Assembly: GCA_014240375.1 (NCBI GenBank)
Contig: JAAZXB010000005.1
Span: 64,297-128,296 of the forward strand
Source: Planctomycetota bacterium
GTDB lineage: Bacteria > Planctomycetota > UBA8108 > UBA1146
Length of the DNA: 64,000 nucleotides
Reading direction: 5' to 3'
In this document: positions 1-64,000 of the stretch, piece by piece
How positions within the stretch are numbered: the stretch's first letter is position 1
Layout of the letters: every line of letters starts with the position of its first letter
The notes under the pieces: model-generated
The model's database searches: none
What the model was told of the DNA's origin: nothing
Seen by the model: only the letters and a program-made list of their open reading frames with translations
Made by a program: the position numbers and the translations under genes

Positions 1-300
1 CACTGGTGACGTCGGTCTACAGCGATTCAGAAGCCTGGACCTTTGACCTGCTGCAACGGTGTGGTTCCTGGAGTGGACGCTTTTATCTGGCCTCGGAAAA
101 GATGGCGAGCCAGGCACCAGGATCGGGAGTCGCATTACCCCAGTCGCTTCATGGGGGACCCGGAAGGGCTGGTGGTGGCGAGGAGCTGGGTGGCATCCGG
201 GCGCTCGATCTGTATACCCAACGAGTCGCCCTGCAAGGAACTCGGCGCTCGGTCGAGCGCTTCATCGGCGATCGCTAGATCACCACTGGAGATGAAGATA

Positions 301-343
301 GCCCGTACCCCATCCAGCGGAGGGGGTACGGGCTACTATTTTC
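301..343. terminator. GC-rich inverted repeat (gcccgtacccc / gggggtacgggc) with U-rich flanks on both strands. Candidate bidirectional rho-independent terminator downstream of fusA.
   Basis: Perfect 11-12 bp stem at 301-311/322-333 with a 10-nt loop. T-rich run follows on + (338-343) and a U-rich stretch on - (300-288). Lies immediately 3' of the fusA stop at 384-386. Confidence 0.5.
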
Positions 344-383
344 GCGGATCTGTTTCATGAATCGCGAGACTCAGGCTCGGGGG

Positions 384-2468
384 TTACTTCTTCGCTTCAC
401 GCTCGGCTCGATACTTTGCCACCAGCTCCTCCTGGACATCGCGCGGTGCTGACGCATATCGATTGAACTCCATCGTGAACTCCGCCTTGCCCTGAGTCAC
501 GGAGCGAAGTGCAGTGGCGTATCCGAACATCTCTGCGAGGGGGACGTCGGCATCGATGCGGACGAATCCTTCCTCGTCCACCGTGCCGTTGAGGACCCCT
601 CGTCTCTGGAGAAGGGTGCCGACCATATCTCCCTGGAACTCGGTCGGCCCTTCCAGGCTGACCGTCATCAGGGGTTCGAGAACTTCCGGTTTCCCGGCCT
701 TGTAATACTCCCTGAAGCAGCCCTTGGCCGCCGCCTGGAACGCCATGTCAGACGAGTCCACTGCGTGGTATCCACCATCGGTCAAGGTCACCTGCAGGCC
801 GTCGATCGGTGCACCGATCAACATTCCCTTGTCGAGACTCTGAGAGAAACCTTTCTTGACCGATGGGATGTACTCCCTCGGGACATTTCCTCCCGCGACC
901 TTGCTCTCGAAGTCGTATTCGCCGTTTTCGCCGGGAGCCATGGTTCCGATGATTCGGCCAAACTGACCCGATCCACCGGTTTGCTTCTTGTGGGTGTAGT
1001 CAAACTCGACTGCTCGAGTGATCCGCTCCCGGAAGGCGACCTTGGGCGCTCCGACCTCCACCTCAGCCTTGAACTCGCGCTTCATTCTTTCGACATATAC
1101 CTCGAGGTGGAGTTCTCCCATGCCGGAGATGATGGTCTCACTACTCGCGGGATCGAAAGCGACGCGGAAGGTCGGATCTTCCTTGGTGAATCGCTGCAAC
1201 GCCTTGGACATGTTGTCGGTGGCTTTGCGATCGATAGGCTTCACTGAGAGGCTGATCACCGGTTCCGCTACGTGCATCGATGAGAGCACGAGATTCATCT
1301 TTTCGGAACGGAACGTGTCACCCGAGGCACAGTCGATTCCAAACAGTGCGACGATATCTCCCGAGCTAGCACGGTCGATTTCATCCATGTTGTCCGAGTG
1401 CATCCGCACGATCCGGCCCAGTTTCACCTTCTTACCGGTTCGTGCATTGTAGACGAAATCGCCCTTGACCAGTTCACCCTGGTAAACGCGGACGTAGGTC
1501 AACTGACCGTAGGCTCCGTCTTCCAGCTTGAATGCGTAACAGAGCAGTTCGTCATCGTTGTTGTTGGTGACGGGATACTGCTCCTCCTCATTCTCTGGAT
1601 TCAAGGCGATGTTTTCGACATCAGTGGGGCATGGCAAGAAGGAGTTGACCGCATCCATGAGTGGCTGGACGCCCTTGTTCTTGTAGGCGGAGCCGCAGAA
1701 GACCGGGCAGAGATCGAGGGAGATGACTCCATTGCGGGTGGCCTCAATGATCAGTTCTTCAGTGACTTCGTCGGCCAGCATCGCTTCCATCAACTCGTCC
1801 GAGAACATCGACACTGCGTCGAGTAGAATCTCGCGGCGGTGACCGGCTTCCTCCTTCATCTCAGCAGGAATTTCTGCGATGCGAACGACCTCGCCGTTGT
1901 CTCCCTCGAAGTACATCGCCTTCATCTGGATCAGGTCGACCACTCCTAGATGGTCATTCTCCAGACCGATGGGGAGCTGGAACATGATCGAGTTGAGTCG
2001 CAGCTTTTCTCGCAACTGGTCACAGACCTTGATCGGATCTGCACCGGTTCTGTCGCACTTGTTGATGAAGGCGAGACGAGGGACATTGTAACGACGCATC
2101 TGGCGATCGACGGTGATCGATTGGCTCTGCACGCCAGAGACGGCGCACAGCACCAGGATGGCTCCGTCGAGTACTCGCAGCGCTCTTTCCACTTCCACGG
2201 TGAAATCGACGTGACCCGGTGTATCGATGATGTTGACGTGATTGTCACCCCACTTGAGATAGGTCGCTGCGGATTGGATGGTGATTCCGCGCTCGCGCTC
2301 AAGTTCCATCGAGTCCATCGTGGCTCCGACACCGTCTTTTCCTCGGACCTCATGAATCGTATGGATTCGATCGGTATAGAACAGGATCCGCTCGGTGAGG
2401 GTCGTCTTACCGCTGTCGATGTGTGCACTGATGCCGATGTTGCGCATCATCTGAATATCTTGGCTCAT
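384..2468 (-). CDS. fusA: Translation elongation factor G (EF-G family GTPase, likely an EF-G2-type paralog)
   Basis: 694 aa. G1 motif [22 protein letters not shown], and EF-G domains II-V conserved throughout. TAA stop. Confidence 0.9.
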
Positions 2469-2703
2469 TTCAATTCTCCTCGGGACCGGGTCCCGCTTCT
2501 GTCTGGCTCAATCGTTCCCGGCAGTGATGCCGGAGGGGGGGGTGACTCGTAGTGCGAATCACGAACCACGAGGATATCGTTGAGGTGCCTCTCTGGGGAC
2601 AGATTCTGATGGGTTTGATCGATGGTTTTCGGGTTCGGTTAGAATCGGTCAGGGGCGATCCAAAGGTAAGCCATAACTGCGGTTGCGGCCTCGGTGGGGC
2701 AAT

Positions 2704-3066
2704 TCAACTGGGATCTGAGGTGGCTGCAATCGGCCATTGGTCCCTGGGGAGGACGTTTTTGCCGTCCTTTTTCCCCTGGTAGCGTAATCGAGCAAGCGGC
2801 TTGTCGGCGAGGATCGGCCCCTCCAGAAGCGGTTCGACATCCTCCGAAGTGACCGTGCAATACCACTCTCCCGACGGCTCGATCGCCACCATCGGGCCAT
2901 GACCGCACTGCGCCAGACAGCCGGATTTGACCACTCGAATCTGATCTTGAATTCCCAGTTGGACCACCTTCTGGCGGAAAGCGGCACACAGATCGAGTGA
3001 CCCCTGCTGTGGGCAACTCTTGCCATGAACACAGATCAAAACCAATTGCTGATAGGGACGAGTCAT
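2704..3066 (-). CDS. Thioredoxin-like [2Fe-2S] ferredoxin
   Basis: 120 aa from ATG at 3066. Cys pattern C-x4-C ... C-x3-C (ICVHGKSC ... CLAQCGHGP) typical of the thioredoxin-like ferredoxin family. Directly downstream of, and co-oriented with, the 3071..4702 gene. Confidence 0.6.
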   Translation of the reverse strand: MTRPYQQLVLICVHGKSCPQQGSLDLCAAFRQKVVQLGIQDQIRVVKSGCLAQCGHGPMVAIEPSGEWYCTVTSEDVEPLLEGPILADKPLARLRYQGKKDGKNVLPRDQWPIAATSDPS

Positions 3067-3070
3067 CGAG

Positions 3071-4702
3071 TCATTCCGCGTTGTGCAAGAGGCGAGTGAT
3101 GATGGAGCGGAACAACCCTTCATCCCAGAACATCGGATCGATCATCTCCCACTGCAGAAGTCCCTCGTCATCGATGGCCAGTAACAGAGTCCCTCCGTGA
3201 GATCCAAGGTGCCGCTCGACCACTCCAGCTTCGATCCCCGGCTGAACTCCGAATGACCAGCCGAGTTGATTTTCCAGGGCGATTGCGGTCATTGAGGCCG
3301 CTTCTGTGTCGGCACGGGTATCGCGCAGGACGGAACTGATCCAGACGACCCTGAGGCCCGCCGCGGAGTACTCGATCTCCAGTTTCTTCAGCAAACTGAT
3401 GAAGCGAGATTGGCGGTTGGTCGCACGACTCGAATCACAGAAGAGACGCAGTTCCACTTTCTTCCCTGGATCCTTTTCTGGAGGTGCTTGAATCCAGGTC
3501 AATCCAGCGAGAGAGGGTGCAGGTTTTCCGTGCAGGACATCGATACGATGTGACATCGGTAGAGATTGGAAATCGAGGTAAGTCTTGGTCGCCATCGAGA
3601 TGGTTTCGCCGGAGTTGATCCGCTCGGAGAGTTTCTCATTGTAGGAGAGCAACGCCTGAAGAGCCGCCTCCTTCTCTCCCATCGCCAACTGGTAAAATCC
3701 CTCGTAAAAACCGGCTCGGTCCGCCATCAAGCGGAAGTCTGACTCCTTGCCCGCTGGGATCTGCCACTTCTGATCGGAATCGGGCAGGGAGATCTCTCCG
3801 CCGAGGGATCCCGCCTCCAGCACCGGCCCCCAGAGGCGCCACAAGTCGCGCCCCTGACGAAGGATGCCCAGATGGCGATGAGCCTTGTGGGTGAAGTAGA
3901 CCAGGTGTGGCAGAAACTGTGTTCTGGGATGATCCTTGAGGGCCAGTATTCCCGCAGTCATCATCTCACGGTATCTCTCGGCAATCTCCAGCGCTTCGAT
4001 TTGTTTGATGCGAATCTCGTCAGCATCTTCGAGGGAAGTGTCGAGTTGTAAGGCTCTGCCGAATGCGTCGGCGGATTTTGAAGCGCTTCTAGACTTCAAC
4101 AGGCAATCTCCGAGGATCACCTCCGCTCGGCAACGAAGTGCCGGTGAGATCTTGCTAGCGAGAGCTCTCTCGATGTTTCGCACCACCTCGTCGAGGTAGA
4201 TGAGTTGCTCGTCGAGGCGCTGTTGCGCGGTCATCGGAGCACCAAAGATCTTGGCTTCTTCATTCAATTCACCGAGGTGTCGATCGACATTGAGAATCAG
4301 CATCCGGCCCAGGTCGCAGGCGACGGTCGGGAATCCGCGGCTATCGGCGTGGTTGGCGATGTACTTTCGTCCTGCAGCGATGCCCTCATCGAGGATCAAG
4401 AAAATCCCAGGGAGATCATCGCGAGTCAGGGTCCGAGGATCGGGAATCGATTGCAACTTGGCGGTGACCAGAGCCGCCAGTTCCTCGGCAGATGCACTCT
4501 CCTGAGAGTCGTCGGAGTGAGGAGCGGTGTCCTCGGTGGTGGCTGGATCCTGGCCGTGAAGGAGAGACGACGGCACTTGAAAGGCACAGCAGGCCATCAG
4601 ACAGCAGGCCAGCAGGATGACCGCGCCGATCGCGCTACGACCCACGGTGACAGGTAGAGGGGGTTCAGTGAGGGGAGTTCCGAAGAGTCGGGAGAAGTCC
4701 AT
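3071..4702 (-). CDS. Membrane-anchored protein with a C-terminal TlpA-like thioredoxin-fold domain carrying CxxS (LFCDSSRA) in place of WCGPCR
   Basis: ORF is open to 4972, but the first 90 codons are low-complexity. ATG at 4702 is preceded by a GAAGG Shine-Dalgarno (ribosome-binding) sequence and followed by a TM segment (AIGAVILLACCLMACCAF). C-terminus aligns to the TlpA pattern GKPAP...L.G..W.....VEL.LFCDSS. Confidence 0.45.
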   Translation of the reverse strand: MDFSRLFGTPLTEPPLPVTVGRSAIGAVILLACCLMACCAFQVPSSLLHGQDPATTEDTAPHSDDSQESASAEELAALVTAKLQSIPDPRTLTRDDLPGIFLILDEGIAAGRKYIANHADSRGFPTVACDLGRMLILNVDRHLGELNEEAKIFGAPMTAQQRLDEQLIYLDEVVRNIERALASKISPALRCRAEVILGDCLLKSRSASKSADAFGRALQLDTSLEDADEIRIKQIEALEIAERYREMMTAGILALKDHPRTQFLPHLVYFTHKAHRHLGILRQGRDLWRLWGPVLEAGSLGGEISLPDSDQKWQIPAGKESDFRLMADRAGFYEGFYQLAMGEKEAALQALLSYNEKLSERINSGETISMATKTYLDFQSLPMSHRIDVLHGKPAPSLAGLTWIQAPPEKDPGKKVELRLFCDSSRATNRQSRFISLLKKLEIEYSAAGLRVVWISSVLRDTRADTEAASMTAIALENQLGWSFGVQPGIEAGVVERHLGSHGGTLLLAIDDEGLLQWEMIDPMFWDEGLFRSIITRLLHNAE

Positions 4703-5102
4703 TTCATAGCCTTCCAGCTGGGCAGAGCAGGGGTTGCAAAGAGGGGCCTTCGCCACCGGAGAATGGGATTCACGATCTCGGGTCGGTTCCCCTGCAAAGG
4801 GTATCACATCGGCAGGTTTGTTCGGAACCGGACCTTTGTAGGGAGAAATATCGAATCGAGCCGGCAGGTCCGGCTGAAGGAATCGTCCCCTGATGGTAAG
4901 ATATTTGCTGAAGAGACCTCTCACTGAGCCGTTGAAAAAACCTGGAGATCGAGGAGGAACAGCCCCCCTCACCTGGTGAGATGGCAGAAGCAGTGGAGGG
5001 TCGGGAGCGGTTCAGAGCTTCCAGTCTGCCAGACGCTGGATCGACCGCTTGACTTTCTGGGGCGGGATGATCTGGCCCCAGATGAATGGAGAGGAACGGA
5101 TC

Positions 5103-5882
5103 ATGGTCACTTTCCTGGTCTCAGGATTATTCTTGATTCAATTGTCGATCTCGGGGCAGGAGGCCCCTGGGCAGAGCCCTGCACCGGTTGAGCAACAGGC
5201 GGACTCGCCCGAAAGTGCCATCACCTCACCGATCACCCTGATCGGAAAGGAAGCACCGGAGTTGATCCTTTCCGATCTCTCGGGCAAGAGTTTTGACCTC
5301 TCCAGCCTGTCCGATCAGATCGTGGTGATGGAGTGGACCCTGCCAGAATGTCGTTTCAACCGCCGCATCTATGCTCAACACAAGATGATTCCGATGATGC
5401 GCCGCTGGGGCAAGCAGGGCGTCCGGTGGGTCAGTGTCAATTCGGCATTTTTTGCCCATCCGGCCAAGGTCCAGTCCTGGATCGACAAGTACAAGATCCA
5501 AAATCCCTACCTGTTCGATCCTACGGGGAGCTGTGCCGAGGCGTTCGGAGTCAAGAATAGCCCGACCTATCTGGTGCTGGATCGGGGAAAAATCGTCTAC
5601 CACGGTGCGCTCGACGATGACGTCTGGGGCTCAAAAACGGATCGGAAGCAATATCTCGATCAGGCGATCGGTCAGGTGGTCGAAGGAGTCGCGGTAGCCA
5701 ATCCGTTGACTCGCACCTATGGCATGGAGATTCGAACGCGCAGGACCGAGGATCTACGCCGCGCTGCCCTGAAGAAGATGCGTGAAGAAGCCCTCGAGCG
5801 TGAAGCGAATCCAGCTACCCCACCCGCAGAAGGTACCCCGCCCGCAGAAGTCGAGTCTTCCGAGGAGGATGGCCGCGAGTAA
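5103..5882 (+). CDS. Secreted TlpA/redoxin-like thiol-disulfide oxidoreductase homolog with a TxxC motif (WTLPEC)
   Basis: GGAGAGGAAC Shine-Dalgarno sequence then ATG at 5103. Hydrophobic signal segment. TlpA signature GKEAPE...LSGKSFDLSSL...VVMEWTLPECR...PTYLVLDRGKIVY. Confidence 0.6.
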   Translation: MVTFLVSGLFLIQLSISGQEAPGQSPAPVEQQADSPESAITSPITLIGKEAPELILSDLSGKSFDLSSLSDQIVVMEWTLPECRFNRRIYAQHKMIPMMRRWGKQGVRWVSVNSAFFAHPAKVQSWIDKYKIQNPYLFDPTGSCAEAFGVKNSPTYLVLDRGKIVYHGALDDDVWGSKTDRKQYLDQAIGQVVEGVAVANPLTRTYGMEIRTRRTEDLRRAALKKMREEALEREANPATPPAEGTPPAEVESSEEDGRE

Positions 5883-5883
5883 C

Positions 5884-6100
5884 TTTGGCTGCAGTGTTAT
5901 TGGCTGCCGTGTTCTTGGCTGCAATGACCTTGGCTGCCGTGTTTTTGGCTGCGAGTAACTTTGGCTGCGAGTAACTTTGGCTGCGAGTGTTTTTGGCCGC
6001 GAGTAACTTTGGCTGCAGTGTTTTTGGCCGCGAGTAACTTTGGCTGCAGTGTTTTTGGCTGCAGTGTTTTTGGCTGCAGTGACTTCTTGTGCCAGCCTCT
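5884..6100. repeat. About 14 tandem copies of a 15-bp unit (GGCTGCAGTGTTTTT, with variants GGCYGCGAGTAACTT and GGCTGCCGTGTTCTT)
   Basis: Periodicity of 15 visible directly. Sits between the redoxin stop (5882) and the mraY-like start (6203). Would encode LAAVF/AAKNT pentapeptides if translated. Confidence 0.8.
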
Positions 6101-6202
6101 CTCTCCGGGAAAATTCTAGCCGCTTCCACATCTTGTCCGAGGCCGCTATCCTGCTGCCGGGATTCACGCTCAAGGTAGCGGAGTTCGGGGGGGACTGGAT
6201 CA

Positions 6203-7300
6203 GTGCTGTACTGGGTCGGGCAACAATTCGAAAGCCTCTGGGGACCGATGCGCTTGCTCCAGTCGCATCTGGTGCTCTGCACCCTGGGTGCGATGTTTGC
6301 GGCGGTCGGGTCCTTTTTCGTGCTACGCCGTTGGGCGGGTACTCTACCGCTCGATCGTGGTCGAGAGCATGCCGCCCAGGCGACGGAGGCGATCGGGAAA
6401 CCGACCGGTGCTGGCGCTCTGTTCATCCCCGTCACCGTCCTGGTGGCCTTGCTGGTGAGCCCATGGGACCCCTTCCGCGCGGTGATCTTACTCTGCGTGC
6501 TGCTGGCGATGGGGGCCGGGTATCTCGATGATCGATCTCCCAATTCTTGGGGAAGGGTGCGCAAGGGCCTGATCGATCTGGCGATCTCGATGGTCGTTGC
6601 CTGGGCGATGATCGGTGGAGAATCGTCGATCGAGATCTGGTTGCCCTTCTTCGCCCCGAAGATGGGGCCGGAAGCGCTGCTCGATGGAACCACCGGGATG
6701 CTGGCGCCGATCTTGTGTCAGCCGTGGCAGTACGGAGTGATGGCCACCCTGCTGCTGTGGTTCACCATCAATAGCACCAACTGTTCCGATGGAGTCGATG
6801 GACTCTCGGGGAGTTTGCTCTCACTGGCCCTGCTAGGACTGGGTGGGGTTCTCTACGGCGTGGTCGGGCACATCGACTCGGCGCATTACCTGCTCGTTCC
6901 CTTCTACGAGGATGGAGCCAGTTGGGCGGTGGTGGTCGCCACCACTCTCGGGACGCTGGCGGCCTACCTCTGGTTCAATGCTCATCCATCTCAGTTGATG
7001 ATGGGAGATGCGGGCTCTCGAGCGCTGGGATTGTTGCTGGGAGTGTTCGTGCTGGCGACGGGGAATCCGTTTCTACTGCTGGTGGTGGCGCTACTGCTCC
7101 TCGCCAATGGAGGCACCGGTCTGTTCAAGATCGGGTTCATCAAGTACCTCAAACTAGACCTCATCCGCATCCGCTGCCCGCTGCACGATCACTTCCTCAA
7201 GAATTGTGGTTGGTCGAGCACCCAGGTGCTGGTCAGGTTTGTCATCCTGCAGGCGGTGTTGGCACCCTTGCTGATCGTGATCCTGCTCAAGGTGCGCTGA
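6203..7300 (+). CDS. mraY: Phospho-N-acetylmuramoyl-pentapeptide transferase-like polyprenyl-phosphate sugar-phosphate transferase (MraY/WecA GT4 family)
   Basis: 365 aa polytopic protein. NSTNCSDGVDGL (N-x-x-N-x-x-DGxDGL), MGDAGSRALG, and C-terminal HDHF..GWS...V.RF all match MraY. GTG start. Not embedded in a visible dcw cluster. Confidence 0.6.
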   Translation: MLYWVGQQFESLWGPMRLLQSHLVLCTLGAMFAAVGSFFVLRRWAGTLPLDRGREHAAQATEAIGKPTGAGALFIPVTVLVALLVSPWDPFRAVILLCVLLAMGAGYLDDRSPNSWGRVRKGLIDLAISMVVAWAMIGGESSIEIWLPFFAPKMGPEALLDGTTGMLAPILCQPWQYGVMATLLLWFTINSTNCSDGVDGLSGSLLSLALLGLGGVLYGVVGHIDSAHYLLVPFYEDGASWAVVVATTLGTLAAYLWFNAHPSQLMMGDAGSRALGLLLGVFVLATGNPFLLLVVALLLLANGGTGLFKIGFIKYLKLDLIRIRCPLHDHFLKNCGWSSTQVLVRFVILQAVLAPLLIVILLKVR

Positions 7301-7512
7301 CCAAGGGGATGGGACCGGTGCCACGGCAGAAACGGTTGGCTGGCGGCTGGTGAGTTCGGTCGCACTGTTGTTGCTGGAACTTCACATCGATCGCTTTTTC
7401 CCTCAGCAGAGAGAGCCCTGGCAAGCGGCGGAAGCGCGATCCTCACCGTCCTCGCCCGTCGAGATCGCGACCTCCTTCTCTGGGATCAGGGACCCTGACC
7501 AGGCGCTGGGTG

Positions 7513-7632
7513 GAGCAAAAGGAACCAGAGCGTCAGAGTCCAGAGCGTCAGAGTCCAGAGCGTCAGAGTCCAGAGCGACAGAGTCCAGAGCGACAGAGTC
7601 CAGAGCGACAGAGTCCAGAGCGACAGAGTCCA
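7513..7632. repeat. Eight tandem copies of a 15-bp unit CAGAGCG(T/A)CAGAGTC
   Basis: Direct repeats in the intergenic region between the mraY-like gene and the 7775..8905 gene. The only ORFs across it are repeat-generated (SESRA/TESRA). Confidence 0.75.
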
Positions 7633-7774
7633 CCACGGCGTTGATGTGCGTGAATTGATTCGACCGGCAGGAATCCAGCCGCAGAAATCCAGCAGTTGTG
7701 GGCATCGGATGGAACTCTATCGGATGGGTTGAACATCCAGAAATATGCGGTTCAGCAGGGCGATTGGGGCTCGA

Positions 7775-8905
7775 TTAGCAGCCGGAGAGATCGCACTCCA
7801 GGCTATCGGCTGCGGTCGGATCTGCGCCGCAGCCACTCTGGAGATTGGGCTCGGGAATGCCGGGGGAGTTGGGAACAAACAGGCTCCCTAACAGGAATAT
7901 TGCATCGGCGACATTGACCCCACCATCGTCATTGATGTCGCCAGCATCTCTGCAGGAGAGGGGAGGCTCCCCGGGGACAAACAGGCTCCCTAACAGGAAT
8001 ACCGCATCGGCCACATTCACTCCCGTGTCGCTATTGCAATCGCCTCGGATGAACTCATCGCCGACCGGGCAGGGCACCGCCACCTCGATCAGGGCGAGGC
8101 CATTGATGTCGTGGTCGAAGGTTCCGAGGAAAGTTTCATCGCCGTTGACGTTTACCGTGTAGGCGGAACGAGCGGTATCCCCCTGCGCCCAGAGAAATGT
8201 ATCCTGGTCCGCCAGGTAGGACAGGCTGCGGATCGGTTCACTCGAGAGCTGAGCAGAGATGTTGATGTTGGTCGTATCGCAGCTGTTGGAGCCAGGCGCA
8301 GAGGAAGGTTCCTCAAAGCTGGCGGGCTCTCCCGTGACATATCCTCCCGAGGCGCGGAAGATGGCTCCGCCGGAGCCGAGGCTGAGACTGTCGCCGCCAT
8401 TACTGCCGGGGTACTGACACAGATCGGTGGGGCCGCCGGTGATGGTGCTCAACTCACACAAGTTTGAACTTCCGGTACTCAGTTGATTGGTGATGGCGCG
8501 AATCTCGCCAGCCGAGTTGAAATCAAGATCATTGAAGTCGAGTACGGTGAATCCGACGATGGCTAGCGTATCGTCGATGGGATTGTATTCCATCAGCCAG
8601 GGGAAGGGCGCCGGAGAGGGGGGAAGGGAGGTCAGCGTCAGCATGTACCAGTTGCCGCTGGTGGGGTGAACTGCAATTCCTCGAATCCCATCGATCTCGA
8701 TGGCTCCGGGAATCGACATGGCGAACTCCTCCTCGACCTCGAGGGTGAGAGGGTTGACCCGTCGCACCACATCGTCTTGATCGGAAACGGTCAGCCAGCG
8801 AGTTTCGAAGCAAATCTGGGCTTCGGTGCATGTCGGAGCCAGCGTCATCCACAAGGCGAGAAGAGAAAGCACACCCAGGATTCGACGTGGACAATTCCGT
8901 TGCAT
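7775..8905 (-). CDS. Secreted protein with a C-terminal pair of dockerin-like repeats and a Cys-rich tail
   Basis: Signal peptide MQRNCPRRILGVLSLLALWMTLAPTCTEAQ. C-terminal modules CNSDTGVNVADAVFLLGSLF and DINDDGGVNVADAIFLLGSLF, then GCGADPTAADSLECDLSGC. The roughly 48-bp repeat at 7868-7915 and 7978-8025 encodes the duplicated module. Confidence 0.6.
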   Translation of the reverse strand: MQRNCPRRILGVLSLLALWMTLAPTCTEAQICFETRWLTVSDQDDVVRRVNPLTLEVEEEFAMSIPGAIEIDGIRGIAVHPTSGNWYMLTLTSLPPSPAPFPWLMEYNPIDDTLAIVGFTVLDFNDLDFNSAGEIRAITNQLSTGSSNLCELSTITGGPTDLCQYPGSNGGDSLSLGSGGAIFRASGGYVTGEPASFEEPSSAPGSNSCDTTNINISAQLSSEPIRSLSYLADQDTFLWAQGDTARSAYTVNVNGDETFLGTFDHDINGLALIEVAVPCPVGDEFIRGDCNSDTGVNVADAVFLLGSLFVPGEPPLSCRDAGDINDDGGVNVADAIFLLGSLFVPNSPGIPEPNLQSGCGADPTAADSLECDLSGC

Positions 8906-8970
8906 GGCTCGCTCCTCTGATCACCGGCAAATGAAAGGGCCGATAACGGCACTTTCGCCTCCGATACTGA

Positions 8971-10332
8971 CTACTTCAAGGCTTTCTGAAGGGACTTCTC
9001 CAGTTGCTCATAACTCTGATAGCCCGCTTCTCGGCCGACCACATTACCTTTGCGGTCGATGAAATAGACCGTGGGTAACCTCTTTAAATGATACTGTTGA
9101 AATCCAACTCCATCGCCCCGGATCAGCATTCTCTGCTGTAACTGGTTCTCCTGAACGAACTCCCGGATGCGGGTCCGGCCGTCATTGTCAGCATTTATTG
9201 CCAATACCTCGACATTTTTGCTCCTGAAGTCCTTCTGGATCTTGCTGAGGTGCGGAGACTCCGCACGACAGGCACCTCACGAATAACCCCAGAACGCCAC
9301 CATCAAGGTCTTCCCCTGGAAATCGGACAGGTTCACCATCTTCCCGTCGAGACCCTCAAGGGAGAAGTCGGGGGCTGGCTTCCCCATCATCTTCTTTGCT
9401 CGAACATCTGGATCGAGCGGTTGGGACGCGATCTTTTTGCTCGATTTGAGCAGAGAAGCGACCTCCTCCACGACTTCAGCCAGGGGGCCCTTCTTGTGGT
9501 CCTTCTGTCCCTTCTCGAACATCTTCTCCGCCATCTCGACCGCCGCCAGCGACATCCCCTTGCGCAGGACTCTCACCACCGGGGCGAGGAATTCATAGGC
9601 CTCTTCGACCTGCTGCGATTCCTCCTCCTCGATCAGTCCCGCTTCCAGTCTCTCGACTCGCAAGGTGCGCTCCTCGGAGGTGGCGTTCTCTTCATCGCCA
9701 CGCAGCAAGGTGGCTGCCCATTCCGCTCGCTTCAGCGATCCGCCGCCACTCAGGTACAATGTTTCCTTGAACGCACTCAGGCGCAACGCTCTGGCGCCTC
9801 CGCGGATCTGGATCTGGCCCCCGGCCAGCAGGCCCGTCAGGATCAGTTGCCCATCGTCGTCGATCGCTTCGGTTCGTTCGACCGAGATCTGCCTTCTCAA
9901 TCCGACCGGGGTGCCATCGGCCCAGCCCAGCCCAGCTCCCTCGGATCCCGCCCCGTGGACCGAGAGCAACATCTCCATCACTGCAGGGGAGAGGGGATCG
10001 AACAGTTCCGGTCTCGGTTTGCCGGAGCCGCGGATCATCATCGAACCGATGGGGAATCCGCCCGGATAGGTGCCATTGGAAGCGGTCGCACGCCAGACCC
10101 AGCGGTTTCCACCGGGTGCTGGGATCTGGAAGATGGTGACCTCGAATTCGAGGACCTCTTCTCCCCGGGTTCTCTCGACCTTCCAGACCGCTTTCGCCGA
10201 AGGATTCTGTTCCTCTTCATCATTGCCAGCCTGGGCCGGAAGGGAGGTGGGTTGGAGCAGAGACAGCATCAGGGATGCGAGTAACACGCTACCCAGATGA
10301 GTCTTGAGTCGATCAATTGTCATACAGATCAC
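8971..10332 (-). CDS. Secreted TlpA-like thiol:disulfide oxidoreductase selenoprotein candidate. In-frame UGA (9277..9279) gives a UxxC motif (FWGYS-U-GAC-RAE).
   Basis: ORFs 9277..10332 and 8971..9204 are in the same frame, separated only by a TGA. The joined sequence GKPAPDFSLEGLDGKMVNLSDFQGKTLMVAFWGYS[U]GACRAESPHL...VEVLAINADND...PTVYFIDRKGNVV is a complete TlpA domain. The TGA sits exactly at the first Cys of CxxC. Hairpin GTGCGGAG-A-CTCCGCAC at 9250..9266, 11 nt 3' of the UGA on the mRNA. N-terminal signal peptide. Confidence 0.7.
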
Positions 10333-10656
10333 TCCTCGTGGCGGAAGATCGCCAGATGTGTCGAGAATTCAGGGAAACCCAGTAGAAACCAATCGGACCG
10401 GGAATTCCTCGGTCCTCGGCCCGAATTCAAGGTAATCTCCGCCCCCCTGAGGCACAAGTGGCAGCCTCCGGCAGATTCGCACTGGTTTACTCCGGAGAAG
10501 CCTATTACACTGGAGGCAGTACGCGGGGGGACTGGGCCCGATTGAGGATTCCATGGGGGATTCTTGAATTGGAGTCGTCCTCAAGATACTGGCTGGTCCA
10601 ATCATCCCGGAACCAGCGCTGAACCTCTCGAGAGGAGGCTCGATTTGTCGAACCGA

Positions 10657-11361
10657 ATGAGCAGTTTTCTAGGACTGGCCCTTTTACTTCTCTTCACACC
10701 TGTCGCTCTAGGCGTGGCCTTTGCCGCGGATGACGACGGTGGGCTGCGCAAGCCACTCGATCTTCCTGCCGGTGGTGCGGGTAGTGATGATGAAGAAGAA
10801 GACGCTCCGGAAGCGATTCGCTTCTACGGATCTGAATTCGAAGGAGATACTTTCGTCTTCATCGTGCCGGCCTATGGCTTCTGCGGTGAGACTGACATCT
10901 TCGACATGATTCGTCAGGAAGTGTCGACCACTCTCAACCAGCTCTCGGCATCGGTCGACTTCGCCATCGTGGCGTACAACTCGACCACCTACATCTGGCG
11001 TCCCGACTGTGTCCATGCCTCACCCGGTCACAAGGCCGCGGCTCAGGCATGGATGGGTACGCTCGCTCCGATTGAGAACCACTGTCTCCTCGACGCTGCC
11101 CTCGCAGGTCTGGGCCTGGCTCAGCAAGCTTCGGGTGCCCACAAGCAGGTGATTATCTGCGGTGCTCGTGAGCCGTACTGCAACGGTTCCGGTGGTGGAA
11201 ACTACGCAGATATTTGCATGGAGTCGATCACGGCAGCTAACTTTGAGAACCTGCCGGTTCACACGATTTACTTCACCAGCTCGTTCTATTCTGGTGAAGA
11301 GCAGTTCTACGTGAACCTCGCCGCCATGAACGGCGGAACCTTCCGTCAGGTCGACTACTAG
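10657..11361 (+). CDS. Hypothetical secreted protein (possible degenerate vWA-like fold)
   Basis: AGAGGAGG Shine-Dalgarno sequence then ATG at 10657. Signal peptide MSSFLGLALLLLFTPVALGVAFA. Followed by a strong terminator. Confidence 0.5.
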   Translation: MSSFLGLALLLLFTPVALGVAFAADDDGGLRKPLDLPAGGAGSDDEEEDAPEAIRFYGSEFEGDTFVFIVPAYGFCGETDIFDMIRQEVSTTLNQLSASVDFAIVAYNSTTYIWRPDCVHASPGHKAAAQAWMGTLAPIENHCLLDAALAGLGLAQQASGAHKQVIICGAREPYCNGSGGGNYADICMESITAANFENLPVHTIYFTSSFYSGEEQFYVNLAAMNGGTFRQVDY

Positions 11362-11402
11362 ACCTCGACGGTTAGAGACTCGACACGAAACAAGATGATG
11401 CA

Positions 11403-11437
11403 GGCCCCAAACGTGAAAGCGTTTGGGGCCTTTTTTT
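11403..11437 (+). terminator. Rho-independent terminator (GGCCCCAAACG-tgaaag-CGTTTGGGGCC + T7)
   Basis: Perfect 11-bp stem, 6-nt loop, then seven T. 40 nt after the 10657..11361 stop. Confidence 0.75.
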
Positions 11438-11603
11438 CGCCTCATCCTGGCGACTGAAGAGTCCTCTGGATCGCCATCATCCTCGGCGACTGCTCCCCCT
11501 GCTCACTGCCGGAACCCACTGGCTTCGGGTGTCACCGTCGATCGGATCGGATATCCTCCGGGCAAGGGCCGCCAGAGGGCGAGGCGATCCCGGGAGGACT
11601 TCC

Positions 11604-14600
11604 ATGAGTGAAGTGGGACAGAGCTTCGAGTTTCCGGAACCACCGCAGTCTCCAGATTTTCCCAATCTGGAAGCTCAGGTCCGGACTTTCTGGGATGACA
11701 ACTCCATCGAACAGAAGGCCCTGGCACTTCGCCAGGGAGCAGAACGCTTCGTCTTCTTCGAGGGACCTCCCACCGCCAACGGCATGCCTCACCCCGGTCA
11801 CGCACTGACCCGTGCGATGAAGGACCTGTTTCCTCGATATCAGACGATGCGAGGTCGCCTCTGCGAAAGAAAGGCGGGCTGGGACACCCATGGATTGCCG
11901 GTCGAAACCGAGGTTTGCAAGGAGATCGGAATCCACTCGAAGGATCAGATCGAGGAGTATGGCATCGAACCGTTTGTCCGGCGCTGTCAGCAATCGGTAT
12001 TTCGCTATGTCAAGGAATGGGAGTCACTGACCCGTAACATCGGTTTCTGGGTCGATCTCGATGAGGCTTACGCCACATACCATCAGAGTTACGTTGAAAG
12101 TGTCTGGTGGGCACTCAAAAGATTGTTTGATCAGGGGCTGCTGTACCAGGGCGAAAAGATCGTCTGGTGGTGGGCCCAGGGAGGTACGGGTCTTTCCGCC
12201 GGTGAAGTCGGGGAAGGATACAGGGAAGTGGATGATCCGAGCGTTTTCGTTCGGATGCCACGGTTAGATGATCAGGGTCAGCCGGACGGGGTCGACTTCG
12301 TCGCATGGACCACTACGCCCTGGACTCTCATCTCGAATCAGTTCATCGCAGTGCATCCAGAGGTGCAGTACAGCACCGTCAAGGATGCCGGCAGTGATCA
12401 GAGGTTCATCGTCGCGACCGATCTGGTCGAGAAAATGGCGACCAAGTGGAAGATGGAACTGAGCATCGAGGAAACCGTGGTGGGAGCGGACCTGGTCGGC
12501 ACCCGTTACCGCCCTCCCTTCGACGGCTACTGGAAGCAGCATGGTGGGAGGGTCGCTGACCTGGTGGAAGGCGGTGAGGTTTCTCTGATGTGGAGAGTGG
12601 TCGCTGCTGATTTCGTGACCACCGGGAGTGGCAGTGGAGTGGTACACCAGGCACCGGCATTTGGTGAGGTGGATCATGAGGTCTTGGTCGCCGAGCGAGC
12701 GAAACTGGTAGATCCTGAAGTGCTGGAGTTGCTCTGTGCGGTCGAACCGGACGGTAGTTTCGGGGAGATTGCAGGAGAGCAGTTTCACGGACGCTGGGTC
12801 AAGGATTGTGACAAGGAACTGATCCGCAAGTTGAAGGAAGAGGGGACGCTCCTTCATCAGGAGGTGTATCGCCACGATTATCCCTTCTGTCCGCGGGCGC
12901 GTGAGGATGCGTTGATCCAGTACCCGCGTCGATCCTGGTTCATCCAGACCACTCGATTCGTCGACCAGATGCTGGAGAACAACCAACAGATCCAGTGGCA
13001 GCCGGAGCACATCCAGGATGGAAGATTTGGTAAGTACCTCGAATCGAATGTCGACTGGACCCTCTCGAGAGAGAGGTTCTGGGGCACCCCGCTGCCGATC
13101 TGGGTCTGCGAGAAGACCGGACAGATGGAAGCGATCGAGAACTACCAGGAACTGCTCTCGAAACCGGACGTGGTGGGGCAGGAAAAGTTCACCGATGCCA
13201 AGGAGGCGGATCCCACCCTGGATGACCACCTGAGAGTCCATCGCCCCTACATCGATGCGGTCCACTACGCCTCTCCTTACTCGGAGGGCGCGAGGATGCG
13301 AAGGGTGCCGGATGTCATCGATTGCTGGTTTGATGCCGGCTGCATGCCCTTTGCGCAGTGGGGATTCCCGCATCAAAATGTCGACCGTTTTTCAAGCCAG
13401 TTTCCAGCAGACTTCATCAGCGAGGCGATCGATCAGACTCGCGGATGGTTTTATGCGCTGCTGTCGATCTCGACCATCCTGTTCGGCCCGGAGGGGGCTG
13501 CACACGGAGATGAGAGGGTCCCGGAGGAGGCGTATGCCAGCTGGCCGCATCCATTCAAGTCATGCATCGTCCTGGGCCACTTGCTCGGCGAAGACGGCCT
13601 CAAGATGTCAAAATCGCTGAAGAATTACAGGACTCCCGATTACATCTTCGAGAAGGAGGGTGCCGATGCGATGCGCTGGCTCTTCTATGCCGGCCAGGCT
13701 CCATGGACCAGCCTTCGTTTCCAGGAGCAGTCGATCACCGAGGGGCAACGGGAGTTCCTTCTGCGGCTGTGGAATGTCTATTCCTTCTTCAGTATCTATG
13801 CCCGTATCGATGGCTGGCAGCCGACCGGCGACCTGAGGGCGGCTCCCGGGCCGGATGTGAAACTATCAGAACTCGATCGCTGGATCCTGGCAGAGTTGAA
13901 TGCCACGGTCGATCAGGTTCGAACTGCGCTCGATGATTTCGATAATCTGACCGCTGCGACTGCATTGAATGATTTCGTCGACGCACTGTCCAACTGGTAT
14001 GTCCGCCGTGGCCGTGATCGCTACTGGAGTGAAGGAATGAATGCCGACAAGGAAGCGGCCTATTCGACCCTCTATCACTGCCTGGTGACCACCACCATGC
14101 TGGCGGCACCGTTTGTTCCCTTCATCACCGAGCACCTCTACGGCGTACTGGTCAAATCTCGTGGGGACGATTTTCCAGAATCTGTTCATCTCTGTGATTA
14201 TCCGGAATCTGAAGCACAGCGTTTTGACGACTCCTTGTGTAGTCGCATGGCGATGATACGTGAGATCGCTTCGCTCGGACGGGCCTGTCGTTCGCGTGAG
14301 AAATTGAAGGTGCGGCAACCACTTCCGGCGGTCCGGATCGTCCTGGCCAATTCCAAAATGGTCTCCCAACTGGCGGCAGATACAGAGTTGATCTCCGAGG
14401 AACTGAATGTCAAAGGGGTCGAGTTCGTGGAAGATGCTTCGGAGTATGTTTCCTACGAGGTGAAGCCAAACTTCAAGGCGATCGGGCCCCGATTCGGACA
14501 GGATGCACGGTCGATCGCCAAGGCACTTTCTCAGCATGACGATCCGTCGGCGCTGGTGCGAGCCGCGAACTCCGGCCAGACGATTCCACTGATGCTCGAC

Positions 14601-14993
14601 GGAGATCGTGAAGTGACTCTCGAATCGACGGATCTCGATGTAAGAGTTCATCAAAAAGATGGATGGAGTGCTGCTGAAGCGAAGGGAGTGGTGGTCATTC
14701 TCTCGACAGAGGTTTCTCCAGAGTTGCATCGAGAGGGCCTGGTCCGGGAAGTGATCAGTCATGTTCAAGGGATCCGCAGAGATCTGGATCTCGGTTATGA
14801 CCAGAGGATTCGTCTTTCTGTCGCTGCTGAAGGAAATCTGGCTCTCGCAATCGATGAACACGCTTCCCACCTGCAGAAGGAAACACTCTCGGTGGAGATC
14901 TCGATGCAGGCCATCGACGGAGTGGAGTCGAGAGATGTCGAGATTGAGGGTGCCTCGGTTCGTATCGGGGTGAATCCTGTGACCACCAATTAG
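11604..14993 (+). CDS. ileS: Isoleucine--tRNA ligase (type 2, long form)
   Basis: About 1129 aa. PTANGMPHPGHALT (HIGH region), KMSKSLKNY (KMSKS), WTLSRERFWGTPLPIW (IleRS editing/zinc region), C-terminal anticodon-binding extension. TAG stop. Confidence 0.9.
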   Translation: MSEVGQSFEFPEPPQSPDFPNLEAQVRTFWDDNSIEQKALALRQGAERFVFFEGPPTANGMPHPGHALTRAMKDLFPRYQTMRGRLCERKAGWDTHGLPVETEVCKEIGIHSKDQIEEYGIEPFVRRCQQSVFRYVKEWESLTRNIGFWVDLDEAYATYHQSYVESVWWALKRLFDQGLLYQGEKIVWWWAQGGTGLSAGEVGEGYREVDDPSVFVRMPRLDDQGQPDGVDFVAWTTTPWTLISNQFIAVHPEVQYSTVKDAGSDQRFIVATDLVEKMATKWKMELSIEETVVGADLVGTRYRPPFDGYWKQHGGRVADLVEGGEVSLMWRVVAADFVTTGSGSGVVHQAPAFGEVDHEVLVAERAKLVDPEVLELLCAVEPDGSFGEIAGEQFHGRWVKDCDKELIRKLKEEGTLLHQEVYRHDYPFCPRAREDALIQYPRRSWFIQTTRFVDQMLENNQQIQWQPEHIQDGRFGKYLESNVDWTLSRERFWGTPLPIWVCEKTGQMEAIENYQELLSKPDVVGQEKFTDAKEADPTLDDHLRVHRPYIDAVHYASPYSEGARMRRVPDVIDCWFDAGCMPFAQWGFPHQNVDRFSSQFPADFISEAIDQTRGWFYALLSISTILFGPEGAAHGDERVPEEAYASWPHPFKSCIVLGHLLGEDGLKMSKSLKNYRTPDYIFEKEGADAMRWLFYAGQAPWTSLRFQEQSITEGQREFLLRLWNVYSFFSIYARIDGWQPTGDLRAAPGPDVKLSELDRWILAELNATVDQVRTALDDFDNLTAATALNDFVDALSNWYVRRGRDRYWSEGMNADKEAAYSTLYHCLVTTTMLAAPFVPFITEHLYGVLVKSRGDDFPESVHLCDYPESEAQRFDDSLCSRMAMIREIASLGRACRSREKLKVRQPLPAVRIVLANSKMVSQLAADTELISEELNVKGVEFVEDASEYVSYEVKPNFKAIGPRFGQDARSIAKALSQHDDPSALVRAANSGQTIPLMLDGDREVTLESTDLDVRVHQKDGWSAAEAKGVVVILSTEVSPELHREGLVREVISHVQGIRRDLDLGYDQRIRLSVAAEGNLALAIDEHASHLQKETLSVEISMQAIDGVESRDVEIEGASVRIGVNPVTTN

Positions 14994-15036
14994 CGCATGA
15001 CCTGGATGAACTGAACGACCAACGGAGGAGGGTGTC

Positions 15037-15621
15037 ATCGGTTGGCATGAAAGCCTGAAACAAGCTCAAGAGGAAGCGCAGGTCGATGAACGACCGATCC
15101 TGATCATCCTCGAGGCACCCGGCTGACTCGGTTGCAAGCGCCTGGATACCGTGACGTATCCAGATCCTCACTTCATCGCTGCCGTCGATTCGCTGGTAGC
15201 GCCGATTCGCATCAATATCGCCGATCGTCACGAGGACTTTCGCGATGCGACGGTGATGACCAAGATCCCCTTTTCACCTCGATTCCGCCTCTTCAGTTGC
15301 GACCGTAAGCGGTTACTGCGGGAATGGACCGGTTGGATGCCCACCGCGGAGCTGATCGCCGAGTTCCACATCGCCCGCGGTATCGATCGGCTGGAACGGA
15401 AGGATCCGGCAGCAGCGGCGGATCAGTTCGATTCTGCGCTGGCGGCTGCCGAGGATGGACCGGCCACCGCAGAGATCCTCTACCGCAGGGGGATGGCCGC
15501 CTTCATCGCAGGGAAGTTTGACTGGCAGCCACTGAGGAGAGACTGGAACCGAGTGGTCGAAGAATTTCCAGGCACTCGCTGGGCTCACCACGCATCGGTC
15601 ATCGAGGATGCTCCGCAGTGA
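15037..15621 (+). CDS. Thioredoxin-family selenoprotein candidate. In-frame UGA (15124..15126) gives a UxxC motif (EAPG-U-LGC-KRLD). Paralog of the WCGWC lipoprotein at 33174..34130.
   Basis: The frame from 15010 reads ...EEGVIGWHESLKQAQEEAQVDERPILIILEAPG[TGA]LGCKRLDTVTYPDPHFIAAV.... This aligns residue by residue with KDILINFTGSDWCGWCKKLEGEVF of the 33174 gene, with TGA at the first Cys. Hairpin GGATAC-cgtgac-GTATCC at 15144..15161, 18 nt 3' of the UGA. Start uncertain: strong GGAGGAG Shine-Dalgarno sequence at 15025-31 but no ATG/GTG/TTG before the TGA. ATC at 15037 is the best-spaced candidate. Confidence 0.55.
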
Positions 15622-15637
15622 CCGGTTCGCCAGATCA

Positions 15638-16387
15638 CTACTGAGCAGGGTCGATCTGTGCTTCCGTCGGTTCCTCGGCAAGAGGCTTCCTCGCCACCAT
15701 GATCAACTTGGGACCGAACAGCAACGCCGGACTGAGGATCTCCTTCTCGATGTCTCGGCGCAGCGGCTTCGGGGTCTCGAAGCGACGGTTTCTCCACATC
15801 CGCCGGGTTCCCCACCACACCAGCGGAAACATCAGAGGTGCCAGCAGGATCGAGTTCAGTGAGTATCGGGTCGCTTCGACTCCAACTACATCGAGACCAA
15901 CATGAGTCATGTAGAACCGCAGCTGGAAGGCGTTGATGAGAAAGACATGGCCGTAGTAGGTGTCTTCTCCATGAACCTTGGAGCCACCCCAGTAGCCATG
16001 AGAGTCGGTGACTAACCAGCGCCGAGGGCGCGGATGGCCCGACATCATCGAGTCGAGCCGGGCAGACAGAAACAGGATGTTGGGAGTCGTCACGATGAGG
16101 ACTCCGCCCGGCTTGAGAACCCTGGTCAGTTCGGCCAGTACGGCGACCTGGTTGTCGACATGCTCGATGCCTTCGGAGTGCAGAACACCCTCGAAGGAGT
16201 TGTCTTCATAGGGAAGTGGAGCGGTCATGTCACAGCGGGTGCAGGAAAAACCGTTGGCCCGGGCCCGGTCGGGAAAGAGGTCGGCACACTCCACTTCGAA
16301 GCCTGACTCGACCAGATTTCAGGCGTTGACTCCGTCGCCGGAGGGGACGTCAAGAATCTTGCCGGTATCGATGTACTTGCGAAACAT
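15638..16387 (-). CDS. Class I SAM-dependent methyltransferase interrupted by an in-frame TGA (16319..16321). Either a Sec codon or a disrupted gene.
   Basis: Upstream segment MFRKYIDTGKILDVPSGDGVNA carries motif I (ILDVPSGDG). After the TGA the same frame continues NLVESGFEVECADL... into ORF 15638..16294. That ORF has the post-I and later motifs (LKPGGVLIVTTPN) but no motif I of its own. Confidence 0.45.
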
Positions 16388-16507
16388 CTGGCCGACTTCA
16401 TCACGGATGTGTCCGTCATGTTTGAGGCGCTTCAGCAGAGACAAGTTGGAGATTTCCTTACAGCAGAGTTGTGGAAGGGGACGGTGAGAGGTCGCGACGG
16501 AATGATC

Positions 16508-16927
16508 TCAGGAAATGAACTGTATCGTCAACGGATATCGCCAAACCTCGCCCTGATTCGCCTTCAAGCCACCGATCAGAGGGAAAACGATGTTGCAGAT
16601 ACCGAGGGCTGCCAGTATTGGAATCCCGATGATCAGAAAAAGCAGGAAAAATCCCACGACGCCGTAAATGACACTGGAGATGAGCCAGTTGGCGACTAAC
16701 TTGCCGTGCTCATCGAGGGATGGTAATTCCTCTTTCTTGATCTGCCAGATGACGAGGGGTGCAATGAAGCCTGCGATGGGAACGAGGTAGCCGGCAAGCA
16801 TCGAGAAATGGAGAATCATCGCCCATTCTCGGGCTGCCTTCTCCTCGAAACCATCCTCGATGGAAGAAGAGGGAGTTGGTCCTTCTGTAACTTCTTCAAT
16901 CATGGCCATCACTCCTTTAGTGAGCAT
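16508..16927 (-). CDS. DUF4870-family small membrane protein
   Basis: REWAMILHFSMLAGYLVPIAGFIAPLVIWQIKKEE matches the DUF4870 core (WAxLxHLS...IIWxxKKDD). Three predicted TM helices. Confidence 0.55.
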   Translation of the reverse strand: MLTKGVMAMIEEVTEGPTPSSSIEDGFEEKAAREWAMILHFSMLAGYLVPIAGFIAPLVIWQIKKEELPSLDEHGKLVANWLISSVIYGVVGFFLLFLIIGIPILAALGICNIVFPLIGGLKANQGEVWRYPLTIQFIS

Positions 16928-16972
16928 CCTCCATGGGGCTGTCCCCCCGCCGAGTAGACCACCAGTGGTCGA

Positions 16973-19900
16973 TCATGGGCAGCCATTGGTTGGTTGGTCG
17001 CAGCCCAGTGAATCTTCGGTGGGATCTTCACCACACAGTTCGGGTCCCGGTGGTGCCGGTGCGGTGGAACCGCTGAACAGACTTCCCAGCATCGAGATTC
17101 CGTCACCGATGTTGAGGTCGCCATCATCGTTGGTGTCACAGGAGTCGTGGCAACCGGGCGCTTCGGCATTGGAGAAGAGGTAGCCGAGCAGGAAGATCAC
17201 ATCGCCGATATCAAAGGTGTCATCACCGTTACACAATCCTCTGCGAAATGTCGGAGGAGGTGGCGCCGTCGGTGGAGTCGCCACCTCGGCCTCGATGAAG
17301 GGAATGGCAGAGGGGGAGTGGACCCCGAGGATCGCAATCCCTGATTCCGGAGCCGCATCCGCATCGAAGCCGAAATTGTAGAGGAATCCCCAGCGAATCG
17401 GGTTGGCAGCGGTACCGCTGGCATGATCGGTGGTGGACCAGGTGATCCCATCTGCATCGCGAACTGCCGACCAGTTGTCGTTGGAGAAGGAAAAACTGTG
17501 AATCGTCGGAGCGAAGAAATCGATGTTGCTGACCTCGACATCGGATGCCACCGGCACCATGAAGGAACCGGCATTGCGTCCCATGTCGTGGTTGTAAACC
17601 GAGTACTCATAGTGCCAGGTGCCATCGCCGTTGTCGGTGACCTTGTGTGCCAGGTAGCAGCGGCCATCGATCTGCGGGAACGGTTGTACCACCTCGATGG
17701 AGGCTCCCGGCCATGCGGCCTGTACCGTTCCCAGTTGGCTCGGTGCGGACATGTTCATCGACCAGTTACCCCCCGGAGTACCGGAGACACCGATCGGTTC
17801 CCAGGCATGATTGGTGGTGTGGTCGATGTCACCCGGATGGACCACTGAAACCTCGGAGATCCAGGTCGATCCGGGGTGCAAGGTCGGATCGAGATCGTCA
17901 TCCTCGACTGCGAGGCGCTCTTCTACCTGATCCCAGGGTCCCGAGTCGGACTGCAACTCCGATCCCTCGTAGATGAATCCTCCACTCCAGGGATCGATCT
18001 CACTACGAGGCCCCATCGTGTTCTGGTTGGCATTGCCGCTGGCGCCGTAGGTGTCGGAGCAACCGACACCGGTATAGGTGCTGGTGGGACTGGGGTTGCA
18101 GCCGAATCCGCAAGCATTGGCCTGGGCCGAGGACCAGCCATGCTTGACCCATGAGCCGCCGATCTGGATCAGACGATCGGCATCGAGGCGAAACATGTTG
18201 AACGCCATCATCGGGTGTCGTGGGTCGGGGTTGGCAAACCAATCGAGGGGTTCGGTGCCGCCGTTACACATCACCGATTCTGAACCGAAACTGGCCTGGG
18301 ATCCCTCGCGACCGACCATCACCAGGTTATTCGAATCACCGATGATCAGATCCTGCCCCGAGTTGGGCATCGGTGCCGTGTCGTAGATGCGAAGACACCA
18401 CTCCTCGAGCATCCCCGTTTCACCCGTCATCTCATCGGAGATGCTGAGGGTCCAGCTTCCGATCGGGTTAGCACCCTTGAAAGATGAAAGATCTCCCAGC
18501 GGTTGCATCCATCCACCGGAATCGTACGGCGGTTGGTTGGGAGATCCACTTTGCCACCAGGTCAGATCGATCCCTCCGGCAGCACCGGTGGGTTGAGCAT
18601 GAAGCGTCACTGTGATGCCATCGGGGGAAGTGAGTTCGACCACCAGTTGACTGGCATCGGGATGATTGATGTGAGCCTCGACTTGAAGATCCCACAGGAT
18701 GATGGCGGGATCGCCGCTGATGTTGATGATGGATTCGATCGGCTCTGAGCCATCAGGGATATCGATGAGCGGTGCACTACAATTTTCCAGAGTGATTGGC
18801 CCGGTGACGGCGACTTCATCGCAGAAAGGTGTACCGGGGGCACTTCCGATCTGCGGCGTGGCGCAGACCTCGATCATCGTCTGGATCGACGATACCGGGA
18901 GTGTTGCAGTGATGAGGTCTCCAGCGACAAAGGGACCGTTCACGGTCACCTGGCTGGAGCCCACAAACCCTGCTGCGAACAGCACTGAATCACACGGACC
19001 GGAAACCAACGCCTCGCAATCGATCTCGGCACTGCCGGGTACCGAGCTGAGGGTCAGTGATTCGATGAGCGACTGGACAAATTGAACATTGACGTTACCG
19101 GTACCGGTTTGGCCATCTCCCCAGCCGCCAATGCGGATTAAATACTCCTCGCCGGCGGAGACTTGCAGACCCTCGACGACCGATGCGTAGGAAGCGCCGT
19201 TACCTTGCATCGGGCATCCGGGCTCGTCGCCACTACAGGCGACTTCGATCTTGGCTGTGCAATCGCCGAGATAGATCACCAGGTCGGTATCGAAGTTGAC
19301 GATGTCACACATGCTGACAGTGAGAGAACCCTCACCCGGTGCGGTCCAGCGGTACCAGACATCCTGGTTCATCACTCCGAGAGCATTGCAACTGGTGCCG
19401 CTACTGTAGAGATCGATACTGTCGCTGGCTGCAGTGGTATCGATGGGGTTGTCGCCGATCACCGCTTCGATGGCACCGCTGCACTCATCATTTTCAGGAG
19501 CTCCGGGTGGCGGAGGTGGGGCGCTCGTCATCGAGATGTCGAAGGTACCTCCGCCAATGTCATAATCGTAATAGCCGCCGATGCGAATCAGAATCGTCTC
19601 GCCGACAAAAACCGGCACATTTTCAAGGGTGGTATTCCAGTTGTTGGTGGTTCCCTGGACCAGGCAACCTGCCGTGTCGCCGTGGCAGGCGATGGGGATC
19701 AGTGATCCGCAAGCACCGCCATAGACGATGACGTCAGTATCAAAATCGACGGTGTCACAGGTAGTGATGGTCATCAGACCATCTTCTGCAGGAGTGAACT
19801 GGTACCAGACATCGCCATGGACACCGCCAAGTGCGGTTCCGGGACAGGTGCTGGTGGGGATCTCTTCCAGGCTGTTGGTCGCCTCGGAGGTATCGATCGA

Positions 19901-20011
19901 GTTGGTTCCGATGAACGCCTCGATGGCACCGGTACACTCGTCATTGAGTGCTTGTGCGAGCAGTTCTGAATTGAGCCCAAGCACCATCAAAAAGATCAGC
20001 AGAAACTTCAT
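16973..20011 (-). CDS. Large secreted protein with a proprotein-convertase P-domain-like region and C-terminal paired dockerin-like repeats
   Basis: AAGGAGG Shine-Dalgarno sequence then ATG at 20011. Signal peptide MKFLLIFLMVLGLNSELLAQA. Duplicated Cys-containing N-terminal modules (ECTGAIEAFIG / ECSGAIEAVIG). P-domain-like segment ...SPDGITVTLHAQ...IGSWTLSISDEMTGETGMLEEWCLRIYD. C-terminus NGDDTFDIGDVIFLLGYLF ... DTNDDGDLNIGDGISMLGSLF plus Cys tail. Confidence 0.65.
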   Translation of the reverse strand: MKFLLIFLMVLGLNSELLAQALNDECTGAIEAFIGTNSIDTSEATNSLEEIPTSTCPGTALGGVHGDVWYQFTPAEDGLMTITTCDTVDFDTDVIVYGGACGSLIPIACHGDTAGCLVQGTTNNWNTTLENVPVFVGETILIRIGGYYDYDIGGGTFDISMTSAPPPPPGAPENDECSGAIEAVIGDNPIDTTAASDSIDLYSSGTSCNALGVMNQDVWYRWTAPGEGSLTVSMCDIVNFDTDLVIYLGDCTAKIEVACSGDEPGCPMQGNGASYASVVEGLQVSAGEEYLIRIGGWGDGQTGTGNVNVQFVQSLIESLTLSSVPGSAEIDCEALVSGPCDSVLFAAGFVGSSQVTVNGPFVAGDLITATLPVSSIQTMIEVCATPQIGSAPGTPFCDEVAVTGPITLENCSAPLIDIPDGSEPIESIINISGDPAIILWDLQVEAHINHPDASQLVVELTSPDGITVTLHAQPTGAAGGIDLTWWQSGSPNQPPYDSGGWMQPLGDLSSFKGANPIGSWTLSISDEMTGETGMLEEWCLRIYDTAPMPNSGQDLIIGDSNNLVMVGREGSQASFGSESVMCNGGTEPLDWFANPDPRHPMMAFNMFRLDADRLIQIGGSWVKHGWSSAQANACGFGCNPSPTSTYTGVGCSDTYGASGNANQNTMGPRSEIDPWSGGFIYEGSELQSDSGPWDQVEERLAVEDDDLDPTLHPGSTWISEVSVVHPGDIDHTTNHAWEPIGVSGTPGGNWSMNMSAPSQLGTVQAAWPGASIEVVQPFPQIDGRCYLAHKVTDNGDGTWHYEYSVYNHDMGRNAGSFMVPVASDVEVSNIDFFAPTIHSFSFSNDNWSAVRDADGITWSTTDHASGTAANPIRWGFLYNFGFDADAAPESGIAILGVHSPSAIPFIEAEVATPPTAPPPPTFRRGLCNGDDTFDIGDVIFLLGYLFSNAEAPGCHDSCDTNDDGDLNIGDGISMLGSLFSGSTAPAPPGPELCGEDPTEDSLGCDQPTNGCP

Positions 20012-20105
20012 TACGATCCTCCTTTGCCATCTTCTTGGATTGTACACTCCCCGTATGATCTGGGCAGCGGCTATCTTCGGTTGCCGTGAGAGGCGGGGAA
20101 GTTCG

Positions 20106-21311
20106 ATGAGAGCGGTGACGGTACTGGGGGGCGGAATTGTCGGACTCACCCTTGCCAGGGAGTTGCGGCGTCGTGGGCTTGAGGTCGAACTTCTAGATTC
20201 TAGAAGCGTCGGCACAGGCGCAACCGGTGCAGCCACAGGAATCTTGACCCCTCCTCAACACACACGAACTCCCTTCTACCAGTTACGAACTCGAGCGTGG
20301 CAGATGTGGCCCGAATATGCCGCAGCACTTTCTGCAGAGTCCGGCATCGATGTGGGCTATCTCAGATGTGGGGCCATCGACATTCGCGAAAGGACCATCC
20401 GGAATCCACAGCGTGAACTGAGGAAGTTGCGAGATTCTGGAGGCCGGGTCGAGGTGCTCACGCGAGATCAGATTCGTCAACTTCTGCCGGATCTTGCCAG
20501 GAGTCCGGAGGCTGGATTACGGGTCGAGATGGAGGCCCGCATCGATCCTCTGGCGACCATCGAGGCACTGCGTCGAAGTTGCCACGGTGCGGGAGTGAAT
20601 ATCCGGGAAAACCTCGGGCCGATTCGCATCGAGCCGATCGGGGCTGGAGGAATCACCCTGGTCGCTACAGGGAGTATCCAATTGTCTCAGCCATCGGAGC
20701 AGAGAAGTGTGATCCTCGCAGCGGGATGGGAAAGTGTGTCCGCGGCACTGGCGGTGGCTCCCTCGCCGCTGCCACTGGAGCCGGTCCCCGGCGAGGCGAT
20801 CACCCTCGATCTCGCTGCACCGGCTCACCTGGTACATTTCAATCTGCTGCGAGAGGGGTTCAGAGATCCCTCGGGGAATCGTTCGATCTACTCGTGGATT
20901 CCCGCTCCCGGCGGAGCGTCCTGGCTCGGCAATAGTGTCGCCAGTGGGCACAGTGTTGCCAGTGGAGATCGAGTCGCCAGTGGAGATCGAGTCGAGCGAA
21001 CAGTCGGGGACCGATCATCGGCTGCCGTGGAACCGACAACAGAAGGGCGCGAGGAACTGGTCGAGGTGGCCCGGTCCATCTTCGGTGAAGATGTGGAATC
21101 GAGAATCACCGGTCATCGGGCGGGCATCCGCCCGAAAGCGACGCGCCATGGCGGACCCTTGCTCGGGAGATGGCCCGGTCGACCGCAACTGTGGGTCGCC
21201 ACTGGACACTATCGTGCTGGCTTACTGATCGGACCTGCCACCGCCACCATGGTGGTGGATTCGATGCTCGATGGATCGCCGATTCCCGAGGAGTTCCAGC
21301 TGCCCGGCTAG
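20106..21311 (+). CDS. FAD-dependent oxidoreductase (glycine/D-amino-acid oxidase, ThiO-like)
   Basis: N-terminal Rossmann VTVLGGGIVGLTLARELRRRGLEVELLD, DAO-family length, C-terminal ...GHYRAGLLIGPATA. Contains an in-frame 18-bp tandem repeat (GNSVASGHSVASGDRVASGDRV) at about 20930-20990. Confidence 0.65.
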   Translation: MRAVTVLGGGIVGLTLARELRRRGLEVELLDSRSVGTGATGAATGILTPPQHTRTPFYQLRTRAWQMWPEYAAALSAESGIDVGYLRCGAIDIRERTIRNPQRELRKLRDSGGRVEVLTRDQIRQLLPDLARSPEAGLRVEMEARIDPLATIEALRRSCHGAGVNIRENLGPIRIEPIGAGGITLVATGSIQLSQPSEQRSVILAAGWESVSAALAVAPSPLPLEPVPGEAITLDLAAPAHLVHFNLLREGFRDPSGNRSIYSWIPAPGGASWLGNSVASGHSVASGDRVASGDRVERTVGDRSSAAVEPTTEGREELVEVARSIFGEDVESRITGHRAGIRPKATRHGGPLLGRWPGRPQLWVATGHYRAGLLIGPATATMVVDSMLDGSPIPEEFQLPG

Positions 21312-21323
21312 CTTCAACCGACC

Positions 21324-22475
21324 TCACCGGGAGCTACGGAGAATCCAGGCGACCTGTTTCTTGCCGTGTCGAAGCAGTGCCAGGATCAGGTCGCCACCAC
21401 TACCGCGAAATTTGCGAGCCAACTGGGCCGGGTTCTCGGAGATTCCGCGAGTCTTGACGATGGAGATCCCTTCTCCCTGGGCTCGTAACCACCGTCGTAC
21501 CTTATCCTCACGCCATGGCATTCGTTCGACCACCTCGTAGCTCTTCAGCCATGGCGAATCGATCCGTTGATGACCGGCGAGCCAGCCGAGTCCTGGATGC
21601 AACTCTCCGATGGAGTGTCGGGAGAGTAAATGCCCGACCAGTCCCGCCCTCTCGATGGCCGAAACCGGTTCATGAATCCATGCCGGTTCGGGGTCAGTAA
21701 AGAGGTCGAGCCGCTGCTCCTCGCCGCTGATCGATTCTCCACTCGGCAGCAGGGTGGCTCGTCGCCGCTGTCCTCCATCGAAAGATCCGCGCCACAAGGT
21801 GGCTTCGACCAGGTCTCCACTCTCCTGGATGAACTCCACCTCGCCCGCCGGCAGTTGAGAGACATCCACTCCGGGGCCGCACTTGAGGGCGAGATCCGGG
21901 TGTCTTTCCATCAGCACCTCGAGAACATCAGGGCCGGGGAGCATCTCCGGGTAACTGTGACGGCGCCGACCGTCGAGGCGTCGGTCTGGATCGATATGAA
22001 GCGGTAAGGGGGTGAGCGGGAGTGCCGCCGCATCGGCGGTCACCGCATCGCCTTTGCCTCCGGTCAGTCGGACATTGGCCCTGGCCAGGGTCAAGCGAAG
22101 ACGATCACGATCGACCATCACGACCGGCCCTCCCTGCGACAGAGCGATCGAGTCGCTGCCGATTCCGCAGCACAGATCGATCACCGGGGACTCGCCACAG
22201 GCCTGTCGGATGCGATCGGCCTTGTGGCGGGCGACCGCCGAGCGGGTCGCTTGTTGCACCGCCTCGGCGGTGACCCATAGCCGCTCTGCCTGGTCGATGC
22301 GGCCGGTGGCGCGGCGTCGAGCGTCCCACAGCGACAGCACTGCGGCGACTTCGTCGCGGCTGCCATACTTGCGCAACTGCGACAGTTGCGACAGGCGACC
22401 CGGCTCGACGCCACGTGCGGCGAGCAGTAACGGATCGAGTTCTCCAGCGAGCAGTCGGGTCCAGATCGGGTCCAT
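21324..22475 (-). CDS. Class I SAM-dependent methyltransferase (RNA guanine-N2-methyltransferase-like)
   Basis: Motif I VIDLCCGIGSDSIAL. ATG at 22475 (MDPIWTRLL). The ORF is open further upstream, but that stretch is low-complexity. Confidence 0.55.
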   Translation of the reverse strand: MDPIWTRLLAGELDPLLLAARGVEPGRLSQLSQLRKYGSRDEVAAVLSLWDARRRATGRIDQAERLWVTAEAVQQATRSAVARHKADRIRQACGESPVIDLCCGIGSDSIALSQGGPVVMVDRDRLRLTLARANVRLTGGKGDAVTADAAALPLTPLPLHIDPDRRLDGRRRHSYPEMLPGPDVLEVLMERHPDLALKCGPGVDVSQLPAGEVEFIQESGDLVEATLWRGSFDGGQRRRATLLPSGESISGEEQRLDLFTDPEPAWIHEPVSAIERAGLVGHLLSRHSIGELHPGLGWLAGHQRIDSPWLKSYEVVERMPWREDKVRRWLRAQGEGISIVKTRGISENPAQLARKFRGSGGDLILALLRHGKKQVAWILRSSR

Positions 22476-22517
22476 GTGCAAATCGTAGGGAATTCCGCTG
22501 CCAGGTGGGCGAATTGG

Positions 22518-22539
22518 AGCACTATTTTTTTGTTTGGGT
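22518..22539. promoter_or_regulatory. Palindromic candidate operator TTTGTTTGG-gttg-CCAAACAAA in the divergent promoter region upstream of the 22650/feoB operon
   Basis: Perfect 9-bp inverted arms with a 4-nt spacer. A near-identical core GTTTGGgctgCCAAAC recurs at 27655..27670, upstream of the DtxR-like regulator. Confidence 0.4.
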
Positions 22540-22649
22540 TGCCAAACAAACAGGTTCGTGGTCCCTTGTGGAGGATGGAAGGCATCGCTCGATGCACCGC
22601 TGGAACGGCACAGGGGGCGAGCAACAGAGCGATCGAGGAAGGGATTTAG

Positions 22650-23093
22650 ATGGGGCAACAAGTGGGCTCTCCTCTGGCGAAAAGGCTCTGCTGGCTGCTG
22701 GTGGTCGCCACTGTGACCTCGGGGTGGTCACCCGGCTGGGCCCAGCAGGGGATTCTCGATGGAGATCTCGATGGCGAGTCGGGGGTCCAGCGGATGAGAG
22801 ATGTGCAGATCGGTGGTTACTTTGATCTGGAACTCTTCATCGACTCGAATCGCTTCGATTTCCGTATCCATCCACGGGTGCCGCTGCTGGATGCCATGGT
22901 CACCGAGCATGTTCACTTCCCCTGCGAGATCGAGTTCGAGTACGGCGGACCGCCGATGGCGACCGTTGAAGGAGATGTCAAGGTCGAGTACGCCGATGTC
23001 GATCCGTTGCTGGATCGAGTTCCCGGGGCTACGGCCCTGATCCTGGTCGCAGGGGAAAAGAGCGCGCGCGGCTACCGGAAGTCAGGTCACTGA
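22650..23093 (+). CDS. Hypothetical secreted protein, translationally coupled to feoB
   Basis: Signal-like N-terminus LCWLLVVATVTSGWSPGWAQQ. Its stop overlaps the feoB start (TGATG). No recognisable family. Confidence 0.45.
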   Translation: MGQQVGSPLAKRLCWLLVVATVTSGWSPGWAQQGILDGDLDGESGVQRMRDVQIGGYFDLELFIDSNRFDFRIHPRVPLLDAMVTEHVHFPCEIEFEYGGPPMATVEGDVKVEYADVDPLLDRVPGATALILVAGEKSARGYRKSGH

Positions 23094-25051
23094 TGGTCAG
23101 CGAATCCACCGATGCGCCGCTACACATCACACTTGTGGGGAATCCCAACGTCGGAAAGAGCACTCTTTTCAATGCTCTGGTGGGGGCCAATTCGAGAATT
23201 TCCAACTACCCAGGGATCACTGCGGATTCGGTGATCGGTGAGTTTTTCGGTGCCCAGCAATTACGCATCGTCACCGACTTGCCGGGAACCTATAGCCTCG
23301 AACTCAATCTTCCCGAGGCTCAACTGTGTCACCAGCACTTGAAATTCGATGTACCGCCGCAAAGCGAGCAACAGAATCTGATCATCGTGGTCATCGAAGC
23401 GGTGGGATTCCCGAGAAATTTTCAGCTTCTGGCACAGTTGATGGCACTGGGAGTTCCGATGGCTGTGGTGGTGACGAAAACTGCCGAGGCGCAACTTCGT
23501 GGTTACCAGATCCAGTTGCAGGCGTTGGAAGAGTCGCTGGGAATTCCGGTGGTCGAGGCTGCGGAGAAATCGGCGATGCGGACCCTCGATGTGGAAGCGC
23601 TGATCGCTGCCGCGCGGATTCCCACGCCGGTTCACCCAGACCAGGAATCGATCGAGCAGTGGAGTTCAGATCTGCTGGCGAAGACAAGTCTTCCGGTCCG
23701 TCCCGAGCAGGCTCGCAGAAGGCGAAGAAGAGATGATCGACTCGACCGTGTGCTGGTTCATCCCATCGCCGGTTCTGTTCTGTTCTTGCTGGCGATGATC
23801 TGCATGTTTGGATCGGTCTACTGGATGGCCCAGGTACCGATGGAGTGGATCGATGTGGCATTTGGAACCGTCGGGGGGTGGATCTCCACTTCGATGGAAG
23901 ATGGTCCGTTGCGTGGATTGCTGGTGGACGGAGTCATCGGTGGAATCTCGGGAACGATGGTCTTTCTGCCGCAAATCCTGCTGCTCTTCTTTCTCATCTC
24001 CTTGCTGGAAGAAACCGGGTACATGGCGCGAGCCGCATTCGTCGCCGATCGCTGGCTTCGGCCCTTCGGCTTGCCGGGACAGGCGTTCGTACCGCTCCTT
24101 TCGAGTCATGCCTGTGCGATTCCAGGAATCCTCTGTACCCGGCTGATCCCCGATCGAAGAGATCGGCTCGCCACCATCCTGGTGGCGCCGTTCCTCTCCT
24201 GTTCGGCGCGGTTACCGGTGTACATCTTGATGGTCGGGATCCTCGCCCCGACCAATCCACTGGTCGCGGGCTGCGTATTCGTCGGCTGCTACCTGCTCGG
24301 AGCTTTGGTGGCAGTGGGATCTGCGGGTCTGGTCCGCAAGACCCTGTTGACCGGACCCAGTCTGCCGATGGTGCTGGAACTACCACCGTACCGCTTGCCG
24401 TCGATCGGAGATGCCGCTCGCATCGCCATCGATCGAGGATGGACCTTCTTGAAGAATGCCGGCTCGGTGATCCTGCTGATCTGTATCGCCTTGTGGTGGC
24501 TCAGTGCTTATCCGACGACGCCAGAAGGTCCGGAGATCGAGGCACTTCGTGTCGCCGCAGAAGCCCACTCCGATCCGGGGGAGTCACAACGGTTGCTGGA
24601 CCAGGCGCAGTCTCTCCATCTGAGGGAGTCTGCGAGGGGATCCTACGCCGGACAACTGGGTCGCTGGATCGAGCCTGTTCTGGCCCCGATCGGTGCAGAC
24701 TGGCAACTGTCGGTGGCGATCCTGGCGAGTTTTGCTGCGAGAGAAGTGTTCGTCTCTTCACTCAATGTGATGGTGGGGGTCAGAGAAGAGGAGGCTGCAG
24801 CGAGTTCCATCGCTCGAATTCGAGCATCGACACGAGATGATGGATCGCCGTTGCTTCCTCCTGCGGCTGCTGGAGGACTGCTGGTCTTCTACATCCTGGC
24901 GATGCAGTGCTTGCCGACCCTGGTGGTGACCAGTCGTGAGGCGGGAGGGATCCGCTGGGCGTTGCTACAATTGATCTGGATGACATCTGTAGCGTGGATC
25001 CTCGGAGTGGTGGCACGTCAGTGGATGCTGGCCGCGGGATTTTCTGGATGA
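23093..25051 (+). CDS. feoB: Ferrous iron transport protein B
   Basis: 652 aa. N-terminal G-domain GNPNVGKSTLFNAL, then the polytopic membrane domain with the gate motifs of FeoB. TGA stop. Confidence 0.9.
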   Translation: MVSESTDAPLHITLVGNPNVGKSTLFNALVGANSRISNYPGITADSVIGEFFGAQQLRIVTDLPGTYSLELNLPEAQLCHQHLKFDVPPQSEQQNLIIVVIEAVGFPRNFQLLAQLMALGVPMAVVVTKTAEAQLRGYQIQLQALEESLGIPVVEAAEKSAMRTLDVEALIAAARIPTPVHPDQESIEQWSSDLLAKTSLPVRPEQARRRRRRDDRLDRVLVHPIAGSVLFLLAMICMFGSVYWMAQVPMEWIDVAFGTVGGWISTSMEDGPLRGLLVDGVIGGISGTMVFLPQILLLFFLISLLEETGYMARAAFVADRWLRPFGLPGQAFVPLLSSHACAIPGILCTRLIPDRRDRLATILVAPFLSCSARLPVYILMVGILAPTNPLVAGCVFVGCYLLGALVAVGSAGLVRKTLLTGPSLPMVLELPPYRLPSIGDAARIAIDRGWTFLKNAGSVILLICIALWWLSAYPTTPEGPEIEALRVAAEAHSDPGESQRLLDQAQSLHLRESARGSYAGQLGRWIEPVLAPIGADWQLSVAILASFAAREVFVSSLNVMVGVREEEAAASSIARIRASTRDDGSPLLPPAAAGGLLVFYILAMQCLPTLVVTSREAGGIRWALLQLIWMTSVAWILGVVARQWMLAAGFSG

Positions 25052-25194
25052 GCGATTTCCCCCTCTCCGATCCTCAGTTCTGGTGGGTGACGCTACTGGC
25101 CGTGGCAGCGGTGGTACTGCTGATCGTGAAACGAGTTCGTCAGTCGAACGATCAGGACCAGAACGGTTCTTGCGGTGGTTGTTCCACGAAATAG
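25048..25194 (+). CDS. FeoB-associated Cys-rich small membrane protein
   Basis: 48 aa. Start ATG overlaps the feoB stop (ATGA). Single TM helix (WWVTLLAVAAVVLLIV) followed by GSCGGCS. Matches the FeoB-associated Cys-rich peptide family. Confidence 0.6.
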   Translation: MSDFPLSDPQFWWVTLLAVAAVVLLIVKRVRQSNDQDQNGSCGGCSTK

Positions 25195-25291
25195 CCGCGG
25201 TTGGCGCTGGAACTCTATCCCATTCAATGTTTGGATGCCGAGGGTTCACTGCTCTGAATCGTTTCGGAAATCAAGTTAGGAGTCCTGTCCA

Positions 25292-26473
25292 ATGAAGATG
25301 ATTGCTACTCATGCATTTCTCTTGCTGAAGGTGACCATCCTCCTTTGCATCGCGCCGATCCACGGTTCCGCATCGACAGTGGTGATTCTCGACGATCCAG
25401 CTCCCGCGGTGGTTACCAAGGCACAGGAGACTGCCGCACGCAATGCGCTGGACAAGATGCAGAAGCGGATGGATGAGGCGTGGACCGAGTACCTGGCCCC
25501 GCTGCGAGAAGCGAAGACTGCCGAGGAACGAGATGCCATCGAATTGGATCCAGAAAAGGATCCGGGTGTGATGTTCCTGCCTGAATTGTTCAAGTTCAGC
25601 AGTGACCATCCGGGGACTGCTGCGTGTCTCGAAGCTCTTTCTCAGGTGATCTCGATGGCCTCGCGAGATGAAAAGAACCGCTGGATGCTCAAGCAGGTGG
25701 TCGATCGGATCATCCTCGAATACATCGAGCATGAAGAACTCAAGGATCTGGTGCGCTTTGGTCATTACAACCCACCTTCTCCAGAAAACTTGTCATTGCT
25801 GAGAGCGGCTGCCGACCGATCTCCTCACCGAACCGTTCAGGGCTCTGCTTTCTATGCTCTTGGAAAACTGCTCGGATCTTCAGAAGAGACGAGAGCCGAG
25901 GGGAAGCAACTCCTCCAACGGGTCCAGAAGGAGTATGCGGATGTGCCATTTTTTCGGGAGACCACCTATGGCGAGAAGGTCGCAGGAGATCTGTTTGAAC
26001 TGGATCATCTGCAGGTCGGGCAAGTGGCGCCAGAGATCATCGGTACCGGACTCGATGGGGATCTGATGCAACTCTCCGCGTTTCGCGGCAAGGTGGTACT
26101 GCTCGATTTCTGGGGTGATTGGTGAGGCCCTTGCCGGGCGATGTACCCACACGAGCGGTCGCTCGTGAAGAAACACTCCGCGGATCAATTTGCCATCGTC
26201 GGGGTCAACTCGGAGAATACCATCGAAGCTGCTCGCGAAGCGGTGAAGAAAAACAAGCTGACCTGGAAGAACTTCTACGATGGGGGTGGGGCCAACCCCA
26301 CCTCTGGTCCCATCGCCACTCGCTGGAATGTCAGCGGCTGGCCCACCACCTATCTTCTCGATGAAAATGGCGTGATTCGCTACAAGGATGTCCGAGGTGA
26401 AACTCTCGACGCAGCACTCGAGACTCTGATCGATCAGTGGAAGGCGGCCCGGGAGGCGGAGGCGAAACTCTAG
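25292..26473 (+). CDS. Secreted TlpA-like thiol:disulfide oxidoreductase selenoprotein candidate. In-frame UGA (26123..26125) gives a UxxC motif (FWGDW-U-GPC-RAM).
   Basis: ORFs 25292..26125 and 26141..26473 share a frame across a single TGA. The joined sequence FRGKVVLLDFWGDW[U]GPCRAMYPHERSLVKKHSADQFAIVGVNSE...WPTTYLLDENGVIRYK is a textbook TlpA/ResA domain with TGA at the first Cys. Hairpin ACGAGCG-gt-CGCTCGT at 26151..26166, 26 nt 3' of the UGA. Signal peptide MKMIATHAFLLLKVTILLCIAPIHGSAS. TAG stop. Confidence 0.7.
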
Positions 26474-26561
26474 CGATCACTCAGGCGAGTTCGTCGTCGA
26501 TCGAGGAGCGTTGTGCCCTATGGGACAACGATTCGATCGAGCCCCCTGACCCGGATGGAGT

Positions 26562-26604
26562 GGGGAGGGAGCAGCCGGTTCCGGCTGTTTCCTCCCCTTT
26601 CTTC
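26562..26604 (+). terminator. Candidate rho-independent terminator after the 25292..26473 gene
   Basis: Nested GC stem GGGGAGGGAGCAGCCGG-tt-CCGGCTGTTTCCTCCCC followed by TTTCTTCG. Confidence 0.45.
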
Positions 26605-27103
26605 GAATCGGAGCCCACCCACAGTTCCTCGAAACCAGCGATTCCTCAAGACCAGCGATCGAACCGAGGGACAGACGCAGCAGCAGCAGGCTGCCGCCTA
26701 GCATCCACCCTAGCGGAGTCCGCGAATCGCTGGCGTTTCATGCTGAAGCCACCAGGGGGCGAACCGGGTCAGCAGCAGGGAACCGTATCCGAGCAATGAC
26801 AGCGTGATCTTTGGACCTTCGCTCCACGGAGTCCGTTCGATTCGATGCAGGAGCACGAAGAGCAGTAGTGCGAGTGAGATGCTGGGGTCGTGGATGCTGG
26901 GGTCGTGGATGATGGCGAGCATCTACTGCGGTGAATCCACCGGAGCGTCCCGAATACTGAAGAAGTGCCACGAATCCACCGAGCAGGACCGTCAGCAAGA
27001 ACAGGGTCAGGAGTACTTGCGTCGATGGATTGACCCTGGCCAGGGTCAAGCGGGCTTGCTTGTAGAATCGAGTCACTGGACCGGTGCGCCCGTGAGATTG
27101 AAG

Positions 27104-27508
27104 CTATGAAGGGACGGGAATGGCGAGGATCGAGGAAGCGACCTGCTCACTGATTCCGACACGGCTTCCATCGATATCGAGGATGCAGGTCCCTCTCGAT
27201 TGACACAGGTGAAGATCGCAGTCGTTGCACAGGCCCATCGCTTCGAGCAGGGGCCGGTGGGATTCGGGCACCGATTCGCGAACCAGACGGATCCGTTGGC
27301 CTCGATTCAGATCCCTCAGCAAGCGGGGAGCGACAGGGGAGAAGTCGATGGTAGATGAGCGAGGAGTAGATGAGTGAGGAGTAGATGAGTGAGGAGTAGA
27401 TGAGTGAGGAGTAGATGAGTGAGGAGTAGATGAGTCGACAATCCGGGACTGCTGCGGGAGGGAGGTGGAGCCCAGCGGATCCTGGTTGGAGTTTTCTCGA
27501 AACATCAA
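27104..27508 (-). CDS. feoA: FeoA-family (SH3-like) small protein with an N-terminal (SSTPH)x5 repeat and a CxxC-containing core
   Basis: C-terminal GQRIRLVRESVPESHRPLLEAMGLCNDCDLHLCQSRGTCILDIDGSRVGISEQVASSI fits the FeoA pattern (G.R..V.......rL..mGl.pG..i.v.....i.v.g..i.l....A..I). In-frame 15-bp tandem repeat at about 27355-27430. Divergent from the DtxR-like gene. Confidence 0.55.
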   Translation of the reverse strand: MMFRENSNQDPLGSTSLPQQSRIVDSSTPHSSTPHSSTPHSSTPHSSTPRSSTIDFSPVAPRLLRDLNRGQRIRLVRESVPESHRPLLEAMGLCNDCDLHLCQSRGTCILDIDGSRVGISEQVASSILAIPVPS

Positions 27509-27654
27509 TTCCTCCTCGAAAGGCCTGGATCGCCAGAAATGGCGGATTGTCTCACCGCTCCGGTGCGGCTACCCTTGTCAGGTGCTCTGGCACCGGCGGC
27601 AAGTCCGCTCTCATGAATGAGAGTGTAGCGATCTGTTCGGGGGGGTGTCAACAT

Positions 27655-27670
27655 GTTTGGGCTGCCAAAC
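27655..27670. promoter_or_regulatory. Palindromic candidate operator GTTTGG-gctg-CCAAAC (extended arms acaTGTTTGG / CCAAACttgt) in the feoA / DtxR-like divergent promoter
   Basis: Same core as 22521..22536 upstream of the feoB operon. 80-95 bp upstream of the regulator start at 27750. Confidence 0.4.
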
Positions 27671-27749
27671 TTGTCGGCTGTAATAGCCACCAAGGGTGCC
27701 AATGCTGGCCTTTGCGGCGAGTTCTGGCTCTGACCTTTCAGGAGGATTC

Positions 27750-28298
27750 GTGAGCGACTGGCGAGAATTCGAGCAGAATCCCGTAAGCCACTCGGCGGCA
27801 CATCACCTGACCACCATCCAGTGGCTCCTCGATGATCAGGGATATGCCCGCGTCTCCGATGTGGCGAGGCACCTGGGCATCACCCGAGGCAGTGTCTCGG
27901 TCACACTCAAGGGGCTGCGCCAGCGAGGCCTGGTGGTCGAGGATGATCACAAGCACCTTTCTCTGTCGGAGGAAGGAGTTCAAATCGCCCGAGGAATTCG
28001 AACCAAGCGGGTCCTGATCCAGGCACTTTTTCGTGAAGTACTGGGAGTTCCCGACGAGGTGGCAGAACAAGATGCCTGCAAGGTCGAGCACCTCATCAGC
28101 GACCAGACCGCAGAAGCTACCGGTGGTTTCCTGGTCGGGTTGGAGAAGATCTCCTCCGACTCGCAGTGGACTCACTTGCTCGAATCTCTTCAGCGGCTAG
28201 CCGCTGCCACTCCTGCCTCCTTCCCGGGCAGTGCGACGCAAGAGCTGGCTCTTCGACTCGAGAAGAAGGACCCCCAAGGTGAGGATCAACCATCATGA
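27750..28298 (+). CDS. DtxR/MntR-family metal-dependent transcriptional repressor (two-domain form, no SH3 tail)
   Basis: AGGAGGA Shine-Dalgarno sequence then GTG at 27750. HTH and metal-site region HHLTTIQWLLDDQGYARVSDVARHLGITRGSVSVTLKGLRQRGLVVEDDHKHLSLSEEG. Confidence 0.75.
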   Translation: MSDWREFEQNPVSHSAAHHLTTIQWLLDDQGYARVSDVARHLGITRGSVSVTLKGLRQRGLVVEDDHKHLSLSEEGVQIARGIRTKRVLIQALFREVLGVPDEVAEQDACKVEHLISDQTAEATGGFLVGLEKISSDSQWTHLLESLQRLAAATPASFPGSATQELALRLEKKDPQGEDQPS

Positions 28299-28747
28299 CC
28301 CGAATCATCTCTCGCACCGAAGCGATTGAAAAACTCAACGGCTTGCTCGCCGAGGAACTGGAGGCCTCGATCCGTTACTTGCACCTCAGTTCGATGGTGC
28401 AGGGGATCGATCGATTGATCGTTCAAAAGGTCCTGCAAGAGAATCACGAGGAGACGATCGAACACGCTCAACAGGTCAGCGAAAAGATCCTTCAACTCGG
28501 TGGCAATCCGACTCCCAGAATCCAACTCGATCTCGATGGTCGGCGATATTCTGGCCCGCAGGCGATCGCAGTGGCGCTGATCTTTGAACAGGCAGCGCTC
28601 GATGGTTACCGGGATCTGCTCGACCATGTCGACGGTAGTGGGGATGTGGTGCTGGAGGAGTTTGCCCGACAGCAGGTGGCTGTCGAATCGGAGCACGTCG
28701 CTCAACTACAGATGCTGCTGGTGGAGACTCCTGTTGGCGATCAGTGA
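28295..28747 (+). CDS. Ferritin-like (Dps/ferritin superfamily) four-helix-bundle protein
   Basis: LNGLLAEELEASIRYLH...ENHEETIEHAQQVSEKILQLGGNP. Start overlaps the regulator stop (ATGA), so an operon with the DtxR-like gene. Confidence 0.6.
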   Translation: MTRIISRTEAIEKLNGLLAEELEASIRYLHLSSMVQGIDRLIVQKVLQENHEETIEHAQQVSEKILQLGGNPTPRIQLDLDGRRYSGPQAIAVALIFEQAALDGYRDLLDHVDGSGDVVLEEFARQQVAVESEHVAQLQMLLVETPVGDQ

Positions 28748-28940
28748 TCGTCCTGGCGGATTGACCGCATTAGCCGCTCTGAACGGTTTCTTTGCCATCT
28801 CCTGCGGTTTTCCGGGGCTCCAGCGCATCATCTCCTCGTACCGCCTCCACGCTCATCTGCAAGACCCTGAAGCCACCGCAAATCGCTGGAGCCGCAGGAA
28901 TCTGGAATCGTTGATCGAAGCCGATGTGGATCCTCAGCAG

Positions 28941-29210
28941 ATGGAACTGCTCGGCATTCTCGGCCTGGTGGTCGCCTTGTTGCTCGCCGTATCGGTGTGG
29001 GGTCTGTTGAAACGAAATCACTGGGCTGGAAAGTGGGGTTCGACCCTGGCTGCAGTGGGGATGGTTTCGATATCCTGGCTGGCCGTCGAGGTGTTGCCGA
29101 CAGATCTTGTGAGAGGAGTGGGTATGAATCTGGTGCGTCAGATGTTCTATCCCCTGTTCCTGCTCATCATGGTTCATGGGATCTTTCGCAAGGATTTGAG
29201 GCTTCGATGA
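28941..29210 (+). CDS. Small membrane protein (hypothetical)
   Basis: 89 aa from the first in-frame ATG after the ferritin-like stop. Two TM helices. Stop overlaps the ABC permease start (ATGA). Confidence 0.3.
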   Translation: MELLGILGLVVALLLAVSVWGLLKRNHWAGKWGSTLAAVGMVSISWLAVEVLPTDLVRGVGMNLVRQMFYPLFLLIMVHGIFRKDLRLR

Positions 29211-30112
29211 TGGGTCGATGGCAGATTCTGCTCCATGCGAGGAACTTCCTTTCCCATTCGCTTCGTTCCGGATCGGGAGTTGCGTTCATCGTTCTCACGG
29301 TGATGGTGGGGCTGGGCTGCGCCAGTCTGGTGTTCTTTCCCATCGAGTCGGAGTTGGTCACCGCGAAAGAGTTCAAGGAGAATGCAGCTCAGGGGGTGGG
29401 CACCTTTCTTGCGGTGGCGACGCTTCAGCCCGGGAAATTCAGTACCCTCAGTGAACAAATCGAGTCGGAAGAACTGGTCGAACTGGCAATGTGGGGTCGG
29501 TACCTGGTGTTGGATCATCCGGTGCTGCTGTCGTTGACGGTGATGTTGCTGGGGCTGCTGCTGCCAGTCTTGTTGCAACTGGGCTCCTTTGCGTGCATCG
29601 CCGGCGATGTTCAGCATCACTCGATCCGCTACCTGCTGCCCAGAACCACCCGAACATCGCTGCTGCTGGGTCGGCTACTGGGGGCACTGATCCTCTCCTG
29701 GACCGTGATCACCGGCTTGCAGGGGGCGGTCGTCATGTATCTGGGAATCGTCTTGCCCCTCGATGGGTGGAGTGCCTTGATCACGTGGGGGTTCCAGACT
29801 CTGGGGGCTCTGGTGGTCTTGACTGTCCCCTATGTGGCCCTGGGAGTGCTCTGTAGCACCTTATTCCGCTCACCGATGGTCGCATTGATGGGATCAGTCG
29901 GCTTCACCCTGGCGGTGCCGTTGATCGCCTTCAGCTCCAGGCAAGCGTGGGAACCACTCGGCAATCTACTTTTTCTTTTGCCCTGGGGATATTCCCATCA
30001 CTTGCTATCTCCTGACGAAACAGTGGTCGTGAAGACAGCGCTCTACTGCCTGGGTCATGGTTTGATCTTCACCGTCATCGCAGTGCTTCGACTTCGGAGG
30101 GCAGACCTGTGA
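29207..30112 (+). CDS. ABC-2 family transporter permease
   Basis: Polytopic protein with 6 predicted TM helices. Translationally coupled to the downstream ATPase (4-nt overlap). Confidence 0.55.
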   Translation: MMGRWQILLHARNFLSHSLRSGSGVAFIVLTVMVGLGCASLVFFPIESELVTAKEFKENAAQGVGTFLAVATLQPGKFSTLSEQIESEELVELAMWGRYLVLDHPVLLSLTVMLLGLLLPVLLQLGSFACIAGDVQHHSIRYLLPRTTRTSLLLGRLLGALILSWTVITGLQGAVVMYLGIVLPLDGWSALITWGFQTLGALVVLTVPYVALGVLCSTLFRSPMVALMGSVGFTLAVPLIAFSSRQAWEPLGNLLFLLPWGYSHHLLSPDETVVVKTALYCLGHGLIFTVIAVLRLRRADL

Positions 30113-31182
30113 TCGATTCTTCATCGTTACTGAGGATCGAGCAATTGAGCCATCGCTTCGGCGACAAGGTGGCGATCGATCACGTCGACTGGAAACTCGA
30201 CCAGTGCGGAGTAGTGGGGCTGGTCGGTCCCAACGGTGCCGGTAAGACCACCCTCTTCTCGCTGATCGCCGGGTTCCTTCGCGTGCAAGGGGGCTCGATT
30301 GAAGTGCTGGGAGGTGCCGCTCCGGGATCTCGATCGCTGGTCAGCCGGGTCGCGGTGATGCCGCAGGATGCCATCTTCGCCCGCGATGTCTCGATCGTCG
30401 ATCAGATGCTGTTTCTCCGAGCGCTCGATGGGGTGACCGGGACCATCGCTCGCCAGGAGGTGGTTGCAGCGCTCGAGAGCGTCGGGCTCGCCGACCAACT
30501 GGATCGAGGTGCGGCGGTTCTCTCTCATGGGATGGGAAAAAGACTCGGTGTGGCTCAGGCGATCCTCGGGTCACCAGAACTGATTCTACTCGATGAGCCG
30601 ACCGCCGGGCTCGACCCTGCCAATGCGCTGCAGGTGCGTGATTTGATTCGAAGTCTCGGAAAAAAAGCGCTGGTCATCGTTTCATCCCACAATCTGCTGG
30701 AGTTGCAGGATCTGATCGACGAGGTGGCGGTGATCGTCGCTGGAAGGATGGTCGCCAGTGGCCCGATCGACGAGGTGACAGGTTCCGCTCGCAGGTTCGA
30801 ACTGCGGCTGGGTCGGGTGATCTCCCCCGGGGAATTGCAACAGATCCGCGATGAGGAACTGGTGCGCGGAGTCAGCCAGGATGGGACTCAACTGACGGTG
30901 GATCTCGATGCCAGTGCCGATGGGGGTCTCGATGCGGCGCTGGATCAACTTCTCCATCGATTACTGAAACTGGCAGCCCCTCCTCGTCAATTGAGAGAGG
31001 GCGCGAGTCTCGAGGAAGCGTATCTGAGATTGACAGGCGAGTCGGAGCAGGAAGCCGCGCCGCTCGATGATCGAACTGAAGATGATCGAACTGAAGATGA
31101 TCGAACTGAAGATGATCGAACTGAAGATGATCCAGATGAGTCCGATGCTCCGGCAGCAGCAAAAACTAGCGACGATCGGTAG
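30109..31182 (+). CDS. ABC transporter ATP-binding protein with a C-terminal (DDRTE)x4 acidic repeat
   Basis: Walker A GPNGAGKTT, Q-loop, signature LSHGMGKRL, Walker B LILLDEPTAGLD, H-loop SSHNL. In-frame 15-bp tandem repeat at about 31066-31130. Confidence 0.85.
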   Translation: MIDSSSLLRIEQLSHRFGDKVAIDHVDWKLDQCGVVGLVGPNGAGKTTLFSLIAGFLRVQGGSIEVLGGAAPGSRSLVSRVAVMPQDAIFARDVSIVDQMLFLRALDGVTGTIARQEVVAALESVGLADQLDRGAAVLSHGMGKRLGVAQAILGSPELILLDEPTAGLDPANALQVRDLIRSLGKKALVIVSSHNLLELQDLIDEVAVIVAGRMVASGPIDEVTGSARRFELRLGRVISPGELQQIRDEELVRGVSQDGTQLTVDLDASADGGLDAALDQLLHRLLKLAAPPRQLREGASLEEAYLRLTGESEQEAAPLDDRTEDDRTEDDRTEDDRTEDDPDESDAPAAAKTSDDR

Positions 31183-33136
31183 TGCCCGCGGGGGGTGGTG
31201 AGTTCTGTTCGCTGAGCTGAGCACGCTGGCGAAACGAGGTCGCTTCCTCGGAGATCCCGGCCTGGTCGAGCAGGTCGGCGATGTTTCGCAGCAATTCCGG
31301 TTCCTCGCCGATCCAGCCGACCAACGCCTGCAGGTGACGTGCCGCCGCTTCCGCTTGTCCTCTTTGAAATGCTGAAAGGGCCTGACGGCGGGCCAGGTCA
31401 CCTCTCAAATTCACCAGTGCGAGACGGTTCCCGAGTCGTTCTCGCTGACTGTCGAGCCACCGGGCCAGTGCCTGTGGCCCCTCTTGCAACTCCACGAGTT
31501 GACCGTAGCGAACCAGCAGGTCATCGCTGCTCTTTTCCTCCAGTGCCAGTCTCCACCACGAACTTGCACCGATGAGGTCACCACTGACCGCACTCATGTA
31601 GCCCAATTTTTCTTCGAGGATGGTCCCTGGTGGTTCCAGCAGGGCGAAGCCACCGCGCGAGAAGTGGCGGCAGCGCTGCAGATGCTGCACTGCTAGAGCT
31701 GCCGACTCCTTCAACTGCGGTGAGATCGGCGGCTGGCCTGGAATCAGCACCTGATCGAGATTGACCTGGGCTTCGTTGAAGTGCCGGTCGGCCTGCACTT
31801 CATTCCAGCGAGTGTGGCCCGCCGACAAGGTCAGCAGGATGCTCGAGATGGTGATCGCCAGCAGGATCAAACCGGGTGTGGTGATGGCGCCCGTTCGTCG
31901 CAATTGCTGCCCTTGAAGTGAAACATCCTGGCGGCGCAGAAATTGAAGACTCTTCCAGATCAGGAACGAGACGCTGATGGCGATGCCGGTGGCCATCAGC
32001 ATCGGGATCTGATCGTAGACTCCGCGCCAACTGAACCAGATCAGTGCACAGAGGATGGCGAGGCTCACCTCTCCCTGCAGTGAAAGGTGCGTATTGCGGG
32101 TCGGCGCGATGGCTTTGGCCAGAGGATTCCAGGCGCCCTTCCCGAAGGAGAGCACTCCGTTGGGACACACATCGACGCAATCGAGACACTTCATGCAGCC
32201 CGGATCGACCACCTGGGAGTGAATCTTGATCTCCCGTGAGATCTGAACATTGGAGGTGCAGTTGGCGGTGCACAGTCCGCACGATTCACACGCATCCATG
32301 TTGGCCACGATGGCCATCGGAGAGATCCGATCCGCCACCGAGAAGAAGGCGCCATAGGGACATCCGTAAGTGCAGAACCCCTTCGATCCGAGCAGGTAGA
32401 CGGTGGCGAAGCCACACACCAGGAAGAACGGGATGGCGATCCACCAGGAGGGGAAGGTGGCCCAGAAATCGGCGACCATCAGGTGATCGGTGAATCCAAC
32501 CCACGGGCGAACGGGATCGATCCAACTCGCCACCGTTGCGAACTGACCCTCGAACCAGGGCAGACCCCACCGCTTGAGGGTGGGCCACAGGAACATGTAG
32601 AAGGCGAGCAGAAACGGTACCCAGCCGAGCAGTCGAGAACGAAACGGTTGCGGGCGAATACCGATCTTTCTCATCATCCAGCCGCAGAGATCCTGTAGAG
32701 CCACCATGTGGCAAGCCCAGCCGCAGAACCAGCGTCCCAGGAGAGCAGTGGAGAGGATCGCCACGATGAAGAAGATGAAACCCGCATTCACCTGACCATT
32801 CTCGAGGGTGTACATCGACTCCGATGGCTCGACCGGGGAGAGGGTGGTGCCGGTGATGACCCAGTGCAGCAGGTGAAGTCCGATGAGCAGGTGGACGGCA
32901 CCGAGAGCGATCGCTCGACGGCGACCCGATCGGCCAGGGGATCGAGCAGCAGGCCTTCTGTATCCCTCGCACCCCTCACGTGGTTTACCCGTTCTGGCCA
33001 AACTGTCCTCCGTCGACGAGATCATAGCCTCCCGAGCGCTGCGTGAGAACTGCACCGATCGGATCGTGGCGATCCGCCCTGGAAGGGGAATCGAACCGTT
33101 CAAAAAAGGTGGCCGGGTCGATCCCGACCCGGCCAC
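31166..33136 (-). CDS. Polyferredoxin-type 4Fe-4S membrane protein (NapH/MauN/CcoG-like) with a C-terminal helical-repeat extension
   Basis: TM helices, CGWAC motif (RWFCGWACHMVALQD), and two ferredoxin Cys clusters (CESCGLCTANC, CMKCLDCVDVCP). 3' end overlaps the convergent ABC ATPase by 17 nt. Confidence 0.65.
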   Translation of the reverse strand: MAGSGSTRPPFLNGSIPLPGRIATIRSVQFSRSAREAMISSTEDSLARTGKPREGCEGYRRPAARSPGRSGRRRAIALGAVHLLIGLHLLHWVITGTTLSPVEPSESMYTLENGQVNAGFIFFIVAILSTALLGRWFCGWACHMVALQDLCGWMMRKIGIRPQPFRSRLLGWVPFLLAFYMFLWPTLKRWGLPWFEGQFATVASWIDPVRPWVGFTDHLMVADFWATFPSWWIAIPFFLVCGFATVYLLGSKGFCTYGCPYGAFFSVADRISPMAIVANMDACESCGLCTANCTSNVQISREIKIHSQVVDPGCMKCLDCVDVCPNGVLSFGKGAWNPLAKAIAPTRNTHLSLQGEVSLAILCALIWFSWRGVYDQIPMLMATGIAISVSFLIWKSLQFLRRQDVSLQGQQLRRTGAITTPGLILLAITISSILLTLSAGHTRWNEVQADRHFNEAQVNLDQVLIPGQPPISPQLKESAALAVQHLQRCRHFSRGGFALLEPPGTILEEKLGYMSAVSGDLIGASSWWRLALEEKSSDDLLVRYGQLVELQEGPQALARWLDSQRERLGNRLALVNLRGDLARRQALSAFQRGQAEAAARHLQALVGWIGEEPELLRNIADLLDQAGISEEATSFRQRAQLSEQNSPPPAGTTDRR

Positions 33137-33173
33137 CTTTTGATGGATTCTCGAACATTGGCGTCAAGCGGCT

Positions 33174-34130
33174 CTAGTGATCGGGTACTCCGTCGCCGTC
33201 GTGATCGTGACCGTCGGTGGCATCATGGTCGATGCCATGGATCGCATCTTCGATCATCTTGCGACCGCGCTCGTTGTCCTTGACCTCCGGGCTCTTCAAC
33301 ATCCGGTTGAGGAACAGCTTGGCGCCATCCTTGTCTCCTTGCTCAGCCAGCCAGCCCTGGCAGAACCACAGTGCATTGAGCACCTCGGGGCCGCCCATTT
33401 CTGAATTGTCCTTGAGGAACTGCACCAGTGTCGGGAAGTCAGGATCCTGGGTATTGAGCAATTTCAACAGCTGTCCACGAGCCCGATGAGAAGCGGCCTT
33501 CTTGACCAGTTCCGGGTTGTCGGACTTCTCCGCCATATCGAGGAACTTACCGAAGGCGGGAAACCCGAGCAGGCCCTGATCCGCCATCACTTCGAATGCG
33601 TCCGGCAGCATATCACCCTGTTGAGCCTCATCTTCGGTGGCGAGCAACGCCTTGATCTTGTCGCCCTTGGCACGCAATTCGACGATGTGCTCGAGGTATT
33701 TTTCTGGCCCGCCCGGCTGATACCCTGTCTTGGCATAGGGGCGCATCTGGTGATCTGCCAGGATGATGGTGGGGAATCCGTCCACTCCCATCTCATCGCG
33801 GCTTTTTCCATTGAGCATTTCATCCACGACCTTGGCCTTCGCCTCTTCGCTGCGAGGGAAGTCGAGGTACAGGTAGATGTACTGCTTACCGGCGGTTTCA
33901 TGGAACGCTGGCAGTGAGAACACCTCGCCCTCGAGTTTCTTGCACCAACCACACCAGTCACTTCCGGTGAAGTTGATGAGGATGTCCTTACCCTCTTTAC
34001 GAGCCATTTCCTTGGCGGCACCGATATCCATCATCCAGGGGAGTCCTACCTCGGCCGCAACAGTCTCGGGTTCGTCACCGAGGGCCAGCGGAGAGCAGGC
34101 CAGGAAAGCCGTCAGAAAAATCATCGACAT
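33174..34130 (-). CDS. Thioredoxin-family lipoprotein (WCGWC active site)
   Basis: GGAGA Shine-Dalgarno sequence then ATG at 34130. Lipobox-like MSMIFLTAFLACSPL. Thioredoxin motif KDILINFTGSDWCGWCKKLEGEVF. Immediately upstream of, and co-oriented with, the polyferredoxin. Confidence 0.7.
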   Translation of the reverse strand: MSMIFLTAFLACSPLALGDEPETVAAEVGLPWMMDIGAAKEMARKEGKDILINFTGSDWCGWCKKLEGEVFSLPAFHETAGKQYIYLYLDFPRSEEAKAKVVDEMLNGKSRDEMGVDGFPTIILADHQMRPYAKTGYQPGGPEKYLEHIVELRAKGDKIKALLATEDEAQQGDMLPDAFEVMADQGLLGFPAFGKFLDMAEKSDNPELVKKAASHRARGQLLKLLNTQDPDFPTLVQFLKDNSEMGGPEVLNALWFCQGWLAEQGDKDGAKLFLNRMLKSPEVKDNERGRKMIEDAIHGIDHDATDGHDHDGDGVPDH

Positions 34131-34396
34131 CGAAAGTCTCCTTGCAGCGGAGCCACCATCGGTGCTCCGGGTAACGGGTCGTGTTGAAGTGGTCAGAATA
34201 CCCGATGGAGAACAGATCCGAAAGACGATGAAGAGCGTTGGAGAGGCGCTGCAGGCCATTTTTAGGGGGAAGGGGGTGACCTCGAGGACCATCTCGCCGA
34301 TGATCTGGCCACCGCAGCCTGCGGTGGCCGCGATCGACGGTTGCCGGCGCAAGATGGTCCACTGCAGGAACGGTTTGGGGCGGGGGGGAGTTCAAG

Positions 34397-34735
34397 ATGT
34401 CTCGCAAGGTGGTGTGGCGGTCGGATGGGGAGACCCCCTGCGGCAGTTGTGGGCAGTTGCCAGGACACTGCCGCTGTTCCGCGGCAAGTCTCTCAGCGGT
34501 GCCGACCGGTCCAGCGAGGATCCGCATCGAGAAGCGTCGTGGCAAGACGGTCACGGTGGTCGATGAGATCCCGCTGGTCGAGAAGGATGTGAAGGCGTTA
34601 CTGCGAGACCTGAAGAAGCGTCTGGCCAGTGGCGGTACCTGCAAACAAAACACCATCGAACTGCAGGGCGATCATGTCGACGGGGTGCGGAAGTGGTTCG
34701 ATGGCCACTCGATTCCTCACCGGGGCTGGCACTGA
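34397..34735 (+). CDS. yciH: SUI1/YciH-family translation initiation factor
   Basis: 112 aa. RIRIEKRRGKTVTVVDEIP...LKKRLASGGTCKQNTIELQGDH matches the SUI1 fold signature. Confidence 0.75.
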   Translation: MSRKVVWRSDGETPCGSCGQLPGHCRCSAASLSAVPTGPARIRIEKRRGKTVTVVDEIPLVEKDVKALLRDLKKRLASGGTCKQNTIELQGDHVDGVRKWFDGHSIPHRGWH

Positions 34736-34739
34736 ACCA

Positions 34740-36428
34740 TCAGCAGCGGGCTTCAGGGTCGGTAGCGAGATCCTCTGGACTCCAGGGTCGTGAGATGACG
34801 CAGGCATTGATGCCGCCCACTCCCATCGAGAGTTTTCCGGCGAATCCCTCGGGCAGAGGGGCTGCAGTCTCCCCGACGAAGTTGTCGTGGATGCGAGAGA
34901 TCTCGGGGTTCAATTCTGGCCCGGTCAAGGCGGTGGGGGGAACGCTATTTTGCTCAGCGGAAAACATCTGGGCGGTCAATTCCCAGCCGCCACAGGTACC
35001 CATGCCGTGCCCAAAGGTCCCCTTGCGCGCCGTCATCAGAACCGATTCAGGGAGTAACTTGCGGGTATTCTCCACCTCGAGGAAATCGCCGGGAGTGGCG
35101 GTGCAGTGCAGATCCCAGGTGGAGATCTCGGAGGGCTCGGCTCCGGCAGCGGCCATGGCGCTGCGGATCGCTTCCTGTGGTCCCTCCTCGCTCGGGGTGA
35201 TGATGTGATCCGCATCGGAGGTCAGGCCGACCGAGATCGGCTCCATCCCGAGCGGTTCGAATCCTCGTGCGCGCATCTTTTCGAGGTCGCCGATGATCCA
35301 TACGCAGGCGCCTCCACTGACATGGGTGCCGCGCAATCCGGTCAACGGTTTGGAAACCTCTCCATCGCTGGAGAGTACCTTGGCGGCACTGAAGGCACCC
35401 ACGGTGAGGGAACAGGGGGCCGGGTCGGTGGCTCCGATGACTACCGCTTCGGCCTCGCCACTGTGGATCGAATCGATTCCCAGTTTCAATGAAACACTGA
35501 AGGTGGAACAGGCCGCCACCGGAGCAAAAGAGGGTCCGGTGATCTTTCCCATCATGGTGATCTGTGTTGCCGGAGCACTGTGGATGTTCCACAGCACATT
35601 GGAACTGACTGCTGCCCACGGCTCGATCGGAGCACTCCAGTCCTTTCGCAACCGGGCAGATCGTTTCATCTTCTCCCGCAGTACCGAGGACTTCCCCGTC
35701 TCGACTTCTCCTTCGATGCTCAGCTTCTCGATCTCTCGCAGGGTGGACAGATAGGATTCGAGTTGGGATGACTGGCTCGCCCAGAATCGATTCCAGATGC
35801 GTCGTCCCTCTTCTTGGCAGGCCGCATCCAGATCCTCGATTGCCGGTGGAACCCGATCGCGAATCTCTGCTGGCGAGTCTCCCGCATCGTGTGCTGCTCG
35901 GGCGGGGCACCGTTCCGGATCGGCCCAGAACGCATCCCACTCTCGCTGGGCACGATCCGCCTTGAGGGCGATCTCCGAGATGGTCGGAATGTCTCCGAGG
36001 CCGGTACCGACATAGACGTGGGCTCGGCTGCCCATCTCCTGCAATGCGGATTCGATGCCAGGATTTTGTTCGAGAGCCTGGATGAAGGAACCGACCGCGT
36101 AGAGGGTCGGGTTTCCCATCTTCGCCTGCAACTGGGTGAATCGACGGGGGGGAAAGCGGTCCTCGATCCACTGGTGGTACTTCTCGAAATCGAACTCGGG
36201 ATCACCCACCAGGAAATTGTTGGGACCGAAGTCCTGAAACGGCTCCAGCCAACTGCCGCCAGCGGCCAGTTTGTCCCTGAACTGATCGACATCCTGGCAG
36301 CCAGGAGCGACCACTCCCCAACCAAAGATACCGATTCGTCGGCGAGTTTTCGTTTCTTGCGAGTTCAACCGGGGCCTCTTTCCTGAACGATATCCTCCCC
36401 ATTTCCAGGGGAAGAGGAAAGCGATCAT
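34740..36428 (-). CDS. Beta-ketoacyl-ACP synthase-like condensing enzyme (thiolase fold)
   Basis: Active-site Cys (PVAACSTFSVSL), His (HCTATPGD) and His (GHGMGTCGG) with the C-terminal GGINACVI. Longer than FabF, with extra N-terminal inserts. Confidence 0.7.
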   Translation of the reverse strand: MIAFLFPWKWGGYRSGKRPRLNSQETKTRRRIGIFGWGVVAPGCQDVDQFRDKLAAGGSWLEPFQDFGPNNFLVGDPEFDFEKYHQWIEDRFPPRRFTQLQAKMGNPTLYAVGSFIQALEQNPGIESALQEMGSRAHVYVGTGLGDIPTISEIALKADRAQREWDAFWADPERCPARAAHDAGDSPAEIRDRVPPAIEDLDAACQEEGRRIWNRFWASQSSQLESYLSTLREIEKLSIEGEVETGKSSVLREKMKRSARLRKDWSAPIEPWAAVSSNVLWNIHSAPATQITMMGKITGPSFAPVAACSTFSVSLKLGIDSIHSGEAEAVVIGATDPAPCSLTVGAFSAAKVLSSDGEVSKPLTGLRGTHVSGGACVWIIGDLEKMRARGFEPLGMEPISVGLTSDADHIITPSEEGPQEAIRSAMAAAGAEPSEISTWDLHCTATPGDFLEVENTRKLLPESVLMTARKGTFGHGMGTCGGWELTAQMFSAEQNSVPPTALTGPELNPEISRIHDNFVGETAAPLPEGFAGKLSMGVGGINACVISRPWSPEDLATDPEARC

Positions 36429-36474
36429 CGAGCGTGATTTTCAGGGATGGCGATTGTGGGCCACCTGAACCAGA

Positions 36475-37047
36475 TCAGAGCCGAAGAAACCACTGATGAA
36501 CCCGATCATCGCCGGTCAATTCGGGATGAAAGGTGCAGGCCACGCACCGGTCCTGGCGTACCGCCACCGCTTCCGATCCCAGGGTGGCGAGCACCTCGAC
36601 CGCCGGGGAGGACACGCCGATGCGAGGAGCGCGGATGAAGATCCCCTCCGATGTCCCGAGATCAGGGCCAGCGATCCACTCGATCGGTTCGATGAAGGAG
36701 TGGACCTGGCGACCAAAACCGTTTCGTTGGAATTCGACATCGATCAGGTTCCAGCGCGGTGGCGACTCCTGACACTCTCGACCCATCAGGATGGCACCAG
36801 CACAGGTACCCAGCAGAGCCAACTGTCCCGTTGCGACTCGTTGTGGAATTTGACTCGAGAGGGAGTGGAGTTGCAGCAGATGGTGAAGGGTCGTGCTCTC
36901 CCCACCGGGCAAGACGAGGTGTGTGATCTGATCGAGTTGGTCAGGGCGACGCAACTCGATCGGATCGACCCCGCAACGCGAGAGTGCCCGAAGGTGTGGT
37001 TCGACCGACCCTTGAAGTGCCAGTACTCCCGCACAAATTGCTGCCAA
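36475..37047 (-). CDS. pdxT: Pyridoxal 5'-phosphate synthase glutaminase subunit
   Basis: VLALQGSVEPH, HLVLPGGESTT, LLGTCAGAILM, FHPEL. Confidence 0.85.
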   Translation of the reverse strand: MAAICAGVLALQGSVEPHLRALSRCGVDPIELRRPDQLDQITHLVLPGGESTTLHHLLQLHSLSSQIPQRVATGQLALLGTCAGAILMGRECQESPPRWNLIDVEFQRNGFGRQVHSFIEPIEWIAGPDLGTSEGIFIRAPRIGVSSPAVEVLATLGSEAVAVRQDRCVACTFHPELTGDDRVHQWFLRL

Positions 37048-37049
37048 AG

Positions 37050-37943
37050 CTACCAGCCTCGCACCTGAAGGCGCTCGTCTTCGGGCAAACGGGTCGCATC
37101 GATGCCAGCCATCGCTGCACCCAGTCCGCTCGAAGCTTCGGCGAGTTGCACTGCATCATCGAAGTGGGCGGTGGCATGAACCATCGCCTTGGCGGTGAGC
37201 AGCGGATCCTCTGCCTTGAAGATACCGGATCCGACAAAGATCGCTTCGGCTCCGAGACGCATCACCAGTGCGGCGTCGGCAGGAGTGGCGATTCCACCGG
37301 CAGCAAAGTTAGGAACTGGAAGTCGACCTTCCTTTGCCACCTGGCAGACCAGTGTATAAGGGGCGCCCAGTTCCTTGGCGATGCTCATCCACTCTTCCGG
37401 GTCCGCCTGGGTCAGGGATCGAATTTGGCCTCGAATCAGTCTCAGGTGGCGTACCGCTTCGGTGACATCACCGGTTCCTGCCTCGCCCTTGGTGCGAAGC
37501 ATCGCGGCTCCTTCACCGATGCGACGAAGAGCTTCCCCGAGGTTGGTGGCTCCGCAGACAAAGGGCACCTTGAAGCGACTTTTTTCGATGTGATGGGCAT
37601 GATCGGCAGGGGTCAGCACCTCGGATTCATCGATGAAATCAACTTCGAGTGCTTGCAGGATTTCACCCTCGATGAAGTGGCCGATCCGGGCCTTGGCCAT
37701 CACCGGAATGTCGACGGTTTGCTGGATCTCTCGCACCTTGTCGACCGGTGACATGCGGGCGACTCCGCCGTCTTTGCGGATATCAGAGGGCACACGTTCC
37801 AGTGCCATCACGGCGACAGCCCCGGCCTGCTGGGCAATTCGGGCCTGTTCTGCAGTGGTCACGTCCATGATGACTCCGCCTCGGAGCATCTCGGCGAGCC
37901 CGACCTTGGTACGGAACTCTTCGGTGGATCCGATGCCCCGCAT
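37050..37943 (-). CDS. pdxS: Pyridoxal 5'-phosphate synthase lyase subunit
   Basis: 298 aa from ATG at 37943. [67 protein letters not shown]. Confidence 0.9.
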
Positions 37944-38418
37944 CGGTGTCGAGAATTGATCGTTCAAAGGGGCCCATCCTCTCTTTTTCGATGGGCGGAG
38001 CCACGAAGCACTCCGCCGGGAGATTCCAATCTTGCCCCTTGGGAGGCACAGATGCGAGTGGATCGATGCTCGATGGAGTCTCTTTCCGAGGGGCATACCA
38101 TCCGATACTCTGAGGGCCAGACCTACCGAACGAGGGGAAGATCTAAGGTGCCCGGGGAAATCTTCGGATGAATTCCGGAGTTGGGGACCAAGATGGAGAC
38201 CGATCCCCTGTGATCTGGCGGCGCGTGGTCGCTGGATCTATGTCGACGACTGGACCGCTCAGGAAGCCCAATTCAACGGTCCGCATGGATCAACTTTGAT
38301 GATCCATCGCGGTCGACAACGGTTCCGCCTCGCAGGTGCCCGAGTGAATCTCGGATCCGGCGACGACTGCACCGCTGGGGTCTTCTTCGAGCCAAAAGAC
38401 CGAAGGAAACTGCCCAAG

Positions 38419-39849
38419 ATGAAGTGCAACCGACTTTTTTCCAGAGGTGTTTCGAAGCGATCCGCCATCCAGTGCGGCGGCAGCCATCTACAACGGCTAC
38501 CGAGATGGCTGACCCTGCTCCTGGTCTCGCTGACAATGCTGTTGGTCTGGGGTCATCCCGGGACAGTGGAGGCACAGTTCTTTGAACGGGCGCTGGTGCT
38601 GGAAGGGGTGCATATCCCCGGTCCCGACGGAGGGGTGCTGGAAGATTCCAACATCATTCTGAGGGGCGGACGGATTGTCGAACTGGGACCCGATTCAGAC
38701 GCTCCCATGATGTCGAAAAAGCTCAAGGTGAAGGGACTCTTCGCCACCGCCGGACTGACCGATCTGTCCTCCACCCTGACCCTGGATGAGGTCCGCTCGA
38801 GCAGTGCGATTCACAGTGCCTGGGATGGTTTCGATCGATACGATTCTCAGCAGATTCTGCGCACCCTGGCCAGCGGCGTGACCAAGATCCACCTGATACC
38901 GATGGGACCTAGTGGCATCGTTGGACGAGTCAGTTCTCTGTCCCTCGGCAGTCGTGAAGAGGGCGGATACGGCATCTTGCACAGTGAAGATGTTGCGCTC
39001 TGCATCGACCTGAGCAGTGGCACACCCCTCGAGCGGATCCGCACCTATGAGAAGGTTCGTGGTGCCTTGAAGTCGGCGCAGAAGATGCGCGAGTCGTTGG
39101 ACGATTACACCTCTGATCTGGAGGAGTACATCGAAGATCTGGCGGAAGCCGCCAAGAAGAAGGCACAGGAGAAGGCCGAGGAGAAGGACAAAGAAAAAGA
39201 CGACAAGGACGACAAGGACGACAAGGCCGAGGACGGGGACGAGAAGGACGAGAAGGACGAGGAGGGCCCCAAGAAGCCGGATCGGCTGGAACGAGACCCC
39301 GCAGCGGAGATTTTGCTGCAAGTTCTCGATCACGAACTGCCGGTGATGATCACCGCACGTCGCAGCGCAGATCTGCAAAATGCCATCGATCTGATCGAGG
39401 AGTTTCAACTTTCGGCCATCCTTCGTGGTGCCGATGAAGCTCACCTGGTACTCGAGGCGCTGGCAAAACTGGAAAAAGTCTCGCTGTTGCTCGAGGTACC
39501 GCGCTCCTCGCTGACGCGCGGTGCGGGCCCCCGCAGAGATCCTCATCTGATCGCACAACTGGACGAAGAGGGAATTTCCTGGGCGGTGGGAAGCGGCGGC
39601 GAAAGTACTTCGCTGTGGCGGTCGATCCAGCAACTCTCTGGACAACTGTCGACAGCGTCTCCTCTGCCATTGGCTCTCGCTCAGGGAGCCCAGGGCCCCT
39701 TCGGAGGATGGCTGAGAAGAGGCGCAACAGAGGTGGTTCTGTGGGAGGGGAATCCAGCGGAGGACCCGCTGGCCCGACCCAATCGAGTCATCATCAACGG
39801 GACGGTGGTCTGGCAACGACCCTCCGGTACCCGTGAGGGGAGTTTCTGA
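38419..39849 (+). CDS. Amidohydrolase-fold protein 1 of a tandem array (secreted). No HxH motif. Contains a K/D/E-rich insert.
   Basis: AAGGAAA Shine-Dalgarno sequence then ATG at 38419. Signal-like LTLLLVSLTMLLVWGHPGTVEA. Insert EKDKEKDDKDDKDDKAEDGDEKDEKDEEG encoded by GACAAGGAC repeats. C-terminal amidohydrolase-family tail. Confidence 0.55.
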   Translation: MKCNRLFSRGVSKRSAIQCGGSHLQRLPRWLTLLLVSLTMLLVWGHPGTVEAQFFERALVLEGVHIPGPDGGVLEDSNIILRGGRIVELGPDSDAPMMSKKLKVKGLFATAGLTDLSSTLTLDEVRSSSAIHSAWDGFDRYDSQQILRTLASGVTKIHLIPMGPSGIVGRVSSLSLGSREEGGYGILHSEDVALCIDLSSGTPLERIRTYEKVRGALKSAQKMRESLDDYTSDLEEYIEDLAEAAKKKAQEKAEEKDKEKDDKDDKDDKAEDGDEKDEKDEEGPKKPDRLERDPAAEILLQVLDHELPVMITARRSADLQNAIDLIEEFQLSAILRGADEAHLVLEALAKLEKVSLLLEVPRSSLTRGAGPRRDPHLIAQLDEEGISWAVGSGGESTSLWRSIQQLSGQLSTASPLPLALAQGAQGPFGGWLRRGATEVVLWEGNPAEDPLARPNRVIINGTVVWQRPSGTREGSF

Positions 39850-40979
39850 TGAAGAGTGGTAACCGATGGTGGCTGTGGATACTGACCGGATGGATCGGTT
39901 GGTGCACGACGGTCGAGGGATCCGAGAACAGCGTGGTCATCCGCCCGGTCGCAGTGGTGGCTCCCGACGGTAGCATCTGCGAGCAGATGGCGGTGGTGAT
40001 TCACTCCGATGGGACCATCGCTGCGGTGATCCCGGCGGACCAGGCAGACCCGGCACTGACCACGGTCCACGCTGCGGCGGGATCGGTGCTCACCCCGGGG
40101 CTCCATGACCTGTTTGGAGCCCTCGGTTGTGGCCAGGACGCCTTGCTGGCGGGGACGGTCCTGTTCGATTCTCAACTCGATGCGGCGGCTGCCTTCGATC
40201 CGACCACTGGCGCACTCGAACGGGCTGCACGGCACGGGATTCTATACACCACGGTGGCGGCAGTGCCGAGCGGGATCCGCAATGGCAGCAGTGCCACATT
40301 CCTCTGCAAGAGTGATGCTACGGCTCACCCGGTGGCGGCTGGAAGACCGATGTACGCACTGGCCGATTCGGTCCTGCAGTCATCGAGAGAGCCGACCAGT
40401 CGATCGGCGATGGTCTCGTTGTGGAAGGACTTTATCGTCGAGGGAGCGGGCCAGAACAGGGATCCAGGAGTTCTCTTCTGCCCCGATGCGATCGATTTTC
40501 GCCAGTCCCTCTCTCTGCGCTGGAAATCCTTGCCGGTGCTGGTCCACCAGGGGGACGCACGATCTCCGGTGGAGCGGCTCGCCGGAAAAGGTGCGCTGAT
40601 GGTGGTGGGCCCCTTTCTCGAGGACGGCAATCCGGCAGCGGTCGCGACTGCAGTGCGGGCGGCGCGAACCGGAACTGAACTGGCCTTTCGCGGTGGCTTA
40701 CCCGCCGCTCCTGCAAACCACCTGAGAGGGAGTGCAGCCATCGCCGTGGCGGCTGGACTCGATGGAGATGCGGCGCGTAGAGCCCTCTTCAGCAACCCCG
40801 CGCGGGTGGTGGTGGGCCACGGCATCGGAGTGATCGAGCCGGGGGCTCGTGCCGACCTGGTGCTGTTTTCCGCCGATCCGCTCGATCCGGCTGCCCGGGT
40901 GCTCCAGGTCTGGCGCGGTGGCCAGCAGCTGGGGATGAATACTTTCGACTCGATCCGGGATCTGGGAGGAATTCGATGA
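39849..40979 (+). CDS. Amidohydrolase-fold protein 2 of the array (PGLHDLFGALG in place of the HxH motif)
   Basis: N-terminal beta-sandwich-like segment then TPGLHD. C-terminal GARADLVLFSADPLDPAARVLQVWRGG. Start overlaps the previous stop. Confidence 0.55.
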   Translation: MKSGNRWWLWILTGWIGWCTTVEGSENSVVIRPVAVVAPDGSICEQMAVVIHSDGTIAAVIPADQADPALTTVHAAAGSVLTPGLHDLFGALGCGQDALLAGTVLFDSQLDAAAAFDPTTGALERAARHGILYTTVAAVPSGIRNGSSATFLCKSDATAHPVAAGRPMYALADSVLQSSREPTSRSAMVSLWKDFIVEGAGQNRDPGVLFCPDAIDFRQSLSLRWKSLPVLVHQGDARSPVERLAGKGALMVVGPFLEDGNPAAVATAVRAARTGTELAFRGGLPAAPANHLRGSAAIAVAAGLDGDAARRALFSNPARVVVGHGIGVIEPGARADLVLFSADPLDPAARVLQVWRGGQQLGMNTFDSIRDLGGIR

Positions 40980-42565
40980 AACAGCAACCGATGAATCCGT
41001 CACCGATGATGACTTCTCTGGTGCGATGTACAGTGTGGCTCGCCATCGCATGGGGGTCGGCAATCCTCGCTCCGGCAGCAGTGCTGGCAGCGGCGGGAGA
41101 AGACACGGCCACACCCGCAGAGGTTCTCCGGGATGTGACGATCCGTGCGCAGCGGGCTCATATCGGCGATGGCCGGGTCCTCGAGAATGCTCTGATCCAG
41201 GTCAAGGATGGCATCATCGTGAGTGTCGTGGCCAATGGCACCGCTGCCGAGGGTGTCAACCTGCTGGAAGTTTCCGACATCACTCCGGGATTGATCGATG
41301 CGAACGCCAGGATCGACGTCGCCGATGCGATCTACTTTCCGGGAGAGGATCCGCGTTTGCAAATCCTCCGGGCGATGGGACTCGAAGAGCACTTTCACGG
41401 TGGCGATGTCTGTCCCTGCGGTACTACCTGTCCTGCCATGACTCTTCATGTTGCCGATGAGATGTGTCTGTACTGTGGCTGGCCCGATCACGACCCTCAC
41501 CCACACGATCCGATCGACGAATTGCTCGCTGGATCGCTCGCTGGATCGCTCGGTGGCGACCAGGCTGCAGGTGTCCCGGCGCCCAGTGGAGTCATCAACG
41601 AGCAATCGAGTGAGGTGGTCCCACACTTCGAGGTACTCGATGCCATCGATCAGGGATCCGATGATTTTGATCGCCTGCTCAAAGAGGGAGTGACCACCAT
41701 CTACGTCAGCCCCGATTCCTCGGCGGTGGTCGGTGCGCGAGGATCGCTGATGAAGACTGGTGGCCCACTCGCCTCCAGATATCTCGGTGCCGGAGCGGTG
41801 AAGGGGGTTCTCGGGAGCGACGCCTACCGCTATGGGAGTCGCAATCGCAGTCCCTTCCGTACCAATGTTTCGGTCTACACCAGAAGACCTGATTCTCGCA
41901 TGGGTGTGGCGTGGGTCTTCAGGAAGGCGTTTCACGATGCGCTCCTGAGAGCCAAAGGGGTCACTCCCAGCGGTGCGGATACTTCCAGTCCGAGTGCTTC
42001 CCGTGTTCTTTCGAGTGTGCTGGCGGGGGAGATCCCGTTGCGAATCCAGGCTCGTACCGGTCCCGATATCGAGACGGCATTTCGTCTCTGTGGAGAGTTC
42101 GGTGTCCGCTTCACCCTGGAAGATCCGGTCGAGGCGTGGAAGCGGATCGACCTGCTTTCCAGCAGTGGAGTGGACGTGGTCTTCGGGCCGGTGTTTGACG
42201 TACCCAGCGGCATCCTTGCGGGAACCAACGAGAGCCGCGAATCGAGACTCCACACCTTGCGAGATCTGGTCACTTCCGGAGTCGAGGTGTCGTTGAGCGC
42301 CCAGGATTTGAGGGGTGAAGAGGGTCTTTCCCGTCAGGTGATGCTGGCGATCCGACACGGAGTCGATCCGGCGATGGCGTTGAGACTGGTCACACAAAAC
42401 CCGGCCAAACTGCTCGGGATCGATCAGCAGGTTGGAACGATTGAAACGGGTAAGAGAGCGGATCTGGTGGTGTGGAGTGGAACTCCCTTCTCCTCCCTTT
42501 CGAGAATCGAAAAGGTATTGCATGAGGGAGAGTTTTCCTTTGTCCGAGGTGGAGTCAAAAAATGA
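40976..42565 (+). CDS. Amidohydrolase-fold protein 3 of the array, with a Cys/His-rich insert
   Basis: Signal peptide. TPGLIDANARIDV. Insert CPCGTTCPAMTLHVADEMCLYCGWPDHDPHPHD. C-terminal GKRADLVVWSGTPF. 4-nt overlap with the previous gene. Confidence 0.6.
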   Translation: MKQQPMNPSPMMTSLVRCTVWLAIAWGSAILAPAAVLAAAGEDTATPAEVLRDVTIRAQRAHIGDGRVLENALIQVKDGIIVSVVANGTAAEGVNLLEVSDITPGLIDANARIDVADAIYFPGEDPRLQILRAMGLEEHFHGGDVCPCGTTCPAMTLHVADEMCLYCGWPDHDPHPHDPIDELLAGSLAGSLGGDQAAGVPAPSGVINEQSSEVVPHFEVLDAIDQGSDDFDRLLKEGVTTIYVSPDSSAVVGARGSLMKTGGPLASRYLGAGAVKGVLGSDAYRYGSRNRSPFRTNVSVYTRRPDSRMGVAWVFRKAFHDALLRAKGVTPSGADTSSPSASRVLSSVLAGEIPLRIQARTGPDIETAFRLCGEFGVRFTLEDPVEAWKRIDLLSSSGVDVVFGPVFDVPSGILAGTNESRESRLHTLRDLVTSGVEVSLSAQDLRGEEGLSRQVMLAIRHGVDPAMALRLVTQNPAKLLGIDQQVGTIETGKRADLVVWSGTPFSSLSRIEKVLHEGEFSFVRGGVKK

Positions 42566-44139
42566 TGTCGAGAGTCTCAGGAAGCAAGGAACCGATGTTG
42601 CCTAATATGATGCTGACCCCACGTCCAGTGGTGTCCCTGGTAGCCGCGCTAATACTGCTCTTCAGCACACAAGTCGTACCCGCTGGAGAATCCAAGCTGG
42701 CCTTGACCGGAGGCACGGTGATGACCGTCTCGGGTGAGAGTATCGCGGGTGGAGTGGTTCTCATCGAAGATGGAATCATCACAGCAGTGGGAACTGCCGA
42801 AACGGAGATTCCATATGATGCGATGGAGGTGGACTGTACGGGGATGATCCTGGCACCGGGATTTGTCGATCCGCACAGTTCCGATGGACTCGATATCCCC
42901 AACGAGAATCTTCCTTCCGCTCCCTTCGTCGATGTCTTCGATGCGCTCGATCCTTCTCGTTTCTTCTTCGAGGATTCTCTGCGCAATGGAGTCACCAGCA
43001 TTCATGTCATGCAGGGCAACAACTGCGTGGTCGGCGGCGTCAGCCGGATCGTCCATCCGATTGGGCTCACACCTCATGAGATGTCGAGGCAAGCAGGGGT
43101 GGCACTCAAACTCTCCACCTCACCGCGTCGGGGCTACGGCCGGATGCGTCAACTGGCAGAACTTCGAGAGGTGTTCGAAGAATACGATCGGTGGCGAGAA
43201 AACCTGGCCGAGAGTCGTTACGAGCAAGAAGCGGACAAGGAAGATGACGATGACAGCGATGCACTGCCACCGGAGGAAAGTCGCAGCAAGGGGCAGGAAC
43301 TGATCCGTGACGAGGATCTCGATGACCAGCACCGTCATCTCGCACACTTGATCGACGGTCGACTCGGCGCCTGGATCTACTGCGGGTCTGCCACCGATGT
43401 GGCTCCCGCGCTGGCCCTGGTGGCCGAACGAGACTGGAAAGATCGTGCAGTTCTGGTGCTGGCAGGGGATGCCCATCTGGCGATCGAGGAGATCAAGGAG
43501 GCGGGCATCGATGTGGTTCTCGATTCCGATCTGATCCATCGCAAGAGAGATGCCCTCACCGGGGATGTGGAAGAGACCTTCATCCCCGATGTGTATCGTC
43601 GTGCTGGAGTACGATTTGCCATCCAGCCTTCTCGCTCTGGCGCCATGCCGGAGAGATTCATCGGTTACCAGGCGGCACGACTGGTGCGATCCGGCATGGC
43701 ACCCGCCGCGGCTTTGCGAATCGTCACCTTGGGTGCTGCGGAGATCTGTGGAATCGATGATCGTTACGGTTCGATCGAGGTCGGCAAGATCGGCAACATC
43801 GTGATGTGGACCGGCGATCCGCTCGACCTGAATTCATGGGTACAGAAGGTCTTCGTCGAGGGGATCCTCGCCTATGACCTGGAGAAAGATGCTCGACTCG
43901 AACGTCTTTTCCCTGAGGAACCTGAGCCAGAGGAAGCACCCGCTCCACTCGAGGATGGGGGCACCTCCGAGGATGGCGAGGACGCAAAGCCTGCGGAAGA
44001 GACTCCGGAAAAAACCGCTGGAGAAGCACCCGCCGAGGATGGCGAGCCGCTGGAGGAGAAATCCTCCGAGAAGGGGGAAGCCCCCGCCGACAAGCCGGCG
44101 GATCCGCCCAAGGAATCGTCGGTTGCGGGAGGAGAATAG
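42562..44139 (+). CDS. Amidohydrolase-fold protein 4 of the array, with an acidic C-terminal tail
   Basis: Signal or TM segment at the N-terminus. APGFVDPHSSDGL (a single His). C-terminal GKIGNIVMWTGDPLD, then a Glu/Pro/Ala-rich tail. Confidence 0.6.
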   Translation: MMSRVSGSKEPMLPNMMLTPRPVVSLVAALILLFSTQVVPAGESKLALTGGTVMTVSGESIAGGVVLIEDGIITAVGTAETEIPYDAMEVDCTGMILAPGFVDPHSSDGLDIPNENLPSAPFVDVFDALDPSRFFFEDSLRNGVTSIHVMQGNNCVVGGVSRIVHPIGLTPHEMSRQAGVALKLSTSPRRGYGRMRQLAELREVFEEYDRWRENLAESRYEQEADKEDDDDSDALPPEESRSKGQELIRDEDLDDQHRHLAHLIDGRLGAWIYCGSATDVAPALALVAERDWKDRAVLVLAGDAHLAIEEIKEAGIDVVLDSDLIHRKRDALTGDVEETFIPDVYRRAGVRFAIQPSRSGAMPERFIGYQAARLVRSGMAPAAALRIVTLGAAEICGIDDRYGSIEVGKIGNIVMWTGDPLDLNSWVQKVFVEGILAYDLEKDARLERLFPEEPEPEEAPAPLEDGGTSEDGEDAKPAEETPEKTAGEAPAEDGEPLEEKSSEKGEAPADKPADPPKESSVAGGE

Positions 44140-44140
44140 G

Positions 44141-46876
44141 ATGCGCATTTCTCCGATCTGGCCGGGAATCCTCTGCTTGCTGATGTGGCTACCGGCCGTC
44201 TCACTCGAGGCGGCAGACGGCTTCATCTTGCGGGCGGCTACGATACACACCGGGGTTCGAGTCATCGAAGATGGAGCCATCGTGGTGCGCGATGGAAAGG
44301 TGGTCGAGGCCGGTCGGTGGGAGGATCTGGCGCCGGCACTGGCGACCAGCGACTTGCCGCTGATCCACTGGCCCGACGCCTATGTGACGCCGGGCTGGGT
44401 CGCGGCTTCGAGCAATCTGGTGGCCCCACACCCCTCGCCGGAATCGATTCATGCCGACTTCAGGGCGGCGGATGGGTACGACCGTTATGGCGACCATCGT
44501 CCGCTACTCGAGACCGGAGTGACCACCGCCCATCTGAGTCCAGGAGAGCATCGATTGCTCAGTGGCCAGGGTGCCGTGGTGAAACTGGTCGGCGCTGCGG
44601 ATCAGCGAATCCTCCGGGTCAGTGCCGATCTCTCCCTCTCCTTGACCGATGCCGTCGATGGAGCGAGGCCCTTGCTCAGGATTCCCTTCCCTGCATCCAG
44701 CGATGTGGCCATCACCGCCCCGACTCCCCAGCGACCGAGGAGTCGCATTGGTCGACTCCTGGCGCTCAGTGAAGCGCTGGAGAGGTCGAACCAAGACCCG
44801 GCCATCCATGGAGGGCTAGCGGAAGCGTGGAGTTCTGGATTGCCGGTGCGGGTCGCCGCCAGCAAGGCATCCGAGATCCTCGCAGCGATCTCCTTCCTTC
44901 GTGGGAAAGATCGTGACGGATACATCGTGGGAGGTACCGAGATCGGACAGGTAGCCGCGGCAGTGGCCGCCGCAGGGATTCCACTGGTGCTGCGCATCCA
45001 ACCGGTCGGCGGGGATGTCGGGTTCACCGATCGTGAACCGGTGGAGGGCTTGACCGATTGGCCACAGCTGGGCACCGATACTCTGCTGGCACTGGCACCG
45101 CCGAAGGATGACCTGAGGCAGTTGCGATGGGCGCTGGTGCAGGCGGCTCCTCACATGGAAAGACCCGATGATGCGATCGCCCTGGTCACTCATCATCCGG
45201 CTCGAATCCTTGGAGTCGAGGATCGGGTCGGGAGCCTCGAAGCGGGTGCGGATGCAGACCTGGTGATCTGGAATGAAGGACCGTGGAAAGTCACGGCACA
45301 TCCTCTCGAGGTGATTGCCGACGGGGCGGTGGCCTGGCAACCGCAGACGGAACCGACCACGGTGATTCGTGCGGAGACGATCTGGCTCTCTCCGGAGGAT
45401 CGTATCGACGGCGGTGAGGTTCTGATCGAGCAGGGCAAGATCGCCGCGGTGGGGAGAAGAGTGCCGCATCCACCTCACTCGAGAGTGATCGACGCAGGAT
45501 CGGGGAGTTTTCTCGTGCCCGGTTTCATCGATAGTTACGGACACCTCGGATTACGAGGGGATACGGGTTCCTCCGGCACTGGAGATCGCCTCTACCGTCT
45601 GATCGGTGCATCCGATGAGCCGGAGCACCGTGTGGCGAGATCGGGTGTGACCTCCCAGTTGCTGACCCCGATGAGATTGCAGCGCGGTGCAGCCACTGCG
45701 GTGGTGGTCAAGACATCCGGCAGAACCCGATCGCAGCGAGTGCCACAACCGGTCTCTGTACTGTTACTGGAGGCCAGTGGCCATCCCGATGAAGCGCTTG
45801 GCGGAATCTCGAGACTGATGGACCAGGGCAAGAAATATCTCGAGTCGTGGAAGAAGTACGAGAAGAGTCTCGCCGAATGGAGAAAGAAGAAGGCCGCTGG
45901 AGAAGAGATCGAACAGAAGGAGGAAGAGGGCGAGGAGGTAGTGGTCGAGCAGCAGGGGCCGGATCCCCTCACCGGGGTCTGGGAATTGACCATCTCCGGT
46001 GGACCGATCCCGGAACCAGAGACGGCCAAGATCTCGATCAAACTCGATGGTACGGAGTTCGAGGGCCGAGTCGTCGATCCGATCCCTCCGTTCCCGGTGA
46101 GAGTGGTCGGCACACTCGATGGGACCACCATCGAGGCGACCATCGAGATCGAAGATGGCGTTCTACCTGGAGTGCCGAAAATCAAAGCCGAACTGGAAGG
46201 TGAAGATTCGTTGGTGGGAACCATCTCGCTGATGCAATTCAGCGTAGATGTGGTGGGTACTCGTTCCAGCAAGGAAGCGAAATCGTTCAAGGTGGAACGG
46301 CGCAAGAAACGCGATGAAGATGGACGACCCAACGCTCCCCGCGTCAATCTTGCGCTGGAGCCGGTTCGAAAGGTCCTCGAGGGACAGATTCCGGTGGTGG
46401 TGACTCCCAGTGGACTGGAAGTGGCCACCAAGGTGATCGAGTACTTTTCCGAGAAGAAGATTCCTTTGACCCTCCGGCTGGGTCAGGAGATGCGTCTATA
46501 CCGTGACCTGCTGGCGGAGAAATCTGTATCGGTCATCTTGCCAGCAGAATCGAGTTTTACCATCCAGCGGAAGTCTTTTGCCCCGGGCAATTTCCTGAGT
46601 CGCTCCGGCATCAATGTGGCGTTTCAGAGCCAAGCTTCCGATGGCGCTCGTTCCCTGCAACAGCAGGCGATGCAAGCGGTCGAGCGTGGAATGAGTGCGG
46701 ATGCTGCGTTGCATGCACTGACTGGCGGAGCAGCCCGGGCACTGGGGGCCGCCGATCGGGTGGGCTCGATCGAGAGCGGTCTCGATGCAGACCTGTTGAT
46801 CTGGAATGGACATCCGATGGAGGCGGGAAGTCGCCTTCAAAGGGTCTTCATCCATGGAGAGGAGGTCCCCAGATGA
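44141..46876 (+). CDS. Amidohydrolase-fold protein 5 of the array: two fused amidohydrolase-like modules
   Basis: 911 aa from ATG at 44141. Signal peptide MRISPIWPGILCLLMWLPAVSLEA. Module a ends GADADLVIWNEGPW. Module b begins VPGFIDSYGHLGL and ends GLDADLLIWNGHPMEAGSRLQRVFIHG. Confidence 0.6.
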   Translation: MRISPIWPGILCLLMWLPAVSLEAADGFILRAATIHTGVRVIEDGAIVVRDGKVVEAGRWEDLAPALATSDLPLIHWPDAYVTPGWVAASSNLVAPHPSPESIHADFRAADGYDRYGDHRPLLETGVTTAHLSPGEHRLLSGQGAVVKLVGAADQRILRVSADLSLSLTDAVDGARPLLRIPFPASSDVAITAPTPQRPRSRIGRLLALSEALERSNQDPAIHGGLAEAWSSGLPVRVAASKASEILAAISFLRGKDRDGYIVGGTEIGQVAAAVAAAGIPLVLRIQPVGGDVGFTDREPVEGLTDWPQLGTDTLLALAPPKDDLRQLRWALVQAAPHMERPDDAIALVTHHPARILGVEDRVGSLEAGADADLVIWNEGPWKVTAHPLEVIADGAVAWQPQTEPTTVIRAETIWLSPEDRIDGGEVLIEQGKIAAVGRRVPHPPHSRVIDAGSGSFLVPGFIDSYGHLGLRGDTGSSGTGDRLYRLIGASDEPEHRVARSGVTSQLLTPMRLQRGAATAVVVKTSGRTRSQRVPQPVSVLLLEASGHPDEALGGISRLMDQGKKYLESWKKYEKSLAEWRKKKAAGEEIEQKEEEGEEVVVEQQGPDPLTGVWELTISGGPIPEPETAKISIKLDGTEFEGRVVDPIPPFPVRVVGTLDGTTIEATIEIEDGVLPGVPKIKAELEGEDSLVGTISLMQFSVDVVGTRSSKEAKSFKVERRKKRDEDGRPNAPRVNLALEPVRKVLEGQIPVVVTPSGLEVATKVIEYFSEKKIPLTLRLGQEMRLYRDLLAEKSVSVILPAESSFTIQRKSFAPGNFLSRSGINVAFQSQASDGARSLQQQAMQAVERGMSADAALHALTGGAARALGAADRVGSIESGLDADLLIWNGHPMEAGSRLQRVFIHGEEVPR

Positions 46877-48111
46877 GGACCTGCACCTGGATTATACTGG
46901 CACTATTCATCGTCACCACGGCCGGCGATTTGTTCGCAGCGGCGGAGGTTCACGCTTTCCGTGTGGGCAAGGTCGTCACCATGGATGGCGATGACCGGGT
47001 GATCAACAACGCAATAGTGATCGTCACCGATGGCAAGATCACAGCGGTGGGGCGCTCCCGAGATGTTGAAGTTCCGCCAGGAGCTACTGTCATCGAAAAA
47101 CCCCAGCTGTGGCTGGTTCCGGGGATGGTCGAATGTCATAACCACACCGGTGGTTCCAGTCCCGACCTCCATGATTACATCTACCTGACCAACCCAGGGC
47201 TTCGAACACTCGAGGCGATCGTTCCCGATGGGGTGGAGATGGAACGAGCTCGTGCCGGCGGCGTGACCACTGTGCTGACGATTCCAGGCAGTGGAAACAA
47301 CATGTCAGGATTCGGCACCATCCTCAAGACCGCCGGAACCGGTAGCGTCGAGGAGGCGGTCTTGAAGGCTCCCGGCTCGTTGAAGATCGCCCAGGCGGGG
47401 AACCCCGAGCGATACTTCTATGGGGTGGGGCGATCGTTCATGAACTTCAACACCCGGCAGACGCTGCGCAAGGCGATGGAATACCACAAGGCGCGGACTG
47501 CATGGGAGCAGGGCGAACGGGCGGATGAACCTCCCAAGGATCTGCACTGGGAAGAGTTCAGGGCGCTGTTTCGTCGAGAAACCGTGGCCTCGGTTCATAC
47601 CCAGATCTATCAGGTGCTGATGACCACCGTCAAGATGGTCGCCGGTGAGTTCGGAATTCGCACGGTGCTCGACCACTCCACCTTCGATGCCTGGAAGGTG
47701 GCGCGGCTGGTCAATGAGGATCAGAGTATTTACACCATCAATGGTCCGCGGCAACTTCATTACGACCGGACCCAGCGTCGCATCATGGGCAACGCTGCGA
47801 GGTGGTGGCAGGGAGGCGTTCGCCAGCTCGGGATCAATACCGACTCTCCGGTGGTGCCGCAGGAGGAACTGTTCTACCAGGCATCGATGGCTTGCTACTA
47901 CGGCTGGACTCCTTACGAGGCTCTCAAGGGAGTCACCAGGATTCCAGCAGAAGCCCTGATGATGGATCACCGCCTCGGCAGCATCACAGTGGGACTCGAT
48001 GCCGATTTCTGTCTCTGGACTGGAGACCCCATCGACCCGCGATCATCTTGTGAGATGACGGTGATCGACGGCCAAGTGACGTACGACGCCAACGGGAAGA
48101 GGGTCTTCTGA
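46873..48111 (+). CDS. Amidohydrolase-fold protein 6 of the array. The only member retaining a His-x-His motif (VPGMVECHNHTGG), so possibly the catalytic member.
   Basis: Signal peptide MRTCTWIILALFIVTTAGDLFAAAE. HxH present. C-terminal GLDADFCLWTGDPIDP. 4-nt overlap upstream. Confidence 0.65.
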   Translation: MRTCTWIILALFIVTTAGDLFAAAEVHAFRVGKVVTMDGDDRVINNAIVIVTDGKITAVGRSRDVEVPPGATVIEKPQLWLVPGMVECHNHTGGSSPDLHDYIYLTNPGLRTLEAIVPDGVEMERARAGGVTTVLTIPGSGNNMSGFGTILKTAGTGSVEEAVLKAPGSLKIAQAGNPERYFYGVGRSFMNFNTRQTLRKAMEYHKARTAWEQGERADEPPKDLHWEEFRALFRRETVASVHTQIYQVLMTTVKMVAGEFGIRTVLDHSTFDAWKVARLVNEDQSIYTINGPRQLHYDRTQRRIMGNAARWWQGGVRQLGINTDSPVVPQEELFYQASMACYYGWTPYEALKGVTRIPAEALMMDHRLGSITVGLDADFCLWTGDPIDPRSSCEMTVIDGQVTYDANGKRVF

Positions 48112-49460
48112 TGAAGCGCCGCGACGACTGTCGACCACTGATTCGGTTCTTGCTGTTGGTATTGTTGTGGCAACCACTGGCTCTGTTTGGAGCGTCCGAC
48201 GATGTTCAACGAGTCACGGTGATCCGTGCTTCTCGGGTGATCACTGGCACCGGTGAGGTGTTGGAGCCGGGTGAAGTGGTGATCGATGAGGGCAAGATCA
48301 CGCTGGTGGGCAACCAGCTGGAGTATCCGAAGAATTCCCGCATCATCGATGCTCCAGGCCAGACCTTGATGGCAGGGATGATCCTGGCGAGATCGAGTCA
48401 TGGACTTCAGAGCTTGTCGAAAAACGGAACCAACTGCAACTTGTCGCCGCTCAGGCAACTGAACGAAGAATTGATGCCATGGGAGGACTTTCTCGAGGCG
48501 GGCTTCGTTGCGGCATCTTTGGTTCCCTCAGGGTCGGGATTCCCGGGTCACGCAGTAGTGGTGAAGACGACACCAGACGATTCCGATCGAATCCTCAAGG
48601 CGGCCGCCTATCTCCCTCTCAACGGCAGATCTCCGAGAGGGATCTACACCTCGGTCGGGAAGGGCTTCGATGTGGCTCGCGGCGAGATCGAAAAGGTCAA
48701 GAAGGCGCGAGAGAAGTGGGACCAGGAGCAGGAAGCGGCGAAGAAGAAGGAACAAGAGGAGGCCAAGAAGGATGCTGGAGATGCCGCCGCAGGTGACAAA
48801 AAGAGCGACAAGCCCGCGACGGAAAAAGCAGACGATGGAAAGCCCAAGGAGTTTCAGCCACCAGAGATGAATCCTGCGGTGATCGCACTGGTCAAGATTC
48901 TCGAGGAGAAGGAGGATGCGCTTCCCATCGTATTTTCCGCCCAGACTCCTGGTTTGATCCTGCATCTCGATTCTGCCATCGCGAGTGTCAAGGAGCTGAA
49001 GGATCGAGATCCCCTGTCGATCTTCCAGTTGCCGGAGTCTCGCACCGGTGCATTTCACGAGGTTGTAGAACTTCTCACAGAGCGTAAGGCCACGGTTCTG
49101 GTCCCCCCTGCGCTCAGTGCGTTTCCGGATACTTACTCGAGAATCCACATTCCAGTGGTGCTGGCCAGGGGTGGTTGCACCGTGATCACGCTACCTGCAA
49201 CAGACAATTTTGCGGGAATGAGAGGGGTACCGGCGAAACTTGCCGAGTTGGTTCGCTACGGGCTTTCGCGCGAGGCCGCCCTCGCCTCGGTGACTCTGGA
49301 AGCGGCGCGATTGCTGGGACTCGATGATCGGATGGGAACAATTGAGGAGGGGAAAGAGCCTCACTTCGTTCTGTTCGACGCCGATCCCCTGGAGCCAGGT
49401 GCGCGGGTGATGAAGACCATCATCGCAGGCAAAGTGGTGTGGGATCGAGAGGATCGATGA
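48111..49460 (+). CDS. Amidohydrolase-fold protein 7 of the array, with a K/E-rich insert
   Basis: Signal peptide. APGQTLMAGMILARSSHGL. Insert KKKEQEEAKKDAGDAAAGDKKSDK. C-terminal GKEPHFVLFDADPLEPG. Confidence 0.55.
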   Translation: MKRRDDCRPLIRFLLLVLLWQPLALFGASDDVQRVTVIRASRVITGTGEVLEPGEVVIDEGKITLVGNQLEYPKNSRIIDAPGQTLMAGMILARSSHGLQSLSKNGTNCNLSPLRQLNEELMPWEDFLEAGFVAASLVPSGSGFPGHAVVVKTTPDDSDRILKAAAYLPLNGRSPRGIYTSVGKGFDVARGEIEKVKKAREKWDQEQEAAKKKEQEEAKKDAGDAAAGDKKSDKPATEKADDGKPKEFQPPEMNPAVIALVKILEEKEDALPIVFSAQTPGLILHLDSAIASVKELKDRDPLSIFQLPESRTGAFHEVVELLTERKATVLVPPALSAFPDTYSRIHIPVVLARGGCTVITLPATDNFAGMRGVPAKLAELVRYGLSREAALASVTLEAARLLGLDDRMGTIEEGKEPHFVLFDADPLEPGARVMKTIIAGKVVWDREDR

Positions 49461-50851
49461 TGATCAAAGACTTCAAATCTTCCCTGGTATTGCTGGCGGT
49501 TGCGCTGCTCGTGACCGACATCCCCTTCACTTCGGGAACTGTGGTACAGATCGCAGGAGTGGCCGAGGCGCAAGATCCTCCTCGTCGCCGCCGAGGTCGT
49601 CGACCACAACCGCCTCCACCCACACCTGTACCCGATGCGCCGGAGGAAGAACTCGACGATCCGCAAGGGGAGTACCTGGCGATCGAGGGAGCCACGATAC
49701 ACACCATCACCGGATCGGTGATTCGCGGCGGTACCGTGCTCTCTAAAGATGGCAAGATCGTCTCGATCGGGGTCGACATCGCGGTCCCCGATGAAGCGGA
49801 GAAGATCGATGCCAGCGGTCATCATCTCTATCCCGGACTGGTAGCGTTTCGATCCAATGGACTGGTCGGATCGGGAGAGGCGGAGTTGTCACAGGATCCA
49901 TTTGCACTGGGAACGGTCACAGGACTCGCGGCAGGGATCACCACTACGTGGAATGGTGGTCGAGTCACCAAGTTGATTCGTGGACAGGTCACCGATCTGA
50001 CCTTAAGACGTCAGTCCTTCATCTCGATCAGTTATCGCAGTGGTAATCCGGGCAAGAAGAGAGAGTTGAGAGAAGCATTCGAGAAGGTCCAGGAGCATCT
50101 CAGAAAAGTGGAGCAACATGCCCAGGAGAAGAAGGATAATCCGGATGCGAAGGCTCCCGATGATAAGTGGATCCGCGGAACCTATGCCACGGCTCGTTCC
50201 CTCTTGCTGGGGGATAAAGTAGCGATCTCCCGGGTATCCACCATCTTCGATCTGCGCGAAATCTGCCAGTTGGCCCGTCGATTTGGCTTCAAGATGATCA
50301 TCGAAGGGGCGGAGGAAGCATGGATCGAGCCGGGTCTACTGGCGCGATGCGGTGCTTCCGTTGTCCTCACACCTCGCTCTCGGAGGGATCGAGATGAGAG
50401 TCGAGCGGCCGCAGGAGGATCGAGCATCGAGAACGCAAAGATCCTTCACGAGAGTGGGGTTCCCATTTCCATCATGCCAGCGAGCGCAGGGATCGCTCTG
50501 TGGGGACTGGCGGGACGAGACCTCTCACACCTTCCACTGGAAGCGGCCTTTGCGGTTCGAGGTGGGCTTCCCGAGGATGCCGCGGTGGAGTCGATCACCA
50601 TCGAGCCCGCCAGGATGCTTGGCGTTGCCGATCGCATCGGATCGATCGAGGTGGGAAAAGATGCCGATTTCATCATCATGGATGGAGATCTGCTGTCTTA
50701 CATGTCGCATGTCCGCTGGGCCATCATCGATGGCAAGGTTCAGTACGACAAGATGGAAGAAGGATTACTCGACCATATCCGACCGGATGGAGAAGATGAT
50801 CCACCAGCGCCAGAAGACCACTGGCCGCGGAGACTGGGGGATCCTCTTTAA
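49457..50851 (+). CDS. Amidohydrolase-fold protein 8 of the array, with a Pro/Arg-rich N-terminal linker
   Basis: Start overlaps the previous stop (ATGA). Signal peptide, then QDPPRRRRGRRPQPPPPTPVPD. YPGLVAFRSNGL. C-terminal GKDADFIIMDGDLLS. Confidence 0.6.
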   Translation: MMIKDFKSSLVLLAVALLVTDIPFTSGTVVQIAGVAEAQDPPRRRRGRRPQPPPPTPVPDAPEEELDDPQGEYLAIEGATIHTITGSVIRGGTVLSKDGKIVSIGVDIAVPDEAEKIDASGHHLYPGLVAFRSNGLVGSGEAELSQDPFALGTVTGLAAGITTTWNGGRVTKLIRGQVTDLTLRRQSFISISYRSGNPGKKRELREAFEKVQEHLRKVEQHAQEKKDNPDAKAPDDKWIRGTYATARSLLLGDKVAISRVSTIFDLREICQLARRFGFKMIIEGAEEAWIEPGLLARCGASVVLTPRSRRDRDESRAAAGGSSIENAKILHESGVPISIMPASAGIALWGLAGRDLSHLPLEAAFAVRGGLPEDAAVESITIEPARMLGVADRIGSIEVGKDADFIIMDGDLLSYMSHVRWAIIDGKVQYDKMEEGLLDHIRPDGEDDPPAPEDHWPRRLGDPL

Positions 50852-51008
50852 CCGATCTGAAGCGACGGAGATGACCTCCCAATCGTGACCTACCGGATCA
50901 GTTGATGAAGGCACGGATTGACACAATTCGGCTAAACGGGACGATTAGAGTCAGTTCTGTCACCCTTCCTCGAGGTGACGTCCATCTCATGTCCCGAAAG
51001 ATCCACCG

Positions 51009-53066
51009 ATGCCAGCATCCCCCAGATCGCCGATCTCATCCATTCTGCTCGCTGCAGTGGTTGCGCTGATCGGTCTGATCTTGCCCTACGAGGAATTACC
51101 CGCACAGTGTTCCACCGGGGAAGTGGAAATCTTCGGGATCAGCGGTGGCGATTACCTCGGCCGATCGGTGGCCATCTCTGGAGGTCGATTATTCATCGGC
51201 GCCATCGGAGATGATGCGGGGGGAACCCTCAGCGGAAGCGTTCGAATTTACCGCAAAAGTGACAGCAGTTATCAACTCGAACAACTGTTGATCGGATCCG
51301 CTGAAGCACAGATCGGTGCTGCACTGGCGGCCGATGATTCGATGCTCGCGATCGGCGCAGTCGGTTCCGGGACCATCCAGATGTGGCAAAGAGACCGATT
51401 TGGCTGGAACCTGATCCAGGAACTCAGTGATCCACAGGGGCAGCAAGGCGATGGCTTTGGTTCTGCACTTTCACTCTCTGGCGACATTCTGGCGGCTGGC
51501 AGTCCATACTTTCAGTTTGGTTCTGAGCCGGTCGGCTGCGTCACCCTGTGGGTGAATGATCCGAACAACGGCTGGGTTCTTCAGGACCGATTGATGGCGA
51601 TCGATCGAGTTCCCGGCGATCAGTTTGGCACTTCTCTCGACCTCTCCGATTCATTGACTCTGCTGGTTGGGGCTCCGGGAAGAGATCATCTCGGACCCGA
51701 TACTGGAGCTGCATACCTCTTCTCCGGTGGCCAAGATGGTTGGATAGAGGAGCTCTCGATCGGAACCGGGGTTGCCAATCCAGGCGATCGTCTGGGAACG
51801 GCAGTGGCCATCTCGGATGATCATCTGCTTCTCGGTGCACCCTACTCCGATCTCGCAGGATCCGCCGCAGGAGCGGTCGCCAACTACCATCGAGTGGGCG
51901 AGCTGTGGGTGATCGGGCCTCATCTGGTACCTCCATCTGGAGCATCCGGATGTGCATTCGGCGCGGTGCTGGCACTGTCCGGCACGGTGCTCTCGGTCGG
52001 GGCTCCCACCGATACCGGAAGCGAAGCATTCCCTTCCGGTTCCATCTCTACCTATCGCTGGCAAGGAGACTGGCAACTGGAGGGAGTACGAATCGGCAAT
52101 TCGAGTTCTTTCCTCGGGTCGTCGGTGGCGGTCGATCATGGAGTCGTCATTGCGGGAGCACCGTTCGATTCGGAGATGGCCGCAGTGGGAGGAAATATCA
52201 CCCTCGATGTCTATGGTGATGACGATTGCGATCAAGATGGAGTGCTGGATTCCTGCGCCATCGCCCAGGGGATCGCAGAGGACTGCGATCTCGATGGAAT
52301 CGTCGATGGATGCGGAATCGCCGCCGGAGTCTCGGTCGATTGTGATGGAGATTTGATTCCAGACAGTTGTGCGACCGCCGAAGGATGGGTCGCCGATTGT
52401 GATGGCGATGGAATCCCCGATAGTTGCGCAGTCGCAACCGGACTGGTGACCGATTGTGATGACGATGGGATTCCAGATCCATGTCAGGAAGATTGCAATC
52501 AGAACTTGATTCCCGACAGTTGCGAAATTCTGGAAACGGGAGCCATCGACTGTGATCTCGATGGAGTGATCGATGCCTGTCAACTCATCAGCGGCAGCGA
52601 GACCGATTGCAACTCCAACGGAACCCTCGACTCCTGTGAGCCCGATTGTGATGCGGATGGGATCCCCGATGAATGCGAGATCAGTTCCGGAGCCGCAGAT
52701 GATTGCGACGGAAACCAGATACCGGACCTGTGCGATCTCGCCGATCCAGCCAATGACACCAACGGGAACGGTCAAATCGATCCCTGTGAGCCGCAGTTCA
52801 TCCGGGGAGATGCCGATGCCGTGGAAGGCGTTCGCCTCGCCGATGCGATACTGCTGATCGGAAGGGTGTTCGGAGAAGTCTCGATCCCATTTTGTCAGGA
52901 AGCGGCAGACGCCAATAGCGATGGTTTTCACGACATCTCGGATGGACTCTACCTGCTGATGTACCTGTTCCTCGGTGGTGAAGCGCCCTCGGCACCGTTT
53001 CCAGAGTGCGGGATCATCGGTTCCGATGCCGCCTTCACCTGCGACTTCCACCCTGCCTGCCCCTAG
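51009..53066 (+). CDS. Secreted FG-GAP (integrin-alpha-like beta-propeller) repeat protein with a tandem Cys-Asp repeat region and a C-terminal dockerin-like pair
   Basis: Signal peptide. Repeated FG...GxxGD/GDxxGxSV blades (IFGISGGDYLGRSVA, IGAIGDDAGG, and others). Then about 10 copies of DCDxDGIPDxC. C-terminus RLADAILLIGRVF ... DANSDGFHDISDGLYLLMYLF plus Cys tail. Confidence 0.6.
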   Translation: MPASPRSPISSILLAAVVALIGLILPYEELPAQCSTGEVEIFGISGGDYLGRSVAISGGRLFIGAIGDDAGGTLSGSVRIYRKSDSSYQLEQLLIGSAEAQIGAALAADDSMLAIGAVGSGTIQMWQRDRFGWNLIQELSDPQGQQGDGFGSALSLSGDILAAGSPYFQFGSEPVGCVTLWVNDPNNGWVLQDRLMAIDRVPGDQFGTSLDLSDSLTLLVGAPGRDHLGPDTGAAYLFSGGQDGWIEELSIGTGVANPGDRLGTAVAISDDHLLLGAPYSDLAGSAAGAVANYHRVGELWVIGPHLVPPSGASGCAFGAVLALSGTVLSVGAPTDTGSEAFPSGSISTYRWQGDWQLEGVRIGNSSSFLGSSVAVDHGVVIAGAPFDSEMAAVGGNITLDVYGDDDCDQDGVLDSCAIAQGIAEDCDLDGIVDGCGIAAGVSVDCDGDLIPDSCATAEGWVADCDGDGIPDSCAVATGLVTDCDDDGIPDPCQEDCNQNLIPDSCEILETGAIDCDLDGVIDACQLISGSETDCNSNGTLDSCEPDCDADGIPDECEISSGAADDCDGNQIPDLCDLADPANDTNGNGQIDPCEPQFIRGDADAVEGVRLADAILLIGRVFGEVSIPFCQEAADANSDGFHDISDGLYLLMYLFLGGEAPSAPFPECGIIGSDAAFTCDFHPACP

Positions 53067-56000
53067 AGGGTGACCACTTCTCCACTGCGTATCAGCAAGA
53101 TTCTCAATGCGATCATCGCTGGGTCGATTCCCCAGGTCCGCGACACTGCCATCCTGTAACTTTCCAGTTGCTCTCGGTGCTTCTCGGCAGCATCTGAAGC
53201 GCTGCCAGAAAACTGGTCAGTCTTGAAATCGATCACCTCTGCGGCGACCGCGACTCCGCCCCGTTCGAGAAGTACCAGCCGGTCGATGATTCCGTTGAGC
53301 AGATTCTGCTCGACCTCACAGGAGAAGGGGACCTCTCGCTCCAGGATCAGTTCATCATCCTGTTGGGCTCCCAGCCGTTGGAGAGTCGATTCTCGATCAA
53401 AGAGTTGCTGACAACCTTCTTGCTCGAGGCAGTGACCGATCAACTCGAGCGTCTCTTCAGTGAAAGATTCGAGGCGAGGTTGTTGTTTCTTCAGTGCTGC
53501 GGTCAGGTCCCTTGGTTCAGCCACTGCCCAGTCGATCTGTTCCAGCGCAAGGTGAGCCAGGGTGCCGAGTGATTGGGCATGAAGGGAACGACGTGAGGGA
53601 AATCTGGACGCATGCATCGAAGGGGTGATGGTGCTCCCTGTAGTGGAAGCCACGAGAGTGGGGATGGGAGCAACCTGAGAGGGAGCATCACCCTCACCGC
53701 TGATTCCTCCGACCACTGAAGTGTCTCCCTTTTCGAACAGAGTGGTCCCTGACACCAGAGGTTGCGATTGACCGAGGGTCGACCAGAGCAGGTAGGCAGC
53801 GGAAGCGATCGGTGGACGTGTGGCTGGAATGATCATCGTCAACGACCGCTTGGCCCTGGTCATCGCCACATAGAGGACACTCAGCGATTCTTGTAACTGA
53901 CGGCGGCGCGCCTGTCGATTCATCTCGGGGTAGGGGTGCTGGAGAATCTGCTGTTCCATTTTCTTGATGTAGCGGCTGAGCCACGGAGGATCGGTAGATT
54001 CTGAATCCCCTTTTCTCTCCAACAATTGTGGAAGGACTTTGAACCAGTCCGCTGAAAGTTCGGGCAGAATCACCACATCTCTCCCGAGCCCTTTGGCCTG
54101 GTGAACGGTCATCACCTGTACACGCGATCCGCTGGGAGATGCGAGGCGGTGTTTTCTCAGATGAGAGATCAATTCTTGCAGTCGCCCGCTGGCGGGTTTG
54201 CGGATGCGCACTTGCTCCATCATCTGATGAATTCGACTGCGGTCCTCGAGCGAGCAGATCTGTGCCAGTCCATCCGCCAGCGGAGCGATGGCATCGACGA
54301 TTCCCAGCTGATGAATCCGATCTCTCATCCGATTCGCGCCTTCCTCCGCAACCGCTGGATCAAGCCAGTCACCGCTGGGGAAACCTGCGAGTTTACTGGC
54401 GATTTTGGGTAGCGGAGATCTGGCCACGGCGAACCGCATCGTCGCATCCCCGGGGTGCTCGACCAGTTCCAGTAATGCCACCAACCGTCCGACTGCCGGC
54501 GAATCGACCAGCGGGTTTCCACCCTCCTCACTGGCATCGATGCCCCTCTCCTTGAGGGCGGCCACCATCTTGGCGATGTTCTTGTTCTTTCGGACCAGGA
54601 TGGCGATCGAAGCCTCCGGTGACTTCTGGATGACTCTTTCCACCTCCTCGATGGCGTCGATATAGGGGCAAATTTTGGGATCGCGCTCTGGATGCTCTCG
54701 AGCCACTCGTAACGCCACGTGACCCGGAGTGTCTCCCGGTCCGCCGGAGGCTGTGACATGGTCGTGGAAGTGCTCGCACCAGGAGACCACCGCCTCGCGA
54801 TCCTCTTCCAACCACTGGGTTAGAGGTAAGGAGGAGAAAACCTCGTTCACCCCATCGAGAATCTCCTGGGAGGAGCGGTACGATTCGTCGAGACTCATGC
54901 TCGATCCTGGAACCAGGTACTTTTCGAGCAGATCGAGGACCTCTGCTCGCCCTCCTCTCCAGCCGTAGATCGCCTGCTTCGGATCACCCACGCAGAAGAC
55001 CGTGCGCCCCTCTGCAGAATCACTGGCGACCTCCTCGATGAGTGGGCGAAGTGCAGCGAATTGCATCATCGAGGTGTCCTGAAACTCATCGAGTAGCAGG
55101 TGATGGGTCGATGCGTCGAGTCGATAGAGGATGGTGCCTGGAGAGGCGAGGACATCGGCGACGACCAGTGCCTGGGGTACATCCTGGTATCCCACTCCGC
55201 CTTGAGCGCGGAGTCCGATGGCCCTGAAATGATCGTAGTTCGCCAGCAACTCTCCGGTGGCAATGTTCTGGGAACGAATCACCGCGGCCATGCTGGCCCT
55301 GGCGCTGTGTACCAGCAACTCGACCGTCACTCGGAGTTCATCGGGGATATCGATGGAGTCGAACCGAGTCTCCGATTCGAGGACCTTTTTGGCGATTCCG
55401 GATTCGAATAGTTTCATCAGGTCGATCGATGCCGGTTCGTTGAACCATGAGCGGATCAACTCCAGGGATTTGTTCCAGTTCTTCTGAGGAGATCCACTCT
55501 TGGTCTTGGGGCACTCCACCGACTCGAACTGTTCACGGACCAATTGAATCTCTCGATCGCTGGGCGCAGCGATCGGCTCCGGATTCCTCCATGCCTCGGG
55601 AGGGAACTCGAGATACTTGTCGTGTGCGTTGGAAACGATCGCTTGCAACTGATTTGCCACCTGGCTCGAGGCACTTCCGCGGCTCAGCCTGTGCATCAGA
55701 AGTCGTGCTTCTGCTTCCGTACCCATCGATAGCAGCTTCTGGATCGCTCCGGCCTGGACCGCCTCCAGTTTTTCGGTCTCGAGAATCGTCCAGCCCGGGG
55801 GCAGCCCACATTCAAAGGCATGGGCAGTCGCCAGTCGCGCAAAGAAGGCATCCAGGGTCGATACATTGCAGCGATGTAACTCGCTGAGTAATCGTCGAAG
55901 TGCTGCTGCGATCTGCTCCTCACTGGGTTGTGGGAATCCTGCCGTCACCAGGGACGCTTGCAGTTCTTTCAGTGCAGCGGCACTTCTCGTGGCAGAGAGC

Positions 56001-56176
56001 ATCCTGCGCAGTACTCGCTCCATGATCTCACCAGCGGCGAGGCGGGTGAAGGTGACGGCGAGAATCCCGGAAGGATCTTCTCCCATCACCAGTAATCCGA
56101 TGAATCGACTGGTCAGCGAGTGAGTCTTGCCAGATCCGGCACTCGCCCGGATCAGTAAGTGAGGAGAGAAATTCAT
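53063..56176 (-). CDS. addA: AddA/RexA-like UvrD-family helicase with a C-terminal PD-(D/E)XK nuclease motif
   Basis: Walker A AGSGKTHSLT, UvrD motifs through the central region, C-terminal GIIDRLVLL...VIDFKTD nuclease motif. Confidence 0.7.
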   Translation of the reverse strand: MNFSPHLLIRASAGSGKTHSLTSRFIGLLVMGEDPSGILAVTFTRLAAGEIMERVLRRMLSATRSAAALKELQASLVTAGFPQPSEEQIAAALRRLLSELHRCNVSTLDAFFARLATAHAFECGLPPGWTILETEKLEAVQAGAIQKLLSMGTEAEARLLMHRLSRGSASSQVANQLQAIVSNAHDKYLEFPPEAWRNPEPIAAPSDREIQLVREQFESVECPKTKSGSPQKNWNKSLELIRSWFNEPASIDLMKLFESGIAKKVLESETRFDSIDIPDELRVTVELLVHSARASMAAVIRSQNIATGELLANYDHFRAIGLRAQGGVGYQDVPQALVVADVLASPGTILYRLDASTHHLLLDEFQDTSMMQFAALRPLIEEVASDSAEGRTVFCVGDPKQAIYGWRGGRAEVLDLLEKYLVPGSSMSLDESYRSSQEILDGVNEVFSSLPLTQWLEEDREAVVSWCEHFHDHVTASGGPGDTPGHVALRVAREHPERDPKICPYIDAIEEVERVIQKSPEASIAILVRKNKNIAKMVAALKERGIDASEEGGNPLVDSPAVGRLVALLELVEHPGDATMRFAVARSPLPKIASKLAGFPSGDWLDPAVAEEGANRMRDRIHQLGIVDAIAPLADGLAQICSLEDRSRIHQMMEQVRIRKPASGRLQELISHLRKHRLASPSGSRVQVMTVHQAKGLGRDVVILPELSADWFKVLPQLLERKGDSESTDPPWLSRYIKKMEQQILQHPYPEMNRQARRRQLQESLSVLYVAMTRAKRSLTMIIPATRPPIASAAYLLWSTLGQSQPLVSGTTLFEKGDTSVVGGISGEGDAPSQVAPIPTLVASTTGSTITPSMHASRFPSRRSLHAQSLGTLAHLALEQIDWAVAEPRDLTAALKKQQPRLESFTEETLELIGHCLEQEGCQQLFDRESTLQRLGAQQDDELILEREVPFSCEVEQNLLNGIIDRLVLLERGGVAVAAEVIDFKTDQFSGSASDAAEKHREQLESYRMAVSRTWGIDPAMIALRILLIRSGEVVTL

Positions 56177-58953
56177 CCTTGCTCCTCCTCATCGGAGGAG
56201 AGGATGCCATCGAGTCGAGCGGCTGATTCGACCACGACTCCGGCCAGAGCTCTTTGCCAGGGGGTCTTCAGTACCGTGAGAGGATCCAGACACCCGGTCA
56301 GGATGCCACGGATCGCCTCGCAGGTTCGCTGGTAGGCTTGTGAATAATCATCCTCATGCCAGCGGGCGATCTCGATTCGGGTCTGAGCGGGTTTCGCGGG
56401 CAACAGAAAAAATCCCACCTCTGCTTCGGAAGAAACTTGTCGTCCGTCGATCTCCAACTGGTGGGCAAAGTGCCGATAGAGCGGAAGTTGCAGACGTACC
56501 CAGATTTTCTCGTCTTTCGACCGACCCCTTCTGTGATCCTTTTCGGGAGGATGGCCGGTCTCGCCCGTCTTGTAATCGAGTAAGCGCCAGCGTTGTTCCT
56601 GCTCATGATAGTCGATGCGATCGATTCGACCGGACAGTCCGATGCTCCCCTCTGCCACCTCGATGCGGCACGTTGCCGGCAGGAGATCCACTTCAGCTGC
56701 GACCAACCGCCATCCGAGTGCGCGCTGGTGCGCCTGTACCGTAGCCCACGCATCGAGGCGAACTCGTGCCTGTTCCAGTTGTACCAGCACGGCGGAGTGG
56801 GCTGGATCTGCGATTCTCTCTCGCCGGTATCGATCGAGTAACTGGTACAGAGCGTCGCGGATCTGTCCCTCGTCCGAAAGATCTCGCAACTCACGATCGA
56901 GGCCGTATTGCTCCAGTACTTTGTGGATCAAATTGCCGAACGCGAGCGGATTGAGCTGGCGATCACGATCGTGGCAGTCATGAAGACGAAGGAGTTGATT
57001 CATCTGAAACAACACCGGGTCCTCGAGATAGTACGACAGAGATGTGATGGAGACCGAATCCGGTGGTGGCAAGGTCACTCCCTGCGGAGCACCCAGGGAT
57101 GCGGGACTGCTGGCGGGCGGGCTCGTCTCGGGCAGGTGGAAGCGATGGCGACGATTGCGATCGAGAAATTGCTCCAGTCGCGCGAGGCCATCGGGCCCTT
57201 GTAACAGCAGACGACTCGGCAGAAGTGGATTCCCATCGCCGTTTCTGGCGCAGATGGCAATCACCGTCTTGCGCCGTGAATCGATCAGGGAGTGGAGGAT
57301 GTGTGCATCCCTGGCGTTGCGATGCGCCGGCCCCGCCATTCCCAGTTGTTCTCGGACCCCATGGGGGAGCAACGGATCTCCGGTTGGGGCCGGGGAGAGT
57401 TGTCCCTCTGTGGCACCGGTCAGTAGCAGCAGCGGCGCGGAATCGAAGGGAAGCTCGAGCCAGCCCAGCACACCGATGGCACGGTTTCCATGTCGGTCAG
57501 GGATCGGAGAGTCATCCAGCAGGTCGATGATCAATGAGATGGTGTCGACGCTGGAGAGCGGTTGTAGGTTGCGATCTTCGATCTGCATCACTTTCTGCAC
57601 CGCTGAGATCAGCCCGTCGAGACCTGATTGCGGCAAGAGAGGTTGCTGCCAATCGTCGCCCCCGACCAGGGCAGTGATCGCATCGAGCAGTGGCTGGACC
57701 CGATCGCCGCGAGTGCTGGGTACTTCTCTGAGCGGTTCGATGGCACTTCGAATGAACTGCACCGCATCCGGGGCGAGGGGGTCGGTTGCCAGCACCGGCT
57801 GCCGAGCGGTGGCCCAGCGGTCGATCGTTTCAAGCGGATCGAGTTCCCGACCGTGTCGATCTGTTGCTCGCGGTAAACGAGGATGGATCGCAGGATGTCG
57901 GGCCAAGGCGGCGATCGAGTGGCTGGAAAAAGTCTCAAGTGCCTGTCGAAGATCTGCCAGCAAGCGTCCGCAAGAGGAGGCTGAATGCGGGGTTCCGCCG
58001 GCGATGTGGAGCGGAACCTGAGCGCGCCGAAACCCTTCCAGCAGCCAAGGCGACAGTTCCTGATCGACCAGGCCGATGGTGACTTCGTCACTGATCGAGG
58101 GACCAGAGTGTTGATCGATCTGCTGAAGCAACGAAGCGGCCAAGGAGCGCGGGTCATCCGCCACCATAAGGTCGATCGGTGCAGTAAACGGCAAATTCTC
58201 CCACTCTTCAGGGATGGGAATCCCGAACTCGTCATACAGGTGGGCACGATCCTGATCGGTATCGATCCATGCCTCTGCCCGGCAATACTGATCGAGCCAC
58301 TGTCGCATCTGGGCCGGAATTTCGAGGATTCCGATCAGGATGACCCGAGGCTGAGATGCCATCGGGGCGATGTGGAAGGTGCCAGTGTCAGTGCGGCCGG
58401 CCGCTCTCAAACGCGCAGAGCGAAGCGCCTCGATCTGTTCGACCGCTCGCAGTCTCAGCGCCGCATCCGGGTCGTGCTGTGAGGCGGCCTCTGCAGCGAT
58501 AGAGAGGGTCAAACCTTCTCGGCGAAGATCTGAACCGAGGCGCGAGAAGAGGCGTGCCAGCGGCAGCAGTGTCGTCGCTCCGAGGGATTTTGGGTCGATT
58601 CCGAGGGTCGTGAGAGTTTGCTCGGGGCAGCTGCGCAGGGCGTCGATCCAGGCGATTCGATCCTCGAGGACGCTGACGAAGGGCTGTTCGGGGCTGCAGA
58701 GCGCTTCCTCAAGGTGACCCGGAGTGGTGATGAGAGGGGGAAGAAGTCCGCGACCGCCGGCGTCTGCCTGCTCGACCAGTAATCGGCGTAAACGCCGCCC
58801 CGCCTGACGACCTGGCACCAGTACCACCAATTCCCGCAGGTCGAATGGAGGCGAGCGAGAGCCCTCGGGAGGCTCTCCATCGGCGAGAACCAGGATCTTC
58901 CTCGCCGAGGACTCGAGAAATCCACAGGTAGTGCCCAGGAAACTGCGGTCCAA
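56173..58953 (-). CDS. addB: AddB/RexB-like PD-(D/E)XK nuclease subunit (partner of the helicase, 4-nt overlap)
   Basis: 926 aa, no intact Walker A. C-terminal RecB-type nuclease motif GRIDRIDYH...WRLLDYKTGE. Gene order and overlap match addB-addA. Confidence 0.6.
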   Translation of the reverse strand: MDRSFLGTTCGFLESSARKILVLADGEPPEGSRSPPFDLRELVVLVPGRQAGRRLRRLLVEQADAGGRGLLPPLITTPGHLEEALCSPEQPFVSVLEDRIAWIDALRSCPEQTLTTLGIDPKSLGATTLLPLARLFSRLGSDLRREGLTLSIAAEAASQHDPDAALRLRAVEQIEALRSARLRAAGRTDTGTFHIAPMASQPRVILIGILEIPAQMRQWLDQYCRAEAWIDTDQDRAHLYDEFGIPIPEEWENLPFTAPIDLMVADDPRSLAASLLQQIDQHSGPSISDEVTIGLVDQELSPWLLEGFRRAQVPLHIAGGTPHSASSCGRLLADLRQALETFSSHSIAALARHPAIHPRLPRATDRHGRELDPLETIDRWATARQPVLATDPLAPDAVQFIRSAIEPLREVPSTRGDRVQPLLDAITALVGGDDWQQPLLPQSGLDGLISAVQKVMQIEDRNLQPLSSVDTISLIIDLLDDSPIPDRHGNRAIGVLGWLELPFDSAPLLLLTGATEGQLSPAPTGDPLLPHGVREQLGMAGPAHRNARDAHILHSLIDSRRKTVIAICARNGDGNPLLPSRLLLQGPDGLARLEQFLDRNRRHRFHLPETSPPASSPASLGAPQGVTLPPPDSVSITSLSYYLEDPVLFQMNQLLRLHDCHDRDRQLNPLAFGNLIHKVLEQYGLDRELRDLSDEGQIRDALYQLLDRYRRERIADPAHSAVLVQLEQARVRLDAWATVQAHQRALGWRLVAAEVDLLPATCRIEVAEGSIGLSGRIDRIDYHEQEQRWRLLDYKTGETGHPPEKDHRRGRSKDEKIWVRLQLPLYRHFAHQLEIDGRQVSSEAEVGFFLLPAKPAQTRIEIARWHEDDYSQAYQRTCEAIRGILTGCLDPLTVLKTPWQRALAGVVVESAARLDGILSSDEEEQG

Positions 58954-59129
58954 GGATGAATCCTTCCAATTCGTTGCCTAACTCAGGGGGAAATCGTGAT
59001 CCCCCCTGATCTTCTACGATGCATTCAAGGTGATCCTGACAACTCGAAGTAAAGGTGAGGTCTGAAGAGATCTCAGTCAACCTATGGAGGAGGATGGCCT
59101 GAGGGTGCCGGGGAAGGTAGATTCTAACA

Positions 59130-60656
59130 ATGGAATCTCAAGATTCGCCCTCCTATGGCTTCGTCATCGATAATCGCCGCTGTATCGGCTGTCACGCATG
59201 CACCGTTGCCTGCAAGACCGAGCATTCCGATCCGGTCGGGGTCAACAAGACCTGGGTTCAGTACCTCGAGAAAGGGGTTCATCCCCGGGCCGAGCGATCC
59301 TTCCACGTCTTGCGCTGCAATCACTGCACCGATGCTCCTTGCGTCGAGATGTGTCCCACTGCCAGCTTGACGGTGCGGAAAGATGCCATCGTCGATTTCG
59401 ATTCTAGCCGCTGCATCGGTTGTAAGGCGTGCATGCAAGCATGTCCTTATGATGCCATCGATATCCATCCCGAGACGGGAACTGCGACCAAGTGCAATTA
59501 TTGTTCTCACCGTGTGGATGCAGGACGCGAGCCGGCGTGTGCCGTGGTCTGTCCGACCAATGCCATCATCACAGGAGACCTGTCCGATTCAGGGAGTCGG
59601 ATCGCGACTCTGGTGGCGGGGGAGCCGACGATGGTCCGCAAACCGGAGAAGGGCACCGGCCCCAAGGTGTTCTACATCGAGGGCCATCGTGAAGCACTGG
59701 ATCCACTCGCGAGCCAACGAAGCATTCGAACCTTGTGGGGGACCAGACCCCGTGATGGAACCGATCCACCCGCAGGACTGGAGCCCGCACTGGAGCGGGG
59801 AGCTCCCCATCGAACCTATGACATCCAGCAGCGTCACTCTCTCAGCTGGGGATGGAAGGTGAGTGCCTATCTGTGGACCAAGTCGGTGGCTGCCGGTGTG
59901 TTGATGGTGCCTGCGATGCTGGCACCGTTTGAGCGTCGATCACTGATCGACTCATCGATGGGTCTTGGCTGGAGCCTGGCGTTGATATTTCTGGCGATCA
60001 CCGGTGCGCTTCTCGTTGCAGATCTCAAGCGACCGGAGCGATTCCTGTGGGTGATGCTGCGTCCGCAATGGTCCTCCTGGCTGGTCCGAGGAGCCTACGG
60101 CATCACCTTTTTCGGTGGTGTGATCACCCTCGGGTGGTGGCGGAGTGATTCTTCCGACTCGACTCCTGGAATGGTGCTGCTGGCCCTGGCCGGTCTCAGT
60201 GGCACCTTCGTGGCCATCTATACCGGCTGGCTCTTTGGCCAGGCGAAAGGACGAGACCTGTGGCAGTCCGCCCTGTCGCCGATCCATCTCGGCTTCCAGG
60301 CGCTGGTGGCGGGCTCGGCGATGCTCTTGCTGATTCGCCCCGAGGAACTGAGTGACTTGCGAGGAGTGCTGGCCATCGCGATCACCATCGAACTCCCCTT
60401 CATCCTGCTCGAGGTCTTCGGTAAACACTCGACGGAAGCGGCACGCCTTGCGGCACGGTCGATGACTCTGGGAGTGCGAGGAATCTGGCTTCACATCGGA
60501 GCCATCGGTGCAGGAAGGATCCTGCCGATGGTGTTGTTGTGGGGAATGCCTGGGGGAGAATGGACCTTCCGATGCGCTGCACTGCTGGCGCTGGCAGGGA
60601 TCGCCATCTGGGAGCATCTCTGGGTAGAGGCGCCACAGCGCCTTCCACTGGCCTGA
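59130..60656 (+). CDS. Fused 4x[4Fe-4S] ferredoxin-like (PsrB/TtrB/NrfC-type) and NrfD/PsrC-like membrane anchor subunit of a CISM-type oxidoreductase
   Basis: N-terminal about 200 aa with four Cys clusters (CIGCHACTVAC, CNHCTDAPCVEMCP, CIGCKACMQACP, CNYCSHRVDAGREPACAVVCP). C-terminal about 280 aa with 8 predicted TM helices. Confidence 0.75.
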   Translation: MESQDSPSYGFVIDNRRCIGCHACTVACKTEHSDPVGVNKTWVQYLEKGVHPRAERSFHVLRCNHCTDAPCVEMCPTASLTVRKDAIVDFDSSRCIGCKACMQACPYDAIDIHPETGTATKCNYCSHRVDAGREPACAVVCPTNAIITGDLSDSGSRIATLVAGEPTMVRKPEKGTGPKVFYIEGHREALDPLASQRSIRTLWGTRPRDGTDPPAGLEPALERGAPHRTYDIQQRHSLSWGWKVSAYLWTKSVAAGVLMVPAMLAPFERRSLIDSSMGLGWSLALIFLAITGALLVADLKRPERFLWVMLRPQWSSWLVRGAYGITFFGGVITLGWWRSDSSDSTPGMVLLALAGLSGTFVAIYTGWLFGQAKGRDLWQSALSPIHLGFQALVAGSAMLLLIRPEELSDLRGVLAIAITIELPFILLEVFGKHSTEAARLAARSMTLGVRGIWLHIGAIGAGRILPMVLLWGMPGGEWTFRCAALLALAGIAIWEHLWVEAPQRLPLA

Positions 60657-60664
60657 GGAGAATT

Positions 60665-63514
60665 ATGTCGTCGAAGCCAAGTTGGATTGAAAAGATGGCC
60701 TCCCGGATGGGATTGGTTCCGGGGGAGACCGTCAAACCTGAGCCGTCCCCCTATGGAGATGACCTGCGGAACTACCCACCCTTTGAAAAATGGCTCGAGG
60801 TGGAGGAGCAGGATTCTGCGCGTCGTACTCGCAAGATGGCGATGATTCCCACCACCTGCTTCAACTGTGAAGCGGGTTGCGGGTTGCTGGCCGCCATCGA
60901 TGTGGATCAGCAAGAGATCGTCCGGATCGAGGGGAATCCGCTGCATCCGGGAAGCCGCGGTCGTAACTGCGCCAAGGGTCCTGCAACCCTCAATCAAGTG
61001 AATGACCCCGAGCGAATTCTACAACCGATGGCAAGAAAAGGGCCGCGAGGAGAAGGTGGATTCGAGCCCATCTCCTGGGATGAGGCGCTCGATACCATCG
61101 CCCTGAAGATTCGCGGGTTGTTGCAGCAGCAGCGTCACGATGAAGTGATGTACCACGTCGGTCGGCCCGGTCATGAAGGATCGATGGAACGAGTGCTGCA
61201 GGCGTGGGGAGTCGATGGCCACAACAGCCACACGACAGTCTGCTCCGCCTCGGCACGCTGTGGCTATCAGATGGCCTGGGGCTATGATCGTCCCGCTCCT
61301 GATCATGAAAACGCTCAACTGATCTTCTTGATCAGTGCCCACCTGGAATCGGGTCACTACTTCAATCCTCATGCTCAAAGAATCATCGAGGCGAAGGAGC
61401 GTGGAGCGAGGATCGTGGTGATGGATCCACGCCTTTCCAACACCGCATCTCGTGCCGACCTGTGGCTACCGACACGGCCGGGAACCGAGGGGGGAGTGAT
61501 CCTGGCAGCGTTGAGACTGCTGATCCGGGATCGAAAGATCGACCTTGAATTTGTCGAGAACTGGATCGATTGGCGCGGCTACTTGAAAGAACTGCATCCG
61601 ACCGACCCCAGTTCGGTGGAACAATTCCTCGACCGATTTACCGAACACCTCGATTCGTGGACTCCCGAAGAGGCGGACCAGCAGGCGGGTCTGGAGCCTG
61701 GAAGTGTTGTAGCGCTGGCACGAGAAATCGAGCGAGCCGGTCCGAGGATGGCTTCCCATATCTGGAGAAGTGCGGCGAGTGGTAATCTGGGAGGATGGCA
61801 GATCGCGCGATCGCTGGCGCTATTGACTGCATTCACCGGAGCTCTGGGTCAGGAGGGTGGAACTTCCCCTGCCGGGTGGAACAAATTGAAACCCGATTTC
61901 TTCTCGATGCCTGACCATGGCGACCGCTGGAATGAATTGATCTGGCCTCGTCAGTACCCGACATCCTTTTATGAGATGAGCCATCTCTTGCCACACCTGG
62001 TCGAGGATGGTGTGGGAAAGATCGGTGTGTATTTCACCCGGGTGTTCAATCCCGTCTGGACTTTTCCCGATGGAATGTCCTGGATGAATATGTTGCGCGA
62101 TGAAGAGAAGGTCGGACTGCATATCGCCATGACGCCGACATGGAACGAGACTGCTCTGTTTGCAGATCTGGTCCTTCCGATGGGCCATTCGACCGAACGT
62201 CATGATATCCAGAGCCAGGAAACTCACTCGGGTCGTTGGGTTTCATTTCGTCAACCGGTCTTCCGGACTCTGGCGAGATTGCAGGGCAAGCCTACGGAAG
62301 ATACTCGTGGATTCAACCCCGGAGAGGTGTGGGAGGAAGACGAGTTCTGGATCGAACTCTCCTGGCGCATCGACCCCGATGGGGAACTGGGCATCCGGAA
62401 ACACTTCGAATCGCCCTATCGCCCTGGCGAAAAGGTGACCGTCGAGGAACAGTACAGATACATGTTCGAGAACGACATCCCAGGACTGCCAGAAAAGGCG
62501 GCTCAGATGGGGATGGACCCGTTCGAATACATGACCCGTGTGGGTGCCTTCGAACTGGACGAGAAAACCGTTCGTGTCCATGAGAAGCCGGTAGAAATCC
62601 CCGATGGGGCTGCAGTGATCGTCGATCCGATCACCTCGGTGGCGACTCTCGATGGCAAGAAGGTCGGTGTAGCGGTCGACGGGGCGATCCGCGCCGGCTT
62701 CCCCACCGCCAGCGGTCGCGTCGAGGTGTTCTCCCGCTTGCTACAGGAGTGGGGCTTCGAGGATATGGCGTTGCCAGGGGCTCCCCTCAGTCATGTCGCG
62801 CCCGAATTGCTGGATCCTGACAACGGGATCTTCGTGCTGCTACCAACCTTTCGGTTGCCGACGATGATTCACTCCCGCTCCGCCAATTCGAAGCATCTGA
62901 TGGAAATCTCTCATGCCAACCCTGTGTGGATTCATCCCGATGATGCGAGCCAGCATCGAATCGAGGATGGACAGCTGGTGAAGATCGAGACCGAGATCGG
63001 CCACTTTATCAATCGAGCCCGAGTTACCGATGGGATGAGTCCAGGAGTGCTGGCGTGTTCCCATCACATGGGTCGCTGGAAGCTGGAGGATTCTCCAGGA
63101 TCCAACTGGGGCAGTTCGACGGTTCGATTCGAGAACCTCCCCGATGGACGGGTCCGGATGCGCCAGATCGAGGTCGAGAAACCTGTCGGGAACACCGATC
63201 CGGATGTCGATCGTAGCTGGTGGGAAGAGAAAGGTGTTCATCAGAACATGGCCTTCCCGGTACAGACCGATCCTGTCAGCGGCATGCATTGCTGGCACCA
63301 GAAGGTACGACTGGTCGCTGCCGATTCGACCGACCAGTATGGGGATGTGGTAGTGGATCAGACCAAATCCAGAGAAGCTCATCAAAGGTGGCTCTCACTG
63401 GCTCGCCCTGCGAGCCCGGAACTTCATGGCGGATTGCGTAGACCACGAGAATTGCCGCGCCCGCTCGCCAGGAACCCTCGTGCATACCTGTTTGAAAATG
63501 GTCGCAACGATTGA
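60665..63514 (+). CDS. Molybdopterin (bis-MGD) oxidoreductase catalytic subunit (MopB superfamily). No recognisable Tat signal.
   Basis: GAGGAG Shine-Dalgarno sequence then ATG at 60665. N-terminal FeS0 cluster CFNCEAGCGLLA...C. Molybdopterin-binding domains throughout. C-terminal MopB barrel (HPDDASQHRIEDGQLVKIETEIGHFINRARVTDGMSPGVLACSHH). TGA stop. Confidence 0.8.
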   Translation: MSSKPSWIEKMASRMGLVPGETVKPEPSPYGDDLRNYPPFEKWLEVEEQDSARRTRKMAMIPTTCFNCEAGCGLLAAIDVDQQEIVRIEGNPLHPGSRGRNCAKGPATLNQVNDPERILQPMARKGPRGEGGFEPISWDEALDTIALKIRGLLQQQRHDEVMYHVGRPGHEGSMERVLQAWGVDGHNSHTTVCSASARCGYQMAWGYDRPAPDHENAQLIFLISAHLESGHYFNPHAQRIIEAKERGARIVVMDPRLSNTASRADLWLPTRPGTEGGVILAALRLLIRDRKIDLEFVENWIDWRGYLKELHPTDPSSVEQFLDRFTEHLDSWTPEEADQQAGLEPGSVVALAREIERAGPRMASHIWRSAASGNLGGWQIARSLALLTAFTGALGQEGGTSPAGWNKLKPDFFSMPDHGDRWNELIWPRQYPTSFYEMSHLLPHLVEDGVGKIGVYFTRVFNPVWTFPDGMSWMNMLRDEEKVGLHIAMTPTWNETALFADLVLPMGHSTERHDIQSQETHSGRWVSFRQPVFRTLARLQGKPTEDTRGFNPGEVWEEDEFWIELSWRIDPDGELGIRKHFESPYRPGEKVTVEEQYRYMFENDIPGLPEKAAQMGMDPFEYMTRVGAFELDEKTVRVHEKPVEIPDGAAVIVDPITSVATLDGKKVGVAVDGAIRAGFPTASGRVEVFSRLLQEWGFEDMALPGAPLSHVAPELLDPDNGIFVLLPTFRLPTMIHSRSANSKHLMEISHANPVWIHPDDASQHRIEDGQLVKIETEIGHFINRARVTDGMSPGVLACSHHMGRWKLEDSPGSNWGSSTVRFENLPDGRVRMRQIEVEKPVGNTDPDVDRSWWEEKGVHQNMAFPVQTDPVSGMHCWHQKVRLVAADSTDQYGDVVVDQTKSREAHQRWLSLARPASPELHGGLRRPRELPRPLARNPRAYLFENGRND

Positions 63515-63567
63515 TCGCAACGATGGATCTCAACGATGGATCTCAACGATGGATCTCAACGATGGAT
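63502..63567. repeat. Five tandem copies of a 13-bp unit (CKCAACGATKGAT, e.g. CTCAACGATGGAT)
   Basis: Directly visible. Begins just inside the MopB gene 3' end, with most copies in the MopB-miaE intergenic region. Confidence 0.7.
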
Positions 63568-63616
63568 CGTGGCGGCGTGGATTTGACGGTGGTGGACACC
63601 TGCAGAACGGTCTCAT

Positions 63617-64000
63617 ATGAGTGCATTTCTTGAGGGACTCCCGCTGGTGGCAGCCACTGCGCCGCAATGGGTAGAAGTGGCCTGTGCTCACCTCGATGAG
63701 GTGCTGCAGGATCATGCGTGGTGTGAGTTCAAGGCCGCCAGCGCAGGTCTCGGGATGATCTCGAGGTTCCCCGACCAGTCGTTCCTGGTGAGACCGATGA
63801 TCGCTCTCGCTCAGGAGGAGATGCTGCACTTTCGCCAGGTCACGGATTTGTTGCAGGAGCGAGGAGTGGAGTTGGGTCCTCCGATCGCGGATCGATATGT
63901 TCGAGGACTGCGCCGAGTTTGTTGCACCAGAGTCAACGGTCTCGGTGAGGTCGGAGATCATCTGGTTCTCAATGCGTTCGTCGAGGCGAGAAGTTGCGAG
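63617..64000 (+). CDS. miaE: tRNA-(ms2io6A37)-hydroxylase MiaE-like ferritin-fold protein (N-terminal 128 codons, runs off the window)
   Basis: DHAWCEFKAASAGLGMISRFPDQ and AQEEMLHFRQV resemble the MiaE di-iron motifs (DHxxCExKAA...YP... and REExxHFxQV). Open to the window end. Confidence 0.5.
   Translation, partial: MSAFLEGLPLVAATAPQWVEVACAHLDEVLQDHAWCEFKAASAGLGMISRFPDQSFLVRPMIALAQEEMLHFRQVTDLLQERGVELGPPIADRYVRGLRRVCCTRVNGLGEVGDHLVLNAFVEARSCE

What the first reader, a model, noticed from the sequence alone, without database searches (positions are those of the whole stretch)
2704..34130. A natural C/U/T/S series of thioredoxin-fold active sites within 31 kb
The window encodes at least six TlpA/thioredoxin-fold domains with different first or second active-site residues:
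- CxxC (33174..34130, WCGWC)
- UxxC x3 (9277, 15124, 26123)
- TxxC (5103..5882, WTLPEC)
- CxxS (3071..4702, FCDSSR)

Several are secreted or membrane-anchored. Two sit next to electron carriers: a thioredoxin-like [2Fe-2S] ferredoxin at 2704..3066 and a polyferredoxin at 31166..33136.

This density and variety suggest an expanded, selenium-dependent periplasmic thiol-redox network rather than a single TlpA for cytochrome maturation.
Basis: inference. Interest (0 to 1): 0.6.

Follow-up and report, generated by a model that had tools for sequence, protein, structure and literature searches.

The report
Three selenocysteine thioredoxin-fold genes, marine planctomycete
This stretch of an uncultured marine planctomycete genome carries three real selenocysteine-containing thioredoxin-fold genes and three cysteine-type relatives, all of kinds already catalogued in ocean metagenomes, and nothing shows they form one dedicated redox system.

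Summary
Six thioredoxin-fold proteins and a thioredoxin-like [2Fe-2S] ferredoxin lie between 2.7 and 34.1 kb.

The three in-frame UGA codons (9279-9277 minus strand, 15124, 26123) are genuine selenocysteine (Sec) candidates:
- They are conserved in independent assemblies and in relatives down to about 31-49% protein identity.
- Coding conservation continues past each UGA.
- Each is followed by a 7-8 bp hairpin whose loop starts 20-34 nt downstream.
- Synonymous sites downstream of each UGA, where the hairpin lies, are unusually conserved.
- TGA is otherwise this organism's commonest stop codon.

The "C/U/T/S series" is misdescribed. WTLPEC is TxxxC, and profile alignment places its only Cys at the first CxxC position (CRFN). 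The "CxxS" motif is C-D-S-[S/N] in a domain recognisable as thioredoxin fold only from a predicted structure.

The real set is CGWC, UGAC, ULGC, UGPC, CRFN and CDSS.

The genes are interleaved with housekeeping genes (EF-G, IleRS, FeoB, Dps) on both strands. One selenoprotein has no signal peptide. No DsbD/CcdA or ccm partner is present.

UxxC Prx-like and Trx-like selenoproteins have been known since 2004-2008. Verdict: new members of known kinds. A selenium-dependent periplasmic network is not demonstrated.

The parts
2704..3066 (-). Thioredoxin-like [2Fe-2S] ferredoxin candidate, 120 aa, no signal peptide. Its start is 4 nt downstream of the stop of the 3071-4702 gene.
   Evidence: NCBIfam 2Fe-2S ferredoxin models NF041613/NF041612: 42 bits, E 1e-10, below their cut-offs. 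Pfam PF01257: 20.7 bits against 24.8. The Cys pattern Cx5C...Cx3C is kept in the L043 ortholog.
3071..4702 (-). 543-aa protein with an N-terminal membrane anchor or signal, a TPR-like superhelix, and a C-terminal degenerate TlpA-like thioredoxin-fold domain. Active-site tetrad CDSS at 3428-3439.
   Evidence: No Pfam, NCBIfam or PDB sequence hit. AlphaFold models have pLDDT 82 and 84.5. All top 50 Foldseek PDB hits are TlpA/DsbE/ResA/Prx folds, best E 2e-6, TM 0.6-0.7. The family motif is C-D-S-[S/N]-R.
5103..5882 (+). Secreted 259-aa one-Cys thioredoxin-fold protein of the 2ywi/3u5r type (AhpC-TSA). Tetrad CRFN at 5349-5360.
   Evidence: AhpC-TSA 43.8 bits. PDB 2ywi and 3u5r at E 1e-8. hhalign aligns Cys83 with U of the TlpA-type selenoproteins. 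The ortholog reads TLPSCRFA.
8971..10323 (-). Selenoprotein A, 450 aa: signal peptide, about 300-aa N-terminal domain, C-terminal TlpA/ResA-like domain with UGAC. The Sec codon TGA is at 9279-9277.
   Evidence: AhpC-TSA 81 bits. TGA is present in 8 JGI contigs and in orthologs at 49-75% identity. All 20 database orthologs are called truncated at about 345 aa, i.e. at the UGA.
9250..9266 (-). SECIS-like hairpin of selenoprotein A: GUGCGGA-GUC-UCCGCAC, loop starting 20 nt from the U of UGA.
   Evidence: Fold. Nucleotide-invariant in all orthologs. Identical codons at 9 of 13 synonymous sites here against 11 of 55 elsewhere, p=0.001.
15037..15621 (+). Selenoprotein B, 194 aa, no signal peptide: N-terminal Thioredoxin_7-like domain 'APGULGC' and a TPR-like C-terminal half. 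Sec codon at 15124-15126. The only in-frame candidate start is ATC at 15037, after GGAGGAGG.
   Evidence: Thioredoxin_7 30.5 bits. The frame upstream of the UGA and the TGA itself are conserved in 6 relatives at 31-85% identity that have ATG or GTG starts. Cys-form homologs carry CxxC at this position.
15142..15163 (+). SECIS-like hairpin of selenoprotein B: CUGGAUAC-CGUGAC-GUAUCCAG, loop starting 26 nt from the U.
   Evidence: Fold. The core 6 bp are paired in 7 of 7 relatives, and one pair occurs as AU, GU and GC. The shuffle control does not single it out.
25292..26473 (+). Selenoprotein C, 393 aa: signal peptide, helical N-terminal domain, C-terminal TlpA-like domain with UGPC. Sec codon at 26123-26125.
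   Evidence: Redoxin 62 bits. TGA is conserved in 4 Planctomycetota MAG species at 80-89% identity, and there is a Cys (TGC) form in a fifth at 42%.
26150..26167 (+). SECIS-like hairpin of selenoprotein C: CACGAGC-GGUC-GCUCGUG, loop starting 34 nt from the U.
   Evidence: Fold. Invariant in all five relatives, including the Cys form. Synonymous conservation 10 of 13 against 6 of 20, p=0.01.
31166..33025 (-). NapH/MauN-like polytopic membrane Fe-S protein with a long C-terminal helical extension. It lies downstream of, and on the same strand as, the CxxC gene.
   Evidence: Fer4_5 34 bits. TIGR02163 NapH/MauN 67 bits, below the cut-off of 213.
33174..34130 (-). Secreted 318-aa CxxC protein (CGWC at 33942-33953): DsbH/Thioredoxin_7-like domain, helical C-terminal part and a His/Asp-rich tail.
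   Evidence: Thioredoxin_2 44 bits, Thioredoxin_7 39 bits. NCBIfam DsbH 90 bits, below the cut-off of 190.

Best explanation
The window is a conserved core-genome segment of an uncultured marine Planctomycetota lineage (closest to the MAGs UBA1146, SI037S4_bin26, UWMA-0276 and ANT-12).

It encodes three separate selenoproteins of the thioredoxin fold. In each, Sec replaces the N-terminal, nucleophilic Cys of the CxxC motif. Two are exported TlpA/ResA-like domains fused to long N-terminal domains; these belong to the 'Prx-like thiol:disulfide oxidoreductase' kind. The third is a probably cytoplasmic Thioredoxin_7-plus-TPR protein with the motif APGULGC.

Each UGA is followed by its own, unrelated SECIS-type hairpin. 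This would recruit the Sec-specific elongation factor SelB with Sec-tRNA(Sec), so that UGA is read as Sec. The Sec would then attack substrate disulfides, and the resulting selenenylsulfide would be resolved by the downstream Cys.

Three further thioredoxin-fold proteins nearby are ordinary sulfur variants: CGWC, and the one-Cys forms CRFN and CDSS.

The genes are old, independently evolved residents of a syntenic region. They are not an operon and not recent duplicates.

Shown here: the UGAs, their conservation, coding conservation on both sides, the hairpins, Cys at the U position in homologs, and the fold assignments.
Inferred: actual Sec insertion, the chemistry, the cellular location and the redox partners.
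For: - UGA in frame inside Pfam-supported domains.
- TGA conserved in independent assemblies and divergent orthologs.
- Database orthologs are systematically called truncated at or after the UGA.
- Homologs carry Cys at the U position: L009 WCGPC and CxxC forms of the APGULGC family.
- Each UGA is followed by a 7-8 bp hairpin whose loop starts 20, 26 or 34 nt downstream. Only 2.6-4.2% of codon positions have such a hairpin.
- Excess synonymous-site conservation after the UGA: p=0.001, 0.01 and 0.05.
- TGA is the commonest ordinary stop, 25 of 39 genes, so this is not an alternative genetic code.
- Gene order is conserved in a relative at about 50-55% identity.
- The neighbouring genes are unrelated housekeeping genes.
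- UxxC Prx-like and Trx-like selenoproteins are catalogued (PMC13188914 Table 1; PMC2398784 Table 2), and Sec machinery is known in some Planctomycetes (PMC4807772).
Against: - No selA, selB, selD or tRNA-Sec gene is in the window: no tRNA was found and no Sec-machinery domain appeared in the Pfam scans. The genome could not be searched.
- 60-nt folding energies are not distinguishable from shuffles (z about -0.9).
- Covariation in the hairpins is minimal: two are invariant, and one has a single pair with changes on both sides, which does not exceed the shuffles.
- Rfam finds nothing.
- Selenoprotein B has no canonical start codon in this window.
- Seven thioredoxin-fold or related genes in 31 kb, against none in the next 30 kb, is a real local concentration that this explanation treats as unexplained synteny.
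Confidence: 0.8

Rival explanations
1. One reading: the six proteins and the two Fe-S proteins form one expanded, selenium-dependent periplasmic thiol-redox network, functionally coupled and co-selected as a cluster.
For: - Seven thioredoxin-fold or thioredoxin-like genes within 31 kb and none in the remaining 30 kb.
- The order ferredoxin / CDSS protein / CRFN protein / selenoprotein A / selenoprotein B is conserved at about 50% identity.
- Two tight pairs with Fe-S proteins. Five of the six have N-terminal signal or anchor sequences, read directly from the sequence.
Against: - The genes are on both strands and are separated by EF-G, GT4, IleRS, methyltransferases, FeoB, Dps and ABC transporter genes. 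Conserved synteny of a region that includes essential genes does not imply a functional link.
- Selenoprotein B and the ferredoxin have no signal peptide.
- No DsbD/CcdA or ccm gene was detected.
- The domains are only about 30% identical or less, with unrelated SECIS sequences.
Confidence: 0.15
2. The UGAs are ordinary stop codons. The loci would then be split or decaying genes, or N-terminal domains followed by separate small thioredoxin-fragment genes.
For: - TGA is the usual stop codon in this organism.
- Gene callers annotate all these loci as truncated proteins.
- No Sec machinery is visible in the window.
Against: - The UGA sits exactly at the catalytic Cys position in three different genes.
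- It is conserved down to 31-49% identity, with purifying selection on both sides.
- A pseudogene would not keep the downstream frame and the hairpin.
- Termination would cut the thioredoxin fold at the loop before helix 1.
Confidence: 0.03
3. The UGAs are sequencing or assembly artefacts, or are read through as a standard amino acid (Cys or Trp) without selenium.
For: None for the artefact. Read-through without Sec cannot be excluded from sequence alone.
Against: - The same TGA appears in many independent metagenome assemblies and in several MAG species.
- Conserved hairpins at SECIS distance have no role in near-cognate read-through.
Confidence: 0.02

Closest known systems
Prx-like thiol:disulfide oxidoreductase selenoproteins (PF00578/PF08534, UxxC; Kryukov & Gladyshev 2004; 'Prx-like 1/3' of the GOS selenoproteome, PMC2398784; Table 1 of PMC13188914)
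   Same: Selenoproteins A and C have an AhpC-TSA/Redoxin domain above Pfam thresholds, a UxxC motif with U in the first position, a bacterial-type hairpin just downstream, and a marine origin.
   Different: Both carry long (about 240-300 aa) N-terminal domains with no Pfam match. They come from Planctomycetota and do not reach any NCBIfam equivalog cut-off.
TlpA / ResA / DsbE cytochrome-maturation thiol-disulfide oxidoreductases
   Same: Same fold and the same 'FW..(C/U)xxC' active-site context. These are the best NCBIfam matches (ResA 94 and 68 bits). The proteins are exported.
   Different: Scores are far below the family cut-offs (170 and 230). Sec replaces Cys. There are extra N-terminal domains. 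No ccm, ResBC or CcdA neighbour is present.
VPGUxxT family thioredoxin-like selenoproteins (NF041382/NF041383, 'OS_HP5') and DsbD-gamma / Thioredoxin_7-type 'thiol:disulfide interchange' selenoproteins
   Same: Selenoprotein B shares the 'PGU' context at the start of a Thioredoxin_7-like domain. NF041383 is its best NCBIfam hit (E 1e-5).
   Different: It scores 25 bits against a cut-off of 275. The motif is UxxC, not UxxT. The protein is shorter (194 aa) and has a TPR-like C-terminal half.
2ywi / 3u5r / 2cvb-type Prx-like thioredoxin-fold proteins. From memory these correspond to CDD cd02969 'PRX_like1'; that assignment was not checked here.
   Same: The 5103-5882 protein matches them at E 1e-8 over the whole domain, including the C-terminal 'Y(H/R)G..DD' stretch.
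   Different: It has a single Cys (TLPECRFN) where 2ywi has CNHC and 3u5r has SNRC. It has no PxxxTxxC peroxiredoxin motif.

Membership tests
Bacterial selenoprotein gene (UGA-Sec with bacterial SECIS) | In-frame UGA at a position occupied by a redox Cys in homologs | tested here: met
   L009 has TGC at the U of selenoprotein C. CxxC forms of the selenoprotein B family exist. U of selenoprotein A falls at the first Cys position of the WCxxC site of ResA/TlpA-type domains (read from the motif FWGYSUGAC; domain matches).
Bacterial selenoprotein gene (UGA-Sec with bacterial SECIS) | Protein-level conservation continues on both sides of the UGA in orthologs | tested here: met
   down to 31-49% identity.
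Bacterial selenoprotein gene (UGA-Sec with bacterial SECIS) | Stem-loop just downstream of the UGA, apical loop about 16-37 nt from the UGA with G near the start of the loop (bSECISearch-type criteria, recalled from memory) | tested here: met
   Loops start at +20 (GUC), +26 (CGUGAC) and +34 (GGUC) with 7-8 bp stems. Background frequency is 2.6-4.2%. Synonymous sites are conserved. Covariation is weak.
Bacterial selenoprotein gene (UGA-Sec with bacterial SECIS) | Genome encodes selA, selB, selD and tRNA-Sec | not testable with these tools
   None in the window: no tRNA and no such Pfam domain.
Prx-like thiol:disulfide oxidoreductase selenoprotein | PF00578/PF08534 domain above threshold with a UxxC motif | tested here: met
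   Selenoprotein A 81 and 79 bits; selenoprotein C 60 and 62 bits; cut-offs about 26. Motifs are UGAC and UGPC.
TlpA / ResA (cytochrome c maturation) | Reaches the NCBIfam family cut-off and sits with ccm, ResBC or CcdA genes | tested here: not met
   ResA 94 and 68 bits against 170; TlpA 66 and 53 bits against 230. No ccm or DsbD/CcdA domain in any scanned ORF.
VPGUxxT thioredoxin-like selenoprotein (NF041383) | Model cut-off and UxxT motif | tested here: not met
   25 bits against 275. The motif here is APGULGC, which is UxxC.
Peroxiredoxin (the TxxC reading of 5103-5882) | PxxxTxxC motif with Thr three residues before the peroxidatic Cys | tested here: not met
   The sequence is W-T-L-P-E-C (TxxxC), and T-L-P-S-C in the ortholog. 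hhalign places the Cys at the first CxxC position and the Thr opposite Trp.
Thioredoxin fold (C-terminal domain of 3071-4702) | Detectable by sequence profile | tested here: not met
   No Pfam, NCBIfam or PDB hit with either the single sequence or a 12-sequence profile. hhalign against the TlpA profile gives probability 31%.
Thioredoxin fold (C-terminal domain of 3071-4702) | Beta-alpha-beta-alpha-beta...beta-beta-alpha topology with Cys at the N-terminus of helix 1; structural match to TlpA-like proteins | tested here: met
   AlphaFold pLDDT 84.5, pTM 0.83. There are 140 Foldseek PDB hits at E<=1e-3. The top 50 are all TlpA/DsbE/ResA/Prx folds with TM 0.6-0.7. This is a predicted structure, not a solved one.
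Thioredoxin-like [2Fe-2S] ferredoxin (2704-3066) | Family model score and four Cys ligands | tested here: inconclusive
   Pfam 20.7 bits against 24.8. NCBIfam 42 bits (E 1e-10) against cut-offs of 150-195. The Cx5C...Cx3C pattern is conserved in the ortholog.
NapH/MauN polyferredoxin (31166-33025) | TIGR02163 cut-off | tested here: not met
   67 bits against 213. The Fer4_5 domain itself passes (34 against 22). The protein is NapH-like rather than a demonstrated NapH.

The most novel reading that the evidence does not exclude
This marine Planctomycetota lineage may be an unrecognised selenoprotein-rich group (six or more selenoproteins per genome) that relies on Sec-based thioredoxin-fold enzymes, several of them exported. 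Separately, the 'APGULGC' Thioredoxin_7-plus-TPR protein may represent a selenoprotein family that is not yet curated and in which Sec forms outnumber Cys forms: 55 apparently UGA-truncated cluster representatives against about 17 full-length Cys or Ser forms.
Probability: 0.35. Interest if true: 0.45.

Novelty: new member of a known kind. Interest (0 to 1): 0.3.

Why it matters
This is mainly an annotation issue. All three genes are called as truncated 'redoxin' or hypothetical proteins in public MAGs, so selenium use by a widespread marine planctomycete lineage goes unrecorded.

Three smaller points could interest selenoprotein specialists:
- the APGULGC family, which appears to be dominated by Sec forms;
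- a Cys-form homolog that keeps the exact SECIS hairpin;
- natural one-Cys variants (CRFN, CDS[S/N]) of TlpA-like domains.

None of this changes what is known about how such proteins work. The idea of a dedicated selenium-dependent periplasmic network remains a hypothesis with no specific support.

Tried and rejected
- Rfam scan of the whole window: no family reached threshold, and no SECIS model matched.
- 60-nt minimum free energy against shuffles: not discriminating, z about -0.9. I replaced it with a count of local hairpins against the background of all codon positions.
- Covariation count on the selenoprotein B hairpin: only one pair changes on both sides, and this does not exceed the shuffles.
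- Read-through proteins could not be submitted to the representative search. I used the post-UGA part instead.
- Motif scan for further in-frame UGA candidates and for same-frame ORF pairs split by TGA: nothing credible beyond the three. The pairs 10297-10545/10564-11361 and 16973-20236/16508-16927 share a frame across a TGA, but they look like chance (no redox motif; the latter pair is called as separate genes in relative L021).
- Alternative genetic code: rejected because TGA is the main stop codon.
- Recent duplication of the U forms: rejected.
- My first reading of the 5103-5882 tetrad as LPEC, from the 2ywi alignment, was dropped. The ResA alignment in the same call and hhalign both give CRFN.


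Full report
**Source and context**

The window has about 58% G+C. Its ferritin gene is found, identical, on 24 or more metagenome contigs. The closest genomes are marine Planctomycetota MAGs: UBA1146, SI037S4_bin26, UWMA-0276 and ANT-12.

Pfam scans of essentially all ORFs of 100 aa or more show a housekeeping region. In order it contains:
- EF-G (384-2468);
- a GT4 glycosyltransferase (6203-7300);
- IleRS (11529-14993);
- methyltransferases;
- a large P-domain surface protein;
- FeoB/FeoA, a DtxR-type repressor and a Dps-like ferritin (23.1-28.7 kb);
- an ABC transporter, a ketoacyl synthase and PdxS;
- a run of amidohydrolase paralogs;
- an AddAB-like helicase-nuclease;
- a molybdopterin oxidoreductase.

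No tRNA and no Rfam family was found.

**Checking the six domains**

Pfam supports five of the six claimed domains:

| Gene | Motif | Pfam support |
|---|---|---|
| 33174-34130(-) | WCGWC | Thioredoxin_2 / Thioredoxin_7 |
| 8971-10323(-) | FWGYSUGAC | AhpC-TSA 81 bits |
| 15037-15621(+) | EAPGULGCK | Thioredoxin_7 30.5 bits, plus weak TPR matches |
| 25292-26473(+) | FWGDWUGPC | Redoxin 62 bits |
| 5103-5882(+) | WTLPECRFN | AhpC-TSA 43.8 bits |

The sixth, the C-terminal part of 3071-4702(-), has no Pfam, NCBIfam or PDB sequence match, even with a 12-sequence profile. I aligned 20 homologs and used them for AlphaFold models.
- The full-length model (pLDDT 82) shows an N-terminal TPR-like superhelix and a C-terminal beta-alpha-beta domain.
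- The domain modelled alone has pLDDT 84.5 and pTM 0.83. It gives 140 Foldseek PDB hits at E<=1e-3.
- The top 50 hits are all TlpA/DsbE/ResA/DipZ/Prx-type folds, with TM 0.6-0.7.
- Its invariant Cys sits directly after strand 1, at the start of helix 1. hhalign, though weak (probability 31%), aligns CDSS with UGAC.

So this domain is a degenerate TlpA-like domain. In the family the fourth position is S or N, and the conserved motif is C-D-S-x-R.

**The 'TxxC' claim fails**

The sequence is T-L-P-E-C, with three residues between T and C. The ortholog has T-L-P-S-C. hhalign against a profile of the window's own TlpA-type selenoproteins (probability 96.9%, E 1.7e-10) puts the single Cys opposite U and the Thr opposite the Trp of 'FW'. 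The ResA alignment agrees.

The closest solved structures are 2ywi (CNHC) and 3u5r (SNRC) at E 1e-8. Their ungapped alignment is compatible with this register. The tetrad is therefore CRFN (CRFA in the ortholog), making this a one-Cys variant and not a peroxiredoxin-type TxxC.

The true set of active sites is CGWC, UGAC, ULGC, UGPC, CRFN and CDSS.

**Are the UGAs selenocysteine codons?**

Selenoprotein A (9279-9277):
- TGA is present in 8 JGI contigs at 94-99% identity and in four orthologs at 49-75% identity.
- All 20 orthologs in the 5.8-billion-protein database are called at about 345 aa, which means they stop at the UGA.

Selenoprotein C (26123):
- TGA is present in four MAG species at 80-89% identity.
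- A homolog at 42% identity (L009) has TGC at this position.

Selenoprotein B (15124):
- All 21 close homologs are post-UGA fragments.
- In six relatives at 31-85% identity, the upstream frame, the 'APGULGC' motif and the TGA are all conserved, with normal ATG or GTG starts.
- The exhaustive search found 122 cluster representatives. Of these, 55 begin just after the tetrad and about 17 are full length: 15 CxxC, one SxxC and one CxxS.

Hairpins:
- Each UGA is followed by a perfect 7-8 bp hairpin. The loop starts at +20 (GUC), +26 (CGUGAC) or +34 (GGUC).
- Only 4.2% of 18,207 codon positions in this window's genes have such a hairpin, and 2.6% have one with G early in the loop.
- Synonymous sites in the 16 codons after the UGA are conserved more than elsewhere: 9/13 against 11/55 (p=0.001), 10/13 against 6/20 (p=0.01), and 4/13 against 2/31 (p=0.05).

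Limits of this evidence:
- 60-nt folding energies do not stand out from shuffles.
- Covariation is minimal.
- The Sec machinery could not be looked for.

TGA is the commonest ordinary stop (25 of 39 genes), which excludes a reassigned code.

**Organisation**

The three Sec domains are not recent duplicates. Selenoproteins A and C are 30% identical in the thioredoxin domain. Selenoprotein B and the CxxC protein share only a weak 45-residue match. The three hairpins are unrelated in sequence and position.

By inspection, five proteins start with a signal peptide or anchor. Selenoprotein B and the ferredoxin do not.

In a relative at about 50-55% identity (GCA_964422295.1, L043) the order is retained: EF-G / ferredoxin / CDSx protein / CRFx protein / GT4 / selenoprotein A / IleRS / selenoprotein B. 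This includes the 4-nt junction between the CDSx gene and the ferredoxin gene.

So the concentration is a stable feature of a core region that also holds essential genes. There is no operon structure beyond two pairs: 3071-4702 with 2704-3066, and 33174-34130 with 31166-33025. No DsbD/CcdA or ccm partner was detected.

**Comparison with what is known**

UxxC 'Prx-like thiol:disulfide oxidoreductase' and 'thiol:disulfide interchange' selenoproteins are listed as high-confidence families (PMC13188914, Table 1). They are among the most abundant selenoproteins in ocean metagenomes (PMC2398784, Table 2). Planctomycetes with complete Sec machinery have been described (PMC4807772).

None of the window's proteins reaches an NCBIfam equivalog cut-off. 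Selenoprotein B's best hit is the VPGUxxT selenoprotein family, at 25 bits against a cut-off of 275.

**Verdict**

These are real selenoprotein genes and new members of known kinds. The graded 'C/U/T/S series' and the 'selenium-dependent periplasmic network' are, respectively, partly wrong and unproven.

Noticed in passing
window 15004-15040: Selenoprotein B has no ATG, GTG or TTG between the upstream stop (15007-15009) and the UGA. ATC at 15037, 5 nt after GGAGGAGGG, sits exactly where relatives have their start (ATG in L021 and L023; GTG is inferred for L025 and L027). This is either a non-canonical ATC start or a start-codon mutation in this strain.
   Followed up: partly
L009 3262-3330 (MAG JBCBOT010000087.1): A Cys-form (TGC) homolog of selenoprotein C, only 42% identical overall, keeps the exact nucleotide sequence of the SECIS hairpin and its flank (ATGTACCCACACGAGCGGTCGCTCGTGAAG). 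This may be a recent Sec/Cys switch that left a fossil SECIS.
   Followed up: partly
window 15037-15621; proteins P0072-P0190: In the APGULGC family, 55 cluster representatives start just after the tetrad, which suggests UGA-truncated calls. About 17 are full-length CxxC, SxxC or CxxS forms. Sec forms may outnumber Cys forms. The UGA was verified in 7 of 7 loci inspected.
   Followed up: partly
window 5870-6081, 7525-7632, 27351-27435, 31066-31132, 63498-63569: There are several tandem arrays with a 15-bp period (13 bp for the last one). The largest has about 13 copies of TTGGCTGCAGTGTTT and lies in the intergenic region after the 5103-5882 gene. Others overlap the ends of predicted ORFs and would read as five-residue peptide repeats there (7525-7632, 27351-27435).
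   Followed up: no
window 39849-50851: Seven consecutive same-strand ORFs all match Amidohydro_1/Amidohydro_3 in their C-terminal parts (the first only weakly). This looks like a tandem paralog array.
   Followed up: no
window 23093-28747: Selenoprotein C lies 240 nt downstream of feoB, inside an iron cluster: FeoB, a FeoA-like gene, a DtxR-type repressor and a Dps-like ferritin. The arrangement is the same in the independent contigs L001-L004.
   Followed up: no
window 16508-20236 (-): The 1087-aa P-domain surface protein ends with TGA (16973-16975). The DUF4870 gene downstream is in the same frame. This is probably chance, since relative L021 has them called as separate genes, but it was not examined further.
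   Followed up: no
window 59130-63514: A fused 4Fe-4S/NrfD membrane protein is followed by a 991-aa molybdopterin oxidoreductase, resembling a polysulfide or tetrathionate reductase or an alternative complex III module. It has no in-frame UGA.
   Followed up: no
window 33174-33240 (-): The CxxC protein ends in a His/Asp-rich tail (HGIDHDATDGHDHDGDGVPDH), which suggests metal binding.
   Followed up: no

What the first reader, a model, noticed from the sequence alone, without database searches (positions are those of the whole stretch)
8971..10332. TlpA-like periplasmic oxidoreductase recoded with selenocysteine (UxxC), split into two ORFs by an in-frame UGA plus a SECIS-like hairpin
The six-frame track shows two adjacent minus-strand ORFs (9277..10332 and 8971..9204) in the same frame, separated only by a TGA at 9277..9279.

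Read through, the sequence is GKTLMVAFWGYS-[TGA]-GACRAESPHL...VEVLAINADND...TVYFIDRKGNVV. That is one uninterrupted TlpA/ResA thioredoxin domain, and the TGA falls exactly where the nucleophilic Cys of W-C-x-x-C-R belongs.

A perfect 8-bp-arm hairpin (GUGCGGAG/CUCCGCAC, 9250..9266) starts 11 nt 3' of the UGA, which is the geometry of a bacterial SECIS element. The protein has a signal peptide and a roughly 300-aa N-terminal domain of unknown function.
Basis: partly seen in the sequence, partly recalled or inferred. Interest (0 to 1): 0.8.

Follow-up and report, generated by a model that had tools for sequence, protein, structure and literature searches.

The report
Selenocysteine TlpA-like periplasmic redox protein
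This is a real gene from a marine Planctomycetota bacterium in which a conserved in-frame UGA plus an RNA hairpin puts selenocysteine at the active site of a secreted TlpA/ResA-type thiol-disulfide enzyme; this type of selenoprotein is already known, but public databases annotate this family as truncated.

Summary
One minus-strand gene (10323..8971) is interrupted only by TGA at 9279..9277.

- **Position of the TGA.** Pfam, PDB sequence matches and fold matches all show one continuous ResA/TlpA-type thioredoxin domain across it. The TGA sits at the first Cys of CxxC (motif FWGYS-U-GAC-RAESPHL).
- **Conservation.** The TGA and the in-frame 101-109-codon continuation are present in every one of about 35 homologous loci examined. 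These include 23 species-representative Planctomycetota MAGs and homologs matched only by profile (E 1e-20 to 1e-29).
- **Sec/Cys pair.** Of 40 family clusters, 38 stop exactly there. Two continue with Cys.
- **RNA element.** Synonymous sites are near saturation across the gene (pS about 0.75) but zero in the six codons that form the hairpin. The hairpin meets all four published bacterial SECIS criteria. A Cys homolog encodes the same peptide with different codons and has no such hairpin.
- **Stop usage.** TGA is the normal stop of 18 of 33 genes here.
- **Second case.** A second conserved UxxC selenoprotein gene lies 5 kb away.

Not shown: the Sec machinery genes (absent from all the DNA I held) and selenium in the protein.

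UxxC Trx-fold selenoproteins are common in marine bacteria. I rate this a new member of a known kind, with an undescribed lipid-carrier-like N-terminal domain.

The parts
8971..10323 (-). Complete selenoprotein gene: ATG 10323 to TAG 8973..8971, 450 codons including one Sec codon. Gene callers split or truncate it at the UGA.
   Evidence: Searches give the sequence and frame. Homologs start at the Met that corresponds to ATG 10323. Public annotation is a 348-aa 'redoxin domain-containing protein' or 'hypothetical protein'.
9277..9279 (-). In-frame UGA read as selenocysteine (residue 349). It is the first position of the UxxC redox motif (U-G-A-C).
   Evidence: It is TGA in the window and in all about 35 homologous loci examined. 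It aligns with the first Cys of CxxC in ResA 4nmu. It is replaced by Cys in P0095, P0141 and P0129.
9250..9266 (-). SECIS upper stem-loop: GUGCGGA / GUC / UCCGCAC (7 bp, 3-nt loop). It is encoded by the codons for R-A-E-S-P-H.
   Evidence: Folding gives -9.9 kcal/mol. The six codons are identical in all 8 distinct sequences, with pS = 0 against 0.73-0.77 elsewhere. The only stem change in 24 loci is G-C to G-U. The loop varies only between GUC and GGC. All four bSECIS criteria quoted are met.
9246..9279 (-). Possible extended SECIS: a lower 4-bp helix UGAG/CUCA that includes the UGA itself, a 9-nt 5' internal loop, then the upper hairpin.
   Evidence: This comes from inspection and the folds. 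The lower helix is weaker evidence: one lineage (L006/L020) breaks a pair (CUG for CUC), and alternative pairings are predicted.
10228..10323 (-). Predicted Sec-type signal peptide (residues 1-32; basic n-region, hydrophobic core, A-Q-A before the cleavage site; no lipobox Cys).
   Evidence: By inspection of the translation. The model shows an N-terminal helix followed by a disordered linker. No signal-peptide predictor was available.
9631..10200 (-). N-terminal beta-rich domain (residues about 42-231): an open antiparallel beta-barrel of lipid-carrier type, with no Pfam family.
9388..9627 (-). Helical bundle linker (residues about 233-312): three long helices plus one short helix.
   Evidence: Secondary structure of both models.
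8974..9387 (-). C-terminal TlpA/ResA-type thioredoxin-fold domain (residues 313-450) that carries the UxxC motif.

Best explanation
The two ORFs are one gene for a secreted selenoprotein of about 450 residues.

**How the UGA is read (inferred mechanism).** During translation, UGA349 is decoded as selenocysteine. The mRNA hairpin 10 nt downstream (GUGCGGA-GUC-UCCGCAC), embedded in the codons for the conserved RAESPH segment, acts as a bacterial SECIS. It would recruit SelB-GTP-Sec-tRNA(Sec) to the ribosome.

**What the product is.** It has a signal peptide, an open beta-barrel domain resembling lipid or lipoprotein carriers, a helical bundle, and a ResA/TlpA-type thioredoxin domain. The active site of that domain is U-G-A-C instead of C-x-x-C.

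**What it most likely does.** It probably works in the periplasm as a thiol-disulfide reductase or exchanger. The selenolate attacks a substrate disulfide (or a sulfenic or peroxidised group). The resolving Cys352 then forms a selenenylsulfide, which a membrane electron donor of the DsbD/CcdA type re-reduces. The N-terminal domain would select or hold the substrate, possibly a hydrophobic one.

**Shown here:** one continuous domain across the UGA, a conserved UGA, translation downstream of it, a Sec/Cys pair, and RNA-level selection on a SECIS-conforming hairpin.

**Inferred:** actual Sec insertion, periplasmic location, direction of the redox reaction, electron donor, substrate, and the role of the N-terminal domain.
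For: 1. The domain is continuous across the TGA, and the TGA sits at the catalytic Cys position.
2. The TGA, followed by an in-frame 101-109-codon continuation G-x-C-R-A-E-[SA]-P-H-L..., is present in the window, in 7 further distinct loci, in 24 more including 23 GTDB species representatives, and in 3 remote homologs. The samples are independent (TARA, JGI, NCBI MAGs, Logan).
3. The segment between the TGA and the first possible restart codon evolves like coding sequence (pN/pS 0.30, against 0.34 upstream and 0.21 downstream).
4. Sec/Cys pair: 38 of 40 full-architecture clusters end right before the catalytic residue. P0095 and P0141 continue with C-x-x-C-RAEAP.
5. Of 163 invariant degenerate codons, only 16 are identical in all 8 sequences. 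Six of those are the consecutive hairpin codons, with pS = 0 there against about 0.75 elsewhere.
6. The one stem substitution seen keeps pairing (G-C to G-U) at the cost of His to Tyr.
7. Cys homolog L039 encodes the same CRAEAPHL peptide with 4 of 7 codons different and has no such hairpin.
8. The hairpin meets the published bSECIS constraints: 3-nt loop, 7-bp stem, G[U/G] at the start of the loop, 17 nt from the UGA, and -9.9 kcal/mol.
9. TGA is the ordinary stop of 18 of 33 confident genes in the window, so the recoding is site-specific.
10. A second conserved UxxC gene has its own hairpin with covarying pairs, at TGA 15124..15126.
11. Complete Sec machinery is documented in other Planctomycetes (PMC4807772).
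Against: - No selA, selB, selD or tRNA-Sec is present in the window or in about 0.4 Mb of related loci. The trait in this genome is therefore inferred, not shown.
- No Rfam family matches the hairpin. This is expected, because bacterial SECIS elements are poorly captured by covariance models.
- The stem is nearly invariant, so there is no true compensatory covariation, only one wobble-preserving change.
- The RAExPHL peptide is itself conserved in the family's Cys-containing homologs, so part of the nucleotide conservation is protein-driven. The synonymous-site argument and the Cys-homolog control address this, but the control is a single sequence.
- Nothing here shows selenium in the protein, and the function is assigned by homology only.
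Confidence: 0.88

Rival explanations
1. The TGA is a sequencing or assembly error, or a recent inactivating mutation, of a TGC/TGT Cys codon. The gene would then be an ordinary Cys-TlpA or a pseudogene.
For: A single-base change would be enough. Public annotation treats the gene as ending here.
Against: The same TGA occurs in every one of about 35 loci from independent samples, assemblers and species, down to profile-only similarity. Both halves stay under purifying selection.
Confidence: 0.01
2. Two separate genes: a 348-residue N-terminal protein that really terminates at the TGA, and an independently translated C-terminal fragment.
For: Gene callers sometimes call a 78-140-residue downstream ORF.
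Against: - The break falls inside the thioredoxin fold, between beta1 and the active-site helix.
- The first start codon in the window is 24 codons downstream, past the redox motif.
- Those 24 codons evolve as coding sequence.
- Cys homologs are single polypeptides.
Confidence: 0.02
3. The UGA is read through, but not as Sec. Candidates are near-cognate Trp or Cys insertion, or a lineage-wide UGA reassignment.
For: The Sec machinery was not found in the DNA available. Low-level UGA read-through exists in bacteria (general knowledge).
Against: - TGA terminates 18 of 33 genes in the window, and it terminates this very gene in several relatives.
- The position is the catalytic nucleophile, where only Cys or Sec works.
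- An ultra-conserved hairpin that fits SECIS geometry has no role in simple read-through.
- The second recoded gene is also UxxC.
Confidence: 0.05
4. Dual output: Sec insertion is inefficient, so the truncated 348-residue lipid-carrier-like protein is also made and has its own function. The UGA would then act as a selenium-dependent switch. This adds to the main explanation rather than excluding it.
For: Bacterial Sec insertion competes with RF2 (general knowledge). The N-terminal domains fold independently in the models.
Against: There is no evidence for a function of the truncated form. That form would end with an orphan beta-strand of the thioredoxin domain.
Confidence: 0.04

Closest known systems
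UxxC selenoproteins of the TlpA-like / Prx-like thiol:disulfide oxidoreductase classes. [quoted passage not shown]
   Same: The catalytic domain families match (AhpC-TSA/Redoxin Pfam hits, TlpA-like fold). Sec sits at the first position of UxxC. A bacterial SECIS lies directly downstream. The host is a marine bacterium. Cys-containing homologs exist.
   Different: The domain is fused to a roughly 300-residue N-terminal beta-barrel plus helical bundle that has no Pfam family, and this fusion is not among those described in PMC2398784 section 9. The family is almost entirely Sec-type (38 of 40 clusters), whereas the GOS families have many more Cys than Sec forms. I could not compare it directly with the reference accessions of those catalogued families.
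ResA (Bacillus) / CcmG-DsbE / TlpA (Bradyrhizobium): extracytoplasmic thiol-disulfide reductases of cytochrome c and CuA/Sco maturation.
   Different: - The nucleophile is Sec rather than Cys.
- Scores fall below the NCBIfam cut-offs for ResA (94 against 170) and TlpA (66 against 230), so it is not an ortholog of either.
- It has a cleavable signal peptide and a large extra domain instead of a membrane anchor.
- There are no cytochrome c maturation or Sco genes in the conserved neighbourhood.
NCBIfam NF041054 'ResA-like WAxxUGC motif-containing protein' and the related UGC-containing TlpA family selenoproteins.
   Same: It is a ResA-like thioredoxin domain with Sec in the active-site region, and the protein is longer than a bare thioredoxin domain.
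   Different: The score is 45.5 bits against a cut-off of 300. The motif here is WGYS-U-GAC (UxxC), not WAxxUGC (UxC).
E. coli fdhF SECIS, the reference bacterial SECIS (recalled from general knowledge, not tested here).
   Same: Both have a short GC-rich upper hairpin beginning about 11 nt after the UGA, with a G-U-containing apical loop. The apical sequence here is GGAGUCUCC. By recollection, fdhF has GCAGGUCUGC.
   Different: No bulged U is evident in the stem, and the loop has 3 nt rather than 4. SelB binding has not been tested.
LolA/LolB lipoprotein carriers and the N-terminal beta-barrel of large lipid transfer proteins (vitellogenin, lipovitellin, ApoB, MTP).
   Different: Sequence identity is 4-11% and there is no family-level sequence match. 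Ligand binding is not shown. This is a resemblance of fold only.

Membership tests
Bacterial selenoprotein gene (Sec-UGA recoding) | In-frame UGA at a conserved position, with the coding sequence conserved on both sides | tested here: met
   TGA is present in all about 35 loci. pN/pS is 0.34 upstream, 0.30 for the stretch from codon +10 after the UGA up to the first restart codon, and 0.21 downstream of that restart codon.
Bacterial selenoprotein gene (Sec-UGA recoding) | Cys-containing homologs that align Cys with the UGA (Sec/Cys pair) | tested here: met
   P0095 (SSSCRSCRAEAP), P0141 (SIACKECRAEAPHL) and P0129 (GVGCRLCKTEAPHL).
Bacterial selenoprotein gene (Sec-UGA recoding) | bSECIS downstream of the UGA: 3-9-nt apical loop, 4-16-bp upper stem, G in the first two loop positions (G[G|U]), 16-37 nt from UGA to loop, MFE <= -7.5 kcal/mol (PMC13188914, Fig. 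2A legend) | tested here: met
   The loop is GUC (GGC in remote homologs), the stem has 7 bp, the distance is 17 nt, and the MFE is -9.9 kcal/mol. Synonymous sites in the hairpin are frozen.
Bacterial selenoprotein gene (Sec-UGA recoding) | selA, selB, selC (tRNA-Sec) and selD present in the same genome | not testable with these tools
   None is in the 64-kb window or in 32 related loci. Indirect support: a second recoded UxxC gene in the window, and the Sec trait in other Planctomycetes.
Bacterial selenoprotein gene (Sec-UGA recoding) | Selenium incorporated at the UGA position | not testable with these tools
   This needs 75Se labelling or mass spectrometry.
TlpA-like thioredoxin-fold family (cd02966; ResA, CcmG, TlpA) | Thioredoxin fold with the ResA/TlpA-type insertion, matching solved members over the whole domain | tested here: met
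TlpA-like thioredoxin-fold family (cd02966; ResA, CcmG, TlpA) | W-C-x-x-C redox motif at the N-terminus of helix 1 | tested here: met
   FWGYS-U-G-A-C aligns with FWGTW-C-K-P-C of ResA. The first Cys is replaced by the UGA codon.
ResA or TlpA proper (NCBIfam NF002854 / NF047696) | Score at or above the curated cut-off | tested here: not met
   ResA scores 94.4 against 170, and TlpA 66.1 against 230. It is a relative, not an ortholog.
NCBIfam selenoprotein families NF041054 (WAxxUGC_long), NF053656 (TUGYCR) and NF040769 (SelL-related) | Score at or above the curated cut-off, and the family's motif | tested here: not met
   Scores are 45.5 against 300, 18.5 against 100, and 28.4 against 120. The motif is YSUGAC.
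Peroxiredoxin (AhpC/TSA, PF00578) | Pfam gathering score | tested here: met
   81.2 bits against a cut-off of 26. PF00578 also collects TlpA-like proteins, so this alone does not make it a peroxidase.
Peroxiredoxin (AhpC/TSA, PF00578) | Peroxidatic P-x-x-x-[TS]-x-x-C motif, in which Thr/Ser replaces the first Cys of CxxC (general knowledge; Sec-Prx is TxxU in PMC2398784) | tested here: not met
   The position three residues before Cys352 is the Sec codon, which gives UxxC, the thioredoxin/TlpA arrangement.
LolA/LolB or large-lipid-transfer-protein N-terminal barrel | Family-level sequence match or demonstrated hydrophobic ligand cavity | tested here: inconclusive

The most novel reading that the evidence does not exclude
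This is an uncatalogued selenoprotein family that is almost exclusively Sec-type and seen so far only in marine Planctomycetota. In it, a lipid-carrier-like beta-barrel (LolA/vitellogenin-type fold) is fused to a TlpA-type selenoenzyme. The barrel would deliver a hydrophobic substrate, such as an oxidised lipid or a lipoprotein or lipid-linked thiol, to the selenolate. That would make it a periplasmic lipid-directed redox repair enzyme rather than a cytochrome- or Sco-maturation factor. Its SECIS, frozen across the whole family and overlapping the RAExPH codons, would be a clean natural model for how an RNA signal and a protein motif are encoded together.
Probability: 0.2. Interest if true: 0.55.

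Novelty: new member of a known kind. Interest (0 to 1): 0.35.

Why it matters
In practice, a widespread family is mis-annotated. It occurs in at least 23 species-level marine Planctomycetota genomes and in many metagenome contigs. Everywhere it is annotated as a 348-residue 'redoxin domain-containing' or 'hypothetical' protein that lacks its active site. The finding gives the correct gene model.

The window also shows that these organisms carry at least two selenoprotein genes within 6 kb. This adds a lineage to the marine selenoproteome.

Biologically, the Sec:Cys ratio is unusually high. The hairpin is invariant across homologs that are recognisable only by profile search. Together these make a good test case for the cost and benefit of Sec over Cys in an exported thiol-disulfide enzyme, and for overlapping RNA and protein constraints.

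It does not change what is known about how selenocysteine is encoded.

Tried and rejected
- **Rfam.** The gathering-threshold scan of the whole window and the permissive E-value scan of 9180..9320 gave no SECIS or other relevant family, only two chance snoRNA fragments.
- **tRNA-Sec.** ARAGORN found no tRNA at all in the window or in 32 loci.
- **sel genes.** Pfam scans of about 30 window ORFs, plus the precomputed Pfam annotation of all fetched loci, show no SelA, SelB or SelD. I found no route to the other contigs of the same MAG.
- The AFDB50 fold library was unavailable.
- **Blind scan for other recoded genes.** A scan for other TGA-joined ORF pairs was too noisy at 59% GC to be useful.
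- **The 633-residue ORF.** The in-frame stretch after the TGA of ORF 3071..4972 looks non-coding, so I rejected it as a selenoprotein candidate.
- **Covariation.** I looked for compensatory changes in the hairpin by going to remote homologs, but the stem is identical there, so only synonymous-site and wobble evidence is available.
- **Literature.** I searched four selenoproteome papers for Planctomycetes or TlpA mentions. Three had none. I did not find this architecture described.
Full report
**1. What is in the sequence**

On the minus strand one reading frame runs from ATG 10323 (an upstream GTG lies at 10332) to TAG 8973..8971. It is interrupted only by TGA at 9279..9277. The read-through is ...GKTLMVAFWGYS-[TGA]-GACRAESPHLSKIQKDFRSKNVEVLAINADND...

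With Cys placed at the TGA, Pfam AhpC-TSA (81 bits) and Redoxin (79 bits) match residues 313-441 as one stretch across the TGA. NCBIfam's best model is the ResA subfamily at 94 bits, below its cut-off of 170. phmmer against PDB sequences aligns the whole C-terminal domain with ResA 4nmu (E 5e-22). That alignment puts the TGA on the first Cys of FWGTW-C-KP-C.

It is the only such site in the window, where 0.06 are expected by chance. It folds as 7 bp plus a 3-nt loop at -9.9 kcal/mol.

The only amendments are the hairpin geometry and the fact that the downstream frame is open from the first codon after the TGA.

**2. Is the TGA real and is it read through?**

A search of 5.8 billion proteins returned 20 clusters, 97% down to 48% identical, all from Planctomycetota MAGs or marine metagenomes. 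Every complete one ends at ...FWGYS.

I fetched the DNA for seven distinct representatives. Each has TGA there, followed in frame by G-[AIS]-C-RAESPHLS... for 101-102 codons. A scan of one genome per GTDB species found 23 more loci, all Planctomycetota-type MAGs, with the same arrangement.

An exhaustive profile search of 1.84 billion representatives found remoter members (E 1e-69 to 1e-10). These again end exactly before the catalytic residue. For the four whose DNA I fetched (L012, L036, L037, L038), the stop is TGA and the frame continues for 101-109 codons.

In total, 38 of 40 clusters with the full architecture stop at this point. Two (P0095, P0141) continue with C-x-x-C-RAEAP. A third Cys form, P0129, has a more divergent N-terminus. 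This is the classical Sec/Cys pair.

A Nei-Gojobori count on 8 distinct sequences gives these pN/pS values:

| Segment | pN/pS |
|---|---|
| Upstream of the TGA | 0.34 |
| Codons +10 to +24 (between the hairpin codons and the first possible restart codon) | 0.30 |
| Remainder of the gene (from codon +25) | 0.21 |

The region immediately after the TGA is therefore translated.

TGA is the normal stop of 18 of 33 confident genes in the window. In several relatives it even terminates this same gene. There is no global reassignment; the recoding is local.

**3. The RNA element**

Synonymous sites in this gene are close to saturation among the 8 sequences (pS 0.73-0.77). Only 16 of 163 invariant degenerate codons use a single codon throughout. 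Six of those 16 are the consecutive codons +4 to +9 (CGU GCG GAG UCU CCG CAC), which form the hairpin, and pS there is 0.

Variation across the loci is minimal:
- Across 24 further loci the only stem change is CAC to UAC. It converts a G-C pair to G-U and costs a His-to-Tyr change.
- In three remote homologs the stem is identical and only the middle loop base changes, U to G (Ser to Ala).
- The Cys homolog L039 encodes the same CRAEAPHL peptide as CGC GCC GAG GCG CCG CAU CUG, with no equivalent hairpin. This is a single control.

The published bacterial SECIS model asks for the following (PMC13188914, Fig. 2A legend):

| Criterion | Required | Found here |
|---|---|---|
| Apical loop | 3-9 nt | 3 nt |
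| Upper stem | 4-16 bp | 7 bp |
| Loop start | G, then G or U, in the first two positions | GUC, or GGC in remote homologs |
| UGA to loop | 16-37 nt | 17 nt |
| MFE | <= -7.5 kcal/mol | -9.9 kcal/mol |

A lower 4-bp helix UGAG/CUCA that includes the UGA is possible but less well supported. Rfam has no matching family.

**4. Is the organism a Sec user?**

This is the weak point. No selA, selB, selD or tRNA-Sec lies in the window or in any fetched locus. I could not reach the rest of the genome.

There are two indirect supports.
- A second gene in the window (about 15037..15621, + strand) has a conserved in-frame TGA at 15124..15126 in the motif LEAPG-U-LGC-KRL. Pfam Thioredoxin_7 (30.5 bits, cut-off 27) spans that TGA. 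It has its own hairpin, CUGGAUAC-CGUGAC-GUAUCCAG, which shows wobble and compensatory changes among relatives.
- Complete Sec-insertion gene sets are documented in other Planctomycetes (PMC4807772).

**5. What the protein is**

The N-terminus looks like a cleavable signal peptide (basic n-region, hydrophobic core, AQA; by inspection).

A full-length model of Cys homolog P0141 (pLDDT 88.2) gives two sets of matches:

The architecture is therefore signal peptide, lipid-carrier-like open barrel, helical bundle, and TlpA/ResA-type domain with UxxC.

The gene order around it is conserved in all long loci: EF-G paralog, aldehyde dehydrogenase, an AhpC/TSA-like gene, a glycosyltransferase-4, a VWA-like 234-265-residue protein, this gene, a 370-378-residue secreted protein, and IleRS. 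The neighbourhood contains no cytochrome c maturation, Sco or DsbD/CcdA genes.

**6. Mechanism**

Shown:
- a continuous catalytic domain;
- a conserved Sec codon at the nucleophile position;
- translation beyond it;
- a SECIS-conforming hairpin under RNA-level selection.

Inferred from established knowledge of bacterial Sec decoding and of TlpA/ResA enzymes:
- SelB-dependent insertion of Sec at UGA349;
- export to the periplasm;
- attack of the selenolate on a substrate disulfide or oxidised group;
- resolution by Cys352 to a selenenylsulfide;
- re-reduction by a DsbD/CcdA-type donor.

The UxxC arrangement argues for a thioredoxin-type exchanger rather than a peroxiredoxin. A peroxiredoxin would have [TS]-x-x-C/U (PMC2398784). 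A substrate-holding role for the barrel domain is speculation from fold alone.

**7. Comparison and novelty**

UxxC thioredoxin-fold selenoproteins are the commonest class of bacterial selenoproteins. The catalogued families include:
- 'Prx-like thiol:disulfide oxidoreductase' (PF00578, UxxC);
[quoted passage not shown] - Prx-like 1/3 and Trx-like families, with hundreds of members in the GOS data (PMC2398784).

This gene belongs to that kind. It does not reach the cut-offs of any curated NCBIfam selenoprotein model, nor those of ResA or TlpA. Its N-terminal fusion is not among those described in PMC2398784. Public records annotate it as a truncated 348-residue protein.

I therefore rate it a new member of a known kind. 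The particular points of interest are the near-exclusive use of Sec in the family, a SECIS frozen across deep divergence and overlapping the conserved RAExPH codons, and an unusual domain partner.

**8. Verdict**

It is of moderate interest (0.35). It corrects a widespread annotation error and adds a lineage-specific selenoprotein architecture, but it would not surprise a selenoprotein specialist.

Noticed in passing
window 15037..15621 (+); TGA at 15124..15126; hairpin about 15142..15163: This is a second unannotated selenoprotein gene. It reads ...ERPILIILEAPG-[TGA]-LGCKRLDTVTYPDP..., and gene callers split it into a 29-residue and a 155-residue ORF. The TGA is conserved in 13 other distinct locus sequences. 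Pfam Thioredoxin_7 (30.5 bits) spans the TGA, TPR-like helices follow, and there is a weak NCBIfam hit to the VPGUxxT selenoprotein family. The downstream hairpin CUGGAUAC-CGUGAC-GUAUCCAG shows wobble and compensatory changes.
   Followed up: partly
window 15025..15039 (+): In the window and its two closest relatives (L013, L014), the second selenoprotein gene has no ATG, GTG or TTG between the upstream in-frame stop and the Sec codon. ATC sits where homologs have Met, and it is preceded by GGAGGAGG. This suggests initiation at a non-canonical ATC codon.
   Followed up: partly
window 5049..5882 (+) and 33174..34352 (-): There are two further secreted thioredoxin-fold proteins with Cys active sites. 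One is an AhpC/TSA-Redoxin-like protein, conserved next to the target in all long loci. The other is a Thioredoxin_2/Thioredoxin_7 protein with a WCGWC motif. The region is rich in extracytoplasmic thiol-redox genes.
   Followed up: no
window 7775..8905 (-): A 376-residue secreted protein lies 65 nt downstream of the target on the same strand and is conserved in that position in all loci. It has no Pfam hit. Two C-terminal repeats (D-x-N-x-D-G-x-V-N-V-A-D-A-[VI]-F-L-L-G-S-L-F) look dockerin-like by eye. It may be co-transcribed with the target.
   Followed up: no
window 3071..4972 (-): This 633-residue ORF has no Pfam family. Homologs are called as 493-544 residues, followed by a 120-133-residue ORF with a weak 2Fe-2S_thioredx hit in one locus. 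Its TGA stop is followed by 143 sense codons in frame, but their translation looks non-coding, so I did not treat it as a Sec candidate.
   Followed up: partly
window 40976..50851 (+): Six consecutive, partly overlapping amidohydrolase-family paralogs (Amidohydro_1/3) lie on one strand, an unusual tandem array.
   Followed up: no
window 23093..28747 (+): This is an iron-homeostasis cluster: FeoB, a DtxR-type iron-dependent repressor, and a ferritin-like protein whose start overlaps the repressor's stop.
   Followed up: no
proteins P0062, P0105, P0110, P0113, P0117, P0142, P0148, P0154: A further set of 313-383-residue proteins match only the start of the thioredoxin domain and end at ...FWGYG, the same point. 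This suggests a sister group of Sec-truncated TlpA-like selenoproteins with a different N-terminal domain. Their DNA was not examined.
   Followed up: no

What the first reader, a model, noticed from the sequence alone, without database searches (positions are those of the whole stretch)
15037..15621. Third UxxC candidate: thioredoxin-family protein whose Sec codon aligns with the first Cys of a WCGWC paralog in the same window, with a non-canonical start
In the frame running from 15010, ...ERPILIILEAPG-[TGA 15124..15126]-LGCKRLDTVTYPDPHFIAAV... aligns position-by-position with KDILINFTGSDWCGWCKKLEGEVF of the lipoprotein thioredoxin at 33174..34130, with TGA in the WC-G-WC first-Cys column.

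A 6-bp-arm hairpin (GGAUAC-cgugac-GUAUCC, 15144..15161) follows the UGA.

The annotated ORF (15151..15621, GTG start) begins after the UGA and would lack the active site. Upstream there is a strong GGAGGAG Shine-Dalgarno sequence (15025-31) but no ATG/GTG/TTG in frame before the UGA. ATC at 15037 is the best-spaced start, so an unusual initiation codon (or an upstream recoding event) is implied.
Basis: partly seen in the sequence, partly recalled or inferred. Interest (0 to 1): 0.8.

Follow-up and report, generated by a model that had tools for sequence, protein, structure and literature searches.

The report
Misannotated selenoprotein thioredoxin with ATC start
This is a real but fairly ordinary selenocysteine-containing thioredoxin-type gene that gene callers cut short at its UGA codon, and in this organism its normal ATG start has mutated to ATC while the gene stays under selection.

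Summary

- **The gene.** Window 15037..15621 (+) encodes a 194-aa protein with no signal peptide. It has an N-terminal DsbD-gamma/Thioredoxin_7-type domain and a short TPR-like C-terminal domain. Codon 30 is UGA (15124-15126), in a U-L-G-C motif.
- **The UGA is conserved.** It is present in all 23 species-level Planctomycetota MAG loci examined, and in 13 more distant contigs. It aligns with the first Cys of CxxC in 14 of 15 aligned full-length Cys homologues.
- **The hairpin is under RNA-level selection.** An 8-bp stem with a 6-nt loop (15142-15163) starts 15 nt after the UGA. It holds the only four invariant four-fold-degenerate sites of 57 in the gene, and it shows compensatory changes. This is what a bacterial SECIS looks like.
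- **The start codon.** ATC 15037 sits where orthologues have ATG or GTG, 4 nt after GGAGGAGGG. It recurs in independent assemblies and in two further species, whose copies differ by 20 synonymous against 12 non-synonymous changes (p = 4e-6).
- **Annotation.** All database homologues are truncated.
- **Gaps.** Sec machinery could not be checked for this genome, and nothing here is experimental.
- **Novelty.** A new member of a known kind (UxxC thioredoxin-fold selenoproteins). It reaches no curated NCBIfam selenoprotein model.

The parts
15024..15032 (+). Shine-Dalgarno-like run GGAGGAGGG, 4 nt upstream of the start codon
   Evidence: Read directly. The same run precedes ATG in the sister locus L023.
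15037..15039 (+). ATC, the inferred initiation codon. It lies two codons before the conserved Trp, where orthologues have their ATG or GTG start.
   Evidence: There is no in-frame ATG, GTG or TTG between the stop at 15007-15009 and the UGA. ATC is present in 4 independent assemblies of this species, in L012, and in two further species-level loci (L020, L022).
15037..15621 (+). Full coding sequence: 194 codons plus the TGA stop. Encodes a thioredoxin-fold plus TPR-like selenoprotein.
   Evidence: Translation. Pfam PF13899 spans the UGA. Aligned with Sec and Cys forms.
15124..15126 (+). UGA read as selenocysteine (residue 30), the first position of the U-L-G-C redox motif
   Evidence: Conserved in all 23 genome loci and in 13 more distant contigs. 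Aligned with Cys in 14 of 15 aligned Cys-form homologues.
15133..15135 (+). TGC, the resolving Cys33 of the UxxC motif
   Evidence: Invariant column C33, with G32, in alignment A5.
15142..15163 (+). SECIS-like hairpin. Stem CUGGAUAC / GUAUCCAG, loop CGUGAC (15150-15155). The stem starts 15 nt after the UGA.
   Evidence: Fold. Pair counts and compensatory changes. Zero entropy at the four-fold sites of codons +6, +8, +9 and +10 only. The hairpin is decayed in 2 of 3 Cys-form genes.
15151..15153 (+). GTG inside the hairpin loop. This is the spurious start of the called 156-aa ORF.
   Evidence: All database homologues begin at or near this position, and two begin further downstream.
15277..15279 (+). 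CCT, Pro81, the cis-proline position of the thioredoxin fold
   Evidence: Invariant column P81 in A5.
15037..15372 (+). Thioredoxin-fold domain (about residues 1-112), DsbD-gamma / Thioredoxin_7 type
   Evidence: PDB profile search gives cDsbD 4ip1/2fwe at E = 1e-16. Supported by the AF2 model of a Cys form and by Foldseek.
15373..15618 (+). Helical TPR-like C-terminal domain (about residues 113-194)
   Evidence: PDB profile hits to the CpoB/YbgF TPR domain (6g5s, 2xev), E about 1e-9. Pfam TPR_16 is sub-threshold. The AF2 model shows helices here.

Best explanation
Window 15037..15621 is one gene for a 194-residue thiol/selenol-disulfide oxidoreductase. No signal peptide is visible, so it is probably cytoplasmic. 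It has a DsbD-gamma-type thioredoxin domain with the active site Sec30-Leu-Gly-Cys33, and a short TPR-like helical domain that probably binds a partner or substrate.

Codon 30 is UGA. It is probably recoded to selenocysteine by SelB and Sec-tRNA(Sec), recruited by the hairpin at 15142-15163 that begins 15 nt downstream.

In this lineage the ancestral ATG start has mutated to ATC. Translation most likely still begins there, with fMet and at reduced efficiency, helped by the strong Shine-Dalgarno sequence 4 nt upstream.

Shown here: the homology, the conservation of the UGA, RNA-level constraint on the hairpin, the positional equivalence of the ATC to orthologous starts, and purifying selection within the ATC clade. 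Inferred: actual Sec insertion, actual initiation at AUC, and the redox and partner-binding function.
For: **Domain**
- PF13899 scores 30.5 bits against a cut-off of 27, and the match spans the UGA.
- The family profile matches the DsbD C-terminal domain at E = 1e-16, with the CVAC of DsbD aligned opposite U/C-x-G-C.
- The same profile matches the CpoB/YbgF TPR domain at about 1e-9.
- An AF2 model of Cys-form P0114 has pLDDT 92. Its top PDB fold hits are YbbN/CnoX and DsbD-gamma.

**UGA**
- All 21 close database homologues are truncated calls that cover at most 80% of the query.
- TGA is present in every DNA locus examined: L001-L040, L041-L052 except L048 (which lacks that region), L056 and L057.
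- 14 full-length homologues carry CxxC at this position.
- TGA is the ordinary stop of 21 of 33 large ORFs in the window, including this gene, so there is no genome-wide reassignment.
- Two further Redoxin-type genes in the window have an in-frame TGA at the CxxC position.

**Hairpin**
- 97.5% of cells are paired, and the six inner pairs are 100% paired.
- Base-pairing is kept through changes on both sides: A-U to G-C, with D-to-G and TAT-to-TAC changes. Single-side changes to G.U or G-C pairs coincide with P-to-S, P-to-L and Y-to-H replacements.
- Of 57 four-fold-degenerate codon positions across 23 species, only the four inside the hairpin have zero entropy. The mean elsewhere is 1.54 bits.

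**Start**
- ATC is aligned with ATG or GTG in all other lineages.
- ATC is present in independent assemblies L014-L017 and L012, and in species-level loci L020 and L022.
- L020 against L022 gives 20 synonymous and 12 non-synonymous differences, binomial p = 4e-6.
- In E. coli, AUC initiates at roughly 1-2% of the AUG level, with an N-terminal Met (bioRxiv 10.1101/063800).
Against: - No selA, selB, selD or tRNA-Sec is present in the window or in any fetched locus. The rest of the genome could not be searched.
- The hairpin matches no Rfam family.
- The single-sequence folding energy is not unusual (z = -0.87).
- One Cys-form gene (L054) still carries the hairpin, so the hairpin does not cleanly separate Sec forms from Cys forms.
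- The ATC clade is shallow, at about 3-8% nucleotide divergence in the flanking ileS. Recombination with ATG-start lineages occurs inside this very gene, so part of the purifying-selection signal could have been imported.
- The neighbouring methyltransferase carries nonsense and frameshift alleles in this population. Gene decay is therefore happening next door.
- AUC is a poor initiator where it has been measured.
- There is no proteomic, ribosome-profiling or 75Se evidence.
Confidence: 0.8

Rival explanations
1. The family is a genuine selenoprotein, but in the ATC clade the start-codon mutation has effectively silenced the gene. On this reading the window copy is a young, not yet visibly decayed pseudogene.
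For: - No canonical start remains.
- AUC gives only about 0.02-3% of AUG output in E. coli.
- The ATC clade is shallow, and the adjacent methyltransferase shows nonsense and frameshift alleles in the same population.
Against: - Two ATC-start species differ by 20 synonymous against 12 non-synonymous changes (p = 4e-6).
- No stop or frameshift occurs in any of the eight ATC-bearing sequences examined.
- The UGA, the hairpin and the Shine-Dalgarno sequence are intact in all of them.
- The ATC allele is fixed in samples from several studies.
Confidence: 0.12
2. Translation starts at GTG 15151. The upstream similarity is a decayed remnant, and the functional product is the 156-aa protein as annotated.
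For: - Gene callers choose this ORF in every database entry.
- GTG 15151 is a canonical start codon.
Against: - The 29 upstream codons are conserved at the protein level in all lineages. Each has its own ATG or GTG start, preceded in the close relatives checked by a purine-rich Shine-Dalgarno-like run.
- The 156-aa product would lack strand 1, helix 1 and the active site of the thioredoxin fold.
- GTG 15151 lies in the loop of a conserved hairpin. In other lineages the called start shifts to different codons.
Confidence: 0.04
3. The UGA is decoded by something other than selenocysteine. Either near-cognate read-through inserts Trp or Cys, or termination yields a separate 29-aa peptide.
For: Sec machinery was not demonstrated for this genome.
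Against: - The UGA sits exactly at the nucleophilic Cys of CxxC in Cys-form homologues.
- A hairpin under RNA-level selection lies at the SECIS distance.
- UGA is retained over dS > 1, whereas leaky read-through would favour replacement by TGC or TGG.
- Two more UxxC genes lie in the same window.
- Complete Sec-insertion gene sets have been reported in some Planctomycetes (PMC4807772).
Confidence: 0.03
4. The ATC and/or the TGA is an assembly or sequencing error.
For: Both are single-base differences from ATG and TGC/TGT.
Against: The same bases appear in independent assemblies from ENA, NCBI, Logan and JGI, and in many species.
Confidence: 0.01

Closest known systems
[quoted passage not shown]
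   Same: - Thioredoxin fold of the DsbD-gamma type.
- Sec replaces the first Cys of CxxC.
- A hairpin lies directly downstream of the UGA.
- Cys-form homologues exist.
- Marine metagenomic origin.
   Different: - I could not obtain the sequences of those families, so identity with them is untested.
- This family carries an added TPR-like domain.
- It has no signal peptide or membrane part.
- Among the best 150 of the 50%-identity cluster representatives found, 62 are truncated calls that look like Sec forms and 17 are full-length Cys or Ser forms. In the GOS table most families show the opposite ratio.
C-terminal (gamma) domain of DsbD (PDB 4ip1, 2fwe, 1uc7)
   Same: Best sequence-profile and domain-level structural match. 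The active-site CxxC aligns with U/CxGC, and the cis-Pro is conserved.
   Different: DsbD is a three-domain inner-membrane electron transporter with a periplasmic gamma domain. This protein is 194 aa, soluble, has no leader, and is fused to TPR-like helices.
CnoX/YbbN chaperedoxins (PDB 3qou; PMC6282202)
   Same: N-terminal thioredoxin domain plus C-terminal TPR domain. It is the top whole-chain Foldseek hit (E = 1e-7). Caulobacter CnoX has a working CxxC and acts as a reductase.
   Different: - No sequence-level membership.
- The helical domain is about half as long.
- Domain orientation differs (TM 0.40, rmsd about 12 A).
- CnoX is not known as a selenoprotein, and no paper in the held library describes a Sec-containing CnoX/YbbN.
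NCBIfam selenoprotein models: VPGUxxT thioredoxin-like types 1 and 2 (NF041382/3), TsoB (NF045694), Trx7/PDZ (NF041199)
   Same: Distant Thioredoxin_7-like similarity around the active site. The 'PGU' context resembles VPGU.
   Different: Scores are 25, 22 and 16.5 bits against cut-offs of 275, 805 and 300. The motif here is UxxC, not UxxT. The architecture is different.
Near-cognate (AUU/AUC/AUA) initiation in bacteria, measured for all 64 codons in E. coli (bioRxiv 10.1101/063800)
   Same: A single-base variant of AUG behind a strong Shine-Dalgarno sequence. AUC is documented to initiate with Met at a low level.
   Different: Here the codon is a recent derived state in a shallow clade, not an anciently conserved regulatory feature. 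No measurement exists for Planctomycetota.

Membership tests
Bacterial selenoprotein gene (UGA-Sec with downstream SECIS) | In-frame UGA conserved among orthologues, flanked by conserved coding sequence on both sides | tested here: met
   TGA is present in all 23 species-level loci, in 11 soil/other contigs and in 2 divergent representatives.
Bacterial selenoprotein gene (UGA-Sec with downstream SECIS) | UGA aligns with a (redox-active) Cys in homologues | tested here: met
   Column C30 of A5 is Cys in 14 of 15 full-length homologues. It is the first Cys of CxxC.
Bacterial selenoprotein gene (UGA-Sec with downstream SECIS) | Stem-loop shortly downstream of the UGA, with a G in the apical loop. 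The criterion of an apical loop roughly 16-37 nt from the UGA is recalled from bSECISearch and was not re-read here. | tested here: met
   An 8-bp stem starts 15 nt after the UGA. The loop CGUGAC starts 23 nt after it. Supported by covariation and by zero-entropy synonymous sites.
Bacterial selenoprotein gene (UGA-Sec with downstream SECIS) | selA, selB, selD and tRNA-Sec present in the same genome | not testable with these tools
   None is present in the 64-kb window or in the fetched flanks. Indirect support: three UxxC/TGA genes in the window, and published Sec machinery in some Planctomycetes (PMC4807772).
Bacterial selenoprotein gene (UGA-Sec with downstream SECIS) | Match to a curated Rfam SECIS family | tested here: not met
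   No hit at gathering score or at E <= 10. If Rfam's bacterial SECIS models are lineage- or gene-specific, as I recall without checking here, this result weighs little.
Thioredoxin_7 (PF13899) / DsbD-gamma-like thioredoxin fold | Pfam score above the gathering cut-off | tested here: met
   30.5 bits against 27, residues 3-68.
Thioredoxin_7 (PF13899) / DsbD-gamma-like thioredoxin fold | CxxC at the start of helix 1, plus a cis-Pro loop | tested here: met
   U30-x-G32-C33 and P81 are conserved. In the AF2 model of Cys-form P0114 the motif sits at the strand 1 to helix boundary.
DsbD (full-length electron transporter) | Alpha domain, transmembrane beta domain and gamma domain, with periplasmic export | tested here: not met
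   The protein is 194 aa and starts at the thioredoxin fold with no hydrophobic leader. Only the gamma-like domain is present.
CnoX/YbbN chaperedoxin | Thioredoxin domain fused to a C-terminal TPR domain | tested here: met
   Foldseek top hit is 3qou (E = 1e-7). The TPR part hits CpoB/YbgF by sequence profile.
CnoX/YbbN chaperedoxin | Sequence-level family membership | tested here: not met
   No Pfam or NCBIfam YbbN/CnoX hit. 15% identity, TM 0.40.
Curated NCBIfam selenoprotein families | Score at or above the model's cut-off | tested here: not met
   The best is NF041383 at 25.1 bits against 275.
Non-AUG (AUC) initiation | The codon occupies the position of the canonical start in orthologues, with a Shine-Dalgarno sequence at working distance and no alternative in-frame start | tested here: met
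Non-AUG (AUC) initiation | The gene stays under purifying selection after the change | tested here: met
   L020 against L022: Sd 20, Nd 12, p = 4e-6. Caveat: recombination occurs within this gene.
Non-AUG (AUC) initiation | Experimentally mapped N-terminus or initiation site | not testable with these tools
   No proteomic or ribosome-profiling data are available.

The most novel reading that the evidence does not exclude
This may be an uncatalogued selenoprotein family: a soluble 'mini-chaperedoxin' combining a DsbD-gamma-type thioredoxin domain with a short TPR domain.

- Sec forms appear to outnumber Cys forms by about 3.6 to 1 among the best 150 of the 50%-identity cluster representatives found.
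- The SECIS is almost sequence-invariant (loop CGUGAC) from marine Planctomycetota to soil metagenome contigs.
- In one marine clade the family is expressed from a fixed AUC start codon. That codon could act as a selected throttle on initiation, keeping ribosome traffic low enough for efficient Sec insertion only 29 codons downstream.
Probability: 0.2. Interest if true: 0.55.

Novelty: new member of a known kind. Interest (0 to 1): 0.4.

Why it matters
**Annotation.** Every public protein entry I found for the Sec-form genes is a truncated call without the active site. This covers the 21 close homologues, and 62 of the 150 best-scoring 50%-identity cluster representatives look like the same miscall. 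Functional and selenoproteome surveys will therefore miss the family. The window carries three such UxxC genes, which suggests a selenoprotein-rich marine Planctomycetota lineage.

**Biology.**
- It adds a thioredoxin-plus-TPR architecture to the set of Sec-using oxidoreductases.
- It offers a clean natural example of RNA-level constraint. Synonymous sites are frozen, and amino acids change in order to keep base pairs.
- It provides a natural ATG-to-ATC start-codon substitution, with a gene that remains under selection afterwards. That is a convenient test case for near-cognate initiation outside model organisms.

None of this overturns current understanding.

Tried and rejected
- **Rfam scans.** Scans at gathering score over the whole window and at E <= 10 over 15090-15210 gave no SECIS or other meaningful family.
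- **Single-sequence folding.** It is not significant (z = -0.87). Only comparative data carry the hairpin.
- **Small hairpin around the UGA.** A small hairpin with the UGA in its loop appears in the MFE fold. I dropped it because, by eye, third-position variation of the Pro and Leu codons breaks it in other lineages. I did not count this formally.
- **Sec machinery.** No tRNA in the window, only a tRNA-Ser in L040, and no SelA, SelB or SelD domains among 30 large ORFs. A targeted search of the same MAG was not possible.
- **Metagenome scan with the 24-sequence distant alignment.** It failed for lack of a conserved stretch. A trimmed 5-sequence alignment worked.
- **Structure prediction of the window protein.** A Cys-form relative was modelled instead.
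- **Read-through or frameshift from ileS.** Rejected. The frames differ, two in-frame stops intervene, and orthologues behind unrelated upstream genes have their own ATG or GTG.
- **Genome-wide UGA reassignment.** Rejected, since 21 of 33 large ORFs end in TGA.
- **The in-frame TGA in the neighbouring methyltransferase as a fourth Sec site.** Rejected. Relatives have Ser, Lys or Arg codons there.
- **Literature.** No paper links PF13899 to selenocysteine, and no paper describes a Sec-containing CnoX/YbbN.

Full report
**1. What is in the sequence**

The frame of the called ORF 15151..15621 stays open upstream through a single TGA at 15124-15126, back to an in-frame stop at 15007-15009. Read through, it gives ...GVIGWHESLKQAQEEAQVDERPILIILEAPG-U-LGCKRLDTVTYPDPHF....

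- No in-frame ATG, GTG or TTG precedes the TGA.
- ATC lies at 15037-15039, 4 nt after GGAGGAGGG (15024-15032).
It extends to 8 bp: CUGGAUAC, loop CGUGAC, GUAUCCAG, at 15142-15163.
- The GTG that starts the called ORF sits inside its loop.
- The comparison protein is on the minus strand (33174..34352). It is only a distant relative: 29% identity over 45 aa, E = 0.016, with Sec opposite the first Cys of WCGWC.

**2. The upstream extension is coding and belongs to the protein**

With Cys substituted for the TGA, the 194-aa protein passes Pfam Thioredoxin_7 (30.5 bits against 27), and the match runs across the TGA.

A search of 5.8 billion proteins found 21 homologues. All are about 114-158 aa and cover at most 80% of the query, which means they were called from after the TGA.

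I fetched their DNA and scanned one genome per species. Every one of the 23 species-level loci is a marine MAG, most of them named Planctomycetota. Every one has TGA at this codon within (E/H/S)APG-TGA-LGC(K/A)R(L/M)(D/G)(T/A)VTYPD. This includes L040, at 36% identity. Each also has about 29 conserved codons upstream. In two loci the gene caller had even annotated the N-terminal piece as a separate 29-aa gene.

**3. The wider family contains Cys forms**

A profile search of 1.84 billion cluster representatives gave 426 hits. Among the best 150:

| Class | Count |
|---|---|
| Truncated calls beginning M(D/G)(A/T)VTYP, candidate Sec forms | 62 |
| Full-length, about 186-215 aa (14 CxxC, 2 CxxS, 1 SxxC) | 17 |
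| Long multi-TPR proteins matching only the C-terminal part | 40 |
| Fragments or unclassified | 28 |

I checked the DNA of distant truncated-type genes: 11 soil or rhizosphere contigs, L041-L052 except L048, fetched with a query alignment built from five truncated representatives, plus two divergent representatives directly (L056, L057). The in-frame TGA was present every time.

In the joint alignment the Sec column is Cys in 14 of the 15 Cys-form sequences. G32, C33 and the cis-Pro P81 are invariant.

**4. The hairpin is under selection as RNA**

- Across 20 distinct sequences, 97.5% of cells pair, and the six inner pairs always pair.
- Position 5 changes from A-U to G-C in L033, in L040 and in all soil forms (GAT to GGT, meaning Asp to Gly, together with TAT to TAC). 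L035 carries a G.U intermediate.
- L057 turns the G.U pair into G-C through a Tyr-to-His change.
- L012 and L019 keep pairing through G.U pairs while changing Pro to Ser or Leu.
- Of 57 four-fold-degenerate codon positions compared across 23 species, the only four with zero entropy are codons +6, +8, +9 and +10 after the UGA. These lie in the hairpin. The mean elsewhere is 1.54 bits, and none of the 52 outside sites is invariant.
- In three Cys-form genes the hairpin is intact once, partly broken once and lost once.
- The stem begins 15 nt after the UGA, and the loop begins 23 nt after it and contains GU. From my recollection of the bSECISearch model, this fits a bacterial SECIS.
- It matches no Rfam family.

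**5. UGA is not reassigned, and the organism has other such genes**

- TGA ends 21 of 33 large ORFs in the window, including this one.
- Two further genes carry an in-frame TGA at the CxxC position of a Redoxin/AhpC-TSA domain that spans the TGA:
  - + strand, TGA at 26123, in ..FWGDW-U-GPC..
  - - strand, TGA at 9277-9279, in ..FWGYS-U-GAC..
- As a negative control, the TGA at 16319-16321 in the neighbouring methyltransferase is Ser, Lys or Arg in relatives. It is a plain nonsense allele.
- Sec machinery genes and tRNA-Sec are not in the window or in the fetched flanks. I could not search the rest of the genome.
- Some Planctomycetes are reported to have complete Sec-insertion gene sets (PMC4807772).

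**6. The start codon**

In all other lineages the gene starts with ATG or GTG two codons before the conserved Trp, or three codons before it in L031 and L032: M-N-W, M-S-W, M-D-W, V-E-W, V-D-W. In the window the same codon is ATC (I-G-W). The sister locus L023 reads GGAGGAGGGTGGA-ATG-GGT-TGG.

- ATC is not an error. It recurs in four independent assemblies of the same species, including NCBI MAG GCA_028825125.1. It also recurs in L012 and in two other species-level MAGs, L020 (DUAN01000039) and L022 (JABHOG010000051).
- These genomes are close: the ileS flank is about 92-98% identical. The change is therefore recent and probably arose once.
- L020 and L022 differ by 20 synonymous and 12 non-synonymous substitutions. 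Neutrality predicts 76% non-synonymous, giving p = 4e-6.
- dN/dS between the window and these two is about 0.09-0.11.
- No copy has a frameshift or an extra stop.
- In E. coli, AUC supports initiation with Met at about 1-2% of the AUG level (0.02-3% depending on construct) (bioRxiv 10.1101/063800).

I conclude that the gene is still expressed from AUC, probably at a reduced level. A minority possibility is that it has been silenced and has not yet decayed.

One caveat is that the window copy is a recombinant. Up to about 15200 it matches L020 and L022 at about 92-98%. From about 15210 to 16050 it matches the ATG-start lineage L018/L019 at 88-97%. Imported sequence therefore contributes to some of the comparisons.

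**7. What the protein is**

- The family profile matches the C-terminal thioredoxin domain of DsbD (4ip1, 2fwe, 1uc7; E = 1e-16), with the active sites aligned. Its C-terminal 80 residues match the TPR domain of CpoB/YbgF (E about 1e-9).
- An AlphaFold model of Cys-form P0114 is confident (pLDDT 92.3). It shows a thioredoxin fold followed by a helical bundle.
- Its best whole-chain PDB match is E. coli YbbN/CnoX, a thioredoxin-TPR chaperedoxin. The best single-domain matches are DsbD-gamma structures.
- The protein starts directly with the thioredoxin fold and has no leader, so it is most likely cytoplasmic.
- The likely function is a Sec-dependent thiol-disulfide oxidoreductase whose TPR-like domain selects a partner or substrate. 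This is inference from homology only.

**8. Relation to what is known**

UxxC thioredoxin-fold selenoproteins are among the commonest marine selenoproteins. The GOS survey already lists a DsbD-gamma-type 'Trx-like 2' class (PMC2398784). The 2026 review table lists many thioredoxin-like families (PMC13188914).

None of the NCBIfam selenoprotein models reaches its cut-off on this protein. The best is 25 bits against 275.

The kind is therefore known. Whether this particular thioredoxin-TPR family is already catalogued could not be settled.

**9. Verdict**

- The finding is real and was correctly interpreted.
- It is a misannotated selenoprotein gene of a familiar kind, with a well-supported SECIS.
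- The less common feature is a recently fixed ATC start codon at the orthologous start position.
- Confidence is about 0.85 that it is a selenoprotein gene and about 0.7 that AUC is the working start.
- Interest is moderate.

Noticed in passing
window 25292..26473 (+), TGA at 26123-26125: A second candidate selenoprotein. It is a Redoxin/AhpC-TSA-type protein with ..VVLLDFWGDW-U-GPCRAMYP... The called ORF ends at the TGA, but the domain (PF08534, 65 bits) spans it and continues for 115 codons.
   Followed up: partly
window 8971..10332 (-), TGA at 9277-9279: A third candidate selenoprotein. It is an AhpC/TSA-type protein with ..MVAFWGYS-U-GACRAESP... (PF00578, 85 bits across the TGA). A GUGCGGAG-UCU-CCGCAC hairpin starts about 13 nt after the UGA. 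Relatives are called as 348-aa truncated proteins.
   Followed up: partly
window 16319-16321 (-), within methyltransferase 15638..16444: An in-frame TGA in the neighbouring SAM-methyltransferase, also present in L017. Other assemblies have TCA, AAA or CGA there, and L015 has a frameshift. This is a nonsense polymorphism at a variable residue, not a Sec codon. The gene seems to be decaying in this population.
   Followed up: yes
window about 15200 and about 16050: A recombination mosaic. Upstream of about 15200 the window is about 92-98% identical to L020/L022. Between about 15210 and 16050 it is 88-97% identical to L018/L019, then reverts. One breakpoint lies just after the highly conserved UGA-SECIS stretch, inside the gene.
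   Followed up: partly
L054 (Cys-form homologue P0057), about 40 nt after its TGT: A Cys-form gene still carries the intact GGGUAC-CGUGAC-GUAUCC hairpin. This suggests a recent Sec-to-Cys conversion with a fossil SECIS.
   Followed up: no
window 40976..50851 (+): A tandem array of six amidohydrolase-family (PF01979) paralogues in one orientation, several with overlapping stop and start codons.
   Followed up: no
window 33174..34352 (-): A Thioredoxin_2/Thioredoxin_7 protein with WCGWC (an ordinary Cys form) and a long C-terminal extension ending in a His/Asp-rich tail. The listed TTG start is probably too far upstream. A hydrophobic leader-like segment begins near residue 75.
   Followed up: no
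window 59130..63514 (+): A 4Fe-4S/NrfD fusion protein followed by a molybdopterin oxidoreductase (PF00384). I did not check the latter for a Sec codon.
   Followed up: no
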